Part shown: piece by piece, positions 1 to 64,000 of the stretch
Layout of the letters: each line of letters opens with the position of its first letter
Position numbering within the stretch: the first letter of the stretch is position 1
NCBI GenBank assembly: GCA_964462215.1
Contig: CAYWVZ010000002.1
Span: forward strand, 2,880 to 66,879
DNA from: an uncultured Candidatus Saccharibacteria bacterium
Lineage (GTDB): Bacteria; Patescibacteriota; Saccharimonadia; Saccharimonadales; JAUPVS01
Reading direction: 5' to 3'
Length of the DNA: 64,000 nt
Program-made: the position numbers and the translations under genes
Notes under the pieces: generated by a model
The model's input: only the letters and a program-made list of their open reading frames with translations
Told to the model about the DNA's origin: nothing
Databases searched by the model: none

Positions 1-118
1 CATAAATACTATTGAATGTCAATACTTTTTATCATAAAAGTCCGTAAACACAAGCGCTTTCAGGGGTGACGGCCAAAAGAATAAAGCACTTTTTAATTAT
101 TGAGGAATTTTTGGGGGT

Positions 119-700
119 TTGCGGCGAGGCCGATGCTACACTGTTTATATGAATGAAGACACGGTCACCGACTTGAAGCAATTTATCGCCGCTACGGTGT
201 CGCAGGAGCTGTCGCACCAGCTAACACCTTTCCGGCAGGAAATGCGGCAGGAGATGGCCGGGATGGAGCAAAGGCTTAACGGTAAAATCGACAGCGTAGA
301 CGTTAAGTTAAGTGATAAAATTGACAGTACAAGTGCCAAGTTGAGCGCTAAGATCGACAGAGTTGAGGCTGGGCTAAACGCTAAGATCGACAATGTGGAT
401 ACCAGGTTGAGTGATAAGATCGACGGCGTGGACGCTAAGTTGAGCGCTAAGATTGATGATGTAGACACTAGACTGAGTGCTAAGATTGATGATGTAGACA
501 CTAGACTGAGTGCTAAGATAGACGGGGTGGACGCCAGATTGAGCGACAAGATTGACGGGGTGGACGCTAAGTTGAGCGATAAAATTGACAATCTTTCAGC
601 CTATGTGGGCGAGGCACTGGATGCCACCAATGACGACAATGATAAGCGATTCAAAAACCACGAGCGGCGTATCCGCAAGTTCGAAAAGGTAGCTGCCTAG
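119..700 (+). CDS. Hendecad-repeat protein. About 10 tandem 11-residue repeats K-I-D-x-V-D-x-(K/R)-L-S-x follow a roughly 50-aa N-terminus. Alternative start at 149 (MNEDT).
   Basis: ORF translation shows KIDSVDVKLSD / KIDGVDAKLSA / KIDDVDTRLSA repeats, with a basic C-terminal tail KRFKNHERRIRKFEK. The matching 33-bp DNA tandem repeat includes two identical adjacent units. Confidence 0.6.
   Translation: MRRGRCYTVYMNEDTVTDLKQFIAATVSQELSHQLTPFRQEMRQEMAGMEQRLNGKIDSVDVKLSDKIDSTSAKLSAKIDRVEAGLNAKIDNVDTRLSDKIDGVDAKLSAKIDDVDTRLSAKIDDVDTRLSAKIDGVDARLSDKIDGVDAKLSDKIDNLSAYVGEALDATNDDNDKRFKNHERRIRKFEKVAA
284..595 (+). repeat. Tandem 33-bp coding repeat array of about 9.5 units that encodes the hendecad repeats. 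Units 6 and 7 are identical.
   Basis: Directly visible periodicity aagat(c/t)gac...(g/a)ttgag(c/t)g. The exact duplicate actgagtgctaagattgatgatgtagacactag occurs twice in tandem at about 472-537. Confidence 0.8.
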
Positions 701-2952
701 GCTTTTTTGTTGGCCGGTTTTTTGTCGGCCGTGCCGTTTTTGGCTGCCGGCTTGGCTTGAGGGGCGGCGGCCTGCTTGGCCGTATCTGTTACAAGCAGCT
801 TGCGCTTGGGGAAGCTAAAGCCGAAGGTACTCCCCTTGCCCTCTTCGCTCTTGAAGATGATGGCGCCGCCCTGGGCGATAATCACCTTTTTGGCCATAAA
901 CAGGCCTAAGCCCGTGCCGTCAGGACGGGCCTTGCGGGCATTAGCCGCGCGGTAAAACTTAGTAAACAGATGTGGCTGCTCGTGCTTAGGTACGCCCAAG
1001 CCAGTGTCTACCACTGTAAATTCAATGCTGTCGGGCCTGTCGGCCAGGCTGACGGTGATAGTGCCGCCGCTCGGCGTGTAATAAATGGCATTGTCGACGA
1101 AGTTCATAATTACCTGGCGGGTCTTGGTTTCGTCGAGGTTAAGCAGCGGGAAGCTCTTGGGCTTCTGGTAGGCCAGCTTCAGGCCGCGGCCCTTGGCCGT
1201 CTCGATTAGCTGGTCAATCTCGCTGTCAACCACTTCGGACAGGTTGGTCGGCTTGGCTTCGATAATAAACTTGCCGGTCTTCAGGCGCGAGACGTTCAAG
1301 AGGTCGGCAATCAAAAACACCATGCGCTGCGAGCTAATAAACGACTGGTCGAGCAGTTTGCGCTGCTGCGGCGTGATCTTGCCGGCATCGCCCTCCAGCA
1401 CCATACTGACATAGCCCTTAACAGAGGTCAGCGGCGTCCTGAGTTGGTGCGACGCCATACTGATAAAGTCGTCTTTGGTTTCGTCCAGTTGCTTGAGCTT
1501 CTCGTTAGTCTTGCGCAACTGGCGGGTGGCGGTGTCGACCTTCTCTTGCAAAGTGACGTTGAAGTTCTGGATCTCCTCAAAGCGCTGTGCATTCTGTAAC
1601 GCCACTGCTAGTTCGTTGGTAGCGATATTCAGAAGTTGAACATCTTGGCTATTATAAATATTACCGCTCTTCTTCGGCCCTAAGATTAAATAACCCACAG
1701 TTTTGCTCTTCGTAATAAGCGGTGCAACGACACTAATATCTCCCTGCCTTAGGACTTCGTGTAATATATCTTTGCCCTCCTCGATCTCACTGTAAACCGT
1801 TATTCTTTTTCCTGTGCGGCCTAGCGCTTCTACTAGATCCTTTGGGGTTTGTATTTCCCATTCCTGTCCCATGAAGGTTTCGCGACTCAGATCGCCCTGT
1901 GCGCTATACAGTAAAAAGGTTGCATGGGTTGGCTTTAGTGCTTCTACTAAAATGTCCAGTGCACCCTTCTGTAGCTTACGAGGGCTAACGTTATTCACGA
2001 TAACATTGCTTATCTTATTCAAGACTTTCTGTGCGTCATAAGAATCCTTGTAGAATATCCTTGTAGATACTTTGTTGAAAAACTGCACCAGGGGATGAAA
2101 CGTAATTGAGACCATCAGTAATATAAGAATAAAGAGTACTGTACTGTACGTATTTGCTTGTCGCGTCTGGAATATTGTGTTGCCAAAAACTAAAACGGTT
2201 GTTGATATATATAGAACCGAGAAGAACCCTATCGTAAAAAGATAGCTTGTTGATCGTATGATAGTTGCTCGAATGTCAAAAAGTTTATAACGGGCAATGG
2301 CGTTAAGCGAAAAAGCTACAAAAATCAGTGAAAAGACCGGGCCAAGCCAAACCCACTGAGTTATGCCAAAAATAGGTAAAATCACATTCGTAATAATTGC
2401 TGGTGTGCCCGTTAAACTAGTTCCTAGCCAGAGGTTGCGAGCTTGGTAGTTTTTCTCTTGATTTTTACCTTTGGTATGTTTATTTAGAATCAGTGTACTT
2501 ACTTGGAAGTAGACGACGAAATACAGCGCATAAAAGACATAAAACAGTTTATTGGGATACAGGTTATTAAACAGCTGTTCGTTGAAACTAATCTGATACA
2601 AATTATTCCCTACAAAGAGTATCGCAGCATAAAGCACAAGCAAAAAGACCGGTAGTGAGTATATCGCGCGTGGTTTTCTATTAGTAAACAATAGACAAAA
2701 ATAAAATATGAAAAGGGTGGAAATCATCGGAGCGACTAAGAACAACAAGTACCCTATTGTTACTATTGTGGGGGACTGGGAAAATGACATAATGGCATCT
2801 CCAAGAGCCCATACCACAGCTAAAAGAGAGAAGATTGTAAAATACCTGTAAACAGACTGTTTACGCTGTATGGTCAGTTGGAAAAAAATGATAGCAAATG
2901 CAAGGTCAATCAATGCTGTGCCTAGGAGCACGCTAAGAATAAGTATCTTCAC
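697..2952 (-). CDS. Sensor histidine kinase. The N-terminus is a multi-pass membrane domain of about 7 TM, followed by a central GAF-like region, a HisKA H-box, HATPase_c, and a Lys/Ala-rich C-terminal tail.
   Basis: H-box MASHQLRTPLTSVKGYV. ATPase N/G boxes NFVDNAIYYTPSGG...DTGLGVP...GTGLGLFMAKK. Many hydrophobic segments in the first ~330 aa. Confidence 0.85.
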   Translation of the reverse strand: MKILILSVLLGTALIDLAFAIIFFQLTIQRKQSVYRYFTIFSLLAVVWALGDAIMSFSQSPTIVTIGYLLFLVAPMISTLFIFYFCLLFTNRKPRAIYSLPVFLLVLYAAILFVGNNLYQISFNEQLFNNLYPNKLFYVFYALYFVVYFQVSTLILNKHTKGKNQEKNYQARNLWLGTSLTGTPAIITNVILPIFGITQWVWLGPVFSLIFVAFSLNAIARYKLFDIRATIIRSTSYLFTIGFFSVLYISTTVLVFGNTIFQTRQANTYSTVLFILILLMVSITFHPLVQFFNKVSTRIFYKDSYDAQKVLNKISNVIVNNVSPRKLQKGALDILVEALKPTHATFLLYSAQGDLSRETFMGQEWEIQTPKDLVEALGRTGKRITVYSEIEEGKDILHEVLRQGDISVVAPLITKSKTVGYLILGPKKSGNIYNSQDVQLLNIATNELAVALQNAQRFEEIQNFNVTLQEKVDTATRQLRKTNEKLKQLDETKDDFISMASHQLRTPLTSVKGYVSMVLEGDAGKITPQQRKLLDQSFISSQRMVFLIADLLNVSRLKTGKFIIEAKPTNLSEVVDSEIDQLIETAKGRGLKLAYQKPKSFPLLNLDETKTRQVIMNFVDNAIYYTPSGGTITVSLADRPDSIEFTVVDTGLGVPKHEQPHLFTKFYRAANARKARPDGTGLGLFMAKKVIIAQGGAIIFKSEEGKGSTFGFSFPKRKLLVTDTAKQAAAPQAKPAAKNGTADKKPANKKA

Positions 2953-3025
2953 AGAATAATAATATCACTCTTGTGATGTACAAGCCCACTACAGTGTAGG
3001 GCTACCCCTACATTCTACCCCCGAA

Positions 3026-4468
3026 CTATACTTCCTCAGCTCGCCCGTTTCGTAGTGTTTGTAACGGTGCTGCCGAAAAGCCCATTTCTGCACATAGAGC
3101 GCCTATTTTTCGTACTTTGTCACCTGTTATTTCTTCTGTAACTCGAAGGTCTTCGTTATTACTATAATGGAGCACGGCACCTTCAACGCAACAGCCATAT
3201 GCTTGGCTTAATTTCAAAGGCCCCATGCCTCCGTAATTGAAACGTGTACCGGTCACTGCACCAAAGTCGGTAGGGTCTTCAGCCACGACGCCCACATGAA
3301 GGCCGCCATAAGCCTCAACTTGTTCGCTTGCAATAGCTGCCGGCTGGCTGTCATCTGCGTAGGCTCTTCCAACTAGGTCGCCTTTTTCAAGTCCAATTTT
3401 CTGCAGGTCTACGCCCTTGGTAATAGCCGATACTGTAATTCCTCCAAAGCGGAGTAATGAGGCCGTATCAGGAGAAGCAATAACCCTGTTATTTCCGTAT
3501 CTTTCTCTCAGTGTGTCCGCCTTTTGTTGGAGCACACCCTTGTGTCTATCGAATATGGCGACTTGACTGTCAGGGTGCTGTGCCAAGAGAGTATCGGCTG
3601 CTGCAAAGCCTATGCCGCCGACACCGAGTACGCCAAGGCGATCGACGTATTGATCATCAACCCTTTTCTCCTCTAGCAGTCTGCGTACGACATCTGCAAT
3701 CAACCAGGTGGTACCGCCATGTCCAGTGGTAACCTCAATACCGGGATAAGAATACGCGGCGCCATATCCGGTGTGCTTTGGCAGAAGAGCTGCCAGGCTC
3801 ATCAGTTTTACCCCGAGCCTTTCCTTCGCAAACCACGAAGTTTCTTGAGCTACCTGAAGGCCTATCTCAAAACCATTCTGGCCATTCTTTTTACTGTCCT
3901 TTAGAAGGTTTAGGAATAATGGTGAAAAGATCATGGTGCCGCCGCCGTTTTGGTGATCTTCTCCGTAGTAGTCAAGTACAAACGGGGGGAGTCCCACCAT
4001 TACACGTTGGGCGGATGGACTGTCCACGTACTTCAATAGCGGTATACAGCCGACTGTTTCTTTTCGGTAATCACAAGCGGAGAATTCACTGCCGTAGTCC
4101 GGCTTTCTCTCTACTCTTGTTGCTGCCACAAATGCGAATGAGCCACTCTGACGATAAGGATCTCGTGTACCTTCGTACACGCCAAAAACTTCCTCTATAA
4201 AATCCTGTGATCGGTGAATATCGACAGGATCAACTGGGATACCTTTACTTTCAAGTATGGCGAGTGTTGCTTCAAATTTGCGCTGAAAATAGTCTCGTTC
4301 AAAACCCTTACCCTCGCCAACGCTGGCATCAGAATTCCAGTAGCGGAGCGTGCCTCCGTACTCAGCCATGGCCTGATCTAGCTCTTCTTCAACATTAGCC
4401 CCTGGGGGAAGCTCCCCTTCAGCCATGAAGCTTAAGTGGTTTATGGATTCCTGGTTTGCGAGTGCCAT
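3026..4468 (-). CDS. Hypothetical protein with a Rossmann-type NAD(P)-binding motif (VLGVGGIGFAAA) in the C-terminal half. The family is not recognised.
   Basis: GxGxxG motif followed by an acidic residue (IFDRH). No other recognisable signature. Confidence 0.45.
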   Translation of the reverse strand: MALANQESINHLSFMAEGELPPGANVEEELDQAMAEYGGTLRYWNSDASVGEGKGFERDYFQRKFEATLAILESKGIPVDPVDIHRSQDFIEEVFGVYEGTRDPYRQSGSFAFVAATRVERKPDYGSEFSACDYRKETVGCIPLLKYVDSPSAQRVMVGLPPFVLDYYGEDHQNGGGTMIFSPLFLNLLKDSKKNGQNGFEIGLQVAQETSWFAKERLGVKLMSLAALLPKHTGYGAAYSYPGIEVTTGHGGTTWLIADVVRRLLEEKRVDDQYVDRLGVLGVGGIGFAAADTLLAQHPDSQVAIFDRHKGVLQQKADTLRERYGNNRVIASPDTASLLRFGGITVSAITKGVDLQKIGLEKGDLVGRAYADDSQPAAIASEQVEAYGGLHVGVVAEDPTDFGAVTGTRFNYGGMGPLKLSQAYGCCVEGAVLHYSNNEDLRVTEEITGDKVRKIGALCAEMGFSAAPLQTLRNGRAEEV

Positions 4469-4674
4469 TACTTACCTTTCTTCTCGCTTAAATGTCTGTT
4501 GAAAATAAAAAGCCGCCCGCTCGCCCCTGTTGATATACAAAGGCGACTGGACGGATTTTATCTTCTAAAGTACTGATTGCAATATTACTACAAAAGCGTC
4601 AATATGTCAAGCATTTCCGGAATGGTTTCGCGGGGAGGTTCTCTTCTGCTTGATGCTTGAGTTAGAATATAGTT

Positions 4675-5163
4675 ATGATTCTGTACCACGCTTCGACCGA
4701 CAAACAACTGTCGGTTATCAAGCCGCAGCCAACACTGAGTCACGACAAATACATCGGCGATTTCGTTTTTGCGACAGTGGACAAGAAAATGGCGCTGATG
4801 TACCTGGTGCCAAAAGGTATTCCGACCCTGATGAACCCCAAGGGACGTAACCCAAATATAGTTATGTGTACGACGGTATCAGATTTTGTAGCTAAAGATG
4901 GTGGTGGTGCAATTTATGAACTTCCGGGCAAAGACTTCGTAAGAACCCCACAAGAGGGGCTCAGCGACTATGAGATGGTTAGCCGCAATGCCATAAAACC
5001 ACTAAGAAAAGAGGTGTACGCAAATACGCTGGATGCGCTAGCGGCTGCGAATATAACGATACGATTCACCGATGAGGCAACGTTCAACAAACTGATAAAA
5101 AGTCCTCAACAGGCAAGCATGATAGAGGCGCTCGATGTATATAGACCGGATGGCATCAGTTAG
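4675..5163 (+). CDS. Hypothetical 162-aa protein. The N-terminal LYHAS motif resembles the LYHGT strand of Tpt1/KptA-type ADP-ribosyltransferase-fold proteins. Speculative.
   Basis: MILYHASTDKQ...FVFAT...AIYELPG pattern (His-containing strand 1, S/T strand, late Glu). AT-richer than the flanks. Confidence 0.35.
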   Translation: MILYHASTDKQLSVIKPQPTLSHDKYIGDFVFATVDKKMALMYLVPKGIPTLMNPKGRNPNIVMCTTVSDFVAKDGGGAIYELPGKDFVRTPQEGLSDYEMVSRNAIKPLRKEVYANTLDALAAANITIRFTDEATFNKLIKSPQQASMIEALDVYRPDGIS

Positions 5164-5326
5164 GCCTTCAGTTTTTCAACCAACCTAATACGAAAGCCTC
5201 CGAGAGGTTATCCTAAAAGTGTCCTCAACCTATCTGAACCTGGACAGGTTGCGGAAAAGGCCGGTCTTGGAACCTGATATGGCTCTATATACCGGTCATG
5301 AACCTTTGCGCTATAATTTACGCAGT

Positions 5327-5902
5327 ATGAAGGCTATTTGTTTCGCAACATCGAATTCAGAGAAAATACAAATTGCACAGACCATATGTTCGGAAGCCGG
5401 TTTGGCCATAAAGCCAGTTTCACTTGATGTTGACGAGATTCAGGGCGAAGATCCGGAAGTAATCGTGCGAGACAAAGCACTGCGAGCTTATCAGCAACTC
5501 GGTATGCCTGTAGTGGTGAGCGACGATACCTGGGATATTAGGGCACTCAATGGTTTCCCGGGTGCATACATGAAGTCGATCAACTATTGGTTTAGACCGG
5601 AAGATTTTTTAAGACTAATGCATGGGGTCGAGGATAGGCACATAACCCTTCATCAGTACCTTGCATACACAGACGGAAACGTAACGGAAGTTTTTAAGAA
5701 CGATATTGAAGGGCAGATTATTGACAAGGCTCGTGGCAAAAACGAGAAATCACCAAACATGACAGTCATTGTACTTGATTCTGACAATGGCAAAACTATA
5801 GCTGAGGTTTTCGAACAAGGTGAGATAGCCGTAGTTACTCGCTATAAAAACCGACCAGATGCATGGCATGGATTCGTTGAATGGTATAAAAAAATCCAAT
5901 AG
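5327..5902 (+). CDS. Ham1/ITPase-family non-canonical purine NTP pyrophosphatase (RdgB-like).
   Basis: Motifs ATSNSEK, VVSDDTWDIRALNGFPGAYMKS. Start chosen at internal Met 5327 (MKAICFATSN). Confidence 0.7.
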   Translation: MKAICFATSNSEKIQIAQTICSEAGLAIKPVSLDVDEIQGEDPEVIVRDKALRAYQQLGMPVVVSDDTWDIRALNGFPGAYMKSINYWFRPEDFLRLMHGVEDRHITLHQYLAYTDGNVTEVFKNDIEGQIIDKARGKNEKSPNMTVIVLDSDNGKTIAEVFEQGEIAVVTRYKNRPDAWHGFVEWYKKIQ

Positions 5903-6044
5903 CACAAATACTTACTGGATAGCCTGTAAAATATGTGCTCTTGGCTCAGCTTGCTGGTCGTGGAGCTATTTTTCGCACTGTTCGTATCTGTTACATAAGA
6001 TACATATGCGTGGATTTTGCATTGTGATTTGACACAATAGAGAT

Positions 6045-6212
6045 ATGAATAGTAGCAAAGTTATTAATGTAGATGAAAGCAGCCCGGAGTTCCTGCTTGA
6101 GCTGGAGCGACGCATTAAACTTGCTAAAAATCCTAAAAATCGTATACCGCTTGAGCGAGCCAAGAAAGATATTCTAAAAAAGTACCAGGATCTTGCTGGC
6201 GTAAAAGTATAG
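6045..6212 (+). CDS. Small 55-aa antitoxin-like ORF (charged, helical), followed by a start-less remnant ORF at about 6216-6335.
   Basis: MNSSKVINVDESSPEFLLELERRIKLAKNPKNRIPLERAKKDILKKYQDLAGVKV. Below the 60-aa threshold of the ORF track. Resemblance to type II antitoxins is only general. Confidence 0.3.
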   Translation: MNSSKVINVDESSPEFLLELERRIKLAKNPKNRIPLERAKKDILKKYQDLAGVKV

Positions 6213-6329
6213 CGTTAATCTTACAGAAGATGCCGAGAATGACATTGCCGTGTTTGAAGATAACCCGGATGTGCAGGAGCGGGTACACTCAGGGCTGCAG
6301 TCCATAAATCACTGGTTTACCCCTGTGAT

Positions 6330-6827
6330 ATGATAGTACCTATGCAGAAATTTACTCAGAAATACACAATCATATGTTTATTAGAAGACGCGGAAGAAGG
6401 TTATGAATATCCTTCAGACAATTGGCCGCTACACACTACGCTGGCAGATACATTTGCAATCGATCAGGGCATTGATAAGCTCAAGAATCTTCTCGATGAA
6501 ATAGCTACAAAAGCAAACTCCACTTCAGCGGAAGCTACTCACAATGAGTACTTTGGTCCTGATAATATCAAAGTCACTGTGCTTAAAAAGAATGAAGGAA
6601 TCAGGGGCTTGCATTACGAAATTGTAAATTCTCTTGAACGTTTAGGTGTTACGTTTAATGATCCGCAGTACACGAAAGATGGATTTAAGCCCCATGCAAC
6701 AGCCCAGAAACATGCCGAGGTAAAAGTCGGAGAAAATGTAAATATTAACAATCTTGCAATAGTAGACATGTTCCCGGGCAAAGATGCCTATCAAAGGAAG
6801 ATTCTTAAGAAAGCTAGTCTAGGCTAA
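6330..6827 (+). CDS. 2H phosphoesterase superfamily protein (LigT / 2'-5' RNA ligase / cyclic phosphodiesterase-like).
   Basis: Two H-x-T-x motifs: PLHTTLAD and KPHATAQK. Confidence 0.7.
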   Translation: MIVPMQKFTQKYTIICLLEDAEEGYEYPSDNWPLHTTLADTFAIDQGIDKLKNLLDEIATKANSTSAEATHNEYFGPDNIKVTVLKKNEGIRGLHYEIVNSLERLGVTFNDPQYTKDGFKPHATAQKHAEVKVGENVNINNLAIVDMFPGKDAYQRKILKKASLG

Positions 6828-6881
6828 CTTGTAGAGAATTTTGCTGTTTTTCGGATAGTTTGCTACAACTTAGGCATAGAT

Positions 6882-7265
6882 ATGTCGGATAACACAAAAA
6901 CCATCGCCATCGTCGAAGACGAGCCCGCCATCTGCGAGATGTACCGGTTCCGGTTGGCGGCGGCCGGTTTTACGGTGGTCACAGCCCGTGACGGGCAGCA
7001 GGGGCTAGAGGTATGCCAAAAACACCGGCCGGATTTGATTTTGCTCGACCTGCGCATGCCGGTAATGAGCGGCGATGAGATGCTCGAACAGTTACGCCAG
7101 ACAGATTGGGGAGCTAAGGCACGGGTGGTGATTTTGACTAATATCAGCCGCGATGAGGCGCCGCACGGCTTGCGGCTGCTGCATGTTGACCGCTACGTCG
7201 TCAAAGCCCACCACACCCCCGGCCAAATCACCCAAATCGTCAAAGAAATCTTAAATCTTGCGTAA
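6882..7265 (+). CDS. Single-domain response regulator (CheY-like receiver only).
   Basis: IAIVEDEP...LILLDLRMP...VVILTN...VVKAHHTP. Acidic pocket, phospho-Asp, Thr and Lys are all present. No output domain. Confidence 0.85.
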   Translation: MSDNTKTIAIVEDEPAICEMYRFRLAAAGFTVVTARDGQQGLEVCQKHRPDLILLDLRMPVMSGDEMLEQLRQTDWGAKARVVILTNISRDEAPHGLRLLHVDRYVVKAHHTPGQITQIVKEILNLA

Positions 7266-7316
7266 GTCTTTTAATAATTGTTGCCAGGCCGTTGTATAGG
7301 GGCGTACTATAAAGGC

Positions 7317-7691
7317 ATGGCCGCCCGTATTCTTATCATCGAGGATGACGAAGCTATCGCTCAGATGTACCGCCTCAAGTTTGAGGCCGAGGGCTATGCG
7401 GTAGAGACCGCCCGCAACGGCTTGCTGGGGCTGGAGGCCGCCCAAAAGATCAAACCTCAAGTTATTCTGCTTGACCTGATGATGCCCGAAATGAACGGCG
7501 ACGAAATGTTGGCCAAGCTGCGCGCCACCGATTGGGGCAAAGATATCGAGGCCGTGGTTCTGACCAACATCAGCGAACAAGACATCCCGCAGCACCTGGA
7601 CAAGCTGGGTGTAGCCGCCGTGCTGCAAAAGGCCTATCACACCCCCAGCCAGGTGGTAGAGATCGTCAAAGGCATCCTTCAGGCGTCATAA
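7317..7691 (+). CDS. Single-domain response regulator, paralog 2.
   Basis: ILIIEDDEAIAQMYRLKFE...VILLDLMMPEMNGDEML. Start at internal Met 7317. Confidence 0.85.
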   Translation: MAARILIIEDDEAIAQMYRLKFEAEGYAVETARNGLLGLEAAQKIKPQVILLDLMMPEMNGDEMLAKLRATDWGKDIEAVVLTNISEQDIPQHLDKLGVAAVLQKAYHTPSQVVEIVKGILQAS

Positions 7692-7708
7692 AACAGTTCC
7701 GATACCGT

Positions 7709-8227
7709 TTATACATTGTGTCTTGTAAAGCACTCTTTGGTGTTATCATTATCAGGTTCAAGTATATATACGGTGTCAAAAGTTTCTTTGTCCTTGCGTG
7801 ATTGGTACACAATTCGGTGACGCTCAATCTCCTTAAAAAATGGGGTTGGGTAATCGTTGTTGTCTATAGTTAGAAGCGCAGAGGGCTTGGCAATACTGAA
7901 AGCCGCATTAATGACGTCGCCCGTTGGTATTTTTCTGCCGCGAGTACTTGTGTGATGGGTGTATAGATAGTGGAGTCTTGCTGCAAAATCCATAAGTGGT
8001 TTAGAAAGCGTTACGTATATCATATTTTGTTCAATATATTCCTCAATCTTATCTCTATGCGTTTTGTCTGAGCTGCGGGTGACTTCATACTTAGTAAATC
8101 CTGTCACGACAAATTTATACTGCCGCTCAAGTTCACTAAAAAGACGCACGTAGGCGGCAGTTTGAGTTTCCGTTAACGCATGAGAAATAATATTGGCGTC
8201 AACCAACAGAAGTTGTTGTGTGGCCAT
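7709..8227 (-). CDS. PIN-domain-like protein (VapC-type nuclease fold), stand-alone.
   Basis: N-terminal LLLVDANIISH (first acidic residue). C-terminal LLTIDNNDYP matches the PIN T-x-D-x-x-D motif. No cognate antitoxin ORF found upstream. Confidence 0.45.
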   Translation of the reverse strand: MATQQLLLVDANIISHALTETQTAAYVRLFSELERQYKFVVTGFTKYEVTRSSDKTHRDKIEEYIEQNMIYVTLSKPLMDFAARLHYLYTHHTSTRGRKIPTGDVINAAFSIAKPSALLTIDNNDYPTPFFKEIERHRIVYQSRKDKETFDTVYILEPDNDNTKECFTRHNV

Positions 8228-8431
8228 ACATCTAACTGGTAGCTTTGATCAAGCCTTTAGAAGGACTGGGTCTCGAGGACTTCGGCGCAATTAGTGAATT
8301 TTTGGGGATTGAAACGTCCATGAGCACCATCCTTTCGTTTCAATTCTATAGTAACATAATGTATCTACTTCGGCTTGAGTATAGTTGGTCGCTTGTCATT
8401 CCTTCTCTGTTATCGTACTATTGGTAGTAAT

Positions 8432-8803
8432 ATGGCAACTAAAGTCGCGATTGTTGAGGATGACCAAGCTATTGCCCAAATGTACCGTATCAAGTTCGAG
8501 AGCGAGGACTACGAGGTTGAAACGGCCGAAAACGGCAAACTCGGTTTAGAGCTGGCTGAAAACATGAAGCCGGATATCATCTTGCTTGACCTGATGATGC
8601 CCGAAATGAACGGCGACGAAATGTTAGCCAAACTGCGAGCTACACCGTGGGGTAAACACACCAAGGTGGTCATTTTGACTAACATGGGCGAGCAAGAAAT
8701 CCCCGACGAAGTGAAGAAGTTGGGCGTAGCGGCGGTTATCCTGAAAGCCGACATGACACCGCGCCAGGTAGCCGAGCTGGTCAAAGAGCAGCTGGCTGCT
8801 TAA
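8432..8803 (+). CDS. Single-domain response regulator, paralog 3. Near-identical at DNA level to paralog 2 over the LDLMMPEMNGDEMLAKLRAT segment.
   Basis: VAIVEDDQAIAQMYRIKFE...IILLDLMMPEMNGDEML...VVILTN...ILKADMTP. Confidence 0.85.
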   Translation: MATKVAIVEDDQAIAQMYRIKFESEDYEVETAENGKLGLELAENMKPDIILLDLMMPEMNGDEMLAKLRATPWGKHTKVVILTNMGEQEIPDEVKKLGVAAVILKADMTPRQVAELVKEQLAA

Positions 8804-8821
8804 ACTGTTATAATACGCGGC

Positions 8822-10162
8822 ATGAAGATCGCTATTTTAGGCTATGGCAGCCAGGGGCAGGCGGCGCTGGAGTATTGGAACACGCCGGATAACCAGCTGA
8901 CGGTTTGCGACCAGAATGCCGAACTGCAGTTGCCGGCCGGTGTAGCCAGCCGGTTGGGAGCAGATTACTTGCGCGAGCTCAATGAGTTTGACCTGCTTGT
9001 GCGCACCCCGATTATCCACCCCCGCCAGATTAGCGAGGCTAACCCGGACGCACCGGACATCTTAGCTAAAGTCACCACCGTAACCAATGAGTTTTTCAAG
9101 GTGTGCCCGACCAAACACATCGTTGGCGTCACCGGTACCAAGGGCAAAGGTACGACGTCTACCCTGATTGCTAAGATTTTGGAAGCTGCCGGACACCGTG
9201 TCCATTTGGGCGGTAATATCGGCATACCGCCGTTGGAGCTGCTGCAGAACGAGATACAAGCTGACGACTGGGTGGTGTTGGAGCTGGCTAACTTCCAGTT
9301 GATCGACCTGGCGTTTTCACCGCCCGTGGCAGTATGTGTGGCGGTTGAACCGGAGCACCTGGACTGGCACGCCGACCTTAACGAATACCTGACAGCCAAG
9401 CAGCAGATGTTTATGCACCAGGCAGCGGGCGATTTGGCCGTGTATAATCGGCTCAGCCGGTATTCTGAGCAGGTTGCCGCTGTTTCAAAAGGCACGAAAG
9501 TATCGTACGAAGTGCCGGCAGTCGGCACCGAACCGCACGAAACCACCGGTGCTTACGTTCGCGGTGACACAATCTACATGAATGATGAAGCAGTTTGCCG
9601 AATAGCCGACGTAGCCTTGCCCGGACGGCATAACGTGCAAAATGTTTGTGCTGCCGTGGCTGCAGTATGGGAGACAATCGGCGGTAAGACCGATGTGATC
9701 ACCGAAGTGGTGCGAACCATGAAGAGCCTGCCCCACCGTTTGGAACCAGTGCGCACACTGGACGACGTTACTTATTATGACGATTCGTTGGGCACTACTC
9801 CGGAAACGGCTATTGCCGCCATTGAGGCTTTTGACGAACCCAAAGTACTGCTCTTAGGCGGATCAGATAAAGGAACAAGTTTTGATACGTTAGCTCAAGT
9901 AGTAGCCAAAAATAACATACGGTCTGTAGTTATGATTGAAGGAGACACTGCTCCTAAAATCGTCTCTTCTTTACAAGCGGCAGGTTATGACCGAATCGTA
10001 TCCGGCGGCACGACTATGCGGGCGGTCGTCGAAGCGGCACAAGCCCAGGCTCAAAAGGGTGATGTGGTGCTGCTCTCTCCAGCCTGCGCCAGCTTTGGCC
10101 TATTTAAAGACTATAAAGACCGGGGTGAGCAATTTAAGGCCGCTGTTCAAGCACTCGTTTAA
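8822..10162 (+). CDS. murD: UDP-N-acetylmuramoylalanine--D-glutamate ligase MurD.
   Basis: MKIAILGYGSQG..., GVTGTKGKGTTSTL P-loop, Mur ligase middle/C domains. Confidence 0.9.
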   Translation: MKIAILGYGSQGQAALEYWNTPDNQLTVCDQNAELQLPAGVASRLGADYLRELNEFDLLVRTPIIHPRQISEANPDAPDILAKVTTVTNEFFKVCPTKHIVGVTGTKGKGTTSTLIAKILEAAGHRVHLGGNIGIPPLELLQNEIQADDWVVLELANFQLIDLAFSPPVAVCVAVEPEHLDWHADLNEYLTAKQQMFMHQAAGDLAVYNRLSRYSEQVAAVSKGTKVSYEVPAVGTEPHETTGAYVRGDTIYMNDEAVCRIADVALPGRHNVQNVCAAVAAVWETIGGKTDVITEVVRTMKSLPHRLEPVRTLDDVTYYDDSLGTTPETAIAAIEAFDEPKVLLLGGSDKGTSFDTLAQVVAKNNIRSVVMIEGDTAPKIVSSLQAAGYDRIVSGGTTMRAVVEAAQAQAQKGDVVLLSPACASFGLFKDYKDRGEQFKAAVQALV

Positions 10163-10781
10163 GCTGCGTAATCACCGGTTGTTCGGGCTGTAATACTGTG
10201 GCCCGCCCGGCTGCTACCTGACGAATAATATCTTCAATCCAATGATAGTGGGTACACCCCAATACGATAACGTCGGCACCTGCCTCACAGACCGCATCAA
10301 CACGTTGCCGGATCTGTTCGCGATCAACAGTATTGGTTTCGATCATATATGACCAATCGCTGCAATCCGGTTCAAGCACCTGTATGCCCTTGGCGTAGGT
10401 GTCTTTGAGCCAGGCGTAGCGTTTACTGGCCAGGGTAGTGGGCGTGGCACAAACAGCGATAATGCCTGTTTTAGTTGCCTCGGCGGCCGGCTTAACCATT
10501 GGCTCCATGGCAATAAGCGGTACTGGTACTTTTGCGCGCAATTGGTCAATGAGGGTGGTGCTAACGGTATTACAGGCAATCACGATAACATCACACTTTT
10601 CACTTAACGTGTTAAGTATTGGCAGAACTAATGTATAGAGCTCCTCTGGTGATTTAGTGCCATACGGTACGTGTTTGGTATCGTTGACGAACAATACTTT
10701 TGCGTCAGGCATGGCTTTCTCGATGGCGTTAGCCACCGATTTCCCCCCGATACCAGAGTCAAATACTCCAATAGTGGTCAT
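10134..10781 (-). CDS. murI: Glutamate racemase MurI.
   Basis: IGVFDSGIGG, ACNTVST, LGCTHYH motifs. Start at 10781 with GGAGG RBS. Convergent 29-bp overlap with murD. Confidence 0.9.
   Translation of the reverse strand: MTTIGVFDSGIGGKSVANAIEKAMPDAKVLFVNDTKHVPYGTKSPEELYTLVLPILNTLSEKCDVIVIACNTVSTTLIDQLRAKVPVPLIAMEPMVKPAAEATKTGIIAVCATPTTLASKRYAWLKDTYAKGIQVLEPDCSDWSYMIETNTVDREQIRQRVDAVCEAGADVIVLGCTHYHWIEDIIRQVAAGRATVLQPEQPVITQLKRVLEQRP
10602..10617. repeat. 16-bp palindrome ACTTAACGTGTTAAGT (copy A, inside murI).
   Basis: Read directly from the sequence. The flank ...TATTG is shared with copy D. Confidence 0.9.
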
Positions 10782-11605
10782 AGTTCCTCCTTTTGCCGGG
10801 CGCGGGCTGCCCGGATAACGTTGTCGAACAGGGCGCACACGGTTAGCGGCCCTACACCGCCTTTCTCGGGCGTGATAGTAATGCCGGGCAGCCCGCGCAC
10901 CTCCGGTGCGACGTCGCCAATCAGGCCGTTACTGTCGGTTGCTACCCCAGCGTCAACAATCACAGCCTCAGGTTTGACCATTTGAGCAGTAATCAGGCCA
11001 GGTACACCGGTGGCGCAGACCAGCACGTCGGCCTGACGGGTCAGCGAACTTAAGTTATCAGTATTTTTATCAGCCACCGTCACCTGCAAGCCGGACTTTT
11101 CCCATATATGCGCTAGCGGCCGACCCACTAAACGGCCGTGTCCTACGATAACCAGCTTTTTGCCTCGCAGCTCAATGTTATAGCCGGCCAGCAGCCAGTT
11201 GATAGCCATAGGTGTCGGCGCGTCAAACCGGCTGCCCTTGGCTAAGCCGTCAACGTCTTTGCCGGCCGCTACGGCATTCAGCACCTCTGTAGTTTGCGAC
11301 GGGTCGGGCAGCGGTATTTGCACGATAATTCCGTGTACCGCCGGATTATCGTTCAATTCGGCCAAGGTGGCCAAAACGGCTGTCTGTTTAATCGTGTGGA
11401 CATCCACTTCAATCAAGATGTCTTCGCCGTACTTTTGCTTAAGGCGCATGTAGCTGTCGACCACCGGATCAGGGTTGGTGCGGATGATCGCCAGCCGCGG
11501 TACCACACCGCCAGCCTGACGCAAAGCCCGCACATCGCGGGCCTGCCGTTCTTTGACAAATTCGGCTAGCTCTTTACCGTTTAACAGTTTATGCATCGGG
11601 GTCAT
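10778..11605 (-). CDS. folD: Bifunctional methylenetetrahydrofolate dehydrogenase/cyclohydrolase FolD.
   Basis: Full-length FolD-like sequence (VGxGxxVGxPLA, GGVGPLT). Stop overlaps the murI start (ATGA). Confidence 0.9.
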   Translation of the reverse strand: MTPMHKLLNGKELAEFVKERQARDVRALRQAGGVVPRLAIIRTNPDPVVDSYMRLKQKYGEDILIEVDVHTIKQTAVLATLAELNDNPAVHGIIVQIPLPDPSQTTEVLNAVAAGKDVDGLAKGSRFDAPTPMAINWLLAGYNIELRGKKLVIVGHGRLVGRPLAHIWEKSGLQVTVADKNTDNLSSLTRQADVLVCATGVPGLITAQMVKPEAVIVDAGVATDSNGLIGDVAPEVRGLPGITITPEKGGVGPLTVCALFDNVIRAARARQKEEL

Positions 11606-11672
11606 TGTAGCATGAAAACACCCCGTCTCTATTGAGGTACGGGGTGCTCAAGGTGGCTATGGGCCAGGGTAT

Positions 11673-12176
11673 TTAGGCGGCCGGTGCTACGCTGCCCAGG
11701 TCGGTCTTTTTCTTGGTACCGCTGTACTTAGCGTCACCAAAGCCGAGGATCAAGAGGCCGATAATCGAAAATATGATCAGGCCAAAGATCGCAAACACCG
11801 GACTTTTACCGAAGCGCCTCGCCAGTTCCAGCATAGCTATAATGAACAGGACGAAGTACAGTGCCGAGGCAATCAAGCCCACAATCGGGATCCAGGTTAT
11901 CAAGATCAGCAAAGCCCACCAACCGGGTTTGCCAGAGATTTCAAACAAAGTCCACATGTTGTAAACAGGAATAATCGCCTTCCAGCCTTTTTCGCCGGCT
12001 TTGTCGAAGATTTTCCATGTTGCTACAATGCCAAGAATACCGAAGATAACACCGATGATGACAGCGATAATGACTCCGGCCGCGATACCGCCATTGACAT
12101 CGCCGTTAGTTGTTATGTTGCTACTAGTAAGCGTAGTTGTTGTCTGCGCTATAAGATCGAGCATACTGCCCTCCAT
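11673..12176 (-). CDS. Small multi-pass membrane protein, DUF5684-like.
   Basis: WKIFDKAGEKGWKAIIPVYNMWTLFEISGKPGWWALL signature. Four hydrophobic helices. Confidence 0.55.
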   Translation of the reverse strand: MEGSMLDLIAQTTTTLTSSNITTNGDVNGGIAAGVIIAVIIGVIFGILGIVATWKIFDKAGEKGWKAIIPVYNMWTLFEISGKPGWWALLILITWIPIVGLIASALYFVLFIIAMLELARRFGKSPVFAIFGLIIFSIIGLLILGFGDAKYSGTKKKTDLGSVAPAA

Positions 12177-12317
12177 TTGTTAATGTTAGTTGGAGTATAC
12201 CATAACCAAAATAAAAAATCACAAGCGGTACGAGTAATATTTACACCGACCTCTGTATCTGTTATAATTTGCACGCTTCCCGCGTTAAAGGTCGTATTGT
12301 CAAAAACACGCCGCGAC

Positions 12318-12394
12318 GGGCCATTAGCTCAGCTGGTTAGAGCACCTGCCTCTTAAGCAGGGTGTCCAGGGTTCGAGTCCCTGATGGCCCTCCA
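12318..12394 (+). tRNA. tRNA-Lys (anticodon CTT), 3' CCA encoded.
   Basis: GGGCCATTAGCTCAGCTGGTTAGAGCACCTGCCTCTTAAGCAGGGTGTCCAGGGTTCGAGTCCCTGATGGCCCTCCA. Cloverleaf folds by eye. Anticodon loop CTCTTAA. Confidence 0.85.
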
Positions 12395-12451
12395 ATAAAG
12401 TTCATACTTTAACAGAGACAATTCGTCTCTGTTTTTTGTTATAGTTAGTCT

Positions 12452-13042
12452 ATGAAAAGAATATTATTATTCTCAGTACTCACCGAAAGTAACCGTAGAT
12501 CCGTTTTAGGCCAACTATTCCCCTCAGCCATACAAAATAAAGTATTCTCCTACATGCCAAGTAATGGTGTTAAAGACTCCGGGCCCTATATCGAGCAATG
12601 GCGCGCAATCGCTCAAGAATATGGCGCGGGATTCAATGTAATCGATAACTCTGTATGCGATACCGAGGAACAAAGAAAACTACTATCTTCAAACATTATC
12701 CTCATAAGTGGCGGAAATACTTTTAGCCTTTTGCAAAACTTACGAGAATCTGGCTTAGACAAATCAATTGGAGAGTTTATAGAAAAGACGGACTTTGTAC
12801 TTGCGGGTTTTAGCGCTGGAGCACTTGTATTGACGCCAACTATCAAAATATGTAATCTGCCTAACTTCGATGAAAACCTGGTCAAACTTGAGGACTTTAG
12901 TGGGTTAGATATCGTTGACTTTGAAGTATTCCCGCACTATGACAAGCGTCTACAAAAGGCCACATTAGAGAATTACAGAAAAACTACTGCTAATAGAGTG
13001 AACGAAATTACGGATGAGGATTATATAAGTATAGATCGCTAG
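12452..13042 (+). CDS. Peptidase S51 family (dipeptidase E / cyanophycinase-like).
   Basis: ILISGGNTFSLL and GFSAGALV motifs. Confidence 0.75.
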   Translation: MKRILLFSVLTESNRRSVLGQLFPSAIQNKVFSYMPSNGVKDSGPYIEQWRAIAQEYGAGFNVIDNSVCDTEEQRKLLSSNIILISGGNTFSLLQNLRESGLDKSIGEFIEKTDFVLAGFSAGALVLTPTIKICNLPNFDENLVKLEDFSGLDIVDFEVFPHYDKRLQKATLENYRKTTANRVNEITDEDYISIDR

Positions 13043-13134
13043 ACACTTTTATTTCGGTTGCGATAGCGTGTACTATGGCCCTCCAAATGTAAGCGCTTTA
13101 TTTACCTATCCTTTCCCGTTATAATAGGGTTGTT

Positions 13135-13356
13135 ATGAAGCAGTCAACCTACCAATCAGTCGTGTATCAAGAGGGCGAATACTACGTTGCCCAGTGTCTT
13201 AATGTTGATATTTCGAGCTTTGGCGATAACGAACAAGAAGCGCTCGCCAACCTGCAAGAGGCGCTCGCGTTATACTTGGAAGACGCCCCTAAAACTACTA
13301 AGGCTATTATCGTAGAGCATCCGACCGTTCATACGTTCCGTTTGCAGCATGCCTAA
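13135..13356 (+). CDS. hicB: HicB-like antitoxin (UPF0150 type).
   Basis: Small acidic protein immediately upstream of, and overlapping, the HicA toxin gene. EGEYYVAQCLNVDISSFGDNEQEALANLQEAL. Confidence 0.6.
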   Translation: MKQSTYQSVVYQEGEYYVAQCLNVDISSFGDNEQEALANLQEALALYLEDAPKTTKAIIVEHPTVHTFRLQHA

Positions 13357-13555
13357 ACTGCTCTCCTCAAAACAGGTTATTAGAGTTCTAGAAAAGCATG
13401 GATTCATGTTTGTTTCTCAGCGCGGTAGCCACGCCAAGTATCGCAAGGGCTCAGCAACTGTTATCGTGCCTACACCAAAGAAAGAAATACCACTCGGCAC
13501 GCTGCGCTCTATCATCCGGCAGTCTGGCTTGGACAGTAAAGCTTTCATAAACTAG
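13349..13555 (+). CDS. hicA: HicA mRNA interferase toxin.
   Basis: KQVIRVLEKHGFMFVSQRGSHAKYRK is the YcfA/HicA signature. Confidence 0.8.
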   Translation: MPKLLSSKQVIRVLEKHGFMFVSQRGSHAKYRKGSATVIVPTPKKEIPLGTLRSIIRQSGLDSKAFIN

Positions 13556-13640
13556 TTCCAATAGCTTCCACGATGGCCCTTCAGGCCTAGGCACTTCCGG
13601 GCGCCTTTTTATTATGCTTGTGGTTGCAACTCATTGACGG

Positions 13641-13901
13641 ATGATAGAAAATAGTATGGTGCCTGAACAACCCGTGGCCTTACAGCTCGAATCGTCTATA
13701 CCGCCCGCCTGTTCAGGATGCGAAACGGCAGAGAGAGTCTGCGCCACCATAGCTAAAGAGGTGCTATCCGGTAAAACTGAGTTGGCTCAAGCAAAAACAA
13801 AACTGGAACAAGACTTGCTAAAAAATTGCCCTGGAAAGATTATGCGGCCGGCGGGTTGGGGCCAGGTGGTAATTTCATGCCGTTACGAAGCTGGAACCTA
13901 G
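13641..13901 (+). CDS. Hypothetical 86-aa protein.
   Basis: ORF only. Confidence 0.3.
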   Translation: MIENSMVPEQPVALQLESSIPPACSGCETAERVCATIAKEVLSGKTELAQAKTKLEQDLLKNCPGKIMRPAGWGQVVISCRYEAGT

Positions 13902-13990
13902 CCGCGACCACGCCTACTACAATCCTCTGGGTACCAGCGTCGTAGAAGACTCTCCTGGGAGTCTTTTTTGTTTGGTATAATAATGAGCCC

Positions 13991-14401
13991 ATGCCAGAGA
14001 TAAAAATTGTAGCCAAAGTATTTGTCATCAACCCAAAAGGCCTGATCCTCACTCTTCAGCGCAGTAAAACCGATCACATCAGACCCTTGGAATGGGATCT
14101 GCCGGGCGGCAGCGTAGACTACGGCGAAGACCCCACAGACGCAGTAGTAAGAGAAGCAAAAGAAGAAGCCGATTTGAGCTTAAAGGATGTCCAGATATTC
14201 GCTACCAAAACTACGAATAATGGCAACTACGTTGTCAGGCTGCTCTATTGTGCACACACAAACACCGACTCAGTGACATTGAGCCCTGAGCACGGCGATT
14301 ACAAATGGGTAACGAGACCTGAATTTAACGAGCTGGACATCCCCGACTACTACAAGAACTGTTTGCAGCACTTGCCCGAGCAGCCGCGACAACTCCCATA
14401 G
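13991..14401 (+). CDS. NUDIX hydrolase.
   Basis: Nudix box GGSVDYGEDPTDAVVREAKEEADL. Confidence 0.8.
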   Translation: MPEIKIVAKVFVINPKGLILTLQRSKTDHIRPLEWDLPGGSVDYGEDPTDAVVREAKEEADLSLKDVQIFATKTTNNGNYVVRLLYCAHTNTDSVTLSPEHGDYKWVTRPEFNELDIPDYYKNCLQHLPEQPRQLP

Positions 14402-14482
14402 CAGCCCTGGGGTTCATCAAAGTATTGCCTTTTTGAGATGTGGTATAGTAGAACCATAAGCGTAAATCGTAAAGGAAAGTAT

Positions 14483-15106
14483 ATGAAATTATCACATGAT
14501 CAACGGGGTGGCCTGCCGCCGCTACTCATCATCTTATTAGTATTGTTAATCGCCTTGCTGGGCTTTGCCGGCTGGAAGGTGTGGGACAACAACCGCAACA
14601 ACCAAAAGGTTGCCGAATCGAGCGAAACCGCCGTGGTAGAAGAAGACGTTGCTATCATCCAGCCAGCCAGCGGGCTATATGGCGTAGCCTTACCGGCCGG
14701 GTGGGTCACTAACACCTGTAGCGACGGTGTTGACATCCTCATGCTGGCACCAAATGAAGAATTGTTGGGTGCTTGCAACACCGAATCGTTCGGCACGGTG
14801 TCTATTACCGCTAACGAGGGTGACGGCCGAGAGAGCGAAAGTGTTTTCGTTGACGACCCGATGTTTAGCGACGTTACCTACAACAGCGACATTAACGTTA
14901 ACGGATTGCCGGGCGTAAAAGTTAGCTACACCGTAGCCGAAGAGTCGCTACTGGGCTACCCGCCGGTAGGTACCCACATCATTATGTACCAGCTGTACGA
15001 CAGCACGAACGGACAAACCTACATCGTTGCCTATCGCCAGCTGCCTGACCAGCCGGATAACACCGCTATCTTTACAGAGATTGTTGAATCGTTCGAACTA
15101 GTGTAG
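14483..15106 (+). CDS. Membrane-anchored/secreted hypothetical protein.
   Basis: N-terminal TM LPPLLIILLVLLIALLGFAGW. Start at 14483 with AAAGGAAAG RBS. Confidence 0.45.
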   Translation: MKLSHDQRGGLPPLLIILLVLLIALLGFAGWKVWDNNRNNQKVAESSETAVVEEDVAIIQPASGLYGVALPAGWVTNTCSDGVDILMLAPNEELLGACNTESFGTVSITANEGDGRESESVFVDDPMFSDVTYNSDINVNGLPGVKVSYTVAEESLLGYPPVGTHIIMYQLYDSTNGQTYIVAYRQLPDQPDNTAIFTEIVESFELV

Positions 15107-15110
15107 ACCC

Positions 15111-16478
15111 TTAGGGTCGAGACGACTGGGACTCTTGGCCGGTAGCAGTACCGGCCATTAGTTTTTGGACATAGGCCCGGATGTCGGTGTAATCATCGAT
15201 GCCAGCTGCCGGAACAAGTGCCGATTGGCCGTCACGGGTTCGGTAGCTTTGCAGTAAGTTGACGCCATCGGCATCATTCAAGCTGGCCGATTGGATGTTC
15301 TGCGGACCAATGTCACGGGTAATCGTGGCCAGGCGGCGCATGTTGCCCAGGCTGAGGTCGGTTTGGATGTTGTTGCCCGCCGAATCAAACAAGTTACCCA
15401 CCTTGACAGGGTTAGCGAGCACACCGGCGCTCATGGCCTTTTCGCGCAGGGCCAGCAGCATCATGCGCTGGTTTTGGGTACGGTCAAAATCCGACTGCGG
15501 AAAGCCGAATGAGCCGGGGCCGTCACCGCGGGCCCGCGCCAGATTAAGTGCCGTTTGGCCGTCCAGCTCCTGCGTACCATTGCCGAGACGCAGGCTGGCA
15601 TACGGATCATACAAACCGTAAGGGCTGTCGCTGTCGATAGTCACAGTGATGCCGCCGACGGCATTGACCCCGTCGCGGAACGCCCCGTAATTAACCAAAG
15701 CGTAATAGTCGATTGGTATATCGAGTGTTTCGGAAAGGGTTTTTTGCAACAACCCCATGCCCCCCTCCGGATAGCCCGGTTCGCTAAACCCCTCCTGCTC
15801 ACCGTACGTATAAGCGGCGTTTATTTTAGCGTAGCCGTTTCCGGGGATATCCACATACAGGTCGCGCGGGATACTCAGTATGAATGCCGTATTGTTAGTG
15901 GTGTTAATACTAAGCAGCATAATAGAATCGGTCAGGTCGGCGCCGCCGTGGCCCGGGTCATCGGCCGAATTACCGGCCAACAAGATGTTAACATGGCCGC
16001 GGTCCTCACCCTTAAGCCGGGAGTTGTCGAACAAGCTCCAGAGGTCGGTGCCCAGCCGGTTACTGTTTTGATAGGCTTTCCAGCCCAGCCAGCCGCCAAC
16101 CAGTAACAACAAAATGAGCAGCATAATAGCCGCTTTGCGTAACCAGCGCTTCCAGCGCGGCCAGCTTTTGCGGCGCTCTTTGCGGGCGGCTCGCCGTTCT
16201 TTGCGGGTCATTTTGCTGCCGTCGGGACGGTATTTCTTGCTGTTCAATGGTTTTTCCTTGGTTACGGTCGTTTCGGCTTCGGGGTCAGCCTCAGATTCAG
16301 CCGCCGGCTCAGCGGCCGGTTTGCCGCCAGTTTTGGCCACTGCTGTAGCCGGCGGCTTTCGCCCTTTGCCGGTTCGCAGGTCGGGCAGGCTGCGGCTAAC
16401 TTGGTAGTTGTCCGCCCGTTTATTGGCGTCATCAAGGACCAGATCAACCTTTTTAGGCTTAGGTGGTTTTGGTTGCAT
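15111..16478 (-). CDS. LytR-CpsA-Psr (LCP) family cell-envelope phosphotransferase. The cytoplasmic N-terminus is long, basic and disordered. An alternative start lies at 16568.
   Basis: ILLAGNSADD...DSIMLLSI...SIPRDLYVDIPG core. RKERRAARKERRK followed by a TM segment. Confidence 0.8.
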   Translation of the reverse strand: MQPKPPKPKKVDLVLDDANKRADNYQVSRSLPDLRTGKGRKPPATAVAKTGGKPAAEPAAESEADPEAETTVTKEKPLNSKKYRPDGSKMTRKERRAARKERRKSWPRWKRWLRKAAIMLLILLLLVGGWLGWKAYQNSNRLGTDLWSLFDNSRLKGEDRGHVNILLAGNSADDPGHGGADLTDSIMLLSINTTNNTAFILSIPRDLYVDIPGNGYAKINAAYTYGEQEGFSEPGYPEGGMGLLQKTLSETLDIPIDYYALVNYGAFRDGVNAVGGITVTIDSDSPYGLYDPYASLRLGNGTQELDGQTALNLARARGDGPGSFGFPQSDFDRTQNQRMMLLALREKAMSAGVLANPVKVGNLFDSAGNNIQTDLSLGNMRRLATITRDIGPQNIQSASLNDADGVNLLQSYRTRDGQSALVPAAGIDDYTDIRAYVQKLMAGTATGQESQSSRP

Positions 16479-16995
16479 GTTCCCCACTATTATACCCGCC
16501 TGCGGCCGATTTTCGTTCCCAGATTTCAAAACGGAACGGAATGCCGTTTTCCGACTGCTGCGGACCACGTTTTACGCGCTTAAAAACAGTTTCGAATTCA
16601 GGGAAGAATTTAGTGCAGCGAAAGTTGCCGCCGACACGGGTTAGGTCGAGCTGGTCGGCGTACGACAACAGGTCATGAAAGATGCCGGCACCGCCAATGA
16701 CCCAAATGTCCTGGTTATTCCGACTGGCGGCTTGCAGAAAAGCCGGCGCGTCTTCGAGCGGCTCGAAGCCCGGCTGCCACCGTAGTTTGGTGCCCGGGCG
16801 AACAACCACCAGGTTGCGCCGCTCGCTGAGCGGATGGCTGAACTCCTGGTAGGTCCGAAAACCCATCACCACCGTACCGTGCAGGGTTTTGCGGCGAAAA
16901 CGGGCTATATCGGTAGGTAGTTTGCCGGACCACGGGATACCTTTATCGTTGGCTAAACCTCGGTTGTCGTCTATAGCGGCAATAAATCTGATCAT
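16459..16995 (-). CDS. folA: Dihydrofolate reductase.
   Basis: MIRFIAAIDDNRGLANDKGIPW...TVVMGFRTYQ...WVIGGAGIF. Confidence 0.85.
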   Translation of the reverse strand: MIRFIAAIDDNRGLANDKGIPWSGKLPTDIARFRRKTLHGTVVMGFRTYQEFSHPLSERRNLVVVRPGTKLRWQPGFEPLEDAPAFLQAASRNNQDIWVIGGAGIFHDLLSYADQLDLTRVGGNFRCTKFFPEFETVFKRVKRGPQQSENGIPFRFEIWERKSAAGGYNSGEHATKTT

Positions 16996-17094
16996 ATCGA
17001 GCCCTTCATGATACCACCATATTGTACGCGAAAGGTGGCAATCCGCGCCAAACTTGTATACACTTACGGTAAACGCTAGAGGTTTAAAAAAGAC

Positions 17095-18600
17095 ATGGCA
17101 ACCAAGTTGAGCCGGTCTCGCCGGCGGCTCGTGGATACACTTCGCAATCAGCACCAACGCCTATCGGCCATTCGGCCAAAAGGCGCGGCTGCAGACGCCG
17201 GCGCCGCCGCGCCCCGTAAACTCCATCATCACGTCTGGCGCACGTTACGTTGGATTATCTTAGCGGCTGTCTTGGCGGGTATCGGCGTCAGTTTGTTTAT
17301 CGCCCACTACTCGCTGGTGCCGACTTCTCTGGCTGGCATTGTTGTCCATAACAGTACGTCCGAGGTGGAACTACAGCGGGAACTGGCCGGCAAGCTTAAA
17401 GGCTATACCGTAACTATTGAATACCCCGACCAGACCAGCAAAACCTTTAGTCCGGGCGAACTGGGCATTAGCGTTGATGCCGTCCAGTCTGCCAAGAATG
17501 CCATGGCCGTCAAAAATCCTGCTAACCCGCTCAAACGGTTACGCTGGTGGGGCGGGCGCATCGTACCATTGGTGCTAAAAGTTAACGAGCAAACGCTGCA
17601 TGACTTTATCGCCGCTCACGCTACCCAAGTAATTGCGCCCGCCCAAGACGCTAGTATCGCCATTGACGACGGTGTTGTTACTGTTACGCCCGCCGGGGCC
17701 GGCGAGGCCTATACTCTGCCTTCGGCGGCGCAGACCTTGCAGACAGCCGTTGACCATTTGCGCGGCGGCAAGCTGGCTTTGACCAAACAGCCTTTGGAGC
17801 CGGCCATTACCGAAGATGATGTGGCTGTGGTGGCCGAAAATATCCGGCAAATTCTAAGCCAAAAAGCCAGCTTTACCATCCAGGACCAGGAAATTACGGC
17901 CACGCCGGCAGATATTGGCAGTTGGATTGAGCTATCGCCCTCGCCGCCCAACCACACGATTGACTTCACCGTCAACAGCGGCAAGGTTTTATCGTACATG
18001 AACGCTATTGCCCGACCGTACATCCAGCCGCCGGTTAGCCAGATCGTTATGCCGGCACCCGGCGGCGGTACCACCGTGCTAATTCCCGGCCGCAACGGCG
18101 TTGATATTACCAACAAAGAAGCTGTGGCCGCCGACGTCGCCAAGCAGTTGCTCGACAAGCAGCCGGTGGCCGTTACCTTGCCCGTGCAATACGCTACGTT
18201 CAAAACTATCACGGCCGAACCGCATGACAAATGGATCGTCATCGACACTACGACTAAGCGAATGTACGCCTATGAACAATCCAATCTGGTGCGCACTTTC
18301 TTGATTAGCGCCGGAGCGCCGCAGACACCTACCGTTACCGGCGAGTTCAAAATCTACGCTAAATATCCGGTGCAGGATATGCGCGGCGCCAACGCCGACG
18401 GCAGCCGCTACTTCCAACCGGCCGTCAAATGGGTCAACTACTTTTACCGCGACTATGCTATCCACGGCAACTATTGGCGGCCGCTCAGCTACTTTGGCAA
18501 CGTCAACAGTTCGCACGGTTGCGTTGGTATTCTGGATCCGGAAGCCGAATGGCTGTACGCCTGGGCACCTATCGGCACTACTGTTATCGTCCACCGCTAA
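17095..18600 (+). CDS. L,D-transpeptidase family protein (YkuD catalytic domain) with an N-terminal TM and accessory domains.
   Basis: C-terminal HGNYWRPLSYFGNVNSSHGCVGI (His...SHGC catalytic motif). Confidence 0.85.
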   Translation: MATKLSRSRRRLVDTLRNQHQRLSAIRPKGAAADAGAAAPRKLHHHVWRTLRWIILAAVLAGIGVSLFIAHYSLVPTSLAGIVVHNSTSEVELQRELAGKLKGYTVTIEYPDQTSKTFSPGELGISVDAVQSAKNAMAVKNPANPLKRLRWWGGRIVPLVLKVNEQTLHDFIAAHATQVIAPAQDASIAIDDGVVTVTPAGAGEAYTLPSAAQTLQTAVDHLRGGKLALTKQPLEPAITEDDVAVVAENIRQILSQKASFTIQDQEITATPADIGSWIELSPSPPNHTIDFTVNSGKVLSYMNAIARPYIQPPVSQIVMPAPGGGTTVLIPGRNGVDITNKEAVAADVAKQLLDKQPVAVTLPVQYATFKTITAEPHDKWIVIDTTTKRMYAYEQSNLVRTFLISAGAPQTPTVTGEFKIYAKYPVQDMRGANADGSRYFQPAVKWVNYFYRDYAIHGNYWRPLSYFGNVNSSHGCVGILDPEAEWLYAWAPIGTTVIVHR

Positions 18601-18625
18601 CAAGATTCTGCTGTATACTGGGCGC

Positions 18626-19066
18626 ATGGCACAGGCAGCACGAGCGATTATTATCAACGGTGGCAAGATGCTGGTCATGCACCGCAACAAGCATGGCACG
18701 CAGTACTACACACTGGTCGGCGGCCGCGTTAACACCGGCGAAACAGTCGAGCAAGCGTTGGTGCGCGAAATCAAAGAAGAAACCGGCCTGGACATTACCA
18801 AGGCCCGGCTGGTCTTTACCGAAAAACATCCGGCGCCGTACAACGACCAATTCATCTTTTTGTGCGAAGTGGCTTCGCATGAGTCGGCGGCTATCCAGGA
18901 TTCTTCGGAAGAAGCTTTTTTAAATAAAATGGGCGGTAATATTCACCAGCCAGCGTGGGTCGAAACTAAGTCGTTTGCCCGGCTGCCGTTTAGCACCATG
19001 CAACTGCAAAAGGTTATTGTTGACGCTCTTAAAAACGGCTTCCCGGATCAGCCGGTGGCATTATAA
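18626..19066 (+). CDS. NUDIX hydrolase.
   Basis: GGRVNTGETVEQALVREIKEETGL Nudix box. Start at internal Met 18626. Confidence 0.75.
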   Translation: MAQAARAIIINGGKMLVMHRNKHGTQYYTLVGGRVNTGETVEQALVREIKEETGLDITKARLVFTEKHPAPYNDQFIFLCEVASHESAAIQDSSEEAFLNKMGGNIHQPAWVETKSFARLPFSTMQLQKVIVDALKNGFPDQPVAL

Positions 19067-19820
19067 GTTCGTTTTTGATGCGTTGGCGCAACGGACCCCG
19101 GGACCACTCTTCCGTATCAATGGAATCAGCTAAGTTAGTTTTGCTGGCCGCAGCTACCGACCGCTCAACCATCTTCCTGTCTTTGCGTGTAAGGCGCGGG
19201 GTCAAAGAATGTATGGCGGTCATTTGCTCCTCTGTCGGAGTGTCGGTTGCCAGGAACACCTTATCGGGATAGTCTAGCGTAACCGCGATAACCGTCTTGG
19301 CGAGATGTTGAGTAATGTCTTCCAGCGTGCGAACAAGCGGCCGGTCGGTATGCTCAGCAGGCTCACTGCCAAGTAACTGTACGGCCCGAATTGACCTGAA
19401 TAGACCATTGGTAAGGACAGACCTTGGCTCCAGCGGCACGGCTTCGGGTGATTGTATCCGTATAGGCTGCATAGCCCTCGTTGACTGAAGATGCCCAAGG
19501 CCGGTATGCGCCAAGGCTTCAGAATAAGCCCCTAACCCGTTGCCGGTGCTAGGAAAACCGGGCAATCTTGACTCAAGCACTACCTCTAGATTTTCGGGGC
19601 CATACTCGGGCTGTAAAAAAAGCCTTGAGGCGCCGAATGCAACCCCTGCCACCAGAGCAGCAGCCGGGCCGCGATCGGATTCTTTAATATATTTAATATC
19701 GCTGTCAACGCGTACATGCGGGTACTGATCGGCCAAAAACTCGGGCGTCACTTGCATAACGCCGGCCATGTCATCGGCCATGGTACCAAGCTGCTCCACT
19801 CGTTGTTCAAGACTACCCAT
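19029..19820 (-). CDS. Hypothetical protein (263 aa).
   Basis: ORF only. No recognised motif. Confidence 0.4.
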   Translation of the reverse strand: MGSLEQRVEQLGTMADDMAGVMQVTPEFLADQYPHVRVDSDIKYIKESDRGPAAALVAGVAFGASRLFLQPEYGPENLEVVLESRLPGFPSTGNGLGAYSEALAHTGLGHLQSTRAMQPIRIQSPEAVPLEPRSVLTNGLFRSIRAVQLLGSEPAEHTDRPLVRTLEDITQHLAKTVIAVTLDYPDKVFLATDTPTEEQMTAIHSLTPRLTRKDRKMVERSVAAASKTNLADSIDTEEWSRGPLRQRIKNELIMPPADPGSRF

Positions 19821-19945
19821 ACCAACTCCTGTTTATAGTTATATAATACTATATTCTTACAAAAATACAAAAAACTATCTGCGATGGTACATATCGGTGG
19901 AATGGTGTGCGAACGTGGCCGAAAGCTTATGGTATAGTTGTGTGT

Positions 19946-20755
19946 ATGAATGAAGATAACCAACAGCCCCAACCCACTATAACCCCTAACGAAGTACCGG
20001 CGCCGAGCCCCGCGGCCGATGTTGCCCCTCCTGCCCCGTCTGTAGGCAATGAGCCGCCCCGCTCCCATAAAAAACACACAATGTTGTTAATCGTGCTTCT
20101 TATCGTGCTTATCGGGGCAGCTGTTGCGGTGTTCTTCCTGGTGCGGCCAAAAAACAATGAAACGGCAAACCAAACTTCGACCCAGCAAACCGAAACTTCC
20201 ACGGTGCAACCGAACGGCGACATCACCACGGCATTCACCGCCGGGACCACCACCATTTCTGCTGCCCACCCCGCCGACTGGGAAGTAATTAACGAAGAGA
20301 ATTCGAAAGACGGCCAGGTATTGAGGAGCGTTGCCATCAAGTCGCCCGACGGGCATTACTTACGGTTCGCAACAAACGCCGGTGTCGGCGGCGACTGCCC
20401 GGACAACACCTACTCTTACACGCTTACCCAGAAGCTGCCCACCGCTTCGCCGAACATCTTCTTTACCGAATACACCACGACCGCCCCGGATTACCCAATA
20501 AAGTATTTCGCGATACAGGACTTTAGCAAGAACCAGCCCGGGAACACCACCAAGAATGTGGGGGACACGGCGACCAACGTCTGCACGCTCCCCGCCTACC
20601 CGATCGTCGGCGGACCAGGCTCAGAGAACGGCATATACGTTACGATTTCCAAGACCGCGGAGCGGCGACAGGGGGAACGGCTTACCTACGCCGACATCAG
20701 CAGCGACACCGCATTCCTTAAAATGCTCGAATCGATACAGGTTGTAGTTAACTAA
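19946..20755 (+). CDS. Membrane-anchored extracellular hypothetical protein (N-terminal TM, Thr/Asn-rich).
   Basis: MLLIVLLIVLIGAAVAVFFLV TM after a Pro-rich N-terminus. Confidence 0.45.
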   Translation: MNEDNQQPQPTITPNEVPAPSPAADVAPPAPSVGNEPPRSHKKHTMLLIVLLIVLIGAAVAVFFLVRPKNNETANQTSTQQTETSTVQPNGDITTAFTAGTTTISAAHPADWEVINEENSKDGQVLRSVAIKSPDGHYLRFATNAGVGGDCPDNTYSYTLTQKLPTASPNIFFTEYTTTAPDYPIKYFAIQDFSKNQPGNTTKNVGDTATNVCTLPAYPIVGGPGSENGIYVTISKTAERRQGERLTYADISSDTAFLKMLESIQVVVN

Positions 20756-20851
20756 TACCGATACACGTCCCAAACTGATAGTGCAGTAAGCCAGGGCGCC
20801 GGCGTGTAATTTCGAAAGTCCGAAGTTTTAGTGGTTGAAGCATACGTGAAA

Positions 20852-20928
20852 TGGTACGCCCTGAGGGATTCGAACCCCCGACCTTCTGGTCCGAAGCCAG
20901 ACGCTCTAATCCGCTGAGCTAAGGGCGC
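20852..20928 (-). tRNA. tRNA-Arg (anticodon TCG).
   Basis: Reverse complement GCGCCCTTAGCTCAGCGGATTAGAGCGTCTGGCTTCGGACCAGAAGGTCGGGGGTTCGAATCCCTCAGGGCGTACCA. Anticodon loop CTTCGGA. Confidence 0.8.
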
Positions 20929-20962
20929 ATATCAGGCGCTATTATAACAGATGTGGTGCAGC

Positions 20963-21685
20963 TTAGCGATACTCGGGGTTTTCGAAGTCGAAGCGGGCGC
21001 CGGCGTCCCATTCGGAACGTACGTTGCCATAGGCCGGAATGCCCCCGTTGTCGGCCAGCAGCTTAGACAGGTGCATTAGGTTCCAGGTCATAAAGGTGGT
21101 GTTGCGGTTGGTGAAATCGTTTTGCGGGCCACCGGAACCTTTGTCGAGGTAGCTGGGGCCGGGGCCGGCCTCGCCCACCCACGCCGCGTCAGCCTGCGGC
21201 GGCACCAGATAGCCGATATGCTGCAGGCTATAGAGTACGTTCATGGCGCAGTGTTTGGCGCCGTCTTCGTTGCCGGTAATCAGGCAGCCGCCGACTTTGC
21301 CGTAGTAGGCGTATTGGCCGGCCCCGTTGAGTTCACCGGAGTCGCTGTACAGCCGCTCAATAGTCCGTTTCATAACCGAGCTGTTGTCGCCGAGCCAAAT
21401 CGGTCCGCACAGCACTAAGATGTCGGCCGCCATAACCTTTTTATGCAGCTTGGGCCAGGCGTCGCTCTTCCAGCCATGCTTGGTCATATCCGGGTACACG
21501 CCAGTGGCGATATCTAGGTCAACCGGCCGCACTACCTCAGTTTTGACGCCATGTTTCTTCATAATCCCCCGGCTGATATCAATCAATCCCTGGGTGTTAC
21601 TGGTTTCGGGACTCTTTTTGAGTGTGCAATTAAGAAAGAGTGCGCTCAGTCCGCCAAAATCCCACTTTTTTTGAGTCGATGCCAT
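20963..21685 (-). CDS. Flavodoxin-like fold NAD(P)H-dependent FMN reductase family protein.
   Basis: General similarity to multimeric flavodoxin / FMN reductase (LVLCGPIWLGDNSS). Moderate. Confidence 0.55.
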   Translation of the reverse strand: MASTQKKWDFGGLSALFLNCTLKKSPETSNTQGLIDISRGIMKKHGVKTEVVRPVDLDIATGVYPDMTKHGWKSDAWPKLHKKVMAADILVLCGPIWLGDNSSVMKRTIERLYSDSGELNGAGQYAYYGKVGGCLITGNEDGAKHCAMNVLYSLQHIGYLVPPQADAAWVGEAGPGPSYLDKGSGGPQNDFTNRNTTFMTWNLMHLSKLLADNGGIPAYGNVRSEWDAGARFDFENPEYR

Positions 21686-21694
21686 GTTACCCCC

Positions 21695-22318
21695 TTAGAT
21701 TAATGTTTTCCAGTAGTACCAGAAGTGGTTAAGGATCAGGCCAATAATAATCACGAACCACACAACCAGGATGTCGCCGTGGTGGCGCTGCAGGAACGCC
21801 ACAAAATTGCGGCAGCCTGCCGGTACCGGAATGACACCGGTGCGCAAGTTGTAAAGCGTGGTATACCAAAAGATTGGAATAGTTACCGCCCAGACCACCA
21901 TACAATACGGGCAGAGCGCGCCGATGACGTAGACACTTTGGTAGAACAGCCAGTGGATGAATACAACGCCCAGGAATGTACCGAGCTGCAGGCCCCACCA
22001 AAACCAGCGCTTGAGGTTTTGTGCGCCGGCCAATAGCGTCATACCGACGCACAGCACAACTGCGAAGCTGGCAACACCAATCAGCGGGTTTGGAAAACCG
22101 AACAGGCCGGCCTGCCAGGTGCTCATGACCGTACCGCAGCTAATCAGTGGGTTAATGTCACAACTAAGGGCGTGGCTGGGGTTCGTGAGCAGGTGGAACT
22201 TTTCGATAGTGAGCGCAAAAGCTGCCACAAAGCCAACCGCTCCGCCAATAGTCAGAATCCACGGAAATGTTTGGGCTAACGTTAAGCCCGATGAGGACGT
22301 TTTCTTCTTACCCATCAT
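21695..22318 (-). CDS. Vitamin K epoxide reductase (VKOR) family membrane protein.
   Basis: Loop Cys pair ALSCDINPLISCG and TM CXXC (LCPYCMVVW). Confidence 0.75.
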   Translation of the reverse strand: MMGKKKTSSSGLTLAQTFPWILTIGGAVGFVAAFALTIEKFHLLTNPSHALSCDINPLISCGTVMSTWQAGLFGFPNPLIGVASFAVVLCVGMTLLAGAQNLKRWFWWGLQLGTFLGVVFIHWLFYQSVYVIGALCPYCMVVWAVTIPIFWYTTLYNLRTGVIPVPAGCRNFVAFLQRHHGDILVVWFVIIIGLILNHFWYYWKTLI

Positions 22319-22342
22319 TACCAGTATAGCACCCGCTCGTCG

Positions 22343-22828
22343 TTACTTAACGACCGATAAGTTGCGGGCAGACTTGTGTTTAGTGGTTCCGGCAACCCGC
22401 TTTACGGGAATACCGGGCTTTGTAGCCCGGCGACGCAGGACATAGCGGGTTAGCGATGCCCCAACAACAGCAAGCGTTACTCCAAGGGCCATACCTTCGG
22501 CGTACTCTACTAGAGTACATTCTTCCGGCTTTTGTTCCTCCAGCGCCACCATCGCCTCTTGGTAGCCATCGGTTACAGCATCAACCGCCTGATATGTCTG
22601 GACGAAGTTTTCTTCCAGCGGGTTCATATTTTCCAGTACCGCCTCGGCACCGCGTACCTGCAGGCCAATATCTTTAATCTGTCCGTCAAGAGAGTCCCTG
22701 AGGTTAACCACCGCAAAACGATCGTACAGTGACGTACCGACCCAACCAAGGAATCCGCCGGCCACGGCTATGCCGATTGTGTCGGCTGTCCGGGGTATAG
22801 AGGGTTGTTCGGGGTTTTCGTAATTCAT
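22343..22828 (-). CDS. Hypothetical membrane protein.
   Basis: ORF with two hydrophobic segments. Start 22828 (MNYENP). Confidence 0.4.
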   Translation of the reverse strand: MNYENPEQPSIPRTADTIGIAVAGGFLGWVGTSLYDRFAVVNLRDSLDGQIKDIGLQVRGAEAVLENMNPLEENFVQTYQAVDAVTDGYQEAMVALEEQKPEECTLVEYAEGMALGVTLAVVGASLTRYVLRRRATKPGIPVKRVAGTTKHKSARNLSVVK

Positions 22829-22859
22829 ATGCTCCCTGACAGGACCTGTCGCCCGCGGC

Positions 22860-23456
22860 CTAACTATCATCACTCGTGGGTTGGTTTTGACGCGAAGGCG
22901 GCAGGGATTTTGGGGCCGGTTCGGTGTGGGCTAGAGTTTGCTGCAGCACGTTGAGGACGCTTTTGGCATGGTCGCGGCTCATACCGACGCGGGCTACTAT
23001 TGACGGCTGGCCACCGGAATTGCCGGTATTGCCCGGGTTCTGTAAAAAGTTCATCACCACGCCGTGATTGTTGATGGTCACGTTGACCATATCGGTGTAC
23101 ATAACCCTGTTGTCGTGCTGCATAACCATGACTAGCGGCTTCATGGAGTTGGTTTCGTCAATCGGCAAAGGGTTATTAGCGTTAACGTTGGCGCCCGGCA
23201 AACGTTGCTGGTCATATCCGGCCAGCTCCCACAGCTGCAGGGCCTCTTCGTCTTGCGGGTCAAAATAGCTGATTAGCAGTAGCAGAACATCTTCGGCTGG
23301 ACGATGTTCGCCCTGTTCGATACGCACCAGCAGGTCGGGGTCAATTTCAACGGCGCCCGATACCTCTACGACGCTCTCGTGCAGTTTCTCGCGCAGCGAC
23401 TTCAAACGATGTCCTAGGTTTTTATATGGTCGGTTGTGTTTTGCTGGCTCACTCAT
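22860..23456 (-). CDS. XRE-family helix-turn-helix transcriptional regulator.
   Basis: LGHRLKSLREKLHESVVEVSGAVEIDPDLLVRIEQGE. Confidence 0.6.
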   Translation of the reverse strand: MSEPAKHNRPYKNLGHRLKSLREKLHESVVEVSGAVEIDPDLLVRIEQGEHRPAEDVLLLLISYFDPQDEEALQLWELAGYDQQRLPGANVNANNPLPIDETNSMKPLVMVMQHDNRVMYTDMVNVTINNHGVVMNFLQNPGNTGNSGGQPSIVARVGMSRDHAKSVLNVLQQTLAHTEPAPKSLPPSRQNQPTSDDS

Positions 23457-23523
23457 ACGCTACATCCATGGTACGCTGCCCGGCCTAGGCAATGCAAGCA
23501 AAAGCGTATACTATTTTAGGCAG

Positions 23524-24564
23524 ATGAAGATTTCCATTTCCGAAAATGTTTCGTTGAAGCAGTATTCCACCATGCGATTGGGCGGTTTGGCCCGGTATAT
23601 GGCGACGGTGAGGAGTGCCGACGAGGCCGCGGAAGCCGTGGCGTGGGCACGACAGCGCGAGTTGCCGTTTGTGGTAATCGGCGGCGGCAGCAACGTCATC
23701 TGGACCGATGCCGGCTTCCGCGGCCTCGTCATCGTCAACCGGATTGCCGGCTTCTCTACAGAACCGCTGGACGAACATGATGCGCTGTTCACCTTTGGCG
23801 CCGGTGAAGACTGGGATGAGCTGGTGCAGCGTACGGTAAGCATGGACTATAGCGGCCTGGAACTGCTGTCATGGATCCCTGGCCGAGCCGGCGCCACGCC
23901 CGTCCAAAACGTCGGCGCTTACGGCTACGAGATTGCCGACGTGCTGGTGTCGGTCGACGCCATTGACACGCATCAGGACGATCAAATGGTCACTATTGCC
24001 ACTGCTGACTGCGGCTTCGGCTATCGCAGCAGCCGCTTCAATGGCGTCGACCGCGGGCGTTTCTTCATCCTGGCCATAACCGTCAGGCTCAGCAAACACC
24101 ATCTCAAACCGCCTTTCTACTCCTCTATCCAAGATTACTTGCAGGAGCGCGGCATCACCGACTACACGCCGGCCGTTATGCGCGAAGCCGTCATCACAGT
24201 GCGTAAAAAGAAGCTGCCCGACCCCGACGAAGTCGCCAACAACGGCTCATTTTTCGCCAACCCCATAGTCAACCACACGCAGTTCGCGGACCTGCAAGAA
24301 CGCTACCCGGACATCGTGCATTGGCCGCTCGACGAGGGCCGGGTCAAACTATCCGCGGCCTGGCTGATCGACCAGGCCGGCTTCCACGACTATCACGACG
24401 CCGAAACCGGCATGGCCACCTGGAATAAGCAGCCGTTGGTACTGATTAACGAACACGCCCGTTCCAGCGGGGATCTGATGAAGTTTAAGGCCAAAATAGT
24501 CGACACCGTACAAGATAAGTTCGGTATAGCCCTCCATCAAGAACCGGAACTCATCGAAGCCTAA
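23524..24564 (+). CDS. murB: UDP-N-acetylenolpyruvoylglucosamine reductase MurB.
   Basis: FAD-binding LGGLARY...VIGGGSNV and MurB C-domain. Confidence 0.9.
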   Translation: MKISISENVSLKQYSTMRLGGLARYMATVRSADEAAEAVAWARQRELPFVVIGGGSNVIWTDAGFRGLVIVNRIAGFSTEPLDEHDALFTFGAGEDWDELVQRTVSMDYSGLELLSWIPGRAGATPVQNVGAYGYEIADVLVSVDAIDTHQDDQMVTIATADCGFGYRSSRFNGVDRGRFFILAITVRLSKHHLKPPFYSSIQDYLQERGITDYTPAVMREAVITVRKKKLPDPDEVANNGSFFANPIVNHTQFADLQERYPDIVHWPLDEGRVKLSAAWLIDQAGFHDYHDAETGMATWNKQPLVLINEHARSSGDLMKFKAKIVDTVQDKFGIALHQEPELIEA

Positions 24565-24590
24565 ACCTACTCTATAGCCCTGCTCTTAAC

Positions 24591-24600
24591 ACTTAACATG

Positions 24601-24606
<6 letters not shown>
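24591..24606. repeat. Perfect 16-bp palindrome ACTTAACATGTTAAGT (copy B, at the glyA stop / murB-glyA convergent junction).
   Basis: Read directly from the sequence. Preceded by a partial extra half-site CTTAAC. Confidence 0.9.
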
Positions 24607-25878
<1,272 letters not shown>

Positions 25879-25974
25879 GTGCGGGCTCCCTCTGCAACCC
25901 CTATTGTAAACGACTCGCGAAGCAAACCAAAAAAGTACTTTAAAAATATCGCCTGTGGTATATAATGGTCGGGT

Positions 25975-27498
25975 ATGTTGACAACCAACCAGAAAATTGG
26001 CCAACTTATTTACCAGATACGACAAGAGAGAGGGCTAACTCAGGCCGAGTTTGCCCGCCGCTTGAGTACCAGCCAGTCGGCCGTCAACCGGATTGAACAC
26101 GGCAAGCAAAACCTGAGCCTGGAAACACTGGGGCGCATCAGCGAAGTTTTACAGAAACCACTGATTACCATCAGTGAGGGTGCCGTAAACCTGAACATCG
26201 AGGGCGGACACGAACTGCACGGCACGATTACTCTTAAGACCAGTAAGAATGCCGCCGTGGCCCTGATTTGCGCCAGTTTGCTCAATAAGGGCACCACGAC
26301 ACTTAAGAATATCGCCCGGATCGAAGAAGTTAACCGCTTGGTTGAAGTGTTGAACAGCATTGGCGTACACACACGTTGGCTGGCCGGCAACGACCTCGAG
26401 ATTAAGCCGCCGGCCGAGCTCGACCTGGATAAAATGAATAAGACCGCCGCCCGCAAGACGCGCAGCGTGATTATGTTCATCGGTTCCCTGATGCACCTGA
26501 CGAATGATTTTAAAATCCCCTATGCGGGCGGCTGCGAGCTTGGCCGGCGGACAGTGGCACCGCATCTCTATGCCCTGCAGGAGTTCGGCGTTGAAGTCTT
26601 TACCCGCACTGGGCATTACCATGTTACGGTCAACAAGCAGGTACCCAAACGCCCCGTCGTCCTTTACGAATCGGGCGATACTACCACCGAGAATATTCTG
26701 CTGGCAGCCGCCCGTACCGAGGGCGAAACAGTCATCAAAATGGCCAGCGCCAATTACATGGTGCAGGATCTCTGTTTCTTCCTGCAAAAATTAGGCATCA
26801 AGATCAGTGGCATCGGCACCAGCACCTTAACTGTGCACGGCGTAGCGAATATCAAGAAAAATATCAGTTACACGCCCGGCGAAGACCCGGTCGAAGCCAT
26901 GACGTTCATCGCGGCTGCCATAACGACCAACTCTAAGATTACAATCAAGCGCGCACCTATCGAGTTTCTGGAGCTGGAACTGCTCAAGCTTGAAAAAATG
27001 GGTCTTGATTACACCATAACCGAGCCGTACAAAGCCGCCAACGGGCATACCGACCTGGTCGACCTAACCATCAAGAAGCACAACGGTCAGCTCACAGCAC
27101 CGGTGGAAAAGATTCACCCCAACGTCTTCCCCGGCCTAAACATCGACCATCTGCCGTATTTCGTACCCATCGCCGCCGTGGCCCGCGGCCGCACGCTTAT
27201 CCATGACTGGATTTATGAAGACCGGGCATTGATGTACACCGAGATGAAGAAGATCGGCGTCAATATCGAAATGGCCGACACCCACCGCGTGTATGTCACC
27301 GGCCCGACCACGTTCAGAACCGCCGACCTGGTGGCGCCGAGCGGTATCCGGCCGGCCGTTATGTTACTGATCGGCATGTTGGCCGCCCCCGGCACTTCCA
27401 TGCTGCGCAATGTCTACACCATCAACCGCGGCTACGAAGACCTGGCCGAGCGCCTTAATTCGCTCGGCGCCAAGATCACCGTCATTCACGAACTATAA
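25975..27498 (+). CDS. murA: UDP-N-acetylglucosamine 1-carboxyvinyltransferase MurA, with an N-terminal XRE-type HTH domain of about 70 aa fused in frame.
   Basis: HTH: IRQERGLTQAEFARRLSTSQSAVNRIEHGKQNLS. The MurA core starts at LNIEGGHELHGTITLKTSKNAAV with catalytic Cys in YAGGCELGRR. No alternative start lies between the domains. Confidence 0.85.
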   Translation: MLTTNQKIGQLIYQIRQERGLTQAEFARRLSTSQSAVNRIEHGKQNLSLETLGRISEVLQKPLITISEGAVNLNIEGGHELHGTITLKTSKNAAVALICASLLNKGTTTLKNIARIEEVNRLVEVLNSIGVHTRWLAGNDLEIKPPAELDLDKMNKTAARKTRSVIMFIGSLMHLTNDFKIPYAGGCELGRRTVAPHLYALQEFGVEVFTRTGHYHVTVNKQVPKRPVVLYESGDTTTENILLAAARTEGETVIKMASANYMVQDLCFFLQKLGIKISGIGTSTLTVHGVANIKKNISYTPGEDPVEAMTFIAAAITTNSKITIKRAPIEFLELELLKLEKMGLDYTITEPYKAANGHTDLVDLTIKKHNGQLTAPVEKIHPNVFPGLNIDHLPYFVPIAAVARGRTLIHDWIYEDRALMYTEMKKIGVNIEMADTHRVYVTGPTTFRTADLVAPSGIRPAVMLLIGMLAAPGTSMLRNVYTINRGYEDLAERLNSLGAKITVIHEL

Positions 27499-27519
27499 CG
27501 CAAGAAATTACAGCTCGTC

Positions 27520-29325
27520 TTACAATTTGTAGAATTCGGCGGCGTCTAGGTAGGCAGTGATGCCGGAGCCAGGTACCGTAATGATTTGCAATCGCACTTT
27601 AGTAACCTGGCTAGAGGTCGGCTGATAACCATAAGATACCAGACGACTGCCAAGTTCGGTTAAACCGCCTTTGTACTGCCCGGATATCCAGTTGCCGTTG
27701 GCATCGTATTCATCAATGTAGAAGCCGATTTCATCGCCCGCGCGGCTGGTTACCGTAAAGTGGTTGTTCCACGAGTATGACTGGCCGTGCTGGACGTCAA
27801 CTAGCGGTGAAAAGAAGTGGCCATTACCGCCGGATCGTGGAGCTGTCAGTTTTACCCTGCCCTGTCCGTCAACTTGTTCAGATACAATATTATTGGCATC
27901 ATCGGTTGTCCAGCCGCCCTCAAAACCATTGTCGAATGAACTGCCCAAGATTAGGACAGCCTCCGGCTTGGGCGGCTCGACTGGGTCGGTCGGCTCAATT
28001 GGTGCATCGACAGATGTGACCGGGAACCATTGCGGATTATCGAAGTAGGCCACGACCTGGCTGTTAGCGGCAGCTATGACCTGCAAGCTGGCCGTTGCCA
28101 CGTTGTTGCTGGAAGGCGTGTAGGTAAAATTCACGCTTTCGGCAAAGACTTCCCACTCGCCAATTTTGTATTGGCCGGATATCCAGTTGCCGTTGGCGTC
28201 GTATTCGTCAATGTAAAAGCCGATTTCGTCACGGGCGATAGATTCGATATTCAAGAAGCTCTTGAGCAGGTATTCGGTGCCGGCATTGACCGGTACTTTT
28301 GGTGAGAACAGATGGGCGTTAGAGGTTGTGGTAGAAACCAGTTTAACGGCATTTTGAGCATCAGGGTAGCTGCCGCGGTTACCGCTGTCGGCCGTGATAA
28401 CGTCGGGTCGGTCGGTTGTCCAGCCATCGCTGATGCCGTTATTGAACGTGCTGTTCGGCAGCAAGTTAGTGTCGCTGGCTGCCAACGCGTCGCTAATGTT
28501 TACCCCTTTGATGCCACGTTGTTTAGCGTAGGCGGCAATTTCATTCAAGGTAGCTTTGCTATATTCGTAATCAGCGATCTGGCCGTCCGGTACATCGCGA
28601 ATATCGTGGAATACCAACACCAGCCATTGGCCGTTTTGGGCAGCCGTGTCGATGTACTGCTTGACCGTGTCGGCACTAACGCCGGCTTGGACCTGCTGCA
28701 CCCGTAGTAAGTAGTCGCTGTAAGGCCAGGTATTGTAGCCGGTATCGGCAAAGCCGCGGTGAGAAGTATAGTGCTTGGCCACCTCTGCCAAAACGGCCGG
28801 GCTGTAGTCACCGAATGGGCTGGCAAAAGCCTTGGCGTCAATTCCATGGGCTGCCAGGTCAGCCTTGCTCTGTGCCAGTTCCCAGGCAATTTGTTCCTGG
28901 GTCAGCATGGCGGGCTGGTCTTGGGCGTCGGTAGAAGCCATGTAGGGATGGGTTACGGTATGCGAGCCGATTTCCCAACCGTAGGTGTCCTTTAGCTCAA
29001 CAACCTGGGCCCAGGTCAGGTACGGAGCGCTCGTGTCGCGGCATTGGGTTCCTTCAATGCAGCCGGTGTTAACATAATTTACACCAGTGTAGCCGTGTTG
29101 GGCCAGAACCGGCGCGGCATGTTCTAGGGAGCTGGCGTAACCGTCGTCAAAGGTAAAAGAGATTTTGGCGTCGCTTGACAGCGTAATATCGTCGGGGGCA
29201 GCCACAACATGGTAAAAGCCGACAAAAACAGCTACAGCCACCACAGCTGTCAGTGATAGCTTAGCGATTATGCCCTTAAATCCGCGCTTCTTCCTCACTT
29301 TTGCAGCTTGCCGCTTTCTGCCCAC
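27520..29325 (-). CDS. Polysaccharide deacetylase (NodB/CE4 domain) with two tandem C-terminal repeat domains of about 160 aa, probably carbohydrate-binding. It has an N-terminal membrane anchor.
   Basis: FTFDDGYASS NodB motif. Repeated DEIGFYIDEYDANGNWISGQYK blocks. Confidence 0.8.
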   Translation of the reverse strand: MGRKRQAAKVRKKRGFKGIIAKLSLTAVVAVAVFVGFYHVVAAPDDITLSSDAKISFTFDDGYASSLEHAAPVLAQHGYTGVNYVNTGCIEGTQCRDTSAPYLTWAQVVELKDTYGWEIGSHTVTHPYMASTDAQDQPAMLTQEQIAWELAQSKADLAAHGIDAKAFASPFGDYSPAVLAEVAKHYTSHRGFADTGYNTWPYSDYLLRVQQVQAGVSADTVKQYIDTAAQNGQWLVLVFHDIRDVPDGQIADYEYSKATLNEIAAYAKQRGIKGVNISDALAASDTNLLPNSTFNNGISDGWTTDRPDVITADSGNRGSYPDAQNAVKLVSTTTSNAHLFSPKVPVNAGTEYLLKSFLNIESIARDEIGFYIDEYDANGNWISGQYKIGEWEVFAESVNFTYTPSSNNVATASLQVIAAANSQVVAYFDNPQWFPVTSVDAPIEPTDPVEPPKPEAVLILGSSFDNGFEGGWTTDDANNIVSEQVDGQGRVKLTAPRSGGNGHFFSPLVDVQHGQSYSWNNHFTVTSRAGDEIGFYIDEYDANGNWISGQYKGGLTELGSRLVSYGYQPTSSQVTKVRLQIITVPGSGITAYLDAAEFYKL

Positions 29326-29476
29326 CGGTAACCATTAGATTTAAATATGATACAACAGACTTGTAGATATATCAATTAAATAACAAGATAAGCTTAATCA
29401 TTATGAAATAAAGTTTACAGCTGTGCATTTTATGTGAGATAATATGCGTGTTACTAACTATAGTTAGGAGTTTGGG
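29326..29476. promoter_or_regulatory. AT-rich divergent intergenic region between the polysaccharide deacetylase (-) and the small-membrane-protein/GT2 operon (+). Presumed bidirectional promoter region.
   Basis: About 150 bp of roughly 25% GC flanked by divergent starts. TATAAT/TTGACA-like hexamers are plentiful and not individually assignable. Confidence 0.4.
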
Positions 29477-29659
29477 ATGTCCGGTGGCGGTGGAGTCTTC
29501 TTAAGTATCGCAACCATAGTGGTCGGCGTCGTGTCATTACCGAACGCCAGTTCAAATATTTTGTTAACCTGCCTTTCGGCATTGTGCGCGGTCGCTGGCG
29601 CACTGATTCTTATTACAACCCTGGTACGGTTCGTTGCTAAGAAGTTTTATCGAATGTAG
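29477..29659 (+). CDS. Small two-TM membrane protein (60 aa) immediately upstream of the GT2 synthase. Possible IcaD/PgaD-like accessory subunit.
   Basis: Hydrophobic ORF. The position is the only functional evidence. Confidence 0.35.
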   Translation: MSGGGGVFLSIATIVVGVVSLPNASSNILLTCLSALCAVAGALILITTLVRFVAKKFYRM

Positions 29660-29674
29660 TCCCTAGATAATCAA

Positions 29675-30946
29675 GTGGAAGATGTCTTATTTTATCTGTT
29701 GGTCACCGTTGGGTTTATTAACCTGGTCCACTTCGGCTTGTACTTGGTTGGTGCCAATATCTACGATATCCAGCAGTTCCGCCGGCAAGCCCGGCAAACT
29801 AAAGGGGAGCAGGAAAGAGCCCTGGTAACAGTACTGGTACCCGCCCATAACGAAGAGTTAAGTATTATCCGTTGCCTGGATTCTATCCGCAAGAGCACTT
29901 ATCGCAAACTGCAAATCCTGGTAGTCGACGATGCCTCGACCGACCGCACCGGCCAACTGGTACGCTGGTATATTGCCGCCCACCCTTACCGTAATATTGA
30001 GTTGTTGAGGCTGCCGAAAAATCTGGGCAAGGCTGCTGCGCTAAACTATGCCCTAAGTCATGCTACCAGGGGCGAGTTCACGATGACCCTGGATGCCGAC
30101 TCAATCTTGGGTAAAGAAGCTGTGGCTAACGCCATGGCTTACTTCCGCGACCCGACGGTGGTAGGAGTAGCTGCCAACGTACGAGTTATGCACCAGCGCT
30201 CGGCGCTCGGCTTGCTGCAGCGTTTCGAGCACATGATCGGTTACCGTTCCAAAAAACTGTACACCCTGATCAACAGCGAGTTCATCGTCGGCGGCGTAGC
30301 CTCCACCTACCGCTACGAAACGCTGCAGCGACTAGGTTGGTATGACACCGACACGCAGACCGAAGACATCGGCTTGAGTCTCAAGATTAGCGCCAGCGGC
30401 AACCGCGCTAACAAATTGGTGTATGCCGCCGACGTGGTCGCCATGACCGAGGGTGTACAAACTTTCAAGGCATTGTTCCGCCAACGTTACCGCTGGAAAT
30501 TAGGTATGATGCAAAACCTGTTCAAGTACCGCCAAATATTCTTGAGCACCAAACCCATCTACAGCCGCAGCCTGACATTTTACCGCATCCCCATGGCTGT
30601 TCTGGGCGAGTTCATCCTGCTGCTGGAGCCGATTATCCTAGGCTACGTTATCTACCTCAGCATTAGCCACCACCAACCGGGCTTTATTATCGGTGCCTAC
30701 ATTACTATTATGCTGTACTTGGTTTGGACTGTCTGGCACGACGAGCACTTGGGTCTTTGGGGTCGTTTGTCGTTATCGATGTACATGCCGCTGATGTACT
30801 TTATTTTCTATATTATGAACATCGTACAGTTCGTGGCGGTTATCCGCTGTTTGCTTAGCCCTAACCGTATGATGCTCAAAACCCGCAGTGAGGGTACCTG
30901 GGTATCGCCCAAACGCAGCGGCAGCCCGGCCGAAGCTAAAATCTAA
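29675..30946 (+). CDS. Family 2 glycosyltransferase, processive membrane-embedded polysaccharide synthase (PgaC/IcaA/cellulose-synthase-like).
   Basis: VLVPAHNEE...DDASTD...DADS...QRYRW (Q-x-x-R-W) and C-terminal TM helices. Confidence 0.85.
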   Translation: MEDVLFYLLVTVGFINLVHFGLYLVGANIYDIQQFRRQARQTKGEQERALVTVLVPAHNEELSIIRCLDSIRKSTYRKLQILVVDDASTDRTGQLVRWYIAAHPYRNIELLRLPKNLGKAAALNYALSHATRGEFTMTLDADSILGKEAVANAMAYFRDPTVVGVAANVRVMHQRSALGLLQRFEHMIGYRSKKLYTLINSEFIVGGVASTYRYETLQRLGWYDTDTQTEDIGLSLKISASGNRANKLVYAADVVAMTEGVQTFKALFRQRYRWKLGMMQNLFKYRQIFLSTKPIYSRSLTFYRIPMAVLGEFILLLEPIILGYVIYLSISHHQPGFIIGAYITIMLYLVWTVWHDEHLGLWGRLSLSMYMPLMYFIFYIMNIVQFVAVIRCLLSPNRMMLKTRSEGTWVSPKRSGSPAEAKI

Positions 30947-30963
30947 ATTAACAAATATGTGCT

Positions 30964-31041
30964 TGGGGCGAGTGATGGGGATTGAACCCACTACCTCCGG
31001 AACCACAACCCGGCGCTCTAACCAAATGAGCTACACTCGCC
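30964..31041 (-). tRNA. tRNA-His (anticodon GTG) with encoded G-1 and 3' CCA.
   Basis: Reverse complement GGCGAGTGTAGCTCATTTGGTTAGAGCGCCGGGTTGTGGTTCCGGAGGTAGTGGGTTCAATCCCCATCACTCGCCCCA. Confidence 0.8.
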
Positions 31042-31091
31042 GTAAACAGGGGTGATTATACCCTAGGGCGACACAAAAAACAACGGCTATC

Positions 31092-31655
31092 TTAGGCTGT
31101 GATGTCGAGTTGTTGCTGTGGCCGTCTGATTTCGACGACACATTCGCCGGCGGTGCCAGCGTGGCCATCAATAGAAAACCCGGCGCTTAGATCACAATCA
31201 ATTCTGGGGCAAAAATTACCGGCACTGTACTTATCGGCATGCCCCGAGCACGTGTCCATAATGGCTTTGTATAATGTTCGCCGCTCTTCACGATCTTTGG
31301 AGTCATCGCCGGATTCTTCGAACTTCTCTTTCAAACAATAGTCTGATGCTACACATTCGCCGGTTACAGTCCTGCCAGTTTTTATATCATCAATGACAGA
31401 TACGGCACAGTTTCCGATGGTGCAAAGCATTTTGGCACGTGTGGGTGACCAACCCTCCATCGGCCAGCTATTCTTGGTGTCATACGTCTTGAGATCCTCT
31501 AGTATATCTACCTGCTTTTGCTCCAAGGCGACGTCCTCAACCTCTGCGCCCAAAACTCCCATCAAGCAAATACGATCACCATCTTTTCGGCCGCTAAGCC
31601 TATTGGACTCGAACCTCTTCAGACTCTTTTCAGTTGCCGACTCATTCATACTCAC
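31092..31655 (-). CDS. Cysteine-rich hypothetical protein (187 aa), possibly a degenerate YfcE/calcineurin-like phosphoesterase fold.
   Basis: GNCA, DTCSGHADKY and IDGHAGTAGE segments loosely resemble the GNCD / THGH / GHTH motifs. The first metal-binding motif is absent. Confidence 0.35.
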   Translation of the reverse strand: MSMNESATEKSLKRFESNRLSGRKDGDRICLMGVLGAEVEDVALEQKQVDILEDLKTYDTKNSWPMEGWSPTRAKMLCTIGNCAVSVIDDIKTGRTVTGECVASDYCLKEKFEESGDDSKDREERRTLYKAIMDTCSGHADKYSAGNFCPRIDCDLSAGFSIDGHAGTAGECVVEIRRPQQQLDITA

Positions 31656-31723
31656 TCACAGATACTAGACGGCCGCCTTAGTTATTGCAAGCACTAGCGT
31701 GATAAGGAGTTGTGTGTTTGGTG

Positions 31724-31800
31724 TGGCGCCCCGGGAGGGATTCGAACCCCCGACCTTGAGCTTAGAAGTCTCCTGCTCTATCCAACTGAGCTACCAGGGC
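31724..31800 (-). tRNA. tRNA-Arg (anticodon TCT), with an atypical anticodon stem.
   Basis: Reverse complement GCCCTGGTAGCTCAGTTGGATAGAGCAGGAGACTTCTAAGCTCAAGGTCGGGGGTTCGAATCCCTCCCGGGGCGCCA. Acceptor, D and T arms are clean. The anticodon stem has only 3 Watson-Crick pairs, flanked by purine-purine mismatches. Confidence 0.6.
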
Positions 31801-31851
31801 ACGCCGATACCACCGGATATGGTACTAGGGTTGATTATAGCGAAAAACTGT

Positions 31852-32097
31852 TCAGCGTACGAATCTGACCTTGACCTTGGGTGCCGCTTTTTCTGCCCAA
31901 TCCTGCAACCGCCCGACTTGATCGCCCATAGCCAGCTGTTCATGCTCATATGTTTCTTGGCGCTTAACTAGTGGGTCGAGTAAGCCGATTATCCTGTCGA
32001 GATCAGCTTTATCGGCCTTGGTTTCTAAGACTTTTTCGATGTGATCAAAACGCACGTTCATGTGCTTGAAAAGTCTTGTGAATTCATCGCCGCTCAT
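31852..32097 (-). CDS. Hypothetical 81-aa charged/helical protein.
   Basis: ORF between two tRNAs. Confidence 0.3.
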   Translation of the reverse strand: MSGDEFTRLFKHMNVRFDHIEKVLETKADKADLDRIIGLLDPLVKRQETYEHEQLAMGDQVGRLQDWAEKAAPKVKVRFVR

Positions 32098-32176
32098 GGC
32101 TTCATTCTAACAAGCCGGGTGGCTGAAGGTCTAGAAACTTAAGGGGAATTTAATAGTTTTATTTGCAACGATTGTG

Positions 32177-32251
32177 TGGTGCGGGATACCGGAGTCGAAC
32201 CGGTGTCCTCAGTTTGGAAAACTGATATATTAACCGCTATACGAATCCCGC
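32177..32251 (-). tRNA. tRNA-Trp (anticodon CCA).
   Basis: Reverse complement GCGGGATTCGTATAGCGGTTAATATATCAGTTTTCCAAAACTGAGGACACCGGTTCGACTCCGGTATCCCGCACCA. Confidence 0.85.
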
Positions 32252-32280
32252 CTGGCCGTGCCTATTATACCAGAGACAGG

Positions 32281-34707
32281 TTACTGTCGATCGCTGAGGA
32301 TCTGCTCCAGTTCCGGCGCGTCGAGCTGCAGCGTTTGGCCGGGCATGATGCTGTCACCGAGCAAACGTTGCGCCACCACATTTTCGACCGAGCGCTGCAC
32401 CGTGCGGCGCAGCGGCCGCGCGCCCAGGCGCGGGTCGTAGCCTTTGTTGACCAACAACTCTTTGGCCGCCGGCGTCAGCTCAACGCTTATCTTGCGCGCG
32501 GCCAGCGTCTTATTAACACCGGCCATCAGCAAGTCAACCACCTGCAATAACTCTTCTTTGGTGAGCGGACGGAACAGGATAATCTCGTCAAAGCGGTTCA
32601 AAAATTCTGGGCGGAAGATATTGGCGTTAATCAGCTCGTTGACAAACTCTTCTTCGAATTGTTCCAGCTGCTCGCCCCGTTCGATGTGCGCACGGATACG
32701 GTCGGCGCCAGCGTTGCTGGTGGCGATAATAATAGCGTCGCGGAAACTAATTGGTTTGTTTTTGGCATCACGTAACATGCCTTCGTCGAGCATTTGCAGC
32801 AGCAGGTTCAGCACGTTCGGGTGGGCTTTTTCGATTTCATCAAGCAGCACCACGCTAAAAGGTTGTTTGGCAATCTGCGCACACAAACTATACGGGTCGA
32901 TGGCACCGACGGCCAGCAGCCGGTTGGTGTCGTCGGCGTGCGAATATTCGTTGAGGTCAATCCGCACAATCCGGTTTTCGCCGCCAAAGTACACATCCGC
33001 CAAGGCTTTTGACAGTTCGGTTTTACCAACGCCGGTTGGCCCCAAGAACAGGAACGTGCCGATCGGCTTGTTCTCGTTTCGTACGCCGGTGCGAGCCCGG
33101 CGCAGGGCATCGCTGACCAGCTTAACGGCACGGGTCTGGTTGATCATTCGCTCGTGAATGCGCGCCTCCAGGTTAAGCAAGGTGTCTTTATCTTCCGCTG
33201 TGCTGGCAGTCTGGACTTTGATATCAAACGACTTTTCGACAGCTTGCTGTACCGACCGAGCGGTTACAAAGTGCTCTTCTTCAGGGAAGCCGGCCGCCGC
33301 TTCAAGTAATTTGATAGCTTTACCCGGAAAGGCCTGTTCATGGATAAACCGTTCAGCCAGCTTGTAGGCCTCTTTGATAGCTTGGTGCATCAACACCACC
33401 TGATGTTTGCCCTCGATCAGCAAGGTTTGGTCTTCGATAACCTGCACGGTCTCGTCGAAATCCAAAGGGCTGACCACTACACGGTTGAGCGGCTGGACCA
33501 AGCCGGGGTTAGTTTGGCTTAGCCGTAGCCACTCCTGGTCGTCCAAGGCTAAGATAACCTTAAGGGCGCCGCCCTCCAACACCGGCAGCAAAATGTTCGA
33601 CAGGTCGACCGAGCCGGTGCCGTCACGCAAAAACAGTTGGGCTTCGTCCAAAAAGACGATGACATTTTTAGCAGCAATCGCTTCGTTAAATATATGGATT
33701 AGCAACTCTTCCAGCTGGCCGCGGCCTTTGGCGTTGGCAATCAGGTGGGCGGCATCTAGTTCAATCACTTGTTGGTAACGCAGCGATGCCGGTACGTTTT
33801 TTGGTTCTTCTAGAAGCTTTTGGGCAATGGCATACACTAGACTAGTCTTGCCCACCCCGACCTCGCCCACCAGCGCCGCATTACGCCGGCCGGGCTGGCC
33901 CAATAAGTGCACCACTTGGTCAATGACCGGCAAGCGGCTGGCCACCGGCCGCCACAGCAGGCCGCCGCGCTGGATAGTGTCGGTCATGTTGTGGCCGACG
34001 TGGTTCAGCAGCGGTGCCCAGCCAAAGCTCAAGTCCCGCCCGATGCCGCCGTTACCATGCCGCTCCGCAAAACGTTCGCGCGTCTGTTGAATGTGGTGCC
34101 ACCAGCCAACACCAGCGATAATATCGTCACTGTCCAACTGGAACTGGGCTAGCACCATGTCTCGGTTGGGGATAGTAAAGATGAGCGCGGCCACCAGCAC
34201 GGCCGAATCCACCTGCCGGCTGCCGGTGTGGGCGGCAATATCTAAGGCCTGTTGCCAAACAACCGGCGTCTGGGAGGTTTCCGCCGAAGCGGTAGTCTGC
34301 AAAAAGTCCGAACCAAGGGCAAAGCGGGCTCCGAAGAAGTAGGCGCCCTGTTCGTGCTCGACCAGCTTGGCCAGGTCTTTGGGCAACATGTCTTTATGTA
34401 GTTTGGCCAGCAGGTGACGACTCAAAACGGCACTCATGTCGGTGGCTGCGGTAATCTCTTGGGTTGGCGGCAAACCCTTTAGTTCTCCGTAATACCAAAA
34501 CAGCACTAATGCTACTACACCAGCTACCACCAACAGCAGGTGAGCCAGCATCTGGTGCTCGATAAACGCGCCCCAAACCCAACCGGTCAACGAAGCTACA
34601 ACCAACAACCAGCCCAGCCAGCGCATGGCCTTGCTGTCGAACAAACGGGCAAACCGGGCTTTGGCAGCCCGCGGGCTATTGAGGTGCAAGGTTAGGCCAT
34701 CGTTCAT
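32281..34707 (-). CDS. Membrane-anchored Clp/Hsp100-family double-AAA+ ATPase. Architecture: 2 TM, a Clp_N-like repeat, D1, a short linker, D2. No long M-domain and no IGF/IGL ClpP-docking loop were seen.
   Basis: D1 Walker A GEVGVGKTS / B VIVFLDEAQ. D2 Walker A GPTGVGKTE / B VVLLDEIEKAHP. Sensor GARPLRR. N-terminal hydrophobic helices WLGWLLVVASLTGWVWGAF and LLLVVAGVVALVLFWYY. Start at 34707 (MNDGLT) with AGGAGT RBS. Confidence 0.8.
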   Translation of the reverse strand: MNDGLTLHLNSPRAAKARFARLFDSKAMRWLGWLLVVASLTGWVWGAFIEHQMLAHLLLVVAGVVALVLFWYYGELKGLPPTQEITAATDMSAVLSRHLLAKLHKDMLPKDLAKLVEHEQGAYFFGARFALGSDFLQTTASAETSQTPVVWQQALDIAAHTGSRQVDSAVLVAALIFTIPNRDMVLAQFQLDSDDIIAGVGWWHHIQQTRERFAERHGNGGIGRDLSFGWAPLLNHVGHNMTDTIQRGGLLWRPVASRLPVIDQVVHLLGQPGRRNAALVGEVGVGKTSLVYAIAQKLLEEPKNVPASLRYQQVIELDAAHLIANAKGRGQLEELLIHIFNEAIAAKNVIVFLDEAQLFLRDGTGSVDLSNILLPVLEGGALKVILALDDQEWLRLSQTNPGLVQPLNRVVVSPLDFDETVQVIEDQTLLIEGKHQVVLMHQAIKEAYKLAERFIHEQAFPGKAIKLLEAAAGFPEEEHFVTARSVQQAVEKSFDIKVQTASTAEDKDTLLNLEARIHERMINQTRAVKLVSDALRRARTGVRNENKPIGTFLFLGPTGVGKTELSKALADVYFGGENRIVRIDLNEYSHADDTNRLLAVGAIDPYSLCAQIAKQPFSVVLLDEIEKAHPNVLNLLLQMLDEGMLRDAKNKPISFRDAIIIATSNAGADRIRAHIERGEQLEQFEEEFVNELINANIFRPEFLNRFDEIILFRPLTKEELLQVVDLLMAGVNKTLAARKISVELTPAAKELLVNKGYDPRLGARPLRRTVQRSVENVVAQRLLGDSIMPGQTLQLDAPELEQILSDRQ

Positions 34708-35078
34708 CGCCCGACTCCTATCGCCATCAGGATTAAGGCAACCGGCAAAGCTAGAGGAATCAACGGCCACAACACTACAAAGATAACACCGGTAACCAAT
34801 ACGAAGAGGCTGCAAACCAAGCCGGCTATAATGATAAAACTGCGGGCGAAGAAGCCGACGAAGCGCGAGACCAGGTTATCGATAAACGTCCGCATGCGCA
34901 TATCAAGTGAACCGCGGCCCTGGCTTTGGGTCTGCTTAAACGGCGCGAATAGTGTTCGCAATAACGCTCCCATCGAAAAGGTTTCGTTGCACCACAGCAA
35001 GCGCTGCCCCAGGCCGCGCTTGAGCGCCCATTGCCAGCCAGCACCATACCACCAGCGTAAGCATAACCATATCACCAT
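34704..35078 (-). CDS. Small membrane protein (124 aa), translationally coupled (ATGA overlap) to the Clp-like ATPase.
   Basis: C-terminal TM pair IIIAGLVCSLFVLVTGVIFVVLWPLIPLALPVALILMAIG. Confidence 0.4.
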   Translation of the reverse strand: MVIWLCLRWWYGAGWQWALKRGLGQRLLWCNETFSMGALLRTLFAPFKQTQSQGRGSLDMRMRTFIDNLVSRFVGFFARSFIIIAGLVCSLFVLVTGVIFVVLWPLIPLALPVALILMAIGVGR

Positions 35079-35171
35079 AAGCAGTATTGTATCAGACTAT
35101 CTCTGTTATACGGAATGGTGGAAATCAGTGGCGCCAGCGAGGTATAATAAGTGGTACATAAAGGAGGTACC

Positions 35172-35594
35172 ATGGATACAACAGATTACGGCCAACAGCC
35201 ATATGTAGTAAACATTGAAGAACTAACTAAACAGAATGACAATTTCCGGGTAGCCAAGTGGACTGGGAAGAACTTGCAAATGACCGTCATGTCGATTGAG
35301 GTCGGCGGTGAGGTCGGGCTGGAAGTTCACGATGACCACGACCAGTTCCTGCGCATCGAAGCCGGCGAAGCCAAGGTGGTCATGGGCCCCGCCGAAGACA
35401 ATCTCACTTTCGAGAAAGAGGCCGAGGATGACTTTGCCATTTTTGTTCCGGCCGGTACCTGGCACAACATTATTAACGTTGGCAACGAGCCGCTCAAGCT
35501 CTACTCGATCTACGCACCAGCCGAACACGCCAAAGGAACTATCCACAAGACCTACGAAGAAGCCATGGCGGCCGAAGCCGAACACCACAGCTAA
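35172..35594 (+). CDS. Cupin-domain protein.
   Basis: Two-His cupin motifs GLEVHDDHDQFL...GTWHNIINVGNEP. Strong GGAGG RBS. Confidence 0.65.
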   Translation: MDTTDYGQQPYVVNIEELTKQNDNFRVAKWTGKNLQMTVMSIEVGGEVGLEVHDDHDQFLRIEAGEAKVVMGPAEDNLTFEKEAEDDFAIFVPAGTWHNIINVGNEPLKLYSIYAPAEHAKGTIHKTYEEAMAAEAEHHS

Positions 35595-35634
35595 CGCGTG
35601 GCATCGTAACTACCTTTAGGCTAGAATAAAGCAT

Positions 35635-37515
35635 ATGCGTTCTTTCTTTGTTGTTGTTGCCCGCTTTGTCAAAAATTATGGCTGGCTGAACGGCGCCCTG
35701 GCGGTAGCTGTGGTAGCAGCTGTCTTGTCATTGACCGGCAAGGCTGGTTTGGCGCAGTGGATCTTGGCTATCGGCACAACCGTTTGTGCCCTGCCGATTG
35801 TCTGGGATATTATCCAATCTATCCGGTACGGCAAGTACGGAGTAGATATTTTAGCGCTTACCGCCGTGGTGGCCTCTGTTCTGTTGCGGCAGTACTGGGC
35901 CGGCATCATTATTGTGATAATGTTTCTGGGCGGCAGAGCGTTAGAAGATTACGCTCAGCGGCGAGCCAAAGCCGAATTGACCGACTTGCTGAAGCGGGCA
36001 CCAAAGAAGGCCCGGCTGCTCAAGGGCGGTAAAACCGTCGATATTTTGGCCAGTGCCGTTAAAGTCCGCGACAAATTATTAATTAAGCCGGGCGAACTGA
36101 TACCGGTAGATGCGGTTATTGTGGACGGCGAAGCCAGTATTGACGAATCCAGCCTGACCGGCGAAAGCCTGCCGGTCGAGAAAAAGGCCGGCGACGAGCT
36201 GCTGAGCGGCTCGGTGAACTTAGACGGTGTCTTGACGGTCAAGGCCCTGCGGGTCGCCGCCGACAGCCAGTACGAACAGATTATCAAGTTGGTCCGTAAC
36301 GCTACCTCGCACCAGTCGCCGTTTGTACGCCTGGCCGACCGCTACAGTATTCCTTTTACAATTACCGCGTACGTTATTGCCGTCAGTGTATGGATTGTAT
36401 CGGGTGACCCGATGCGCTTTTTGGAAGTCATCGTGGTAGCCACGCCATGTCCGCTATTGCTGGCTGCGCCTATTGCACTGGTTTCCGGTATGAGCCGGGC
36501 AGCCAGACACGGGATTATTGTCAAGAGCGGTTCGGCTTTGGAAAAGCTGGCCGAGACCCACACCATGGCCTTTGATAAAACCGGCACCTTGACTATGGGA
36601 AAGCCGGTGGTTGGTGGCATCAAGACGTTTAACGATTTTTCTAAAGACGAGGTGCTGGCTTTAGCGGCCAGTGTAGAGCAGAACTCCAACCATACACTGG
36701 CACGAACCATGGTGGCAGCTGCGGCCGGCCGGGAACTGAAGTTAATAAAAGTCAAAGACGTCCGTGAGCAGGCCGGCTCCGGCGTCAGCGGCACCGTCAA
36801 GCACCGCCGCGTATTAGTTGGCAACGCCACCTTGCTGGCCGGAGCCGGCGTCAGCCTGCCGGCACGCGTCAGCCGGGCCGCAGCTGCCACCACAGCCCTC
36901 ATTGCCATTGACGGAAAACTGGCTGGAGCCATCCATTTTAGCGACGAACCGCGCCCCGAAAGCAAAGCTACACTGCGACGCCTTAAAGAGCTTGGCATCC
37001 GCCATATCTTAATGATTACCGGCGACAATAAAGCTAGCGCCCAAATAATCGCCAAGAAGGTCGGCATTACGGAAGTCCAGGCCGACTGCCTGCCGGCCGA
37101 TAAACTTCACGCTGTCGAGGATATCAAGCACCGGCCGGTGGCCTTTGTTGGGGACGGCGTCAACGACGCGCCGGTCCTGACTACCGCCGACGTCGGCATC
37201 GCCCTGGGCGCCAAGGGTTCGGCGGCCGCCAGCGAATCGGCCGACGTCGTTATTATGCTCGACGACCTTGGCCACGTCGCCACAGCCGTAGACATTGCCA
37301 AGCGCACTTTCTTCATTGCCAAGCAAAGTATTTTCGTCGGCATTTTTATAAGCCTGGGCCTGATGCTCGTTTTTGCCACCGGCCGTTTCTCGCCGGTTTC
37401 CGGCGCCTTGATCCAAGAGCTCGTGGACGTTATTGTTATCGTCAACGCGCTGCGTGCGCTTGGCTCATGGCATAAACGACAGCCGGTAAACAGCGCCGCC
37501 GAGGCCGCTGCCTAA
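35635..37515 (+). CDS. P1B-type heavy-metal translocating P-type ATPase. No N-terminal metal-binding domain. The TM6 motif is CPL.
   Basis: DKTGTLT, TGES, GDGVNDAP, and TPCPLLLAAP in TM6. Confidence 0.85.
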   Translation: MRSFFVVVARFVKNYGWLNGALAVAVVAAVLSLTGKAGLAQWILAIGTTVCALPIVWDIIQSIRYGKYGVDILALTAVVASVLLRQYWAGIIIVIMFLGGRALEDYAQRRAKAELTDLLKRAPKKARLLKGGKTVDILASAVKVRDKLLIKPGELIPVDAVIVDGEASIDESSLTGESLPVEKKAGDELLSGSVNLDGVLTVKALRVAADSQYEQIIKLVRNATSHQSPFVRLADRYSIPFTITAYVIAVSVWIVSGDPMRFLEVIVVATPCPLLLAAPIALVSGMSRAARHGIIVKSGSALEKLAETHTMAFDKTGTLTMGKPVVGGIKTFNDFSKDEVLALAASVEQNSNHTLARTMVAAAAGRELKLIKVKDVREQAGSGVSGTVKHRRVLVGNATLLAGAGVSLPARVSRAAAATTALIAIDGKLAGAIHFSDEPRPESKATLRRLKELGIRHILMITGDNKASAQIIAKKVGITEVQADCLPADKLHAVEDIKHRPVAFVGDGVNDAPVLTTADVGIALGAKGSAAASESADVVIMLDDLGHVATAVDIAKRTFFIAKQSIFVGIFISLGLMLVFATGRFSPVSGALIQELVDVIVIVNALRALGSWHKRQPVNSAAEAAA

Positions 37516-37538
37516 TACTAGAAAACTCCAGCCTGGCA

Positions 37539-38186
37539 CTAGCTAATATGCGCCACTTGCAGAATGGCAATCACTAAAATCGGTACGAAGATATTATCGG
37601 TGCCGGCGATAGCTACGTTTTCAACCAGAGTGGCAGCCAGCGGCAGCCATATCAGCAGCGGCAATAGCGGCCAGCTTAGGCCGTTGTGACTTAACAGCAC
37701 CGTTCCTAAAATAATGCCGGTTGATATCGCTAAAAACGTCGTCGTACCGGCCAGCGTCTTGGTGTAGTTGCGGATACTGTAACGGTGATGCTTACCGTAC
37801 CGGCCGCTGCCGACTACCGCTGCAAAGCCGTCGGCCAATGATAAATGCAAAATAGCCGCTGTAAAGATTAGCGGCGGCGGCGCAATCAGTGCGCTAACAC
37901 CGATGCCGATCGGAAAGAACAGCTCCCCCCATGTTTTACGCGTGACGCCATGCACAGCCCGAAAGATATTCTTTTGCCGCGACAGCAGTACCACCGCGAT
38001 AAAGGCCAGGCTCATCAGCTGGATCTGCCGCCAACTCAAAAAAAATGGCCAAAAGGCCACGAATGTTCCAACACTGATATGGATAAACTTGCGGGCCGTT
38101 TCGCCGCGCATACGTTTGGTGTGCCACAACACCTCGGCGACAGCCAACAAGACAAAGACCACAGCAACAGCTATGAGCAGATTCAT
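37539..38186 (-). CDS. Polytopic membrane protein of the CTP-transferase / dolichol-kinase-like superfamily. Tentative.
   Basis: ADGFAAVVGSGRYGKHH resembles the CdsA / phytol-kinase active-site segment. Start trimmed to 38186 to avoid overlapping the tRNA. Confidence 0.45.
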   Translation of the reverse strand: MNLLIAVAVVFVLLAVAEVLWHTKRMRGETARKFIHISVGTFVAFWPFFLSWRQIQLMSLAFIAVVLLSRQKNIFRAVHGVTRKTWGELFFPIGIGVSALIAPPPLIFTAAILHLSLADGFAAVVGSGRYGKHHRYSIRNYTKTLAGTTTFLAISTGIILGTVLLSHNGLSWPLLPLLIWLPLAATLVENVAIAGTDNIFVPILVIAILQVAHIS

Positions 38187-38227
38187 GACCCTATTGTACG
38201 CCACTTTTGTTGATGATACATGGTAAA

Positions 38228-38303
38228 TGGTCAGGGTGAGAGGACTTGAACCTCCGACCTCAGCGTCCCGAACGCTGCGCGCTACCAACTGCGCCACACC
38301 CTG
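38228..38303 (-). tRNA. tRNA-Pro (anticodon CGG).
   Basis: Reverse complement CAGGGTGTGGCGCAGTTGGTAGCGCGCAGCGTTCGGGACGCTGAGGTCGGAGGTTCAAGTCCTCTCACCCTGACCA. Confidence 0.85.
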
Positions 38304-38336
38304 ATATTCCTATTTTAGCAAACTTCAGGTATACAC

Positions 38337-38960
38337 CTAACAGGCGCACAGAAACTGTCGATCCCACATAAGATAGGGGATATATTTGTCATCGTCTGAC
38401 TGGATATCGCTATTTAGGGCCTGCCGGATGCTTTTAGCAAACGCCGCCCTACCCTTGGCTACCGCCTCTTTGGCAGAATGCCCCTTGCTGAGCGCACCGA
38501 TAATCTGGTTTGACGGCTCTAAGAATAATGCTGCGGTGCTGTCCTCGGTGGGGTGAGTGGTTTTGCCGGGTTGCGACACCAGGATAAAATCTTCTGAATA
38601 GCCCACGTAGCCTTTAGCGCCGGCTTTAACCGCCTGTACGCCAAGGTTCTGTGCCGATTTACATGATAAAGCGTAGACCATGGCATCTTTCAGGATTTTG
38701 GCCGACTTAAAGTCGACCAATACTCTGTGGTCATGTCCGGCAACGCTATTTTCGTTGCCATGGCCATTAATGAAGATTACTTCTGGTTTCATTTTTTGGA
38801 CAAGGCTTTGAAACTTTTGCTTATTAACATTGGTTTCTTTGAGGGTGTATACTTCGTGTCCGCGGCTTTTTGCCTGCTCGATGAAAGTGCTGGCCCACGC
38901 CGTCAGGTAGCGGGTCATACGGTCATAGTCCGGACAGGTCACCAGTACGCTACTCTGCAT
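38337..38960 (-). CDS. Hypothetical 207-aa protein with a putative clan-CD (caspase/gingipain-like) His-Gly ... Ser-Cys dyad.
   Basis: Hydrophobic strand plus GHG (EVIFINGHGNE, His67) and hydrophobic strand plus SC (MVYALSCKSA, Cys100). The 33-residue spacing is as in gingipain. Confidence 0.35.
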   Translation of the reverse strand: MQSSVLVTCPDYDRMTRYLTAWASTFIEQAKSRGHEVYTLKETNVNKQKFQSLVQKMKPEVIFINGHGNENSVAGHDHRVLVDFKSAKILKDAMVYALSCKSAQNLGVQAVKAGAKGYVGYSEDFILVSQPGKTTHPTEDSTAALFLEPSNQIIGALSKGHSAKEAVAKGRAAFAKSIRQALNSDIQSDDDKYIPYLMWDRQFLCAC

Positions 38961-39168
38961 AATCGTATAATGAACCGTCCTTCAGTGCCTGGAAAAAGGC
39001 ACGTTCAATTTCTATCATTTGTTTACCAATAGCATCACCCGACTCAACGTGTTTCAATAAATCGATTTTTGACAGTTCCCCGCTGCCGCCAATCGAGATG
39101 GTTGTGCCGTCGGGCATGGCTTGAATTCTGGCGTACACCAATTTCTGAAAGTCGCTGCTACTACTCAC
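38950..39168 (-). CDS. Hypothetical small protein (72 aa).
   Basis: ORF. Abuts the upstream 77-aa ORF stop-to-start. Confidence 0.3.
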   Translation of the reverse strand: MSSSSDFQKLVYARIQAMPDGTTISIGGSGELSKIDLLKHVESGDAIGKQMIEIERAFFQALKDGSLYDYAE

Positions 39169-39402
39169 TTAGATTACCTCCATTTCAATAAGTTTCTTCA
39201 TAATACGCTTGCCGAGCTCCGATTCTTCCTTAAGTTCCAGATATACGGCGTTCCAGGTCATTGGCTCGTCGTCAATGACCACAACAATCTGGTCTTTGAG
39301 GCGCGAGGGCAGGTTAGCGTAAATTTTAAGAAAACGGGATATATCCATTGGTTCTATAGTACTATAGCTGCTCATTTTAGGCACGGAAATTATATTAGTC
39401 AC
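39169..39402 (-). CDS. Hypothetical small protein (77 aa).
   Basis: ORF. Confidence 0.3.
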   Translation of the reverse strand: MTNIISVPKMSSYSTIEPMDISRFLKIYANLPSRLKDQIVVVIDDEPMTWNAVYLELKEESELGKRIMKKLIEMEVI

Positions 39403-39404
39403 CC

Positions 39405-40982
39405 CTAGCCTTCGACGACTTCGTCCAGCTCGGTGTCTTGGCTACTGTCGGGCAGCCAGACGTATGCCACAATCGCCGAGATGCCGATGATGATCGAACC
39501 GACAATCAGCGAGAAGCGGAAACCGCCCATCCAGGCCACGCGCGCAGCTTGCGCCAGGTTCGCGCCCAAAGCTTCCGGCAGCTTGCCGGCCACCGCTAAC
39601 GCGCCCGCCAGTGAGCCTTCGGCGACCACTTTAACGGCGTCAGGCGCGCCGGCCAAGGCCGGCGCGATCTTAGCGGAATAATGCGAGGCCAGCAAGCTGC
39701 CGAGGATCGCTACTCCTAGCGATCCGCCCAGTTCACGCGTAGTGTCATTCATGGCTGAGCCCATACCGGCCCGCGCCCGCGGCACGGCAGACATAAGCAG
39801 GTCTGTGGTTGGCGACATGGCAATACCCATGCCGGCCGCGGCAATACACATAGCGGTAACAAGCCGCAGGTACATCGGCTCCACCCCCATAGTTGCCAGC
39901 ACCAACACACCGATGCCTAGCAACAGCATGCCGCCCGTCACCACCAACCGCTTACCGAACCGTTTAACCAGCTTCGGCGACATAACAGAGGCTATCACAA
40001 TCACAAATGAAAGCGGCAGCATGCGAACCGCCGACTCAAGCGGCGAGTAGTCGTACACAAACTGCATGAGCTGGCTCATATTAAAGAACATTCCCATCAG
40101 CGCAAAGAACACCAGTATAAGTACGGCCGAGCTAATACCAAAGGCCGGTATCTTGAACAGGCGCACATCCAGCATGGGGTGTTTGTTTCGCAACTCCCAC
40201 CAGACAAAAACACCCAGAACCAGCAAGCCAAGTCCGGCAACTCCTATGGTTGCCAGCGAAAGCCAGCCGTGTGTCGGCGCCTCGATAATCGCATACACTA
40301 AAGACACCAACCCTATGACGGACAGGCCCGAGCCGACCAGGTCAAGTTTGGTGTGGTTGGGGTCGCTGGTGCGCGGCAGCAAGTACACTCCCGCGACTAA
40401 AGCCGCCAGGATAATTGGCAAGTTAATCAAAAAAACGCTGTGCCACGAACTATGCTCGAGTACAAATCCCGACACAAGCGGCCCCAGCGCAGTACCGGCG
40501 CCGCTGATTCCGGCCCAGATAGCGATTGCTTTGGCTCGCTCTTTGTTGGGAAAGACATTAGTCAGAATCGAAAGCGTAGCCGGCATGATCATCGCCCCGG
40601 CCAACCCCATTACCGCCCGGGCAGCAATCAATTGGTTGGCGGTTTGCACGCCAAACGCCGCATAGGCTGAAGCACCCGCGAACAATACCAGGCCAAGTTG
40701 CAATATTCCCTTGCGGCCAAAACGGTCACCCAAACTACCGGCCAAAAAGAGGAAGCCGGCAAACACCAATGAGTAGGCATCCACCAGCCATTGCAGCTGC
40801 GCGTTAGTGGCTCCGAGTTCAGAGCTCAAGCGGGGCAAGGCAACGTTCAGCGACGTGTTGCCGACCATCACAATCAGCAGCGATAAGCAAAGCACGCCAA
40901 GCGTGTACCAACGCCGCCGATAGACTTCTTCCGAAACGTGTATTTTTCTCTTTGGCAAGATCCGTTTTAATTTTTCTTTCAC
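39405..40982 (-). CDS. MFS transporter, DHA2 (EmrB/QacA) 14-TM drug:H+ antiporter family.
   Basis: 14 hydrophobic segments. GDRFGRK motif after TM2. Confidence 0.85.
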   Translation of the reverse strand: MKEKLKRILPKRKIHVSEEVYRRRWYTLGVLCLSLLIVMVGNTSLNVALPRLSSELGATNAQLQWLVDAYSLVFAGFLFLAGSLGDRFGRKGILQLGLVLFAGASAYAAFGVQTANQLIAARAVMGLAGAMIMPATLSILTNVFPNKERAKAIAIWAGISGAGTALGPLVSGFVLEHSSWHSVFLINLPIILAALVAGVYLLPRTSDPNHTKLDLVGSGLSVIGLVSLVYAIIEAPTHGWLSLATIGVAGLGLLVLGVFVWWELRNKHPMLDVRLFKIPAFGISSAVLILVFFALMGMFFNMSQLMQFVYDYSPLESAVRMLPLSFVIVIASVMSPKLVKRFGKRLVVTGGMLLLGIGVLVLATMGVEPMYLRLVTAMCIAAAGMGIAMSPTTDLLMSAVPRARAGMGSAMNDTTRELGGSLGVAILGSLLASHYSAKIAPALAGAPDAVKVVAEGSLAGALAVAGKLPEALGANLAQAARVAWMGGFRFSLIVGSIIIGISAIVAYVWLPDSSQDTELDEVVEG

Positions 40983-41419
40983 GATTTCCTTTCCCGGTTT
41001 TGTACCGATTGGCTAACCTTTTTTAATAGCATGGTGAGGGTCTTAAGCTCCTGGTCGTCAAGCACCGAAAGCACCTGTGTAATTTTTACGAGCTTGTGCT
41101 GCTTCATGGTGCGCACATTTTTTTGGCCGGCCGGCGAAAGCCGCAGCTTGGTGACCCGCTTGTCGGTTGGATCGGCTTCTCGTTCCACCAACCCGAGCCG
41201 CACCAAAGCCTCTACCAACTGCGTAGCGGCGCCAGGCGTTACAGTGAGTGATTGCGCAAGGTTGCTGACCGTTATCTTTTTATCGTGCCATATACAAAAG
41301 AGCGCTTCCGCCTGGGCGGGCGGCAACCCGTGGACATGGCCTGGCTTGTTCCGCACAATACCTTTGCGGAAATTGATAAAGCAAAACATAATTTCATTGA
41401 TGCTATCTGCCCGTGACAT
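40979..41419 (-). CDS. MarR-family transcriptional regulator, 4-bp overlap with the downstream MFS gene.
   Basis: Winged HTH LAQSLTVTPGAATQLVEALVRLGLVEREADPTDKR. Confidence 0.8.
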   Translation of the reverse strand: MSRADSINEIMFCFINFRKGIVRNKPGHVHGLPPAQAEALFCIWHDKKITVSNLAQSLTVTPGAATQLVEALVRLGLVEREADPTDKRVTKLRLSPAGQKNVRTMKQHKLVKITQVLSVLDDQELKTLTMLLKKVSQSVQNRERKS

Positions 41420-41514
41420 GCGAGTATCTAACTTTCGATTATTTTAGAATCTAAACTAGATGATACGGATTCTGCGCAACCATGTCAAGCACCAAAAAGA
41501 CCCTGAGTTCTTTG

Positions 41515-41591
41515 TGGTCGGGGTGAAAGGACTCGAACCTTCGACCTCGCGGTCCCAAACCGCGCGCGCTAGCCAACTGCGCCACACCCCG
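41515..41591 (-). tRNA. tRNA-Pro (anticodon TGG).
   Basis: Reverse complement CGGGGTGTGGCGCAGTTGGCTAGCGCGCGCGGTTTGGGACCGCGAGGTCGAAGGTTCGAGTCCTTTCACCCCGACCA. Confidence 0.85.
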
Positions 41592-41670
41592 GTGTTTTCA
41601 TAGGCAGGTACAAGAGGCGATTATAGCTGGTTTAGCCAAAAATTGCCAGATGTGACATAATTATAGTAGC

Positions 41671-41830
41671 TATGAAATATGTGTCGATTTTCTTCACCAT
41701 TCTGCTGATCTGGATAGCCGTTATCCTGATGGCCCTGACGCGCGACAACCCCACCGAAATCTTCCAGCTCTTCTTGGCGGTTATTGGCTCAACGGTGGTA
41801 CTCTTTTTGATCGGCTTTGCCAGGAAATAG
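41671..41830 (+). CDS. Small 52-aa two-TM membrane ORF, 2 nt upstream of ubiB.
   Basis: MKYVSIFFTILLIWIAVILMALTRDNPTEIFQLFLAVIGSTVVLFLIGFARK. Not in the ORF track because it is under 60 aa. Confidence 0.3.
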
Positions 41831-41832
41831 CC

Positions 41833-43404
41833 ATGAAGCAGCAATCTATCGCCGCGATCAAACGCTACCGCACGCGGCGGTTGGCGTCACTGGCTACACG
41901 CTGTTACTATTTGCGGCGCCGGGGCAAAAACCAAGAGATGGCGACTTTGCTGTGTGACGAGTTCGTGGCTTTGGGCGGCGTATACATTAAGTTTTTGCAG
42001 GGTATTTTGCTGCGCAGCCGGTTTTTGCGACAGTGGCAGAGCAACGACCGGCTGAAGATTTTCGAAAACTTAGAGAGTGAGCCGCTCGACGTAGTTAAGA
42101 TTTTGCAGCACGAGTTGCCAGCCGACAAGTTGGCGCAGATCGCCGTGGTGCAGCCACAGCCATTTGCCGCCGGCAGCTTCGGCCAGGTCTATTATGCCCA
42201 ACTAGCCAGCGGCCAGCCGGTGATTATTAAGGTGCTGCGACCAATGGTGCGCGAACTGCTGAAATACGACCTGCGGCTGCTGGGCACCTTCAGTAAAAGT
42301 TTCTTCGCCAAACTGTCCAAGAACATGAATTTAAAAATCGACGAAGCCCTTAAAGAGTTCCGTATAGCGACGCTGCGCGAGACCGATTACCGCCACGAAG
42401 CGGCTTTTGCCAACGACATGTACCAAGCCTACAAAGGCCACCCTAACTTTGTTATCCCGCAAACCTATCTGGAATTATGCACCGATAACATTATCGTGCA
42501 GGATTACGTCGACGGCATATCGGTAGCGCAGCTGATCAAACTCAAGGAACAGGGCGTTGATCCGGTGGCTTACGTGCAGGAGATGCTCGGCTCGGACCTG
42601 GATACCCAGCTTAGCATTTTGGGATACGAATCAATTTTGGGCATTTTTCACCTTGGTAAAATCCAGGGCGACCCGCACCCGGGCAATGTACGGCTATTGC
42701 CCGAAAACCACGTCGGGCTGATCGACTTCGGCATCAGCGCCCAGGCACCGCCCGAAAAAGGCGCCCTGTACGGTATGCTCGAAGCCTACGACCGCATCTT
42801 CAAAGGTTCACAAACCGCTGTCGACTTGTTCGAGCAAGGCCTGCGCTTTTTCGTCAGCGACCTGTACCGTTCGCTGAAAAAGCTGGCTACCATTGCCGGC
42901 AAAGGTACCGACCGCGATTACCTCAGCGAAGTTAGCGGTATGGCCGCCCAAACCTTCAGCGATGTGACCGGCACCGATATTATCGCCGCCGATTTTACCA
43001 AAGACCAAAGCGCGCTCATGATCATCAATGAGGTCGTCAACAAGGGCAACCGCTTCGGCCTAATTATGCGGTTGGAAGCCAGCGACATCTTGCGCACCGT
43101 CCAAACCTACACCGCGTTGGTTAGCAGCCTGGACCGTTACCAGCCGGTGGTAGCACCGATGATGAACCAGGTGGTCGCCGACATTAAACGGCTGCACCCG
43201 GAAGTCCTGACTGACACCGATGACCAGATTGCCGTTGGCGATGCCATCGATATTATAGTAGAGTGGTTAGAGCGAGTGGCTGAGCGGGATCCGGCATTGT
43301 TTAAACAATTGATGGAAAAGATCCGCTTGGGCCGCGACCCGCTGGAAGGCATGGGCATAAAAGGCGTGAAAGAAACCGTTGTCAAGGAGACGACCAATGC
43401 TTAA
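41833..43404 (+). CDS. ABC1/UbiB-family atypical protein kinase.
   Basis: FAAGSFGQVYYAQL...IIKVLRP ABC1 signature. Confidence 0.8.
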   Translation: MKQQSIAAIKRYRTRRLASLATRCYYLRRRGKNQEMATLLCDEFVALGGVYIKFLQGILLRSRFLRQWQSNDRLKIFENLESEPLDVVKILQHELPADKLAQIAVVQPQPFAAGSFGQVYYAQLASGQPVIIKVLRPMVRELLKYDLRLLGTFSKSFFAKLSKNMNLKIDEALKEFRIATLRETDYRHEAAFANDMYQAYKGHPNFVIPQTYLELCTDNIIVQDYVDGISVAQLIKLKEQGVDPVAYVQEMLGSDLDTQLSILGYESILGIFHLGKIQGDPHPGNVRLLPENHVGLIDFGISAQAPPEKGALYGMLEAYDRIFKGSQTAVDLFEQGLRFFVSDLYRSLKKLATIAGKGTDRDYLSEVSGMAAQTFSDVTGTDIIAADFTKDQSALMIINEVVNKGNRFGLIMRLEASDILRTVQTYTALVSSLDRYQPVVAPMMNQVVADIKRLHPEVLTDTDDQIAVGDAIDIIVEWLERVAERDPALFKQLMEKIRLGRDPLEGMGIKGVKETVVKETTNA

Positions 43405-43585
43405 AGAATTTATTCTGTTTATTAAATACCCGTATACCGCCGGTATTATTGCCATTATCTGGCTGGGCAGTGCCGTCCTTATCGCTATTAACCACGGCCT
43501 GCCGATTATTACCATCGTCATTATCGACATGGTTGTCAGTATTATTATCGCCGCCGTCGGCTTCAACGGCAAAAAAGAAATCTAG
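43397..43585 (+). CDS. Small two-TM membrane protein (62 aa) overlapping the ubiB stop.
   Basis: Hydrophobic ORF. ATG at 43397. Confidence 0.35.
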   Translation: MLKEFILFIKYPYTAGIIAIIWLGSAVLIAINHGLPIITIVIIDMVVSIIIAAVGFNGKKEI

Positions 43586-43603
43586 CCAGGCGACAGCCCG
43601 GGC

Positions 43604-44407
43604 TCAGGCCTCAACAATCCGGCGGATATACTCTGCCGAAACTGCCAGGCCGGTTTGTTCGTCAATATGTGCCAACACGGCGTTCAGTTGCAGGGGGCCT
43701 TTGGTTTCGAGCTCATTTTGGTTTTTGGTGCCGTCACGCCAGCGCGGAATGACCGATTCAAAAGCCACGCCCAAGCTGGAATATAGCACACCGCACATGC
43801 CAACATCGCTGATGTAGGCCGTGCCCTTCGGCAGCACCATGACATCGGCCGTCGGTACGTGCCAATGGTCGCCCACCGCCAAACTAACCCTGCCATCCAG
43901 GTAGTGGCCAAGCATTACTTTCTCGCTGCTGTAATCTCCGTGAAAGTTAACCACTGCGGCAACTTTTTTATCATTTTTGGTTTCTTCCAAAATAGCGTCA
44001 ATCACTTGCAACGGGTTGTCGACGGGCTTGTCGGCATCCTTGCCAACGATAGCGCCAAGCAGACTGACTATAAGTACCGGCCCTTTGCTGGTTTTGACGT
44101 ATTTGTACTGACGGCCTGGTGTACCGGCCGGATAGTTAGCCGGCCGCAGCACTGCTTGTTGGGGGTCGTTCAGGTCGTCGTAGATGCCTTGGTTGTACAG
44201 CGTATGGTTGCCGCCGCTGCAGGCATCGACGCCCATTTTCTTGAGCCGCATGAAATCCGCCTTACTCAGGCCCTTGCCGTTGGTTACGTTTTCGGCTTGA
44301 GCAATCACTACATCTACGCTGTATTCACGCTTAATCTCCGGCAGGAGTTTTTCGACTACCTGCAAGCCCGGCTCGGCCATGATGTCGCCAAGATACAGAA
44401 TGTTCAT
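43604..44407 (-). CDS. ymdB: YmdB-family metallophosphoesterase (2',3'-cNMP phosphodiesterase).
   Basis: MNILYLGDIMAEPG...GNH...NFHGD. Follows rny as in Firmicutes. Confidence 0.85.
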   Translation of the reverse strand: MNILYLGDIMAEPGLQVVEKLLPEIKREYSVDVVIAQAENVTNGKGLSKADFMRLKKMGVDACSGGNHTLYNQGIYDDLNDPQQAVLRPANYPAGTPGRQYKYVKTSKGPVLIVSLLGAIVGKDADKPVDNPLQVIDAILEETKNDKKVAAVVNFHGDYSSEKVMLGHYLDGRVSLAVGDHWHVPTADVMVLPKGTAYISDVGMCGVLYSSLGVAFESVIPRWRDGTKNQNELETKGPLQLNAVLAHIDEQTGLAVSAEYIRRIVEA

Positions 44408-45045
44408 AGTTCGACCGTTAGGGCTTGGCCGTTAACGGGCTTTAAAAACCTGATGTTCTTACCGGTATAGAACTGTTCCAAACGATCGTACATGGTGGCG
44501 CGCCACTGGTCGTTCCACATCCAGTCGTGGATTGGAATAATTATTTCCGCGCCGGATTGCTCGCCGGTTGCAACCGCATCGACAGCCGCTTCCCACGGCC
44601 CGGCCAGCGGCAAAAACAAGATCGGTCGGCTGTCGCTAAACGTAATGCTGTCGCCCGGATGGGTTATATTTTTGTAGTTGATCCGCACATTTTGGCAAGG
44701 AGGATTACCGGCCAACGGCGCCATACTGGCATGGTTGAGCGGCACTAATGTCACCTGTTCATCTGACTCAGGGTAGACATGTTGAGCACCCAGCGCGGTC
44801 AGCTTTTTGCAGACTTCCGGCGTGCTCATAAACCGCGCGTCCGGAAAGCGGCGGATCAGTTCTGTTACAAACGGTTCATAGAAGTGGTCAAAATGTTCGT
44901 GGGTGATAAGTACGTAGTCGAGTTTGGGCCACGCCTCTATATGTACCAGCCCTGACTCCCACGCAAACTGGCCCGGGTCGAACAGGGCAACGTTAGCCTC
45001 GTCTTCGACCAGCACGCAAGCATGCATGAACTTTGTCAGCTTCAT
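44404..45045 (-). CDS. MBL-fold metallo-hydrolase.
   Basis: HEHFDH motif. Start at internal Met 45045. Confidence 0.7.
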   Translation of the reverse strand: MKLTKFMHACVLVEDEANVALFDPGQFAWESGLVHIEAWPKLDYVLITHEHFDHFYEPFVTELIRRFPDARFMSTPEVCKKLTALGAQHVYPESDEQVTLVPLNHASMAPLAGNPPCQNVRINYKNITHPGDSITFSDSRPILFLPLAGPWEAAVDAVATGEQSGAEIIIPIHDWMWNDQWRATMYDRLEQFYTGKNIRFLKPVNGQALTVEL

Positions 45046-45079
45046 ACTTCTATTATAGCCCACGCGGGCGGCGATTGGG

Positions 45080-46594
45080 TTACTTGGCGAATTCGATAGC
45101 GCGGGTTTCGCGAATGACGTTGACCTTGATAGTCCCAGGGTACTGCATGCTGGCCTCAATTTTGGTGGCGATGTCGCGCGCCAGCTTAATGGCGCTGAGG
45201 TCGTCGATCTGGCCGGGTTTTACAAACACGCGGACTTCGCGGCCGGCGCTAATGGCGTAGGATTTTTCGATACCATTAAAGCCGTTAGCGACGTTTTCCA
45301 GGTCACGCATACGTTCGACAAAGTTCTCGGCGCTGATATTACGGGCACCCGGACGGGCGGCACTGACAGCGTCGACCACGCGGACAATTAAGGCTTCGGT
45401 GGTGGTGGCTTCCATATCGTCGTGATGCGCTTCGGCAGCGTGGGCAACCGGCTCCGGTACGCCGTATTTGCGCGCCATTTCGCCACTGATGTGGTGGTGC
45501 TTGCCTTCCATCTTGTGCGTTAGCGCTTTACCCATATCGTGGATCAGCGCGGCGTACTTGGCAGTCTTGACGTCAGCACCAAGTTCTTCGGCAATAATAC
45601 CGGCCATGTGGGCCATTTCGGTACTGTGTTTGAGGACGTTCTGGCCGTAGCTGGTACGAAACTTCAACTCACCAAGCAGCTCCAAAACCTCTTTGGGAAT
45701 ACCGATAACGCCGACTTCGCGGGCAGCGTCCTCACCGGCCCGCAAAACTTCTTTGTGGACGTTCTTTTGGGCCTTTTCAACGACTTCTTCAATACGGCCC
45801 GGGTGGACACGGCCGTCTTTGAGCAGCATCTCTAATGCCTGGCGCGCAACTTCACGCCGTACCGGATCAAAGCTGCTAAGTACCACGTAACCAGGTGTGT
45901 CATCAACCATGATATCTACGCCGGTAGCCCGTTGCAGCGCTTGGATGTTACGGCCTTCTTTACCGATAATCCGGCCTTTCATTTCTTCGTCTTCCAATTT
46001 GACGCTGGTAATGGTACGTTCGGCTGTCACTTCGCTGGCCATACGTTCCATAGCCTGCGTGATAACCAGGGCGGCGGTTTCTTCGGCACTGTCTTGAGCC
46101 TCTTTTTGGAGCTTGGCTACCAGGCCGGTCAGGTCGTTTTTAATGTCACGCTCGGTCATTTGCATCAGCTTGTCGGCAGCATCGGCCTTGCTGAGTTTGG
46201 CGATTTTCTCTAGCTTTTCTTGCTGCTTGCCGCGGATCTCGCGGATTTCGTTCTTAAGCTGTTCGACTTCGTCTTCGGCCTTGCGCATTGATTCGCTGCG
46301 CTTGTCCAAGCCGTCGAGTTTTTTGTCCAGAGCCTCTTCACGGTCCAGCAAACGCTGCTCAATAGTCTTGAGTTCTTTGCGGCGGGTCTGCTCGTCTTTG
46401 CGAGCTTCTTCGGCTACCGCGGCCGCCTCTTCGCGGGCTTGAGCCAGTTGTTTTTCGGCGTCTTTTTTAGCAGCTTTGAGTTCTTTGCTGGCGGCATCCT
46501 TAGTGGCGCCCATCCGTTGCCGCGTCACGGCCGTACTGGCACCAAAGCCAACAGCCAGTCCAGCCACAGCCAATACTATGGTAATTGGATCCAT
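45080..46594 (-). CDS. rny: Ribonuclease Y.
   Basis: N-terminal TM, coiled-coil, KH (IIGKEGRNIQ), and HD domain (HSTEMAHMAGIIA...HDMGK). Confidence 0.9.
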   Translation of the reverse strand: MDPITIVLAVAGLAVGFGASTAVTRQRMGATKDAASKELKAAKKDAEKQLAQAREEAAAVAEEARKDEQTRRKELKTIEQRLLDREEALDKKLDGLDKRSESMRKAEDEVEQLKNEIREIRGKQQEKLEKIAKLSKADAADKLMQMTERDIKNDLTGLVAKLQKEAQDSAEETAALVITQAMERMASEVTAERTITSVKLEDEEMKGRIIGKEGRNIQALQRATGVDIMVDDTPGYVVLSSFDPVRREVARQALEMLLKDGRVHPGRIEEVVEKAQKNVHKEVLRAGEDAAREVGVIGIPKEVLELLGELKFRTSYGQNVLKHSTEMAHMAGIIAEELGADVKTAKYAALIHDMGKALTHKMEGKHHHISGEMARKYGVPEPVAHAAEAHHDDMEATTTEALIVRVVDAVSAARPGARNISAENFVERMRDLENVANGFNGIEKSYAISAGREVRVFVKPGQIDDLSAIKLARDIATKIEASMQYPGTIKVNVIRETRAIEFAK

Positions 46595-46770
46595 ATCTGT
46601 TTCCTTTCATGTGCTTGCAGAAGGGTAGCGGCGAGCGATCACTCTCACTTCATTAGCCCGCACGAGCAGCCACATCTGAAAAATCAATTAATAATAGCGG
46701 GTTGGATTTCGTCCCAAAACGTCAAATCCTGCCCTAACTATACGCCGGCGGGCAGGCGGAGGTCAATAAT

Positions 46771-47706
46771 TTAGTCGCGTACCGCAAATACAATCAGCCG
46801 TTGCTGATAGTCATCGCCCTGTAACGACCCTGTGCAGGTCATGAGGTTTAATCCGGCTTTGCCGGGAACGGCCGAAACCAGTGCGGCAGCCATGTCGACA
46901 TCGTCTTTGTCGTACGCCTGGCTTTTAACTACTTTGTATGTAAACGTGCGGCCGTCACCCTGTTCCACTTCTACGGTGTCACCCGCTACTAATTGCTTAA
47001 GATTATGGAACGCACCCGGCCTGGTGGGGCCAGAAACGTGCGCATCCAGCAATACCGCGCCGCCCGGATCACTGGGCTTATTGCTATTTTCATACCAACC
47101 GACGTCAAAGATATTGCTGGGAGCATTCAGTTGGCCATTTTGCTTGACACCCATCCGCAGGACGCGGGAGTTAACGTTAAGCTTGGGAACACGAACATAA
47201 CGGGGAAGATCGGGAGCTACCTGGTAGCTGGAAATATCACCGCTCGATGGTTCGGCTTCGTCGGGATTTTCGTCAGTGTGAACAGTCTCTCCATTCTGAG
47301 CATGCACGGTATTTATCTGCTGGTTCGTCTTGAGCGCCATGAGGCTCACAACTAGTCCGATCAGGAATAAAACGACCGCCATACCAGTTAGGGCTGACCG
47401 CTTGAATGAAAGCTGCGGCAGCCGGAAGCGACGTTCGCGACGAGATGCTTTGGCAACCGGCCTGTCTATAAAGCTTGGTATGGTGAATACCCTGGCTTCT
47501 ACCTGGTCCTGTTCGGGTTCAGCCTCGGTTGCTGTTTGGTCGAATTTCTCTAGAGACACTTCGGAGTCTGGCACTAAGTCCGTCAATATCCGGCGAGGGG
47601 TCGGGTTAGCCCGTTTAACTGCACTAGTCGGCCGAGGCTCACGCGCCTTCAAACGACCCTTGAACGCGGAGTCATATAAGCCAGTTGGTCGTTTTCTTTC
47701 TTCCAT
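46771..47706 (-). CDS. Sortase-family transpeptidase (class E/F-like) with a long N-terminal region and a TM anchor. Alternative start 47796.
   Basis: LLDAHVSGP (His) and LNLMTCTG (TLxTC) catalytic motifs. Downstream of, and overlapping, its candidate substrate gene. Confidence 0.75.
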   Translation of the reverse strand: MEERKRPTGLYDSAFKGRLKAREPRPTSAVKRANPTPRRILTDLVPDSEVSLEKFDQTATEAEPEQDQVEARVFTIPSFIDRPVAKASRRERRFRLPQLSFKRSALTGMAVVLFLIGLVVSLMALKTNQQINTVHAQNGETVHTDENPDEAEPSSGDISSYQVAPDLPRYVRVPKLNVNSRVLRMGVKQNGQLNAPSNIFDVGWYENSNKPSDPGGAVLLDAHVSGPTRPGAFHNLKQLVAGDTVEVEQGDGRTFTYKVVKSQAYDKDDVDMAAALVSAVPGKAGLNLMTCTGSLQGDDYQQRLIVFAVRD

Positions 47707-47761
47707 ATTGTTTGTGTTTAGTTTTGTGTGGGTTGGTCGCCAGGCATTACCGCCGGCGCGG

Positions 47762-49468
47762 TTATTTTTTGAGCAACAGTTTTTGCTTGCGGGCAATCAG
47801 GTAGATGCCGCCAGCCAGTACGCTGGTGGTAGCAAAGGTCAGGATAGGGTTGTTTTTGAACAATCCGACACCGGTATCAGGAGCAGCCGGAACGCTGATG
47901 ACTGTTAGTACAACGTCATTACCGTCACCGCCGGCGTAGTTGATCCGGAAGACCACACCGTCAATACTGAATGTAGCACCCTCCGGCAGGTCTTTGAATG
48001 TGCCGTCTACTGGGTCGGAGCCATCATTATCGATGATGATGAACTGTTCGCCGCCCTTTGGTCGGAAGCCGTCCCAGAAAGAGGTATTGAGTGTGCCGTT
48101 GCCTAGTGTCACCGTGCCGATGACTTTAATCTGATCATATTGGCCGGGCTCGGCGCCGCCGATTTCAAAGTCGTATGTACCGCCCTCTTCAAAGAGCAGG
48201 TTCCCGACCGTTAAGATACCGGGGCTTTCGCCGGGAGCGATAACGCCACCCGACACAACCTTTACTGGGTTGTTAATTGTGCCTATGCCCGAAAGAATAC
48301 CGGCTACTGTTAGCTGACTGGGGTTTGTTCCCTCGCAAGTGACATTAACAATATATCGGTTATTACGATCTATATAGGCTGAGAGCCCGACGAAGCTGGA
48401 GCAATAGCTGCTTTTATTACTATCGTCAATCACGCGTGTTCTGAGCGGACTCGTGACAACCGCCCCTCCCGGCAACGTCACCGAACCAGAAGCTGATAGA
48501 CCTGACAACACGGTAATGTGTTCACCACCGGAAACGTTGCCGCCAAACACCAGGTTCGCCCAATAATAATTCGCTTCTACGGTTTGAGTTATGTTCATAG
48601 TTCCGCTGAAAGTAGCGGTGGTGGGACTCGTCTTCTCAGGACAACCAACCGCATCATGCTGGAAAGCGCTAATAGTCCCGCCATTTACGGTAATCTGACC
48701 ATCAAAGTCAAGATTCTCACCATAATTAGTTATGAGTGAGAGATATCCTCCGCTCTGAAGCGTAATGCTACTGGCGTGACGGGCAGCATCAGTACTATTT
48801 GGGGATATTGTAAGGTAGCCATAATTAATAATTACTATTGCTCCACTGAAGCTCGAGCTATCCCCCCGAAAGGGGTAAGGTAGTATCGAACCACCATTAC
48901 ATCCACCACCAGCACCCCCAACTTGTATGCCACCTATAGTTACCTGGCCAGAGCCCGAGACTCCGCCGTCAAAGTACGTGTTCCCAAGCGTAACGTTATA
49001 GGCAGCAATAGTTAAGGAGGATAGTGAGTGTACTCTCTGAAAATCCATACTACCGGCCAGCGTAATTGGTGCATCTATTGTTAGAAGTACTACTTCTGAC
49101 GTTATGTCGCCTGAGGTTTTGATGGCATTACCGCCGATTGTAGTGCTGCCATAGCATCCAGCGGGCCGTGTTCCGGTAACTGAGATTCCAGCGAGAGTCA
49201 CGCTGGCAAAGTTTAGATCGTTATTTAAAGTAATGTCCGTCAAGCCAGAACAGCCACTGGCGAGTACAGGCACAGGAAGCACAATGCTGTCACCGTTCCC
49301 CGGAGCAACATCGCCTGCCCAGTTTTCGGCAGTTGCGAGGTTATTATTCCCACCACCACCGGTCCAGGTCCTCTCTTCGGCAAGGGCCGTGCCAGAGGTA
49401 ATACCCAATACTACAACCAGGCTTGCAACAAAGGCAAAACCGGCAACTAACAACTTTAGTCGTTTCAT
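47762..49468 (-). CDS. Large secreted surface protein with beta-helix-like Gly/Thr/Asn-rich repeats. It has an N-terminal signal peptide and a C-terminal tripartite sorting signal (APDTG, hydrophobic segment, RKQKLLLKK).
   Basis: MKRLKLLVAGFAFVASLVVVLGITSGTALA signal peptide. C-terminus ...VPAAPDTGVGLFKNNPILTFATTSVLAGGIYLIARKQKLLLKK. Confidence 0.7.
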   Translation of the reverse strand: MKRLKLLVAGFAFVASLVVVLGITSGTALAEERTWTGGGGNNNLATAENWAGDVAPGNGDSIVLPVPVLASGCSGLTDITLNNDLNFASVTLAGISVTGTRPAGCYGSTTIGGNAIKTSGDITSEVVLLTIDAPITLAGSMDFQRVHSLSSLTIAAYNVTLGNTYFDGGVSGSGQVTIGGIQVGGAGGGCNGGSILPYPFRGDSSSFSGAIVIINYGYLTISPNSTDAARHASSITLQSGGYLSLITNYGENLDFDGQITVNGGTISAFQHDAVGCPEKTSPTTATFSGTMNITQTVEANYYWANLVFGGNVSGGEHITVLSGLSASGSVTLPGGAVVTSPLRTRVIDDSNKSSYCSSFVGLSAYIDRNNRYIVNVTCEGTNPSQLTVAGILSGIGTINNPVKVVSGGVIAPGESPGILTVGNLLFEEGGTYDFEIGGAEPGQYDQIKVIGTVTLGNGTLNTSFWDGFRPKGGEQFIIIDNDGSDPVDGTFKDLPEGATFSIDGVVFRINYAGGDGNDVVLTVISVPAAPDTGVGLFKNNPILTFATTSVLAGGIYLIARKQKLLLKK

Positions 49469-49636
49469 TTTTTGTCCCTCTTTTTGTTGTTTAAAGTACG
49501 CTAACTTGAGCTTATGCTTAATCTGTTAATTTGTCAAGTAGTTTGTTGTATATTGTTGACTTCATCACAACACTATATGTAGGCGGTGGCGCATCGTAAT
49601 TCGCTCACCTTAACCAGAAAAGCGTACACTATAGTA

Positions 49637-50266
49637 ATGCCTCATAAGAATCTATCCCACACCGACCTTAGTATTGTTTCTTCGATTTTGAACAAGTTCC
49701 AAAAGAACTACCGGCGCCACGACATCAACACTCTAACAATAGAGCAATTGCGGTCATTTTTAAGCAATGAGGAATGGGCCTTTCTGAAGAAAACTACCCG
49801 CTTGGACACAACGGCGCCCAATGATTTAAACGAGCAAGAGCTTATCGCCCCCTATCGTTTTTCGCTATACGGACGACGCTTTGTACGTGTATATCCACCG
49901 ATCTGGGACGCGTTTTGTGCTTTGGAGCGACAGGTTGAAGACGCAACTGGTCAAAAACTATATATCATATCTGGGTATCGCTCGTCTGCATATCAGGCGA
50001 TTATTAAGCTACGGGGTGTATATCAAGAGAATCAACCGCCGCTGGTTGAGCTACCGAACAAATCCGAACACGGCCGTTTGCCGTGGCATGCCATCGATAT
50101 AAGCGAGCAAAGAAATCGGTTCCGATTGTCCAAGAACGTGGCCCGTGTTGTGGCTCGTCAAGCACCAAAAATCGGTTTTACCGTTAGTTACCCCGAAGGC
50201 AACGGGACAGGTATTCAACCCGAGCCATGGCACCTTAGGTATAAAAATAGGAGCGGCACCACATAG
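49637..50266 (+). CDS. Peptidase M15 (VanY / D-Ala-D-Ala carboxypeptidase-like) family protein.
   Basis: YIISGYRSSAYQ, SEHGRLPWHAIDI (H-x-D and S-x-H-x-x-G-x-A-x-D type zinc motifs). Confidence 0.7.
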   Translation: MPHKNLSHTDLSIVSSILNKFQKNYRRHDINTLTIEQLRSFLSNEEWAFLKKTTRLDTTAPNDLNEQELIAPYRFSLYGRRFVRVYPPIWDAFCALERQVEDATGQKLYIISGYRSSAYQAIIKLRGVYQENQPPLVELPNKSEHGRLPWHAIDISEQRNRFRLSKNVARVVARQAPKIGFTVSYPEGNGTGIQPEPWHLRYKNRSGTT

Positions 50267-50378
50267 ATGCCCCTCCTACGCTTAAAACTACTTTAGCTAT
50301 TTAGCGACGGCGTCTTTTTGCTGGTTGGTAGTAGCCCATTTTGAACCTTTTCTTTTATCTGATAATATCCTTATAATA

Positions 50379-50726
50379 ATGAATAAATCCGATATGTCAA
50401 AGCTCCACCGGTTCTTTAATTTTTGTTTGTACTGGTTCCATATACTGTTTATGACCGCGTTTTTCTTTAGCGGATTTTTTCTGCCGCTTTCGTGGGTGGT
50501 CCTCATTTACGTGCTGCTAGAACTGCAACTAATTATTTTCGACGGCTGCTCGCTTACCAAATTGCAGCAAAAGGTTAACAGCCTGGCAACTGATCAAGAC
50601 TTTATCCCCGTCCTAATGAAACGCTTTTTTAGAGTAAAAATAACCGACAAACAACATGAGCTCATTAGTTATGTAATTATGGCTTTCCCGGTATTTGTTG
50701 GCATTATTCGGGCGTGGATCGATTGA
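50379..50726 (+). CDS. Hypothetical membrane protein.
   Basis: Hydrophobic ORF. Start ambiguous (50325 or 50379). Confidence 0.35.
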   Translation: MNKSDMSKLHRFFNFCLYWFHILFMTAFFFSGFFLPLSWVVLIYVLLELQLIIFDGCSLTKLQQKVNSLATDQDFIPVLMKRFFRVKITDKQHELISYVIMAFPVFVGIIRAWID

Positions 50727-51633
50727 GGGTCTGCCAGGCCTTGAGCGTGTAATAGGTGTCAACGATAAGTTCGCGGTAAAAGTCTCCGTCATTGTAGTCG
50801 AATGCCACGGCCCGCACCAGCATGTATTCGGTAGGCTCTTTGGCTTTATGAACAGTGTATGACCCTAGTATTACATCTTGGGCGAGCAGTACGCTTTTAA
50901 TGTCGCTTAGCTGGTTTTTGCTTGTTACCTGCATAATGCCGGTGGTATTAACGAAGCCAAAACGAAAGAAAAGTCGCTCAAAAAAGCGGAACACCAGAGG
51001 GCGATTCAAGTCTTCGGTAATAAGAATAGCAAAGAAAAGATCTTGCAGCTGCGCGTCCTTTTTGAAGGTCTTATTTAGGTGCGAGGTGTACCGCTCTTGG
51101 TATTTTTGGTAAAGCCTTACGACATGTTTTCGCTGGGCCTCGAAATCATAAAACCGAAACGGTGCAAATTCGCGCATGTAATAGAGTAGTAGAAGCACCC
51201 CGCATGTCCAGAGCACGGCACTCAAAGTTTCTTGGGAGGGTATGAGCGCTGGACCAATATACATAACGAGCCGCACCATGGCCACGCTTAGTCCAATCGA
51301 AACCGCACTGCTTACCAGCCAAGCCGGCCGATAAACATACAGTAAACGACTGGACAAAGTGACGGCCAAAACCTGAAAAACAAACAGGAAGACAGCTATA
51401 AGCCACAGATCGGGTATGAGCCAGCCCTTGTCAAAAATTGTTGCTACCACAGCAGTAATAAATATGAAGAGCGGCGCTACGAAAGTGTTAAAGAAATAAT
51501 TGAAACGTAGTTGCCAGCTTGCGACTAAACTTTCGACCGAAATAATCCCGCTAGAGAAATAGCCGTAAACAGTAATCAATCCCAGTAGCAGCCCCGTCAA
51601 GAGTACTGTCAGTGCAATATGCCATAAATCCAT
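50704..51633 (-). CDS. Hypothetical polytopic membrane protein (309 aa).
   Basis: At least 6 TM segments. No motif recognised. Confidence 0.4.
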   Translation of the reverse strand: MDLWHIALTVLLTGLLLGLITVYGYFSSGIISVESLVASWQLRFNYFFNTFVAPLFIFITAVVATIFDKGWLIPDLWLIAVFLFVFQVLAVTLSSRLLYVYRPAWLVSSAVSIGLSVAMVRLVMYIGPALIPSQETLSAVLWTCGVLLLLYYMREFAPFRFYDFEAQRKHVVRLYQKYQERYTSHLNKTFKKDAQLQDLFFAILITEDLNRPLVFRFFERLFFRFGFVNTTGIMQVTSKNQLSDIKSVLLAQDVILGSYTVHKAKEPTEYMLVRAVAFDYNDGDFYRELIVDTYYTLKAWQTLNRSTPE

Positions 51634-51675
51634 TTCTATAAGTTATACCACAAGTGCGCAAGAAAGCAGCTGCAG

Positions 51676-52881
51676 CTATTCGTAGCGTAGAGCATCAATC
51701 GGTTTTTTACGAGCCGCTTTAAGAGCCGGCGCGATACCGAAGACTAACCCAACGACTATGGTCACGCCAATCGCAACCAGAAAGGCTTGAAGCGTGAAGC
51801 GTGGCTGGATGTCCGCGTAATTCGTTACCCCGAAACTCAATAGATAGGCGGCAACAATACCCAGAATTCCGCCAAACATAGTCAATACTAGAGCCTCGCT
51901 CAAAAATTGTCCCAGAATAGTTCGGCTACTCGCACCGATTGATTTGCGTATGCCTATCTCTCGCGTTCGCTCCGTTACTGTTGTAAGCATAATATTCATA
52001 ATCCCAATGCCCCCTACCAGCAACGAAACAGCCGCTATAGCCACAATAAAGTTGGTTATGATCGAGAGAATCTGGCTAAAGCTTTCGGCCACATCCTCGG
52101 AAGTGAAAACACTAAAATCTTCTTTATTATTATGATTTTCCTTAATGGCGTTGGTGATAGCAATCTTAGCTTGAGATAATTGTTGGCTATCGGTGACTCG
52201 CGTGCTGATTTCGTCTACGATCATAGTGTTATTGTTGTAGGATTTGCCCTCCGCCCAGGGAATATAAATGGCCGTATCAAGCTGTGCCCCCGGACCGATG
52301 CTTGTTCCCTGGCTCAATTTTTCAAAGACGCCAACAACTTTAAATTTCTGCTCAACTGTTCTGGTGTTACCTATTTCATCGACAGTTTTCTGGCTAAGCG
52401 TGATTTCTTTATCGATAGGATTCTGATCTTTAAAAAGACCGTTCGCCACATCGGCGCCAATGACGGCCACCTTCGCTTCTTCATCACTGAAGTAGCGGCC
52501 AGCACTAAGCTTTTGCGTAATAATCTGACTAATGTCGGGTTTTGAAGCGTTAACAATCGCACTGCTGAATTCCTGCCCGTCGAAACTAGGAGTTGCTCGC
52601 ACATACATGACTGGCGCCACAGCCTTGGCATAACCTGTCTTCCTAATGGCTTCTATGTCAGATTCTCGCAAGGGTTCACCTTGCGGCAAGGAAGCGATAG
52701 TTACTAAGTCTACACCAAGGGCATCGACTTCATTTTTAACTTGATAGCGAAGTCCATTGCCTATGGCGATGACCGTTACTACCGAGCCGATACCGATGAT
52801 GATACCTAGCATAGTCAGGGCGGACCGTAATTTATTACGTTTAATACTGATGAGCGCCATTTTGATATTTTGCCAAATCAT
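51676..52881 (-). CDS. ABC transporter permease, MacB/FtsX type.
   Basis: N-terminal TM, large periplasmic domain, and C-terminal FtsX 3-TM domain. Confidence 0.8.
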   Translation of the reverse strand: MIWQNIKMALISIKRNKLRSALTMLGIIIGIGSVVTVIAIGNGLRYQVKNEVDALGVDLVTIASLPQGEPLRESDIEAIRKTGYAKAVAPVMYVRATPSFDGQEFSSAIVNASKPDISQIITQKLSAGRYFSDEEAKVAVIGADVANGLFKDQNPIDKEITLSQKTVDEIGNTRTVEQKFKVVGVFEKLSQGTSIGPGAQLDTAIYIPWAEGKSYNNNTMIVDEISTRVTDSQQLSQAKIAITNAIKENHNNKEDFSVFTSEDVAESFSQILSIITNFIVAIAAVSLLVGGIGIMNIMLTTVTERTREIGIRKSIGASSRTILGQFLSEALVLTMFGGILGIVAAYLLSFGVTNYADIQPRFTLQAFLVAIGVTIVVGLVFGIAPALKAARKKPIDALRYE

Positions 52882-53567
52882 CGTAGTCCCCCGGCTTGCT
52901 GGCCAACAATAATACCGTCCTGGACTGTGATAATCCTATTGGTCTGCAATGCCAGATTAAGATCGTGGGTAACCATGATGATAGTCACCCCCTGGGCATG
53001 CAGATACTGGAGGGTCTGCATGATAGCTTGACCAGTTTGAGTATCAAGATTACCAGTTGGTTCGTCGGCTAGTAGTAGCCGTGGATTATTGGCAAGGGCA
53101 CGGGCAATAGCTACCCTCTGCATTTGTCCGCCCGAAAGTTCATTTGGCTTATTTTTTAGTTTATCGCCCAGACCAACCATTTGTAGCAAGGCTTCGGCAC
53201 GCGGTCTGCGAGCCGATTTTCTGGAATGTGCATATATCATTGGTAGCTCAACATTCTCCAAAGCACTTAAGCCACCAATCAGGTTGAAGTTCTGGAATAT
53301 GAATCCCATATGCATTAGCCGGAGTTCAGCGAGGTGAGAATCGTGGGTATAATTAACCGGAGCGTCTTCCAACGCATAAGTCCCAGCCGAAGGTTCGTCA
53401 AGTAAACCAATGATGTTCATGAGCGTTGTCTTACCCGAACCGCTTGGACCGGTTATAGCAATAAATTCGCCCGGCTCAACAGCCAATGAAATCCCCTTTA
53501 GGACAGGAGTTTCCGCTGCACCTTCCCCTAGCGTCTTATAGACCCCATTTACTGCTATAATACTCAT
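52878..53567 (-). CDS. ABC transporter ATP-binding protein (MacB/LolD-like).
   Basis: GPSGSGKTTL, LSGGQMQRVAIARAL, LLADEPTGNLD. Confidence 0.9.
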   Translation of the reverse strand: MSIIAVNGVYKTLGEGAAETPVLKGISLAVEPGEFIAITGPSGSGKTTLMNIIGLLDEPSAGTYALEDAPVNYTHDSHLAELRLMHMGFIFQNFNLIGGLSALENVELPMIYAHSRKSARRPRAEALLQMVGLGDKLKNKPNELSGGQMQRVAIARALANNPRLLLADEPTGNLDTQTGQAIMQTLQYLHAQGVTIIMVTHDLNLALQTNRIITVQDGIIVGQQAGGLR

Positions 53568-53609
53568 GCTTATTACTTAGCATACAGAGATGCTGCTATA
53601 AAAACCAGG

Positions 53610-55376
53610 TTATGAAGGTGTTTTTTGGGGAACGTGTAGGTTTTGTCGATATTTCTCAAGTCCACCAAAATCACTAATAGGGCAGACGGCCTTGTCTTGA
53701 ACAACATAAATATTGGGAATTTTTTCCAGGAGACTTAGTTCGTGCGTAATAAGTAGAACTGTTTTACCTTTTAAATATTGCAAAAGGTTGTTTTCCAGAA
53801 TTTCGGCGGCCTTTTTGTCTAGGGCGGAGGTTGGCTCATCGAGTAATATAATCGGCGCTCGTTTGTAGACTGCCCGTGCCATAGCTAAACGCTGTTTTTG
53901 CCCACCACTTAACTTGTTATTATCAACTAACTGCTCGTACTTCTCGGTTTCCGCCTCAACTACACCTGCCACATTGCCAATATACGCGGCTCCCATAACA
54001 TCGGGTAAGTTGTTGGGGGTATTGGGACTGGCCAGGGCAATGTTATCCTTGAAACTTAAATTAAAGATATCGGGCTCCTGCTCCACGAGCGCTATATGCT
54101 CACGCAGAAAAGCTAGGTCATATTCAACTATGTCGTGGCCATCGATCTTAACCCAGCCCTTGTCCGGAGTGGCAAACCGTAGCAGTAAATTAAATAGCGT
54201 TGACTTACCGGCACCGCTCGGGCCTACGAACGCCGTAATACTGCCAGCCGGTAATGTCAGGTTGATATCTTCGAGCACCGGCTTATCGCCGACTCGATAG
54301 GTAACATTTTGAAAAGCAACATCACCGCGTATAGAAACGTCTTTGAGAGTGCCAGAACTAAGATGCAGCAAACCGGCATTTTGCAAACTACCATGAACTT
54401 GCCGGAGACCTGCCGAGCTTTCTTTCATGGAACCGATACTAGCCACCATTCCTACCAACGGATCAAATAAAATATTCATGTAAGCAATGAACAGTAATAG
54501 ATCACCGAAGGTAATGGCGCCGGCGAGGGCACGATTACCACCTACGATTAAGGCAATGGCGCTGGAAAGTAAAATGATTGTTTCATTGCTTAGGCTAAAA
54601 ACTCCCGCGCTTAGTAGCTGTGAATTGGCTTTCTTATTACGAAACCTAACTGCCTTATTTAAAATATCCAAGCGTATATTCTCTTTGGCAAAGGCTTGGA
54701 TGGTACGCAATTTACCTAACGTTTCATTAACGATATTATAGATTTCGGAATGAGCCAGTTCGGTTTCATTAGCTTTCTTTAACAAGATGCGGCCGAATAT
54801 TACTACACTACCCATGAGCAGTGGTATGGTTGCAAAAGTGATAAGTGTAACCCATAAATCAATCGTTGATAAGATTACCAGGATCCCGCCAATCATTAAA
54901 ACCGACTGGATTATTGTAATTAGATCGGTAAGAAAATAGGTTGATATCTGTTGGCTCTGATTGGTTATTTGGTAGAGATAAGCCCCATTATCTTTACGAT
55001 CTGGGTGATTGTAGGGGATCGAGCTAATTGCACTGAATGCCTCATCCATACTTCTTCTATCGACTACCTGGTGCATGCGACGAATGATCAGGCTCTGGAA
55101 TAGTGTAAAAACCCCCTTAACAAACCCTATCGCGAAAAACGCTACAACCGCCGCCAGTAATAATGAGTGTTTATTGTCAGCATTTAGCCCAAGGAAATTA
55201 GGGACTGGACTCGAGCCGAATACACTATCCGCTAAAAACTTTATTGGAAGTGGATTAGCCAGTGCAAGCAAAATAGCAACAGTGCTTAGTATAAAAGCCG
55301 CCAGAATTAGATACCAGTAACGATGCCCATAGCTGTGGAGCCATTTTTTGTATGCGGATTGGTCTTGATATTCCAT
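53610..55376 (-). CDS. ABC exporter, fused permease and ATPase (type I exporter, MsbA/bacteriocin-exporter-like).
   Basis: 6 TM followed by GPSGAGKSTL, LSGGQKQRLAMARAV, LLDEPTSALD. Confidence 0.85.
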   Translation of the reverse strand: MEYQDQSAYKKWLHSYGHRYWYLILAAFILSTVAILLALANPLPIKFLADSVFGSSPVPNFLGLNADNKHSLLLAAVVAFFAIGFVKGVFTLFQSLIIRRMHQVVDRRSMDEAFSAISSIPYNHPDRKDNGAYLYQITNQSQQISTYFLTDLITIIQSVLMIGGILVILSTIDLWVTLITFATIPLLMGSVVIFGRILLKKANETELAHSEIYNIVNETLGKLRTIQAFAKENIRLDILNKAVRFRNKKANSQLLSAGVFSLSNETIILLSSAIALIVGGNRALAGAITFGDLLLFIAYMNILFDPLVGMVASIGSMKESSAGLRQVHGSLQNAGLLHLSSGTLKDVSIRGDVAFQNVTYRVGDKPVLEDINLTLPAGSITAFVGPSGAGKSTLFNLLLRFATPDKGWVKIDGHDIVEYDLAFLREHIALVEQEPDIFNLSFKDNIALASPNTPNNLPDVMGAAYIGNVAGVVEAETEKYEQLVDNNKLSGGQKQRLAMARAVYKRAPIILLDEPTSALDKKAAEILENNLLQYLKGKTVLLITHELSLLEKIPNIYVVQDKAVCPISDFGGLEKYRQNLHVPQKTPS

Positions 55377-55443
55377 GTCCTACCTAAACTCTTGACTGGA
55401 TAGTGCTTATGCTGACTGTACTGCTTTATGCAGTTAGCGTCAA

Positions 55444-55836
55444 TTATTTACGCTGTTTGGTGATATGCACCGGCGCGCCGTATTCGGGTAAGACGGTGGT
55501 GTCATTGTCGCCATTTTGCAATCGAGCCAGGCCGTCCTTGGCCCAGTTTTTGCCGGTTACGCCGACTACCGGGACTTGCAGACCATAGGCCAGAGCATTA
55601 GCGGCGCTGATACCAATCCGTAAGCCAGTAAAACTACCTGGCCCCTGAAACACGATAATCCCTCCTAGAGCTTGCCAGTCGGCTCCGGCCTGCTGCAGCA
55701 ATTCTTCAATCTTATTATGAATAGTCTCGGCCAGTTGCCGGTGCGCCTGCCATGTTTCGTGAGCCACGGGCTGGCCGTTGCGGTACAGGCCCACCTGGGC
55801 TTCGGGTTTATCGGTACGAATGGTTAAGACCAGCAT
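55444..55836 (-). CDS. tsaB: TsaB (YeaZ) threonylcarbamoyl-adenosine biosynthesis subunit, short form (130 aa).
   Basis: MLVLTIRTD...GIIVFQGPGSFTGLRIGISAANALAY. Confidence 0.7.
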   Translation of the reverse strand: MLVLTIRTDKPEAQVGLYRNGQPVAHETWQAHRQLAETIHNKIEELLQQAGADWQALGGIIVFQGPGSFTGLRIGISAANALAYGLQVPVVGVTGKNWAKDGLARLQNGDNDTTVLPEYGAPVHITKQRK

Positions 55837-56307
55837 TTATTGCTCGGTTCCTTCTACTAAGTAGGCCAAAGAAGTAGGAGCGGCTAATACTAGCAGCCGG
55901 CCAATGTCATCTGTCTTTGTAATGTGTACGCCCAAGCGTTCCGGCGGCAGGATGTCTTGGACGACATCGCCCCATTCTACTACTGTTACGATGCCTGGTT
56001 CGCCCATGGCTTCGCCTAATTCATGCGCCGTTACACCGCCTTCGTGCAAGCGATAGAAGTCAAAATGATGCAGTTCCAGCGGGCCGGCTTTGTAGACCTT
56101 GCTGACGGTAAACGTCGGGCTGGTTACCCGGTCGGCGCTGCCCATGCCGCGGGCCAAACCACGGACGAACGTGGTTTTGCCGCCGCCTAAGTCACTGACC
56201 AGCTCAATAACTTCACCGCCCCTTAGGCGCGAACCGACACGTTCACCTATGGCTTCGGTAGCTTCGGGGCTGTTAGTGGTGAATTGGACTCTCTGTCGGC
56301 GTGACAT
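55837..56307 (-). CDS. tsaE: TsaE (YjeE) ATPase.
   Basis: LVSDLGGGKTTFVRGLARG P-loop. Start trimmed to 56307. Confidence 0.8.
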   Translation of the reverse strand: MSRRQRVQFTTNSPEATEAIGERVGSRLRGGEVIELVSDLGGGKTTFVRGLARGMGSADRVTSPTFTVSKVYKAGPLELHHFDFYRLHEGGVTAHELGEAMGEPGIVTVVEWGDVVQDILPPERLGVHITKTDDIGRLLVLAAPTSLAYLVEGTEQ

Positions 56308-56411
56308 AACCCCCCAATGGTAGCGCGCCGGCTGTGGTAACCGCAAGCTTTAGCGGCGTGACCATTGAGCGAGTGCACGGCAAGCACCAGGTGCGGTATA
56401 CTAAAAAGGTT

Positions 56412-56954
56412 ATGTTACAGCTGAGTAGTGCCCTTGTAAACCGGCCGATTATGAGCCTGCGCACCGGCGGCGAGATCGCCGTTGCTTTGAGTCCGATTAT
56501 CAACCCCAATAACTTGAAGATTGAGGGCTGGTACTGCCAAGACCGCTTCGATAAAAAGGCCAGGCTGGTACTGCTGCCGCAAGACGTGCGCGACATCCTG
56601 CCTCAAGGTATTGTGGTTAACGACCACGACGTACTGTCCGAACCAGCCGAATTAATTCGGCTTAAGCCGGTAATGGATCTGCGGTTTGAACTGATTGGCA
56701 AACCAGTCGTTACCACCGGCAAGAGCCGTTTGGGCAAAGTCAGTGACTATGCCGTTGAGGTTGAAACGCTGTATATTCAAAAGTTCTACGTAGCCCAACC
56801 GCTAATCAAGAGTTTGAGCGGCGGCAGCTTGAGTGTTAGCCGCGACCAAATCGTTGAAATCACCAGCCGCAAGATTGTTATTCAGGAACCACTGCAGCCG
56901 CAACCGGTACAAAACCGGGTTACAGCGCCAGTGCCAGCACCGGCCACACAATAA
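56412..56954 (+). CDS. Tandem PRC-barrel-like protein. Tentative.
   Basis: Two repeats of a small beta-barrel pattern (LVNRPIMSLRTGGEIAV... / LIGKPVVTTGKSRLGKV...). Confidence 0.4.
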   Translation: MLQLSSALVNRPIMSLRTGGEIAVALSPIINPNNLKIEGWYCQDRFDKKARLVLLPQDVRDILPQGIVVNDHDVLSEPAELIRLKPVMDLRFELIGKPVVTTGKSRLGKVSDYAVEVETLYIQKFYVAQPLIKSLSGGSLSVSRDQIVEITSRKIVIQEPLQPQPVQNRVTAPVPAPATQ

Positions 56955-56966
56955 GCATCGTTTTAC

Positions 56967-57587
56967 TTAGCTTTGATCTTGCAATGCGGTTTTAATGTCG
57001 TCGTAGCGGAATCCTTGGCGCAACAGGTAGGCAATGAGTTTTTGATCATCCTGATAGCGCGGCTGAGAACGTTTTTTGGCGGCTAGTTGGCGAATGGTTT
57101 CGGTTTCGCCGGCGCCCTCGTTTTGATTGGCGTTATCTTGCGCCAACACCTGGGTGATTACCTCCTCGTCAACACGTTTTTGCAGGAGTTCCTGGCGCAG
57201 CCGGCGCAGGGAAGTGGGCTTGAGCTGGCGCCGGCTGCGCACCCACGCCTCGGCAAAGGCCGCATCATCCACGTAACCCTTAATACTTAACGTGTTAAGT
57301 ATTGCGTCGATAGTGGGGGAGTCGTACTGTTTGCGGCGCAGGTAATCTTCGACCTCCCACCGGCTGCGCGGCCGCCGAGCCAGATAATCTAGCGCCCGCA
57401 TATAGGCTTTGTCAGCTACAGCCACTCGTTTGAGCTCCTCTAGCTCGGCGGCCGTGTACTCCCGGCCAATCCGTAAACCGCTGCGTAAAAGCTCCGCTTC
57501 GCCCAAACTAAAAACATAAGCCCCGTCAATATACACAGAGTAGCGGCCGGCCCGCTTAACCTGCTGCTTAATATCCGTGACTTTCAT
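56967..57587 (-). CDS. recX: RecX recombination regulator.
   Basis: RecX three-repeat helical pattern (YALRYLARRPRSRWEV..., DDAAFAEAWVRSR). Start MKVTD at 57587 overlaps the yoeB stop (ATGA). Confidence 0.85.
   Translation of the reverse strand: MKVTDIKQQVKRAGRYSVYIDGAYVFSLGEAELLRSGLRIGREYTAAELEELKRVAVADKAYMRALDYLARRPRSRWEVEDYLRRKQYDSPTIDAILNTLSIKGYVDDAAFAEAWVRSRRQLKPTSLRRLRQELLQKRVDEEVITQVLAQDNANQNEGAGETETIRQLAAKKRSQPRYQDDQKLIAYLLRQGFRYDDIKTALQDQS
57285..57300. repeat. 16-bp palindrome ACTTAACGTGTTAAGT (copy D, inside recX).
   Basis: Read directly from the sequence. Confidence 0.9.
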
Positions 57588-57853
57588 TCGGCGTAATGGT
57601 ACCGGCATGCAATCACGCAAACCGCCTCTTGATTAACTGCGTAAACCAACCGGTGTTCACTGGTTATACGGCGCGACCACAGGCCAGTCAGGTTTTCTTT
57701 GAGCGGCTCCGGTTTGCCGGTGCCGGCAAAGGGGTCTTTCTGTGTTTCAATGATTAGCCGAGTTATCTTTTGGGCCGTTTTCTTGTCGGTCTTTTGCCAA
57801 AACGTATAGTCACTCCAACCGGTTGCCGTAAAGTGGACGGAGCGCTTAGCCAT
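57584..57853 (-). CDS. yoeB: YoeB/Txe toxin (type II TA).
   Basis: FTATGWSDYTFWQKTDKKTAQKITRLIIETQKDPF...LWSRRITSEHRLVY. Confidence 0.85.
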   Translation of the reverse strand: MAKRSVHFTATGWSDYTFWQKTDKKTAQKITRLIIETQKDPFAGTGKPEPLKENLTGLWSRRITSEHRLVYAVNQEAVCVIACRYHYAE

Positions 57854-57855
57854 AG

Positions 57856-58113
57856 CTACATTAATTCACTGACAGGTTTCTGGATAGTTTTGCCGGCACG
57901 TAGCTGTACTAGACCCGTCTCAAGGTGCTTACGCATGGCCGGACTCTGATTAAGGTACTCTGTTTCAGTCAGGGCATTGTATTCGTCGAGTGGAATAACT
58001 ACCACCGACACGCTGTCGGTCCGGGTAACAATTAGCGGCTCCTGGTCTTGGTCAACCGCATCAATGTACTGTTTTAACGACTTACGAAAATCTGATACTG
58101 AGGCAACTTTCAT
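57856..58113 (-). CDS. yefM: YefM/Phd antitoxin.
   Basis: MKVASVSDFRKSLKQYIDAV...EPLIVTR...VVVIPLDEYNALTET. Confidence 0.85.
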   Translation of the reverse strand: MKVASVSDFRKSLKQYIDAVDQDQEPLIVTRTDSVSVVVIPLDEYNALTETEYLNQSPAMRKHLETGLVQLRAGKTIQKPVSELM

Positions 58114-58167
58114 AGTATCTCCTTGTACATAACATTGTACATTAGTACGTACGTAGCAGCAAGCCTA

Positions 58168-59223
58168 TTACTCCTCTGTTTTGGCCGCAGCACGCACTTG
58201 TTTAGAGATTTTATCAAGCACTTTGGGGTTGGCTTCAAGATATTCTTTGGCAGCTTCGCGGCCTTGGGCGATTTTTTCGTCGCCGTACGCGAACCAGGCA
58301 CCGGATTTATCGATAATTTCGTCGGCTACCGCCAGATCGAGCACATCGCCGCTAACGCTAATCCCCTTGTTGTACATAATATCGAATTCGGCCTGACGGA
58401 ACGGCGGCGCGATTTTGTTCTTGACCACTTTTACCCGAACCCGGCTGCCGATGATTTCTTCGCCTTGTTTGATCTGCGAGATGCGGCGGATATCCATACG
58501 TACTGAGGCATAGAACTTGAGAGCGTTACCGCCAGTGGTGGTTTCGGGGTTGCCAAACATCACGCCGATCTTCATGCGGATCTGGTTAATAAAGATAACC
58601 GTGGCTTTGGACTTGTTAATAACACCGGTTAGCTTACGCAGAGCCTGACTCATAAGGCGGGCTTGCAAGCCCATGTGCGAATCACCCATGTCGCCTTCGA
58701 TCTCGGCACGCGGTACCAAAGCGGCTACCGAGTCAATGACGATCAGGTCGACGGCATTACTGCGCACTAGGGTTTCGACAATTTCCAATGCTTGTTCGCC
58801 GCTGTCCGGCTGACTCAGCAAAAGGTTGGCCGTATCTACACCGATACGCTGGGCGTAGGCCGGATCCAGCGCGTGTTCGGCATCAATAAAAGCTGCCGTG
58901 CCGCCCTGTTTTTGGACCTCGGCAATGGCGTGCAGTGTTAGCGTTGTCTTACCGCTGGATTCGGGGCCGTAGACTTCGACCACGCGGCCCTTTGGGATAC
59001 CGCCGCCTAAGGCTATGTCCAAAGAGATACTGCCGGTCGGGATACATTCCACCTGTACCTTGTACGCTTCGCCCAACTTCATAATCGAACCTTTGCCAAA
59101 CTGTTTTTCGATAGTCTCTAGAGCCAGCCCCAGGGCTTTGGTTTTACCCTCGGTTTGGGCGTTGTCGGCCTTTGGTTTGGGTGCATTGTCTTTTGTTGCC
59201 ACAGGTTCCTCCACGTGTGTCAT
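58168..59223 (-). CDS. recA: Recombinase RecA.
   Basis: [10 protein letters not shown] Walker A, full-length RecA. Start at MTHVEEP (59223). Confidence 0.95.
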
Positions 59224-59350
59224 TAGTACCCACCAGTATAGACGGCGGCGCGTACCCTGACAACGACAAGTTGACTCCACCCCTGTTTGATTTCCTAATT
59301 TTTAATTAAGTGTTTAGATTTTTAGGGGCTTTTTTGGCAGCCCGGCAAAT

Positions 59351-59884
59351 ATGCTACAATTACCAACAGAGACAATGCTTATGCTCACACGATTATTTGC
59401 CCGACGTCTGCCATCACAAAAAGGTTTTACCGTGCCAGAATTGCTGCTGATGGTGCTGGTGATTATCATTTTGGCCAGTTTGGTGTTGGTGAATTATCAG
59501 GCGGCCGCGGCCAAACGGCGCGACACCCAGCGTATTAACGATATTAACTCTATCTACAGTAAACTGGAGACATATTACAACGAGAAAGATGCCTATCCGG
59601 CGACGTTTTCGGCCGAGGATTTGTTTAACATTGACCCGAATAGCCTGAAAGACCCCGAGGGCCGGACTATCGACATCCACGTTCCGGTAGCCGGTGCGAC
59701 TGCCGCCCAAGCTGTTGCCAGCCCCACGGCCACCAGTCCGTCAGATTATCTGTATGTGCCCTACCCGACCGGCTGTACTAACGAAGCCAACAACTGTACC
59801 GGCTTTATTCTCAAAAGCTATATCGAAAAACCGACCAGCACCACGCCGAACCCCTACATTAAAGTCGGCCTGAACAATAATTAA
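59351..59884 (+). CDS. Type IV pilin / pseudopilin-like protein (prepilin N-terminal cleavage/methylation domain).
   Basis: ...KGFTVPELLLMVLVIIILASLVL N-terminal motif (G|FT-x-x-E-L hydrophobic helix). Confidence 0.65.
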   Translation: MLQLPTETMLMLTRLFARRLPSQKGFTVPELLLMVLVIIILASLVLVNYQAAAAKRRDTQRINDINSIYSKLETYYNEKDAYPATFSAEDLFNIDPNSLKDPEGRTIDIHVPVAGATAAQAVASPTATSPSDYLYVPYPTGCTNEANNCTGFILKSYIEKPTSTTPNPYIKVGLNNN

Positions 59885-60477
59885 GACTGATTGTGGGCTG
59901 GCGGCGGCTGAACGGCCGGAATGGTTGCGTTGGCGGCATCCGGCAGGTGCAGGAATTTCTGGCGGGCATCCAGAAGGATCTTGCCATAGTAATTAGGGTT
60001 CGGGCAGTAGATAAAGCGAAAGTTGTTCTGCTCGCCGGCGGTTTCTACGCGCAGCGTACCGTAACCGAACAGGTGGGCAAAGATACCATGCTGGTCGGCC
60101 GTGACATCTTCGACATTAGCCATCGACAACTCCGAGACCTGGCGGCTAAACAGGCCGCGCTGCAACACCTGGGTGATGTTTTTGTCGCTGATAATCAGCC
60201 GGTTCTGCCAATAGACTTGGGTTGCCACCACTAGTATTAACAAGCCCAGTATCACTACCAGAAAGGTGCCGACACCGACGTAAACACCAGTATCGCCGGC
60301 CAGACCGTCACCAGTCAAGCCGGGCAGCAGGAACACCGTTAGCCCGACGGCCGCTATCAAGCCTATAAACACCTCTACATAGATGACTACCAGGCCGAAG
60401 ATGTGACGGCGAACGTTGGCCAATAACCGTTCGTCTCTATTGATGCCTTCGATGCCGCTGTTGGGTCGGGGATGCAT
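59881..60477 (-). CDS. Bacterial PH-domain (bPH_2/YdbS-like) membrane protein.
   Basis: Two TM segments followed by a PH-like domain (NITQVLQRGLFSRQVSELSMANVEDV...GTLRVETAG). Confidence 0.55.
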   Translation of the reverse strand: MHPRPNSGIEGINRDERLLANVRRHIFGLVVIYVEVFIGLIAAVGLTVFLLPGLTGDGLAGDTGVYVGVGTFLVVILGLLILVVATQVYWQNRLIISDKNITQVLQRGLFSRQVSELSMANVEDVTADQHGIFAHLFGYGTLRVETAGEQNNFRFIYCPNPNYYGKILLDARQKFLHLPDAANATIPAVQPPPAHNQS

Positions 60478-60496
60478 AGCCGTATTATAGCAAGCT

Positions 60497-61507
60497 TTAC
60501 AGTAGTGTTTGGTTTTTACCGAGGTGTTTGTAGGCTTTGTGGGTAACTTTTCGGCCGCGCGGCGTCCGCTCCAGCAAGCCAATCTGCAAGAGATACGGCT
60601 CGTGAAAATCTTCAATGGTAGAACGCTCCTCGGCAGTTAGCGCGGCCAGCGTTTCCACGCCCACCGGCCCGCCGTTATAGTTGTCAATGATAGCCATCAG
60701 CAGCATGCGGTCGGCCGGATCCAGGCCGAGCTCGTCAATTTCCAGCAAACCGAGCGCCTTGCGGCTGATGACCGTGTCGATAATGCCATCGCCATTAACG
60801 TCGGCGTAATCACGTACCCGTTTGAGCAGACGGTTGGCAATCCGCGGCGTCAACCGGGCCCGTTTGGCCAATTCGTGGGCAGCTCCTTGGTCAATCGGTA
60901 CGCTTAAAATCTTGGCAGCCCGCTCGATGATCTGCTGGACTTCTTCTGGCTTATAAAACTCCAGGCGGTGAATCATGCCAAAACGGTCGCGCAGCGGCGC
61001 CGCCAGGGCACCCGTCCGCGTGGTAGCACCGATAATCGTGAACTTGGGCAGATCCAGGCGCAAGCTGCGCGCACTCGGCCCTTTGCCGAGCATGATATCC
61101 AGCTTAAAATCTTCCATGGCGCTATATAACACCTCTTCGACGCTGCGGTTCAGGCGATGGATTTCATCAATGAAAAGGATATCGCCGTCTTGTAGGTTAG
61201 TCAGCAGACTAGCCAGGTCGCCGGCCCGCTCAATGGCCGGCCCGCTGGTGACCCGGATTTGCGCACCCATTTCGTGGGCAATAACTGTGGCCATGGTAGT
61301 TTTGCCCAAACCCGGCGGGCCGTACAGCAAGATGTGGTCAAGCGGCTCGCCGCGTTTCTGGGCGGCCCTTATAGCCAACTGTAAATTCTGCTTGAGCCGT
61401 TGTTGACCGATGTAGTTCTTGAAGTCCTGCGGCCGCAAGGTAATTTCCAGCTCGACTTCGGCCGGATCGTCATCGCTGGTAGTGGTAATAATTCGCTCAA
61501 TCGCCAT
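60497..61507 (-). CDS. ruvB: Holliday junction helicase RuvB.
   Basis: [18 protein letters not shown]. Confidence 0.95.
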
Positions 61508-62091
61508 TACTGGGTTCCTTTGAGGGCTTGTGTAATACGTTGTTCGGTTGGCAGAGCGGCATCGACGCCGTCCAAGGCTTTGGCGGCGTCGGCAAGCGTG
61601 TAGCCCAGGCTAACCAGGCCGGCTACCGCTTCGTCTTTGACGAGCAGTCCTTCGGACTGGAGCAGGCCAGCGGCGCCCAAATCCACGCCGGCCAGACCCA
61701 CTTTGTCTTTGAGGTCGACAACCACGCGCTCAGCCACCCGCTTGCCAACGCCGCTGGCCTGCTGAATAAATTTGACATCGCCGGCGGCGATGGCCGTTTT
61801 AACCTCTTCGGCCGAGCCAATACTTAACATGTTAAGTGCCATGCGGGGTCCGACGCCGTTGACTGTCAATAGCAGCTCGAACAAAACCTTAGTCGGCCGG
61901 CTGGCAAACCCGAACAGGTCGTGCGAAGCTTCGCGGATGTACTCATATATATAGACCTTGGTGGTTTCGCCTACCGTCAAGCGGCTAAAATCCTCGGCCG
62001 TTACGAACAGGCCGTAGCCGACGCCGCTAACGTCCAGCACGACTATATCGTCCAATTTCTCACCGATTATTCCCTCAAGCGTAGCAATCAT
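61507..62091 (-). CDS. ruvA: Holliday junction DNA-binding protein RuvA.
   Basis: MIATLEGII...GVGYGLFV..., HhH motifs [12 protein letters not shown]. Confidence 0.9.
61822..61837. repeat. Perfect 16-bp palindrome ACTTAACATGTTAAGT (copy E, inside ruvA).
   Basis: Read directly from the sequence. Confidence 0.9.
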
Positions 62092-62100
62092 ACGGGTATA

Positions 62101-62574
62101 TTATCGCATACTCATGCTGCAACAGATAGCTGCCGCCAGCGCGTCGGCGGCATCATCGGGCTTGGGCACTTCTTTCAGCCCCAATAATACCCGTACCATC
62201 TCTTGTATTTGCTTCTTGTCGGCACGGCCATAACCGGTCAAGGTCTGTTTAATCTGTAGCGGTGTAAATTCGTGCAGCTCCAGCCCGTGTTGCTTGCCGC
62301 AGAGCAGTACCACGCCGCGAGCTTGCGACACAGTCATAGCAGTGGTTACATTCTGCGCAAAAAACAGTTTTTCAACTGACATTACGGTTGGTTTGCAGGC
62401 CGTAATAACCTCGTGTAATTCGTCATAAATAGTTTGCAGGCGGTCACTGTCCGGCTGTTTGGCGGGCGTACGGATCACACCGGCGTCAACCAGTTTCGCC
62501 TGGCCGTTGGCGGCGACGTCAATCACTCCGAACCCCAAGATGCCCGTACCCGGATCAATGCCAAGAATCCTCAT
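62101..62574 (-). CDS. ruvC: Holliday junction resolvase RuvC.
   Basis: MRILGIDPGT...GYGRADKKQ...DDAADALAAAIC. Confidence 0.9.
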   Translation of the reverse strand: MRILGIDPGTGILGFGVIDVAANGQAKLVDAGVIRTPAKQPDSDRLQTIYDELHEVITACKPTVMSVEKLFFAQNVTTAMTVSQARGVVLLCGKQHGLELHEFTPLQIKQTLTGYGRADKKQIQEMVRVLLGLKEVPKPDDAADALAAAICCSMSMR

Positions 62575-62612
62575 GATGTTAGCGTACCATACCGTAAGGT
62601 GTTTTTGTTACA

Positions 62613-63689
62613 ATGAAGACCATGACTGCCGAACAGCACTGGAAAGCGACACGGGCTCAGGTCGATCAGCGACTGCAGTCGTACCTTAAGGCCCAGCAAA
62701 AACAGGCCGCTGCCCGGAACCCTGCCGAACAACGCCTCTGGCAACTGCTGACTGAAGTAGTTTTGCGCGGCGGCAAACGATTGCGGCCATATCTGGTGAT
62801 ATGGGCTTACGAAGTCTGCGGCGGCACCACTAAACCGGCCGGCATTGACGCAGCCATTGCCTGGGAACTGCTCCACCAAGGCCTGCTTATTCATGACGAT
62901 ATTATTGACCACGACTATATCCGCCATGGCCACCCCAATGTTGCCGGCAAATTAAGAAGCTACTATTCAAAAGATCTGAATGAGGCCGACCGCAACCATT
63001 ACGCCGATAGCGGCGCCTTGCTAGCAGGAGATTTGGCTTTGTCGAGCGCGTATCAGTTACTGTTGGGCGCTGGCTTTCCAGCCGACCGCACCGCGCACGC
63101 CTGCCGGATCTTGGGTGAAAGTACCGCCACGGTTATCGGCGGTGAGCTGCTTGATACCGAAGCCGTCCTGGAGCCTTTCGGCACTACGAATTACTTACTA
63201 ATAGCCGAGCGTAAAACCGCCAGCTATAGTTTTGTCGGTCCGCTGCAGTGCGGGGCCGCCTTGGCCGGGGCGAACGCCTCAACCCTTGCCAAGCTGGCCG
63301 AGCTAGGCAATGCCCTGGGCATCGCTTTCCAGCTGGCTGATGACCTGCTTGGCCTATTTGGTGATCCGGCCGTTACCGGCAAACCGAACGATAGCGATAT
63401 ACGCGAAGGCAAACGGACCCTGTTGCTGCAGTACACGCTAGAAGCGGCCAGCCCTAAAGAAGTAACCTTCATTAAACAGGTAGCGGGTAAGACTACAGCC
63501 ACCGCCAGTGAGATTAACCGTTTTCGCACACTGGTTGAGAAAACCGGCGCCCGGGCCAAGGTCGAACAGCAAGTGAATGATTATCTTGACCAGGCTGACG
63601 CCGCGGTTGGCAGGCTTGCTATGCCCGACCCGACCCACCAAGACCGTTACGATTTTTGGGCCAGTAAGCTTCGGCAACGAAAATTATAG
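62613..63689 (+). CDS. Polyprenyl diphosphate synthase (trans-isoprenyl diphosphate synthase family).
   Basis: FARM LLIHDDIIDHD and SARM FQLADDLLGLFGD. Confidence 0.85.
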   Translation: MKTMTAEQHWKATRAQVDQRLQSYLKAQQKQAAARNPAEQRLWQLLTEVVLRGGKRLRPYLVIWAYEVCGGTTKPAGIDAAIAWELLHQGLLIHDDIIDHDYIRHGHPNVAGKLRSYYSKDLNEADRNHYADSGALLAGDLALSSAYQLLLGAGFPADRTAHACRILGESTATVIGGELLDTEAVLEPFGTTNYLLIAERKTASYSFVGPLQCGAALAGANASTLAKLAELGNALGIAFQLADDLLGLFGDPAVTGKPNDSDIREGKRTLLLQYTLEAASPKEVTFIKQVAGKTTATASEINRFRTLVEKTGARAKVEQQVNDYLDQADAAVGRLAMPDPTHQDRYDFWASKLRQRKL

Positions 63690-63713
63690 ACAACACTCTC
63701 ACTCCAGCAGCGT

Positions 63714-63742
63714 TACCGGCAGCGTTACCGGTAGGGTTTTTT
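63714..63742 (+). terminator. Candidate intrinsic terminator (TACCGG / CCGGTA stem followed by a T6 tract) after the polyprenyl synthase gene.
   Basis: ttaccggcagcgttaccggtagggttttttgc has a 6-bp stem, 8-nt loop and T-tract. It also lies at the end of a convergent partial ORF. Confidence 0.35.
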
Positions 63743-64000
63743 GCTCTTGTTTCTTCCCCTGTCTGTAACTGCGTGACGTAACCGGCGTAGGCCGTTACGA
63801 GCGTCGTTGCGGTATTCATAGGCTATGTATCCGAAAATCAGTACCAGCACGCCTAATAAGATTTTGTAATTCTGGTTGGTCTTGGCCGCCTGTGTGTCAG
63901 CATTGTTGCTGGTACGGGCAGCAGCTACCTTACGGCAGCGGTTGGTTTGGGGGTTGCGCTCCTGGCCGGGTTCACACGGCTTGGGTGTAGCCGCGGACGA
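63725..64000 (-). CDS. Partial ORF (C-terminal 91 codons; the N-terminus lies beyond the window end). The C-terminal TM helix is followed by a basic tail.
   Basis: Reverse translation ...KTNQNYKILLGVLVLIFGYIAYEYRNDARNGLRRLRH...KSKKPYR*. Open to the window edge. Confidence 0.3.
   Translation of the reverse strand, partial: SSAATPKPCEPGQERNPQTNRCRKVAAARTSNNADTQAAKTNQNYKILLGVLVLIFGYIAYEYRNDARNGLRRLRHAVTDRGRNKSKKPYR

Follow-up and report, generated by a model that had tools for sequence, protein, structure and literature searches.

The window analysed here, a continuous stretch of 64,000 nucleotides of Saccharibacterial DNA, holds between positions 4469 and 6880 a block of four small genes (g1 to g4), all in the same orientation, to which a dead ParE toxin gene is added (Table 1). 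Both the four co-oriented reading frames and the low GC content announced by an earlier note on this DNA are present. Indeed, sliding GC over the whole window shows that these are its lowest-GC 2.4 kb, at 42.8% against a mean of 51.7% (s.d. 3.7 for windows of the same size), and no other 2.4-kb window falls below 42.8%. Further low-GC patches also occur in the window. Once proper start codons are assigned, the spacers measure 129-206 bp, with 54 bp before the response regulator, and not the 200-400 bp or so initially estimated. The upstream gene, divergent from g1, lies outside the block: its 480-aa product has no Pfam match above threshold and only weak PDB matches, and no homolog of it was found in any related locus examined. 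On the other side, native composition resumes with a single-domain response regulator (56% GC, GC3 of 0.70), the first of three paralogs.

Table 1. Features of the block at 4469-6880 and of its flanks, in window coordinates.
Feature	Position	Strand	Description
Upstream flank	3026..4468	-	480 aa; weak Rossmann-type matches
g1	4675..5163	+	162 aa, MILYHAS...; DUF6886-related
g2	5327..5902	+	Ham1-like NTP pyrophosphatase, 191 aa from ATG 5327
g3	6045..6212	+	55-aa antitoxin of a ParE-type type II pair, orphaned
ParE toxin pseudogene	6193..6333	+	TTG start at 6193, TAA at codon 4 (6202-6204), frame open to TGA 6331-6333
g4	6342..6827	+	161-aa 2H phosphoesterase, YjcG-like branch
Downstream flank	6882..7265	+	Response regulator (Pfam Response_reg, E = 1e-20)

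The block proved to be a mosaic, not one module or cassette. GC3 z-scores calculated gene by gene are -0.9 for g1, -1.9 for g2, -2.4 for g3 and -2.6 for g4, the last being the lowest GC3 among 60 genes of the window; the composition shift therefore belongs to g2-g4 and not to g1. In two related loci, L002 (HK...g1...RR-RR3) and L003 (w10781-w10137-MurD-RR3-g1...HK), g1 shares the block of histidine kinase, response regulators and MurD, with response-regulator homologs adjoining it, and g2-g4 are absent, so that the g1 neighbourhood is found in relatives and the full block is not syntenic. This synteny, the unremarkable GC3 and the fact that the GC of g1 follows that of its host in seven other genomes indicate that g1 is a native gene of the lineage. 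Elsewhere its conserved neighbour is a pair of genes for proteins of about 320 and 70 aa. In nine other g1 loci and more than 40 loci of 2H genes, g1 was never found near a 2H or a Ham1 gene, and its adjacency to a 2H gene is seen in the window only. The four genes are hence not a conserved cassette.

Horizontal acquisition, suggested in the earlier note for the block as a whole, is supported for g2-g4 and does not extend to g1. These three genes are compositional outliers, they are missing from the g1/response-regulator/MurD block of the relatives, and in GC they are level with the lower-GC Saccharibacteria that carry their nearest homologs: 43% for g2 against 42% in its 67%-identical ortholog, and 39% for g4 against 37-39% in homologs of 67-71% identity, from genomes of about 40% GC. 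2H genes elsewhere are only about 2 GC points below their flanks. Low GC alone is no proof of transfer. The closest relatives of g2 and of g4 reside in different genomes, and acquisition as a single unit is therefore unproven; a search for a relative genome more than 80% identical, from which the insertion could be dated, returned none.

The reading frame of g2 opens at 5219, and homologs back the ATG at 5327, the starts at 5219 or 5279 being without support. Its membership of the Ham1 family stands, with 68.4 bits against Pfam Ham1p_like (PF01725, cutoff 22.5) and Mj0226 of M. jannaschii as best PDB match (E = 4e-17). In common with Mj0226 and human ITPA, it retains the GN..K-type phosphate-binding motif (SNSEK), ExQ (EIQ), the catalytic Asp (SDD) and the NGFPG loop, of which SNSEK, EIQ and SDD align with the motifs of both proteins. 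Unlike the Ham1/ITPase/RdgB enzymes, however, it lacks the purine-recognition motifs GFG[WFY]D and SHR, which we take to be those of ITPA (the Mj0226 alignment agrees for the first), and EKSPNM and ...TRYKNRP... are found in their place. It also falls far below every NCBIfam equivalog cutoff, the best being XTP/dITP diphosphatase with 89.5 bits against 203. With GFG[WFY]D and SHR absent, the ITPase part of the earlier assignment is therefore not established. The same replacement is common to g2 and the 2H-linked Ham1 relatives, and an unlinked Ham1 paralog (L006b) retains GFGFD. The subgroup of g2 is Patescibacterial, carries the signature SDDTW...W[FW]xPE and tends to sit near 2H genes; the 67%-identical ortholog mentioned above (L014) lies 5 kb from one. 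The second-best PDB match of g2 is the HAM1-like KomB of the Kongming system (E = 7e-14), a defensive HAM1 in which the catalytic Asp is changed to His, the nucleotide pocket is kept and the SIR2 protein KomC is encoded next door (10.1101/2024.12.20.629578). We rejected this assignment, as the residue pattern of g2 is the opposite, with Asp at the position of the KomB His and the pocket motifs lost, and no SIR2 or deaminase gene is a neighbour.

For g4 the frame opens at 6330 and the conserved start is the ATG at 6342. Its identification as a 2H phosphoesterase with two H-x-T-x motifs was confirmed: it matches Pfam 2_5_RNA_ligase2 (PF13563) with 30.3 bits (cutoff 27), and the motifs HTTL and HATA are invariant across 49 homologs, including H31, H118 and T120. 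The family, of about 165 aa, comprises more than 152 clusters, among them oral TM7 complete genomes, is present in near-complete genomes of 0.9-1.0 Mb and is essentially confined to Saccharibacteria/Patescibacteria. It is a conserved family, widespread in Saccharibacteria. The only 2H protein returned when the family profile was compared with the PDB was YjcG of B. subtilis (2d4g), and the match of g4 to NCBIfam PRK13679 has an E value of 0.09. YjcG resembles g4 in its two H-x-T-x motifs, its length (about 160-170 aa) and its Pfam family; the profile match is weak (E = 0.036), and on it YjcG appears to be the nearest described relative, rather than either Acb1 or LigT, between which the earlier note had meant to choose. 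An Acb1-type identity was considered and discarded, since g4 matches no PHROG, neither the single sequence nor the profile retrieves Acb1 from the PDB, and no relative was found on any of 2.9 million viral contigs.

These properties bear on the suggestion that an acquired cassette degrades signal nucleotides, in an anti-defence or immunity-modulating role. The 2H enzyme would then cleave cyclic-oligonucleotide or 2'-5' messengers by analogy with Acb1, and the Ham1-like protein would destroy base-modified NTPs such as dITP, to the possible benefit of an epibiont exposed to immune signalling that is host- or phage-related. Immune messengers are known among the noncanonical NTPs (10.1101/2024.12.20.629578), and 2H domains have been predicted to counter nucleotide signalling (PMC5512222). 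The compositional foreignness of g2-g4 with their toxin-antitoxin debris, the transposases, resolvases and relaxases that sometimes flank 2H genes elsewhere, the KomB match and an altered g2 base pocket that leaves room for other substrates would all fit. We nevertheless consider this reading very unlikely, as g1-g4 have no match in PADLOC (the 2023 version, which predates Kongming) or PHROGs, the viral contigs contain no relative of g1 or g4, the 2H gene belongs to a widespread Saccharibacterial family apparently closer to YjcG than to Acb1, and g2 has neither the His, the pocket nor the SIR2 partner of defensive HAM1 proteins.

Between g2 and g4, the 55-aa frame described as antitoxin-like is indeed part of a toxin-antitoxin pair. 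It has 28 metagenomic relatives (64-91% identity), and in about 20 of them an intact ParE-like gene overlaps it directly downstream; the toxin partner in L048 matches Pfam ParE_toxin (PF05016) with 27.8 bits (cutoff 23). The start-less remnant of some 40 codons noted behind it is also real, and is the beginning of such a toxin gene interrupted at its fourth codon. The first 19 ParE residues are encoded at 6193-6249, and homology stops after codon 19 (6249): in tblastn, LLA*KYSVNLTEDAENDIA is identical to ParE residues 1-19 of the intact L048 gene at 17 of 19 positions (E = 3e-8), and the DNA of both loci is about 88% identical over the antitoxin and the toxin start and then diverges. The arrangement in the 20 or so related loci, a small upstream antitoxin gene overlapping a ParE-family toxin gene, is that of ParDE type II modules. 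In contrast to these, the toxin of the window is a pseudogene and the antitoxin matches no described antitoxin family, as comparison with those of Pfam and NCBIfam (ParD/RHH, Phd/YefM) gave no match even at E <= 10.

The only pairing from the block that recurs elsewhere is that of Ham1 and 2H genes. They are directly adjacent in three other, distantly related lineages (L006/7, L042 and L047), in differing orientations and with Ham1 proteins of two subgroups, and lie within about 5 kb of each other in L014 and L033. Of about 44 loci, 6 show such co-location where roughly 0.4-0.9 would be expected, which on reasonable assumptions clearly exceeds chance. Like the homologs, the 41 related loci come almost entirely from Saccharibacteria. 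Of the 150 genes closest to 2H genes, 9 are NUDIX, the most frequent family, with Ham1, HD, Exo_endo_phos and NTP_transf_2 next in line, and HIT genes are also found; the NUDIX enrichment is only about 4-fold over an approximate background of 20 in some 1500 genes, NUDIX genes being numerous in these genomes. An intergenic gap prone to recombination could also have collected four unrelated small genes, none of them functionally linked to another, Ham1 and 2H included. Such a juxtaposition would agree with the highly variable context of 2H genes (115 Pfam families in the 150 neighbours), with the lack of a nearby Ham1 gene at most 2H loci, with the toxin-antitoxin module separating g2 from g4 and with the different genomes in which their nearest relatives occur. 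The recurrence of the pair in distant lineages, above chance, speaks against it, and we judge it rather unlikely.

The remaining gene, g1, indeed encodes 162 aa starting with MILYHAS, for which an ADP-ribosyltransferase (ART) fold of the Tpt1/KptA kind had been put forward. It matches Pfam DUF6886 (E = 2.7e-10) and has homologs of about 158 aa in more than 203 clusters of Saccharibacteria/Patescibacteria, with 437 representatives overall. When its AF2 model (pLDDT 94, pTM 0.86) was compared with the PDB, the sole high-probability match was the rifampin ADP-ribosyltransferase Arr (probability 0.94, E = 0.06, TM-scores 0.38/0.43). The g1 sequence itself matches no ART-clan Pfam family; among 91 diverse relatives, no family apart from DUF6886 recurs except ART-PolyVal (PF18760), which 12 of them match weakly (best E = 3.4e-4). 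Across the broad family, of 28% mean identity, H5, D75, G77, G78, Y81, F88 and E100 are conserved at 90% or more, and F32 and Y43 are invariant inside the Saccharibacterial clade, yielding a conserved pattern of H, aromatic-x10-aromatic and E (H5, F32-x10-Y43, E100). From their positions, H5, F32/Y43 and E100 may be equivalent to ART catalytic residues. Like the minimal H-Y-E-type members Arr and ART-PolyVal, g1 consists of one domain (about 160 aa) with F32 on a strand, the aromatic Y43 about 11 residues on in a helix and an acidic residue, E100, on a later strand, and its N-terminal beta-strand motif LYH[AG]S resembles the YHGT of Arr. In contrast to them it carries an additional alpha/beta subdomain at the C-terminus (residues ~110-152) and is a conserved chromosomal gene of Saccharibacteria, neither a resistance cassette nor an effector that is injected; the TM-score to Arr is about 0.4 and profile-profile comparison (hhalign) is non-significant (Prob <= 1.6%, E = 0.03-0.37). 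Convergent and individually weak, these lines give moderate support to the prediction that g1 probably adopts a minimal ART-like fold.

The Tpt1/KptA part of the proposal did not hold. g1 may share the ART superfamily with Tpt1, and it does adjoin a 2H enzyme here, but g1 has no PF01885 match and no Arg among its conserved columns, let alone the Arg-His-Arg-Arg tetrad. With a His motif that starts as early as residue 5, it also lacks the N-terminal RNA-binding lobe. RNA ends are healed jointly by Tpt1 and 2H enzymes, within an established ART-2H-Nudix/Macro network (PMC9503650). By analogy with Tpt1/KptA, after which a 2H cyclic phosphodiesterase acts on Appr>p, and with NUDIX-type enzymes encoded elsewhere, an ART-like g1 might use NAD+ to make an ADP-ribosylated or cyclic-phosphate product that g4 would process, in an NAD+/ADP-ribose-linked module for RNA ends or nucleotides. 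The features of g1 just described (the Arr fold match, the 12 ART-PolyVal matches and the conserved residues), the network precedent and the first rank of NUDIX among 2H neighbours are consistent with it, as are two fusions, in which a g1-like domain is joined directly to a LigT-type 2H domain (P0289) or to an HD phosphohydrolase (P0291). However, P0289 is built like a polyvalent protein with ParB, a setting shared with ART-PolyVal in which domains work as independent effectors (PMC5512222). Furthermore, g1 meets a 2H gene in the window only and has the ~320-aa and ~70-aa pair as its conserved neighbour, its composition and evolutionary history are not those of g4, the block holds no RNA ligase or Macro gene, the profile comparison with Arr is non-significant and the Tpt1 features are lacking. 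We therefore find such a module unlikely.

Should g1 be an ART, the 2H gene might lie next to it for functional reasons and not by accident. A wider conjecture, which we regard as improbable, is that the DUF6886-related family is an unrecognised ART clade, conserved as a chromosomal stand-alone enzyme in Saccharibacteria and also present in polyvalent proteins and, judged by structure, in those of giant viruses and jumbo phages, and that its target in these nucleotide-scavenging epibionts is a small molecule or the end of a nucleic acid. It might then inactivate, as Arr does, an antibiotic from the actinobacterial host, or remove phosphate as Tpt1 does, with the cyclic ADP-ribose phosphate product cleared by 2H and NUDIX enzymes; were g1 to act on such substrates, the juxtaposition of g1-g4 would be functional here. 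For the family (437 representative clusters), membership of the ART superfamily can now be put to the test, H5 and E100 being the candidate catalytic residues.

The explanation that we favour, with somewhat more belief than doubt, is that of a native g1 beside an acquired patch of Ham1, ParE debris and 2H that serves nucleotide housecleaning. Composition, synteny, the decay of the toxin, the identities of the genes and the statistics of their neighbourhoods are observed, the substrates, role and order of insertions being inferred. According to this explanation, g1 would be a native member of the large DUF6886-related family, and some 1.7 kb of lower-GC DNA would have reached the lineage from other Saccharibacteria, entering between g1 and the response-regulator/MurD block. 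The gained DNA would have carried the divergent Ham1-like g2 and the YjcG-like g4, with a mobile ParE-type toxin-antitoxin module sitting between them, whose toxin would later have been inactivated by the nonsense codon and the loss of everything past codon 19, leaving g3 as an orphan antitoxin. In a soil Saccharibacterium without nucleotide synthesis, DNA and RNA are scavenged and about 20 MutT-type genes are present (PMC6031116). In Saccharibacteria, presumed to make no nucleotides and to live on scavenged nucleic acids, g4 may open 2',3'-cyclic phosphate nucleotides and RNA fragments left by metal-independent RNases, or related cyclic phosphodiesters, and g2 may hydrolyse aberrant (d)NTPs to monophosphates. 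Both would be salvage or housecleaning enzymes, akin to the NUDIX genes that most often flank 2H genes elsewhere.

The locus would thus be an ordinary one, a flexible site in a reduced genome where housekeeping-type nucleotide hydrolases lie with the debris of a toxin-antitoxin pair. The recurrence in Patescibacteria of a specificity-altered Ham1 with a YjcG-like 2H protein points to an undescribed clean-up step for scavenged nucleotides in salvage-dependent organisms. The ParE-type module, for its part, provides a clean natural example of toxin-antitoxin decay by repeated, independent loss of the toxin with the antitoxin kept, the same toxin being independently truncated in L068, L071-73, L077 and L079.

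The four co-oriented ORFs announced in the earlier note were all found in the window, and the genes of this mosaic locus are of known kinds: g1 encodes a DUF6886-related protein, g2 a divergent Ham1, g3 an antitoxin and g4 a 2H phosphoesterase. With starts placed by homolog alignment, the spacers measure 206, 163, 142 and 129 bp, and 54 bp separate g4 from the first response regulator (RR), instead of the 200-400 bp proposed. The GC content of the block is 42.8%, against an average of 51.7% for the whole window (sd 3.7 among segments of equal length), and no other 2.4-kb segment falls below it. GC3 z-scores over 60 window genes restrict the compositional islet to g2-g4 (-1.9, -2.4 and -2.6, the last being the minimum), so the lower-GC block that had been described holds for these genes but not for g1 (-0.9), which is unremarkable. 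Scans for promoter-like and terminator-like sites in the block gave no excess over shuffles, and the block has no Rfam match and no tRNA nearby.

Coordinates of features in the window and in related loci from other genomes or metagenomes (L-numbers)
Sequence	Feature	Position	Strand	Remark
Window	Histidine kinase (HK)	697-2952	-	751 aa
Window	Rossmann-type protein	3026-4468	-	480 aa
Window	Inverted repeat, 18 nt	4577-4594 / 8421-8438		89% complementary
Window	g1	4675-5163		162 aa
Window	g2	ORF from 5219		Real start ATG 5327 (MKAICFATSN...), homolog alignment
Window	g3	6045-6212		55 aa
Window	g4	ORF from 6330		Real start ATG 6342 (MQKFTQKY...), homolog alignment
Window	RR paralogs	6882-7265, 7278-7691, 8375-8803	+	Single-domain
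Window	Direct repeat, 48 nt	7203-7250 / 7629-7676		71%
Window	PIN/VapC-like gene	7709-8227	-	172 aa
Window	tRNA-Lys(CTT)	12318-12394	+
Window	Peptidase E-like gene	12452-13042	+	39% GC
L006	NUDIX fusion gene	9149-10810
L007	NUDIX fusion gene	3165-4826
L008	NUDIX fusion gene	5835-7490
L004	Convergent pair 3' of g1	6341-7569
L086	Convergent pair 3' of g1	6478-7678
L088	Convergent pair 3' of g1	6479-7721
L089	Convergent pair 3' of g1	6851-7711		Reduced
L048	Apparently frameshifted 2H gene	9983-10485

The species-representative loci (n=41) and the homologs of g1 and g4 come nearly all from Candidatus Saccharibacteria/Saccharimonadales, with a few other Patescibacteria. The GC content of g4 is 39%, and its nearest 2H homologs (67-71% identity) have 37-39%, in loci of ~40% GC; g2 has 43% GC and its 67% ortholog 42%, in a locus of 44% GC, while the loci bearing the toxin-antitoxin (TA) pair of g3 range from 37 to 49%. 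The 12-point deficit of g4 is not intrinsic to the 2H family, because 2H genes elsewhere lie only ~2 points below their flanks. Furthermore, L002 (HK ... g1 ... RR-RR3) and L003 (w10781-w10137-MurD-RR3-g1 ... HK) share the genes flanking the block and are devoid of g2-g4, RR1, RR2 and the PIN gene. GC match and synteny together support a transfer of g2-g4, with g2 and g4 arriving together or apart, from lower-GC Saccharibacteria into this ~52% GC genome, and the suspected horizontal origin is thereby supported for these three genes.

Neither g3 alone nor the remnant 3' of it alone matched Pfam or NCBIfam, and the remnant could be identified only because of an intact pair in L048, in which a g3 homolog (84% identical) is overlapped by a 117-aa ORF recognized as a ParE toxin (Pfam 27.8 bits, cutoff 23). 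From the antitoxin into the first codons of the toxin the two loci share ~88% DNA identity, beyond which they diverge, and tblastn of the remnant aligned LLA*KYSVNLTEDAENDIA with ParE residues 1-19 (17/19 identical, with a TAA at codon 4). What had been noted as an antitoxin-like ORF plus remnant is therefore an orphan antitoxin followed by a dead ParE. We do not claim that ParE codons ~19 and ~56 were brought together by an internal deletion (tail AVFEDNPDV...), as this junction offers just 11 nt of identity and was not recovered by tblastn. Among 28 metagenomic relatives of g3 (64-91% identity), ~20 have an intact overlapping ParE; in others the toxin is truncated independently after codons ~7, 23, 29 or 36, or has an internal deletion. 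Losing the toxin while keeping the antitoxin is a recurrent pattern. In L068, L071, L072/L073, L077 and L079 the 55-aa antitoxin is intact (76-91% identical) next to an independently truncated or internally deleted ParE. This TA lies beside a 2H gene in one other genome only, L048 (= L067); this locus is labelled Limnocylindria, yet it carries genes of Saccharibacteria type, which suggests a binning error.

The Ham1 identity of g2 was confirmed by Pfam (68.4 bits), the protein falling far under every cutoff of the NCBIfam equivalogs; against the PDB, the top hits were Mj0226 (E 4e-17) and KomB, a HAM1-like protein of Kongming (E 7e-14). The motifs for phosphate and metal binding are retained in g2, as is the catalytic Asp, but those for purine recognition (GFG[WFY]D and SHR) are missing; g2 is accordingly predicted to be an active enzyme whose substrate range is altered. 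In defensive HAM1s the Asp is changed to His, the pocket is kept and a SIR2 partner is obligatory (10.1101/2024.12.20.629578), whereas g2 has the Asp without the purine motifs. No SIR2 or deaminase gene was found near g2, and this absence of a SIR2 partner, along with the opposite residue pattern, led us to reject a Kongming-type reading.

The 2H assignment of g4 also stands, with PF13563 at 30.3 bits (cutoff 27) and H31, H118 and T120 invariant in 49/49 homologs; the family comprises >152 clusters, oral TM7 complete genomes among them. The relation to Acb1 or LigT that had been raised did not materialize, since g4 matched neither of them, nor PHROGs or viral contigs, and the sole 2H match of the family profile in the PDB was B. 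subtilis YjcG (E 0.036). In L048, L050, L051 and L053 the 2H gene is apparently frameshifted (tblastn gives two segments that overlap but lie in different frames), these MAG copies being either pseudogenes or assembly errors.

The context of the 2H gene varies between genomes. Among its 150 nearest neighbours (40 loci) NUDIX is the commonest Pfam family (9), and next come Ham1, HD, Exo_endo_phos, NTP_transf_2 and PfkB. Some neighbours are transposases, resolvases or relaxases, and HIT and nucleotide kinases lie near 2H in L006 and L008. Ham1-like genes stand directly beside 2H in L006/7 (divergent), L042 and L047 (~20 bp downstream), and within ~5 kb of it in L014 (the 67% ortholog of g2) and L033. 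They form two subgroups, both without the purine motifs. This proximity concerns 6 of ~44 loci, window included, where ~0.4-0.9 would be expected by our own estimate of placing one or two Ham1 genes randomly in a ~1 Mb genome. That a divergent Ham1 repeatedly pairs with 2H in Patescibacteria is one of the two most interesting by-products of this analysis. A mere juxtaposition of genes without functional link would suit the variable 2H context, less so the recurrence of Ham1, and we regard it as conceivable but improbable. In the closest relatives of g4, one gene downstream of 2H, an unusual ~550-aa fusion joins NUDIX to an S-adenosylhomocysteine-hydrolase-type NAD-binding domain, and is itself followed by a His_Phos_1/NTP_transf_2/Exo_endo_phos cluster.

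On the most economical reading, g2 and g4 would have salvage or housecleaning functions, beside the NUDIX genes found next to 2H in other genomes: g4 would open the 2',3'-cyclic phosphates that metal-independent RNases leave behind, and g2 would hydrolyse aberrant NTPs. The former type of reaction is established for 2H enzymes (PMC5512222). A soil Saccharibacterium lacking nucleotide synthesis scavenges DNA and RNA and has ~20 MutT-type genes, an abundance that the authors explain by damage to the scavenged nucleotides (PMC6031116). The transfer of g2-g4 would also be compatible with an acquired signal-degrading or anti-defence cassette; PADLOC and PHROGs gave no match for any of g1-g4, viral-contig scans for g1 and g4 found none, and we hold this explanation to be very improbable. 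The observation of the earlier note holds, and its interpretation finds partial support.

g1 is a native lineage gene, as judged from the L002/L003 synteny, from its neighbours in nine other g1 loci, where no 2H, Ham1 or NUDIX gene adjoins it, and from its GC content, which follows that of the host genome. In more distant Saccharibacteria (L004, L086, L088 and, reduced, L089) it precedes a convergent pair of ~320-aa and ~70-aa genes, neither with a Pfam family, that is missing beside the window g1; the larger member has 207 aa in L089. Four proteins carry the g1-like domain as part of a fusion: P0291 with an HD phosphohydrolase, P0287 with GNAT, P0374 C-terminally in a surface-repeat protein of 1797 aa, and P0289 (1232 aa), which combines ParB_N, the g1-like domain (residues 704-847) and a LigT-type 2H (889-1019), an architecture of polyvalent-protein type. 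An NAD-linked pathway from g1, as an ADP-ribosyltransferase (ART), to g4 would find a precedent in the established ART-2H-Nudix/Macro network around ADP-ribose derivatives (PMC9503650). The P0289 fusion is only suggestive of such a link, because polyvalent proteins that contain ParB also carry ART and 2H domains as separate, independent effectors (PMC5512222), and with the nine loci in mind we find this pathway distinctly unlikely.

In Pfam, g1 falls under DUF6886 (E 2.7e-10) and matches none of the ART families; we found no mention of DUF6886 in the literature. Profile search gave >203 clusters of homologs (~158 aa), and an exhaustive search 437 representative clusters, part of them within multidomain proteins. 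A first model from 14 sequences (pLDDT 75) had no meaningful PDB match. With 106 sequences (pLDDT 94, pTM 0.86), Foldseek returned the rifampin ADP-ribosyltransferase Arr as sole high-probability match (prob 0.94, E 0.06, TM 0.38/0.43), all others having prob <= 0.12. The signature of H-Y-E-type ARTs is H / aromatic-x10-aromatic / E. On a broad alignment (mean identity 28%), residues conserved at >=90% include H5 (consensus LYHGS), D75, G77, G78, Y81, F88 and E100, and F32 and Y43, spaced 11 residues, are invariant within the Saccharibacterial clade; these residues fit that pattern, in presumably equivalent positions. Among 91 diverse relatives, DUF6886 was detected in 74 and ART-PolyVal (PF18760) in 12 (best E 3.4e-4), the third-ranked family in 6 and nearly all others in one each. 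PDB sequences searched with g1 profiles gave nothing relevant, and hhalign was non-significant for the family against Arr-3 alone (100% identical to annotated plasmid genes) or a five-member alignment of Arr-3 and four divergent homologs, and for the broad family against Arr; the g1 segment GGAIYELP..F..TP was repeatedly aligned with GYIYIVEPTGPFEDDP. Fold matches in BFVD were significant (E down to 2e-7, TM 0.57) and solely to unnamed giant-virus or jumbo-phage proteins, A0A5J6VI63 and A0A8A6C7F4 among them, and hence provide no function. We conclude that g1 probably belongs to the ART superfamily, and this likely affiliation of the DUF6886-related family is the other main by-product. The Tpt1/KptA likeness once proposed is rejected: there is no PF01885 match, no conserved arginines and no N-terminal lobe, the His motif beginning at residue 5.

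Further short low-GC patches occur in the window, for instance at the PIN/VapC-like and peptidase E-like genes. The former (NCBIfam VapC E 2e-4, Pfam PIN E 0.09; GC3 z = -2.2) is wedged among the RR paralogs, with no antitoxin ORF evident in the 147 bp upstream; given its absence from the equivalent block of L002 and L003, it resembles a further small insertion next to g2-g4. The window RRs are 48-82% identical to the g1-adjoining RRs of those loci, and the 48-nt direct repeat reflects their paralogy. The 18-nt inverted repeat brackets exactly g1 to PIN, and inverting this segment would reproduce the divergent g1-RR3 adjacency of L003; its left arm lies in a g1-upstream stretch conserved also in L002, its right arm overlaps the RR3 start codon, and it is probably coincidental, since ~0.2-0.5 such pairs are expected by chance. 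The 480-aa protein, whose gene is also low in GC3 (z = -1.7), has a GxGxxG Rossmann-type segment, no above-threshold Pfam family and weak PDB matches only (E 0.007), and none of the related loci examined holds a homolog. Directly after tRNA-Lys(CTT) comes the peptidase E/S51-like gene (PDB 3l4e, E 1e-15; GC3 z = -2.3), which may also have been acquired, here at a tRNA.

Follow-up and report, generated by a model that had tools for sequence, protein, structure and literature searches.

A palindrome conserved across Saccharimonadales is a predicted operator of a MarR-family repressor and is kept mostly inside genes

The MarR-family zinc repressors AdcR and ZitR of Streptococcaceae bind TTAACYRGTTAA, a 5-2-5 box placed across the -35/-10 boxes of the operon that encodes the regulator (PMC6372160). 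Here we describe a palindrome, ACTTAAC-NN-GTTAAGT, whose core TTAAC-N2-GTTAA has the same 5-bp arms and the same 2-bp spacer, a geometry that was counted in favor of a MarR-type operator. It differs from the AdcR/ZitR box in its longer arms (ACTTAAC/GTTAAGT plus AT-rich flanks, 16-22 bp) and in its center, which is AT, GT, or AC rather than YR. In addition, most copies are intragenic, zinc-uptake genes are not nearby, and the protein that goes with the site lacks conserved metal ligands and falls outside the AdcR equivalogs. The SlyA operator is also a 5-2-5 type palindrome, TTAGCAAGCTAA, and SlyA/RovA and MepR are similar to the system described here in combining 5-2-5 palindromes, autoregulated regulators, and co-regulated efflux pumps. 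However, their arms have another sequence, SlyA and MepR bind in promoters, and intragenic copies conserved throughout an order are not a described feature of these operators.

In the 64,000-nt stretch of DNA analyzed (the window), we found five exact copies of the palindrome, starting at 10602, 24591, 24652, 57285, and 61822, exactly as originally predicted. This density of 5 per 64 kb, or about 1 per 13 kb, is reached with all five copies inside 51 kb. Shuffles of the window sequence, from which the chance expectation was taken, gave 0.00 exact copies and 0.17 when up to 2 mismatches were allowed, in agreement with the claim that five copies are far beyond chance, and no further copies with 1-2 mismatches were present in the window. 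The GC content had been put at about 55%, whereas the measured mean is about 0.52 (about 0.46-0.56). The three AT-centered copies are perfect palindromes and copies A and D share ACTTAACGTGTTAAGTATTG, both as had been noticed. All five carry Y...R flanks, and similarity among the flanks ends beyond about 3 bp.

Copy A (ttcACTTAACGTGTTAAGTatt, 10602..10617) lies inside murI (minus strand, ORF 10134-10838, probable start ~10781, Pfam Asp_Glu_race). Copy B (aacACTTAACATGTTAAGTgtc, 24591..24606), an 18-bp perfect palindrome, is found between the convergent genes murB (23434-24564, plus strand, Pfam) and glyA (24601 to ~25878, minus strand, SHMT signature THKTLRGPRGG), and copy C (tttACTTAACATGTTAAGTgtt, 24652..24667) lies in the 3′ end of glyA, at relative position 0.95. 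These two copies had been thought to bracket the glyA stop codon; copy C is indeed in the 3′ end of the gene, but copy B is not outside it, as it contains the stop codon TAA itself (24601-24603; gac ACT TAA). Copy D (aatACTTAACGTGTTAAGTatt, 57285..57300), a 22-bp extended palindrome except at its center, is inside recX (56967 to ~57587, minus strand, Pfam RecX_HTH1-3), and copy E (aatACTTAACATGTTAAGTgcc, 61822..61837) covers the helix-hairpin-helix codons of ruvA (61507-62091, minus strand, Pfam on a near-identical contig). The four predicted host identities were thus confirmed. Because these genes are all on the minus strand, the encoded peptides are ILNTLSE (murI), TLNMLSK (glyA), ILNTLSI (recX), and ALNMLSI (ruvA), and not the LNVLSI/TLNVLSI contexts first proposed. 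Four copies therefore give an in-frame L-N-(T/M)-L-S, the fifth providing the glyA stop codon, and L-N-x-L-S is the sole open frame of the palindrome inside coding sequence. Convergent transcription units end at three of the four window locations, which leaves no gene downstream to be regulated there. Promoter-like or terminator-like consensus sequences overlap none of the five copies, copy B included, so classical promoter repression cannot explain them.

The motif also occurs outside the window. At least 119 stretches came from a scan covering 185,579 species genomes; among the matches listed, these are mostly Saccharimonadales MAGs of many species, with the extended consensus aaTACTTAAC(AT/GT)GTTAAGTAtt; viral contigs gave nothing but single chance matches. 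Contigs of relatives, 260-780 kb in length, carry at least 1-2 strict copies each. In 630 kb of relatives' DNA collected through ruvA or marR, and not through the motif, all but 1 of the 31 exact copies are ruvA or marR-promoter copies. Among 104 sites classed by location, 77 are intragenic (74%), 7 lie over stop codons, and 20 are intergenic; the last two classes together are enriched 2-2.7-fold relative to the 9.7% non-coding fraction.

Conservation at orthologous positions, a check that had been suggested for the motif, was found in ruvA, recX, glyA, and murI of relatives. The murI gene of one relative has the motif at the same place as copy A, four others carry it instead in the adjoining folD, and another has it at the folD stop codon. 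In glyA, four relatives have an orthologue of copy C at relative position 0.94-0.95, with 1 mismatch in one of them (L147), and copy D has orthologues in eight recX genes, whereas recX of lineages without the motif reads ITERLR at this position. In L147, a copy is also present 4 bp past the stop codon of the HTH_31 gene. The neighborhood is kept while the exact site shifts: between folD, murI, and the folD stop; between the body and the stop of ksgA; and between the body of glyA, its stop, and a place downstream of the HTH gene. Other copies were found in recA and comEC, and promoter-proximal ones at marR, tsaB, murJ, and a metallopeptidase-like gene. The palindrome is real and is selectively kept across the order Saccharimonadales, even inside essential genes.

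Selection on the DNA is indicated by ruvA, whose copy E is the most widely conserved. The exact codons GCA-CTT-AAC-xTG-TTA-AGT are used by 43 of 63 ruvA orthologues encoding ALN[MV]LS, where codon usage predicts 3.2e-4 per gene, and these genes range in GC3 from 0.31 to 0.69. Five residues off the motif, GGN/GTN/CCN codons of ruvA use every synonymous codon. When ruvA loci were fetched by protein, about 36 of 59 had at most 1 mismatch to the motif. The sites are bimodal, either intact or fully drifted; most of the drift falls in one RuvA clade, which has lost every copy, including the one in recX (ITERLR in place of ILNxLS). At the sequence level, the motif is a DNA-level signal and not a common protein motif, in line with the original prediction. 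Substitutions in one arm are uncompensated and C7/G10 are invariant, which fits protein-DNA recognition rather than an RNA stem.

The same observations make it extremely improbable that the palindrome is an mRNA hairpin or a miniature mobile or REP-like element. An AU-rich hairpin of 6-9 bp is possible, with Z-scores of -2.1 to -2.9 in 3 of the 5 copies. However, folding yields only -4 to -9 kcal/mol, both a U-tract and an Rfam family are absent, the invariant C7/G10 would be the loop bases, and changes in the stem are uncompensated; an intrinsic terminator or structured RNA was rejected on these features. A REP or MITE was likewise rejected, since flanks are unrelated beyond about 3 bp, roughly three quarters of the copies are intragenic, and those in ruvA, recX, and glyA substitute native codons, with no insertion relative to homologues.

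In relatives, one regulator is consistently associated with the site, and it is predicted to lie outside the window in the source genome. The gene, of the MarR family, is part of the conserved block pyk-pgk-tpi-...-uvrD-rpfB-ksgA-marR, in many cases with an MFS transporter after it, and in 10/10 ksgA-linked marR orthologues the palindrome is invariably present over the -35 box of the gene's own promoter. In the six loci reached through the motif, the copy is 40-60 bp upstream of the start codon, and an upstream copy was also present in four orthologues fetched by protein only; a fifth one fetched in this way (P0116) has two overlapping degenerate copies. The sole sigma-70-like promoter in each marR upstream region has its TTGAC(A/G) -35 hexamer within the palindrome; at three loci it reads TTGAC(A/G)-N17/18-TA(A/C)AAT, the hexamer being palindrome positions 3-8, and a fourth is arranged alike. 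Every ksgA-linked orthologue matches Pfam MarR/MarR_2, and the recognition helix QTEASISRQIK is almost invariant. Profile matches in the PDB to MarR/MepR/SlyA structures reach 7e-17, with 3nrv and MepR as the best solved relatives. No ksgA-linked orthologue was found in the window by tblastn; the window's own MarR gene (40979-41419) belongs to a different subfamily, 21% identical to the ksgA-linked MarR, and has no motif copy in its promoter.

From these features, we infer that the ksgA-linked MarR binds the palindrome, which would most likely be a high-affinity operator of a conserved dimeric MarR-family winged-helix repressor of Saccharimonadales, a prediction we hold with moderate confidence. 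The site could also belong to another protein that regulates marR as well. A MarR-fold gene goes with the site and the site overlaps the regulator's own -35/-10 boxes, whereas location in the promoters of regulated genes was seen for marR, tsaB, murJ, and a few others, and not for the 77 of 104 sites that are intragenic. A MarR paired with an MFS gene normally acts locally, through one or two sites. The 74% of copies that are intragenic speak against a MarR operator.

Given the shared arms and spacing, the palindrome might be a genuine AdcR box, reporting metal homeostasis through a zinc-responsive AdcR/ZitR-type regulon. One locus (L099) does encode a second, unrelated MarR-like protein with His/Glu-rich helices and a site 47 bp upstream. 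We nevertheless consider this reading very unlikely, as the ksgA-linked MarR reaches 16-32 bits with NF038251, the AdcR equivalog model (cut-off 175), the invariant columns of its alignment contain no His, Cys, or Glu, and its best solved relatives are not AdcR/ZitR. Moreover, no zinc transporter was seen beside any copy, the transporter downstream of marR being of the MFS type.

Other regulators had been suggested from the window itself, in which two XRE-type genes, HTH_31-DUF3467 (22860-23456) and an HTH_3-MurA fusion (25975-27498), flank the murB-glyA pair bearing copies B and C. The copy just after the HTH_31 gene in L147 also points to these genes, and the classical SOS genes ruvA, recX, and recA point to a LexA box. 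An operator of either kind is highly improbable. Neither XRE gene has a copy with 3 or fewer mismatches in its promoter region, the site-bearing promoter being that of the MarR-family gene, and the copies occupy the middle or the 3′ end of genes rather than the recA or ruvC promoters. As had been pointed out, the N2 arm spacing does not match the Gram-positive GAAC-N4-GTTC. The LexA box was rejected: the ruvA and recX copies are mid-gene, and the recA-pilin intergenic region offers only a 5-mismatch resemblance. The half-site proposed there (ATTAAGTGT, about 59306) agrees with the full site at only 9 of its 14 specified positions, which is not significant.

The favored idea of the original prediction was a DNA-uptake signal that biases natural transformation to self DNA. 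Saccharimonadales encode comEC and type IV pilins (a pilin lies at 59351-59884 of the window, and comEC adjoins ruvC-ruvA in relatives). The copies in ruvA, recX, recA, and comEC are reminiscent of the Neisseria DUS, which is biased towards genome-maintenance genes, and like DUS/USS the palindrome is an over-represented oligomer that a naturally competent lineage tolerates in frame within its housekeeping and genome-maintenance genes. However, DUS and USS are asymmetric and occur about once per kb, with hundreds to thousands of copies per genome, and none of them is known to be a palindrome. The motif is 2-3 orders of magnitude rarer; judged by the window and the strict copies on relatives' contigs, its density is 100-1000 times too low. 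Uptake signals are also not known to be tied to a regulator's promoter, and nothing would lead an uptake tag to cover the -35 box from which a regulator is itself transcribed, as happens in every orthologue. This reading was rejected on copy number and seems to us scarcely tenable. Overall, an operator was among the readings first offered; the uptake signal, XRE operator, and REP-like element found no support.

A role in chromosome architecture, similar to parS (ParB), NBS (Noc), SBS (SlmA), or matS (MatP), is unlikely but deserves more weight. The sites parS, SBS, and matS are palindromes of 13-16 bp bound by a dimeric HTH protein, with few to tens of copies, often embedded in ORFs (parS for instance in Streptomyces and Bacillus) and conserved between species, all of which the palindrome resembles; the example of SlmA, which has the TetR fold of transcription factors, demonstrates that such a fold can assume an architectural role. 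A dimeric protein, possibly the same MarR-like one, might bind a few gene-indifferent palindromes to organize, segregate, or protect the chromosome; in that case, autoregulation would be the only role of the marR-promoter copy. Placement is indeed almost indifferent to coding (74% intragenic versus 90% coding), neighborhoods stay constant while positions move, and the window has 5 copies per 51 kb, compared with 1 exact copy outside ruvA and the marR promoter in the relatives' 630 kb. The sign of the GC skew switches at about 12-16 kb of the window, and canonical parS (TGTTNCACGTGAAACA) was not found, with no match at 3 or fewer mismatches in the window and none at 2 or fewer in 1.27 Mb of related loci. 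On the other hand, the palindrome has no sequence similarity to parS and no half-site in common with it; the neighborhoods of the copies showed no ParB, Noc, SlmA, or MatP homologue, nor is parB, dnaA, or dnaN among the window genes. The promoter-proximal copies, including the predicted operator of marR, suit a transcription factor.

If the palindrome is the operator of the ksgA-linked MarR, this repressor, encoded outside the window, would repress its own promoter through the embedded -35 hexamer, and purifying selection would keep the same site at about 5-15 other chromosomal places per genome, mostly intragenic; in the window, these would be murI, the end of glyA (two copies), recX, and ruvA. 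The role of the intragenic copies may be that of a roadblock or an architectural one. Once bound, they could act as ligand-releasable roadblocks or occupancy sites, and such occupancy might modulate the recombination, cell-wall, and one-carbon operons that host them.

The window contains exactly five exact matches to ACTTAACNNGTTAAGT, the palindrome ACTTAAC-NN-GTTAAGT, at positions 10602, 24591, 24652, 57285 and 61822. Dinucleotide-preserving shuffles of the window gave an expectation of 0.00, so the original prediction of five copies far beyond chance at these positions holds, although the mean GC is ~0.52 and not the ~55% assumed there. Allowing up to two mismatches added no copy in the window (expectation 0.17). 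A pyrimidine/purine flank is common to all five copies, and the two imperfect ones, at 10602 and 57285, do resemble each other beyond the motif, sharing a GT centre and an ATTG flank. When the 200-bp contexts were aligned, similarity was absent past ~3 bp on each side, and thus the copies are not derived from a larger element.

Every host gene lies on the minus strand. The palindrome carries TAA in two of its three frames in either orientation, and its sole open frame, N-CTT-AAC-NNG-TTA-AGT, encodes L-N-x-L-S. Read on the minus strand, the copies give ILNTLSE in murI (10602), TLNMLSK in glyA (24652), ILNTLSI in recX (57285) and ALNMLSI in ruvA (61822), which replaces the LNVLSI and TLNVLSI contexts proposed earlier, while glyA takes its stop codon from the copy at 24591 (gac ACT TAA). 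Pfam establishes the identities of murI, recX and murB, and a near-identical contig establishes that of ruvA, with RuvA_N, HHH_5 and RuvA_C domains and an identical palindrome; exact protein look-up gave no entry for RuvA, and exact matches to the RuvC protein were found in only two Logan contigs (1.9 and 4.5 kb). The encoded peptides sit within native helices, such as the helix-hairpin-helix of RuvA, and the window copies are substitutions in pre-existing codons rather than insertions. A REP- or MITE-like element, one of the readings first offered, is rejected because the flanks are not shared, no copy is an insertion and the majority lie in frame within genes. The recX neighbourhood has a further peculiarity: recA and recX usually form one operon, and here a YefM antitoxin/YoeB toxin pair (57584-58113, minus strand) lies between recA (58168-59280) and recX (56967-57620).

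The motif is not private to the window. When one genome from each of 185,579 species was searched for YACTTAACRTGTTAAGTR, at least 119 stretches matched, and among the matches listed the large majority were Candidatus Saccharibacteria/Saccharimonadales MAGs from many species, together with a single conserved Bradyrhizobium site and a few scattered chance matches. Across 129 exact sites, the consensus extends to aaTACTTAAC(AT > GT/AC)GTTAAGTAtt. Among the matches listed, strict copies reached at least five per MAG, and long contigs (260-780 kb) carried at least one to two. IMG/VR viral contigs gave 90 stretches with one chance match apiece, and no multi-copy element with the motif was found in them; no relevant paper was found in the literature for the exact motif sequence. 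In Bradyrhizobium, ~19 species among the matches listed share an identical 18-mer, gatACTTAACATGTTAAGTgaa, as a single copy in each genome and always at the same conserved locus (L091, L103, L113, L115, L122, L126, L127, L130, L141, L145, L152, L154, L160 and others); it may be an operator of MarR/AdcR type with no relation to the present motif. Palindrome-bearing loci of Saccharimonadales type (ruvC-ruvA-ruvB or ksgA-marR) also occur on MAG contigs labelled as Verrucomicrobiia (L109, L128), Dormiibacterota (L117) and Limnocylindria (L194), which are probably mis-binned.

Among 104 copies with at most one mismatch in Saccharimonadales loci, where genes were taken as greedy ORF calls, 77 lie inside genes, another 7 overlap stop codons and the remaining 20 are intergenic. 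As ~90% of these loci is coding, the enrichment of copies between genes or over stop codons, taken together, is only 2-2.7-fold, and the nearness of intergenic copies to stop codons, considered as a possible signal, is explained by very short intergenic spacers and the TAA inside the motif. The original prediction had opposed copies conserved at orthologous positions to variable ones, and the former were found: different species re-use equivalent positions in ruvA (relative position 0.43-0.50, ~20 loci), recX (~0.5, 7 loci), glyA (0.95, 5 loci), folD (0.28-0.30, 4 loci, with one more at the folD stop) and murI (0.25-0.31, 2 loci). Recurrent sites also lie in the ksgA body (0.30), at the ksgA stop, within tsaB or 2 bp upstream of it, and in dus, rluB, tilS, a glycosyltransferase and a murC-like ligase; recA has a copy at 0.78 in one locus (L190). 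In comEC, a conserved two-mismatch variant, AGTTAGCNNGTTAAGT, encodes IVS[MVT]LSI. In several neighbourhoods, the copy sits in one or the other of two adjacent genes depending on the species (folD or murI), or in the ksgA body or at its stop. That copies turn up repeatedly in ruvA, recX, recA and comEC hints at a connection to recombination and competence, but it was not counted as a test because such categories are large in reduced genomes. A separate sequence, CCTGAACTTGTTAAGTATT, with the right half-site intact in a different frame, is conserved at a point ~840 bp downstream from the ruvA copy, in what appears to be ruvB (L107 6236, L117 2423, L210 2386, L214 6690, L221 2664).

The ruvA site shows selection at the level of DNA rather than of protein. 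Among ruvA loci drawn from metagenomes by protein similarity, ~36 of 59 carry the palindrome (at most one mismatch) at equivalent codons. The GGN, GTN, GGN and CCN codons directly 5′ of the copy use every synonymous alternative, and these randomised neighbours show that synonymous positions are saturated. The exact string GCA-CTT-AAC-xTG-TTA-AGT is present in 43 of the 63 pooled ruvA genes encoding ALN[MV]LS, against 3.2e-4 per gene expected from the codon usage of those loci (binomial P ~1e-134, a value that overstates independence; many of the statistics here draw on pooled related sequences). As had been anticipated, a shared amino-acid motif does not explain the intragenic copies. The copy is kept across genes with GC3 of 0.31-0.69, and the site is bimodal, either intact or fully drifted (4-7 mismatches), with the drifted sites concentrated in a single RuvA clade (L239, L244, L247-249, L256; motif-less contigs Ga0207658_10000003, Ga0210040_10000012 and Ga0207701_10000003). 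Loci lacking the ruvA copy had no other copy within 20 kb. In recX, motif-bearing lineages have ATA-CTT-AAC-NNG-TTA-AGT, encoding ILN[TMKR]LS, whereas the motif-less clade has ITERLR at the equivalent position, which indicates that the DNA signal has shaped the RecX protein. Substitutions in the motif affect one side only and are never compensated, and the bases that would form the loop, C7 and G10, do not vary, which argues for recognition of two DNA half-sites and against an RNA stem; an RNA element is also rejected on its weak hairpins (-4 to -9 kcal/mol) and the absence of an Rfam match. Taken from sequence comparison, the palindrome is very probably bound by a protein and maintained by purifying selection throughout Saccharimonadales.

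Six motif-found loci share one MarR-family gene directly downstream of ksgA, and all six have a copy 40-60 bp upstream of the marR start codon. A profile from five of the MarR proteins defined a large orthogroup (best 120 matches above 213 bits), and further marR loci were obtained by exact protein look-up, without use of the motif. The upstream palindrome of orthologues P0098, P0113, P0060 and P0077 has one mismatch, A5 to G, which creates TTGAC, and P0116 has two overlapping degenerate copies. TTGAC(A/G)-N17/18-TA(A/C)AAT is the sole sigma-70-like promoter in each marR upstream region, and its -35 hexamer corresponds to positions 3-8 of the palindrome, which is the textbook layout for a repressor that controls its own gene. 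The surrounding genes run pyk-pgk-tpi-x-uvrD-rpfB-like-ksgA-marR, with an MFS transporter usually next. In this MarR, the recognition helix QTEASISRQIK is almost invariant, no invariant His, Cys or Glu was found among the orthologues, and the nearest solved relatives are 3nrv and MepR. In a subset (L193, L194, L274, L276, L278-L280), the C terminus is extended and carries paired cysteines (VC-x-GDK-x-GRC / C-x8-C); this tail, absent in L116, L156 and L198, could be redox- or metal-sensing.

The motif core TTAAC-N2-GTTAA is the same 5-2-5 box as TTAACYRGTTAA, bound by the MarR-family repressors AdcR and ZitR (PMC6372160). However, the ksgA-linked MarR scores 16-32 bits against an equivalog cut-off of 175 and is not an AdcR equivalog, and a special kinship of its recognition helix with AdcR was rejected (AdcR ranks 16th, E = 0.13). 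Autoregulation is near-universal among MarR proteins, and this, together with the promoter association in 10 of 10 cases and the operator geometry, makes the ksgA-linked MarR a reasonably likely candidate binder, with the extended site aaTACTTAACATGTTAAGTAtt as the predicted target of the orthologue. The ksgA-linked gene is not encoded in the window. The window's own MarR (40979-41419) was rejected as binder, with 21% identity to the ksgA-linked protein and a promoter (TTGACA/TATCAT) without the palindrome; it belongs to a second MarR-MFS pair (39405-41591, minus strand; MFS 39405-40982) of a different subfamily, directly downstream of tRNA-Pro(tgg). In locus L099, an exact palindrome lies 47 bp upstream of the gene for a second, unrelated protein that is MarR-like and rich in His and Glu in its helices (ERAEAHAEYLNH; 3625-4074, minus strand), in a divergent promoter shared with an alpha/beta-hydrolase-like gene.

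Other regulatory readings fared less well. A DNA-uptake signal, favoured at first, is rejected: the density is two to three orders of magnitude too low, and the site is palindromic and overlaps the -35 box of marR. The suggested XRE operator fails as well, as the promoters of the HTH_31-DUF3467 and HTH_3-MurA fusion genes have no copy. A LexA box has the wrong spacing, as already remarked for the Gram-positive form, and the wrong positions; in the literature on LexA and Patescibacteria, we found mentions only in reference lists. The HTH_3-MurA gene (25975-27498, plus strand) is one ORF with an N-terminal XRE-type HTH (HTH_3, 2e-15) fused to a full MurA/EPSP-synthase-fold enzyme, an unusual attachment of a DNA-binding domain to a cell-wall enzyme; relatives keep this fusion (family F31, in L143 among others). 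The segment 697-8803 of the window also encodes a 7TM-GAF histidine kinase and, after it, three receiver-domain proteins that stand alone (6882-7265, 7278-7691, 8375-8803), all without an output domain.

None of the five window copies has a promoter-like or terminator-like consensus, three of the four window locations fall where convergent transcription units end, and with intragenic copies off promoters, classical repression does not apply. For the intragenic copies, the simplest extension would be a ligand-releasable transcriptional roadblock or occupancy. The main rival is an architectural role similar to parS or SBS sites, to which the indifference of placement to coding, the conservation at neighbourhood level and the five copies in 51 kb all point; no canonical parS was found in the window or in 1.27 Mb of related loci. 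GC skew is positive to ~12 kb and negative from ~16 kb onward (window 1-16000), a 600-bp gap lies at 13042-13641, and nearly all genes past ~37 kb are on the minus strand; the switch near 12-16 kb could mark a replication terminus or origin. A bolder and rather unlikely proposal sees the ksgA-linked MarR-like protein not as a local efflux regulator but as a binder of in-gene sites across the whole genome, with codon-embedded palindromes as ligand-releasable roadblocks or chromosome anchors. Such a protein would act on perfect palindromes in codons of ruvA, recX, recA, comEC, glyA, folD, murI and RNA-modification genes. If so, an SOS/competence-like or nucleoid-organising circuit would be run from inside Saccharimonadales coding sequences, and it would have visibly altered conserved proteins (the helix-hairpin-helix motif of RuvA; ILNxLS in place of ITERLR in RecX).

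To our knowledge, how Saccharibacteria and other CPR bacteria regulate their genes or organise their chromosomes is almost wholly uncharted. The present work offers a concrete and testable order-wide pair of cis-element and regulator, a 22-bp site and, as its candidate binder, a MarR-family protein whose recognition helix is nearly invariant. The palindrome is also a clean natural case of a putative DNA-binding site constraining protein-coding sequence, as it imposes rare AT-rich codons on genes whose GC3 reaches 0.69 and dictates an L-N-x-L-S peptide across unrelated proteins. Natural transformation now allows genetic manipulation of some members of the group, so that it is feasible to recode the ruvA or recX copy with synonymous codons. 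If the intragenic copies are functional roadblocks or architectural sites, they would represent an unusual way of controlling genes for recombination and competence.

Follow-up and report, generated by a model that had tools for sequence, protein, structure and literature searches.

The window, a 64-kb stretch of DNA from an uncultured Candidatus Saccharibacteria bacterium, encodes on its forward strand a 507-residue protein (25975..27498, stop codon included) in which an XRE/Cro-C1-type helix-turn-helix (HTH) domain is joined to MurA, UDP-GlcNAc enolpyruvyl transferase. MurA, the target of fosfomycin, is the gatekeeper of peptidoglycan synthesis and its first committed enzyme. Comparison of sequences suggests that the fused protein, HTH-MurA, is probably a bifunctional enzyme and autorepressor, a "trigger enzyme" that would bind a palindrome in its own promoter. 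The palindrome strictly co-occurs with this type of HTH.

Architecture and conservation of HTH-MurA

The open reading frame was assigned from Pfam, NCBIfam and PDB matches. Its HTH domain covers residues 12-63 (26008..26163, forward strand), where Pfam HTH_3 matched with an E-value of 2.3e-15 and 56.8 bits against a gathering cutoff of 23; the original prediction, that about 70 extra N-terminal residues on MurA include an XRE HTH, was thereby borne out. The helix quoted in that prediction, QAEFARRLSTSQSAVNRIEHG, corresponds to residues 23-43, and the recognition helix TSQSAVNRIE, recognized from residues invariant in alignments, to residues 32-41 (26068..26097, forward strand). Structure prediction, proposed earlier as a check on the N-terminus, gave an AF2 model (pLDDT 87.5) with a helical bundle over residues 4-59, made up of helices at residues 4-18, 23-29, 34-41 and 49-59. 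A flexible linker of about ten residues (residues 64-72; 26164..26190, forward strand) connects the HTH to the MurA core; its pLDDT falls below 50 at residues 64-69, and it is the segment of lowest conservation among 81 species. The core itself comprises residues 73-507 (26191..27495, forward strand), as delimited by motif equivalents and Foldseek. An in-frame TAA at 25963 lies 12 nt 5' of the ATG of HTH-MurA. No in-frame ATG, GTG or TTG occurs from codon 30, within the HTH, to codon 95, past K91, the equivalent of Lys22, which rules out separate translation of the MurA core and agrees with the earlier statement that the fusion is real in the DNA.

Conservation in relatives was assessed in 80 species fetched among 284 matched Saccharibacteria. 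HTH-MurA forms a single uninterrupted frame of 505-510 residues in all 80 genomes; Nonomuraea isolates and a closed cultured genome have the fusion as well, and over 200 protein clusters contain it. These independent occurrences refute the idea that an assembly or sequencing frameshift joined a small XRE gene to murA, which we regard as having virtually no chance of being correct: the two open reading frames that it implies for the relatives were replaced by one in 80 of 80, and no point in its favor was found. A second homologue search, with a profile of the distant clade, mostly recovered the Saccharibacteria clade again, and the neighbor-joining tree, which is rough, served as a guide only. 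Mean pairwise identity among the 81 species was 82.6% for the HTH compared with 78.1% for the enzyme core, and alignments reaching as low as about 30% overall identity show no substitution at T32, S33, Q34, S35, A36, R39 or E41. The HTH is under selection, being kept in all 80 species with a conservation at least equal to that of the core and an invariant recognition helix.

Several comparisons identify the core as MurA. EPSP_synthase (Pfam PF00275) matched residues 76-494 (E 3.3e-44), the top PDB matches were MurA enzymes spanning residues 69-505, and the predicted fold matched MurA structures in Foldseek with TM scores of 0.85-0.91. The NCBIfam MurA subfamily model NF006873 scored 323.6 (cutoff 297), and the strict equivalog model TIGR01072 scored 299.8 (cutoff 392.7). 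Equivalents of K22/N23, R91, C115, R120, D305, R371 and R397 are all kept, and the motifs SKNAA, KTRS, GGCELGRR, NIDHLP, EDR and IRPA were found in the core; motif comparison places the equivalent of Cys115, the catalytic and fosfomycin-target residue, at Cys187 in the loop PYAGGCELGRR (codon 26533..26535, forward strand). No further MurA-like sequence was detected within the 64-kb window. The orthologue in Southlakia epibionticum, SEML1_0687 (1524 bp, PF00275 and PF01381; PMC10633639 Tables S1, S2), adjoins the SHMT gene, is the sole K00790 and sole 'carboxyvinyltransferase' entry of the genome table (PMC10633639), and is essential by Tn-seq (ES/ES/ES; PMC10633639 Table S1). The window gene is most likely the housekeeping MurA of the cell with an HTH tethered to its N-terminus, and enzyme activity is predicted.

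An opposite emphasis, in which the protein would chiefly be a transcription factor using its MurA-like domain as a sensor while the true MurA is encoded elsewhere or is dispensable, draws on the TIGR01072 score below the cutoff and on a group of distant fused relatives (P0129, P0133, P0140, P0147, P0148, P0170 and P0178). In these proteins the HTH and enzyme fold persist, but catalytic residues are gone, namely R91 and R120, the Cys115 loop and, in most, R397; a separate canonical MurA is encoded alongside. The window protein, however, retains every catalytic motif, passes the NF006873 cutoff and is the one MurA of the window, and the lone K00790 gene of S. epibionticum is the fused, essential one; for the window gene we therefore hold the sensor reading to be very unlikely. 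The distant fused relatives, for their part, are located among murA-murB-ddl-mur ligase genes, and this neighborhood together with the loss of catalytic residues makes them look like dedicated regulators.

The promoter palindrome and its co-occurrence with the HTH

The HTH-MurA gene and the divergent glyA, encoding serine hydroxymethyltransferase (24601..25878, reverse strand; Pfam SHMT, E 4.9e-157), share a 96-bp intergenic region, and this divergent arrangement recurs in 77 of 80 loci as well as in S. epibionticum. A putative sigma-70-type promoter on the forward strand (25939..25966) consists of TTTAAA (25939-25944), a spacer of 16 nt and TATAAT (25961-25966), as judged from the sequence and from the register that the -10 box keeps with the start codon across species. 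The distance from the -10 box to the ATG is 8 nt (25967..25977, forward strand) and is conserved across species, with 8-11 nt between the matched TGRTATAAT-type -10 element and the start codon in 74 of 81 loci. Since a gap of 8 nt leaves no space for a Shine-Dalgarno sequence, the mRNA is presumably leaderless or nearly so. The candidate operator ATATCGCCTGTGGTAT (25946..25961, no strand assigned) is a 16-bp inverted repeat with half-site centers about 10 bp apart, and its right end overlaps the -10 box. It matches the degenerate consensus ATAYCA-N4-TGRTAT at 11 of 12 positions, although only 4 of 6 positions pair between its own two arms, and it is the only match with at most one mismatch in 64 kb. 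With up to two mismatches the window contains 17 sites versus 5 expected; a wider regulon was rejected, as most of the sites are intragenic and only the one at 25946 is suitably spaced in front of an ATG-headed open reading frame. An Rfam scan of the region from 22 to 28 kb of the window matched no RNA element.

Two upstream copies of ACTTAACATGTTAAGT had been pointed out in the original prediction as a possible target of the HTH. Both are present, one overlapping the glyA stop codon (24591-24606) and the other within the glyA coding sequence (24652-24667), but the link to the HTH did not survive: ACTTAACATGTTAAGT accompanies the gene in just one of 88 related loci, is separated from it by glyA at a distance of 1.3 kb, is mostly located inside open reading frames and was not found in the murA intergenic region. 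The XRE regulator described as being encoded upstream corresponds to an XRE-like gene at 22860..23456 (reverse strand), whose 198-residue product combined HTH_31 with DUF3467 in the domain search.

In Saccharibacteria the repeat ATAYCA-N4-TGRTAT was found at murA in 81 of 81 loci. Promoters matched at 9 or more of the 12 positions in 80 of the 81 loci and at 10 or more in 72, compared with 5.8% and 1.1% of random windows at the same thresholds, and in the 81st locus (L073) a perfect copy lies some 170 nt upstream. The strict palindrome was counted 41 times at murA promoters and about 5 times elsewhere in 743 kb. Distant HTH-MurA-like genes, encoding proteins with 28-46% identity to the window protein, possess the palindrome in 6 of 6 cases (L082, L083, L084, L085, L087 and L091), each locus having a single copy in the promoter of the unit containing the HTH gene, while it is absent upstream of all three unfused relatives (L088, L089 and L090). 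Nonomuraea carries the perfect symmetric variant ATCTCATATGTGAGAT 13 nt 5' of the ATG, with both arms changed alike; the genome concerned has a GC content of 70%. Within Saccharibacteria, arm-to-arm covariation was not found at the Y/R position (p = 0.65). Because the right arm is also an extended -10 element, part of the conservation of the palindrome reflects promoter function, and the independent case for an operator comes from the left arm and the co-occurrence tests.

Co-occurrence was also examined in reverse, from palindrome to gene, using 120 metagenome loci (662 kb) picked solely for an exact occurrence of ATATCATATATGATAT, which is a perfect palindrome. Adjacent genes with this type of HTH numbered 15 among the 120 loci. 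Seven of these comprised six HTH-MurA-like genes and one at L129, which has an HTH of the HTH-MurA type and a different C-terminal part; the remaining eight loci had, within 370 nt, a small XRE gene whose helix is of this type, one of them encoding a protein of 74 residues with the helix TSQSAVARME. Control DNA (679 kb) yielded no such HTH match.

Autoregulation and competing readings of the palindrome

In the proposed mechanism, the HTH would bind the 16-bp repeat ATAYCA-N4-TGRTAT as a dimer, at a position where the repeat overlaps the spacer and -10 box of a promoter giving a putatively leaderless transcript. HTH-MurA that has accumulated would then occupy the operator, exclude RNA polymerase and switch off its own synthesis; it is the position of the operator that points to repression rather than activation. 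MurA ligands (UDP-GlcNAc, PEP, UDP-MurNAc) might modulate binding, a speculation suggested only by the distant paralogues that combine the MurA fold with an HTH and lack catalysis. Among solved structures, the HTH is closest to HipB, the controller proteins C.BclI and C.Esp1396I, SinR and CylR2, all of them dimeric operator-binding autoregulators. MurA enzymes are usually monomers, which counts against the model, since the palindrome needs a dimer; the AF2 model is a monomer with the HTH undocked. As for the roles first suggested for the DNA-binding domain, autoregulation gained comparative evidence whereas coupling to nucleoid position found no support, since a sequence-specific operator in the promoter of the gene itself argues for ordinary operator binding instead.

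The palindrome could be bound by another factor with a similar helix, and two further explanations were weighed against autoregulation. The palindrome might be a promoter feature only, consisting of two back-to-back extended -10 boxes within one compact promoter that serves glyA and murA in both directions, or of a conserved spacer, with the HTH doing something else. The right arm TGRTAT followed by NAT is indeed a textbook extended -10 element, the left arm reads TGRTAT on the opposite strand too, and glyA is divergent in nearly all loci (77/80). However, the left arm is retained in L082, L083, L087 and the Nonomuraea locus L081, where the upstream gene is co-directional and a divergent partner is missing; outside murA promoters there are 54 other TGRTATNAT-type sites versus about five full palindromes; unfused MurA genes do not have the palindrome; and in unrelated metagenome DNA its exact form leads to genes that encode a helix of this type. 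A promoter-only origin is thus considered unlikely. Alternatively, the operator may be real and bound by a different regulator such as the HTH_31-DUF3467 protein, leaving the HTH on MurA to protein contacts or dimerization. Synteny of the gene for the 198-residue protein extends to 60 of 80 loci and to L083, and contacts between proteins are possible via XRE domains. Its homologue is nevertheless absent from the flanks of the palindrome-bearing loci L082, L084, L085, L087 and L091 and missing from the Pfam gene tables of the distant loci, the protein was not scored as similar to the HTH type of HTH-MurA, and it is the invariant TSQSA(V/I)xR(I/M)E helix that tracks the palindrome across phyla, so that we judge this second explanation quite improbable.

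Beyond the autorepressor model, we tentatively raise the possibility, which we do not favor, that HTH-MurA is the founding member of a family of MurA-fold transcription factors. The sole, essential MurA of Saccharibacteria would use its active site to sense the UDP-sugar/PEP pool and would adjust its own transcription accordingly, while duplicated, catalytically dead copies in other bacteria with small genomes would control divergent murA-murB and ddl-mur ligase operons by means of the same helix and operator. If true, Patescibacteria would here show their first dedicated circuit for transcriptional control of peptidoglycan precursor synthesis, and the HTH-MurA cassette would have moved into an actinobacterial host lineage (Nonomuraea).

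Relation to known enzymes and regulators

Control of MurA is an active topic, with ReoM/ClpCP proteolysis known from Firmicutes and LpxC coupling from Pseudomonas, and we know of no enzyme-borne transcriptional feedback for MurA. Saccharibacteria have tiny genomes, few regulators and actinobacterial hosts, and a repressor on the enzyme itself would be an economical way to keep an essential MurA at a set level. With operator and helix defined, S. epibionticum genetically tractable and dead paralogues near mur operons, the prediction is immediately testable, and these catalytically dead paralogues offer a natural comparison for the change from enzyme to regulator. A literature search found no paper discussing an HTH-MurA fusion, and the main text of Cell 2023 does not mention it; the domain pair is already present in databases and in one supplementary table, and appears to be undiscussed. 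What is new in this analysis is the 16-bp inverted repeat at the HTH-MurA promoter.

Like canonical MurA (EC 2.5.1.7), HTH-MurA has the two-domain enolpyruvyl-transferase fold, the catalytic motifs including the fosfomycin-target Cys, and linkage to murB, and it shares essentiality, as seen in the orthologue of the cultured relative. It differs in its approximately 72 extra N-terminal residues (XRE HTH plus linker), in its divergent branch with a score below the strict TIGR01072 cutoff, and in a probably leaderless gene with a palindrome on the promoter.

Among enzyme-repressors, the comparison is with the trigger enzymes BirA, PutA and NadR and with AlaRS autoregulation. HTH-MurA resembles trigger enzymes in that a single polypeptide holds both an enzyme and a DNA-binding domain, with a presumed target at the promoter of its own gene or pathway. 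The differences are the enzyme, its pathway and the DNA-binding fold (XRE versus winged-helix or ribbon-helix-helix), and any ligand dependence of HTH-MurA is speculative. Small XRE autorepressors (restriction-modification C-proteins, HipB, SinR, CylR2 and 434 Cro) include the closest solved HTH relatives and act as dimers on short palindromes overlapping their own promoters, and C-protein genes are often leaderless; these proteins stand alone at 70-110 residues, whereas the domain described here is joined to an essential enzyme of 435 residues. A last comparison concerns enzyme-fold transcription factors, namely MocR/GabR (wHTH and aminotransferase), the ROK proteins NagC/Mlc (HTH and sugar-kinase) and the PRK08154 type (HTH_3 and shikimate kinase). 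To our knowledge, the MurA fold has not been described as the sensor domain of a regulator. The distant fused relatives resemble these factors in keeping HTH and fold without catalytic residues, near plausible target genes, whereas the HTH-MurA of the window is, by its motifs, still a complete enzyme.

A helix-turn-helix domain fused in frame to MurA

The gene at 25975..27498 (+) encodes a 507-aa protein in which an HTH_3 domain (aa 12-63, E 2.3e-15) and an EPSP_synthase domain (aa 76-494, E 3.3e-44; both Pfam) share one open reading frame, in agreement with the original prediction of an XRE-type helix-turn-helix (HTH) domain joined to MurA, all descriptive statements of which hold. An in-frame TAA at 25963 ends the reading frame 12 nt before the ATG. 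The core also lacks an internal start codon, as had been claimed: ATG, GTG and TTG are absent in frame between codon 30 of HTH-murA, within the HTH, and codon 95, past K91, the Lys22 equivalent, so that a separate MurA product is impossible. The protein passed the NCBIfam MurA subfamily model NF006873 (score 323.6, cutoff 297) and stayed below the cutoff of the strict equivalog TIGR01072 (299.8 versus 392.7). PDB sequence matches identified aa 69-505 as MurA, with NikO and AroA scoring far lower. Motif alignment recovered all catalytic equivalents, namely K22/N23 (SKNAA), R91 (KTRS), the C115 loop and R120 (PYAGGCELGRR), D305 (NIDHLP), R371 (EDR) and R397 (IRPA); judged by these motifs, the enzyme part is intact. 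Structure prediction, proposed earlier for the N-terminal domain, yielded a four-helix HTH bundle (aa 4-59) in an AlphaFold2 model (pLDDT 87.5, pTM 0.81), followed by a linker with pLDDT <50 (aa 64-69) and a MurA body of low confidence only at the Cys loop, which is mobile by nature. Foldseek matched the model to MurA structures at TM 0.85-0.91.

Each of the 120 best-matching protein clusters (78-87% identity, ~507 aa) contained both domains; members that are named come from Candidatus Saccharibacteria, Saccharimonadales or Patescibacteria. Relatives were further sought in one genome per species; 284 genomes matched, and the best 80 of these 284 loci were analysed. In each of the 80, the match spans aa 1-507 as a single segment and translates as one continuous frame; the fusion is thus kept in related genomes, and an artefact, such as a frameshift that joins a small XRE gene to murA, is excluded. 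These matches place the window in a Saccharibacterium. The fused protein is the normal form of MurA in the Saccharibacteria lineage. The conserved gene order comprises an HTH_31-DUF3467 gene (-), murB (+), glyA (-) and HTH-murA (+), with glyA upstream of the fused gene in 77 of the 80 loci, murB in 67 and the XRE-like (HTH_31-DUF3467) gene in 60. Across 81 species, mean pairwise identity was 82.6% in the HTH (aa 7-62) versus 78.1% in the core, the linker was the least conserved segment, and the recognition helix TSQSAVNR(I/M)E was essentially invariant; selection on the HTH appears at least as strong as that on the enzyme.

The HTH_31 + DUF3467 protein (198 aa; 22860-23456, -), divergent from murB, occurs in 60/80 Saccharibacteria loci and, at 33% identity, in the distant locus L083; its gene is a second conserved regulator-like gene adjoining a mur gene. 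The murB coding sequence itself carries perfect inverted repeats of 19 nt (23620-23638 / 23712-23730) and 16 nt (23951-23966 / 24038-24053), far above chance length for a 3.3-kb region.

In the cultured Southlakia epibionticum ML1, the orthologue SEML1_0687 (1524 bp, adjoining SHMT; PF01381 at 14-65, PF00275 at 79-494) is the sole 'carboxyvinyltransferase' and sole K00790 entry of the genome table, and was essential by Tn-seq at three of three time points, with 48 insertions in the input DNA and 1, 1 and 0 post-selection (Wang et al. 2023, PMC10633639); the main text of that paper does not mention it. Likewise, the 64-kb window contains no other MurA-like sequence. Since the S. epibionticum orthologue is sole and essential, the fused protein is most probably the housekeeping MurA.

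An operator-like palindrome at the HTH-murA promoter

Alignment of the 130 nt before the start codon in 81 sequences revealed a promoter of the sigma-70 type, its -35 box resembling TTGCA and its -10 element, TGRTATNAT, being extended and in fixed register with the ATG (8-11 nt to a matched TGRTATAAT-type element in 74/81). This leaves no space for a Shine-Dalgarno sequence between -10 element and ATG, and therefore the mRNA, whose transcription start is predicted from the promoter elements, is probably leaderless. Directly 5' of the -10 region lies a left arm, A-Y-R-Y-C-A, which together with TGRTAT completes an inverted repeat of 16 bp that is perfect at some loci (e.g. ATATCATATATGATAT in the Saccharibacteria locus L015). 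The pattern ATAYCA-N4-TGRTAT was matched at >=9/12 positions by 80 of the 81 promoters and at >=10/12 by 72, versus 5.8% and 1.1% of random windows of equal size; the one promoter that falls short, L073, carries a perfect match 170 nt upstream, still within the glyA-murA intergenic region. The strict pattern occurred 41 times at murA promoters versus ~5 times elsewhere in 743 kb, and the left arm was almost never present at 54 other TGRTATNAT sites. In the window, the candidate operator ATATCGCCTGTGGTAT (25946-25961), the only site with <=1 mismatch in the 64 kb, overlaps the -10 box TATAAT (25961-25966) and follows the -35 box TTTAAA (25939-25944). That HTH-murA carries such a conserved, operator-like palindrome on its promoter is a new observation. 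Just 5' of the -35 box, an A-tract similar to an UP element (AAACCAAAAAAG, 25919-25930) is common to the closest relatives L001, L003 and L004, and two species carry additional operator-type palindromes just 3' of the murA stop (L066 5491-5506, L060 1713-1728).

A different palindrome, ACTTAACRTGTTAAGT, had originally been tied to HTH-murA. It has five copies in the window versus 0.19 expected (10602-10617, 24591-24606, 24652-24667, 57285-57300, 61822-61837), four inside long minus-strand ORFs and one overlapping the glyA stop codon. The murA intergenic region contains none, and only one of 88 related loci has it (L053 2591), which makes ACTTAACRTGTTAAGT specific to the strain or clade. It is a feature separate from HTH-murA, possibly an uptake signal, a modification site or a regulator site. 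The idea of autoregulation consequently loses ACTTAACRTGTTAAGT as its site and gains the putative operator at the gene's own promoter.

Palindrome and HTH in distant relatives and metagenomes

When 50%-identity representatives were searched exhaustively, fused proteins emerged at identities as low as 33%, and Pfam confirmed their HTH. In L085 (P0133), ATATCATATATGATAT occupies part of the 60 bp that separate the fused gene from a canonical murA-murB operon, and ddl and a Mur ligase come after the fused gene; L084 (P0140; ATAACATATATGCTAT) is arranged alike. In L091 (P0129) a perfect copy touches the ATG of the fused gene, divergent from a Mur ligase-murA operon; L083 (P0178; ATATCAAATATGATAT) has the XRE-like/murB synteny of the window; in L087 (P0170; ATATCAGATATGATAT) the upstream gene is co-oriented; and in L082 (P0147) ATAACAAGTATGATAT marks the promoter of an operon of an NTP_transferase gene and the fused gene. 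Each of these six loci contains a single strict match in its 8-13 kb, and no such palindrome was found in three of three unfused loci of the same MurA branch (L088, L089, L090). In the distant fused relatives R91, the Cys115 loop, R120 and, in most cases, R397 are gone, the fold and the invariant helix are retained, and a second, canonical MurA is encoded next to them amid mur genes. The separate genes of L084 (3768-5126), L085 (3624-4940) and L091 (95-1411) keep K22, R91, C115, R120 and D305 and carry Gly (YENGL) in place of R371 and Gln (IQA) in place of R397; by these residues, the MurAs beside the dead fused paralogues form an unusual subtype.

The closest 50%-cluster representative, at 57% identity to the window protein, is from Nonomuraea (Actinomycetota), named 'helix-turn-helix domain-containing protein' or MurA at NCBI. 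The ATG in this 70% GC genome is preceded, at 13 nt, by a perfect palindrome, ATCTCATATGTGAGAT, with both arms altered symmetrically. The gene (L081 5972-7530; Nonomuraea sp. NEAU-A123, JAHFZZ010000002.1), whose protein falls into a cluster with 246 members at 90% identity, lies 3' of a Formyl_trans_C/ECH gene and beside a phage-type integrase gene. The homologue, its own palindrome and the adjoining integrase suggest transfer between Saccharibacteria and their actinobacterial host lineage, in either direction.

In the reverse direction, public metagenome contigs were scanned for the exact 16-mer ATATCATATATGATAT (120 loci, 662 kb). Seven of the 120 loci had an adjacent gene with this HTH starting 3-63 nt past the palindrome, comprising six HTH-MurA-like genes and L129, in which the same HTH has another C-terminal part. 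Eight further loci carried, close to the palindrome, a small XRE gene whose product has this helix type, including a 74-aa stand-alone protein (TSQSAVARME) 61 nt downstream of the palindrome and a HigA-like group (TTQSNVARIE; L096, L137, L146, L147). HTH hits lay <=370 nt from the palindrome in 15 of 16 cases, and with the same query set no hit of this kind came from 679 kb of control DNA that flanks the murA gene in Saccharibacteria. With the test positive and the control empty, helix and palindrome go together, by sequence co-occurrence, independently of the MurA moiety. Three of the HigA-like genes lie 320-366 nt downstream of ATATCATATATGATAT, a gap into which a toxin gene would fit, and the called ORF of L096 starts at the palindrome; the same operator/helix pair may also serve toxin-antitoxin modules.

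A putative enzyme-autorepressor

The half-site centres are ~10 bp apart and so lie on a single DNA face, an arrangement typical of dimeric XRE repressors. As a dimer, HTH-MurA would bind the predicted operator at its own promoter; because the candidate site covers the spacer and the -10 box, RNA polymerase would be occluded, implying negative autoregulation. We regard a bifunctional enzyme-autorepressor as the best and a rather likely reading, in which binding to DNA, dimer formation and repressive action are all inferred. MurA ligands might, speculatively, modulate DNA binding, as hinted at by the distant relatives that keep fold and helix without catalytic residues; catalytic loss among mur neighbours is the pattern expected if a duplicated enzyme-regulator copy turned into a pure sensor-regulator.

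A palindrome that merely reflects bidirectional -10 boxes is contradicted by the reverse test and by four contexts in which the palindrome has no divergent gene beside it. The neighbouring HTH_31-DUF3467 protein is unlikely to be the binder, since most distant palindrome-bearing loci lack its gene in their flanks. That the fused protein is solely a regulator is contradicted by its intact catalytic motifs and by an orthologue that is both essential and the only MurA of its genome.

We found no discussion of the HTH-MurA domain pair in the literature; databases and one supplementary table already show it. A MurA that combines this domain pair with a candidate operator and has catalytically dead, regulator-like relatives is new and would surprise workers on cell walls and Patescibacteria; the case is entirely computational and its prediction directly testable. 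Among solved structures, the HTH is closest to HipB, restriction-modification controller proteins, SinR and CylR2, and enzyme-repressor fusions are a known kind, represented by BirA, PutA and NadR.
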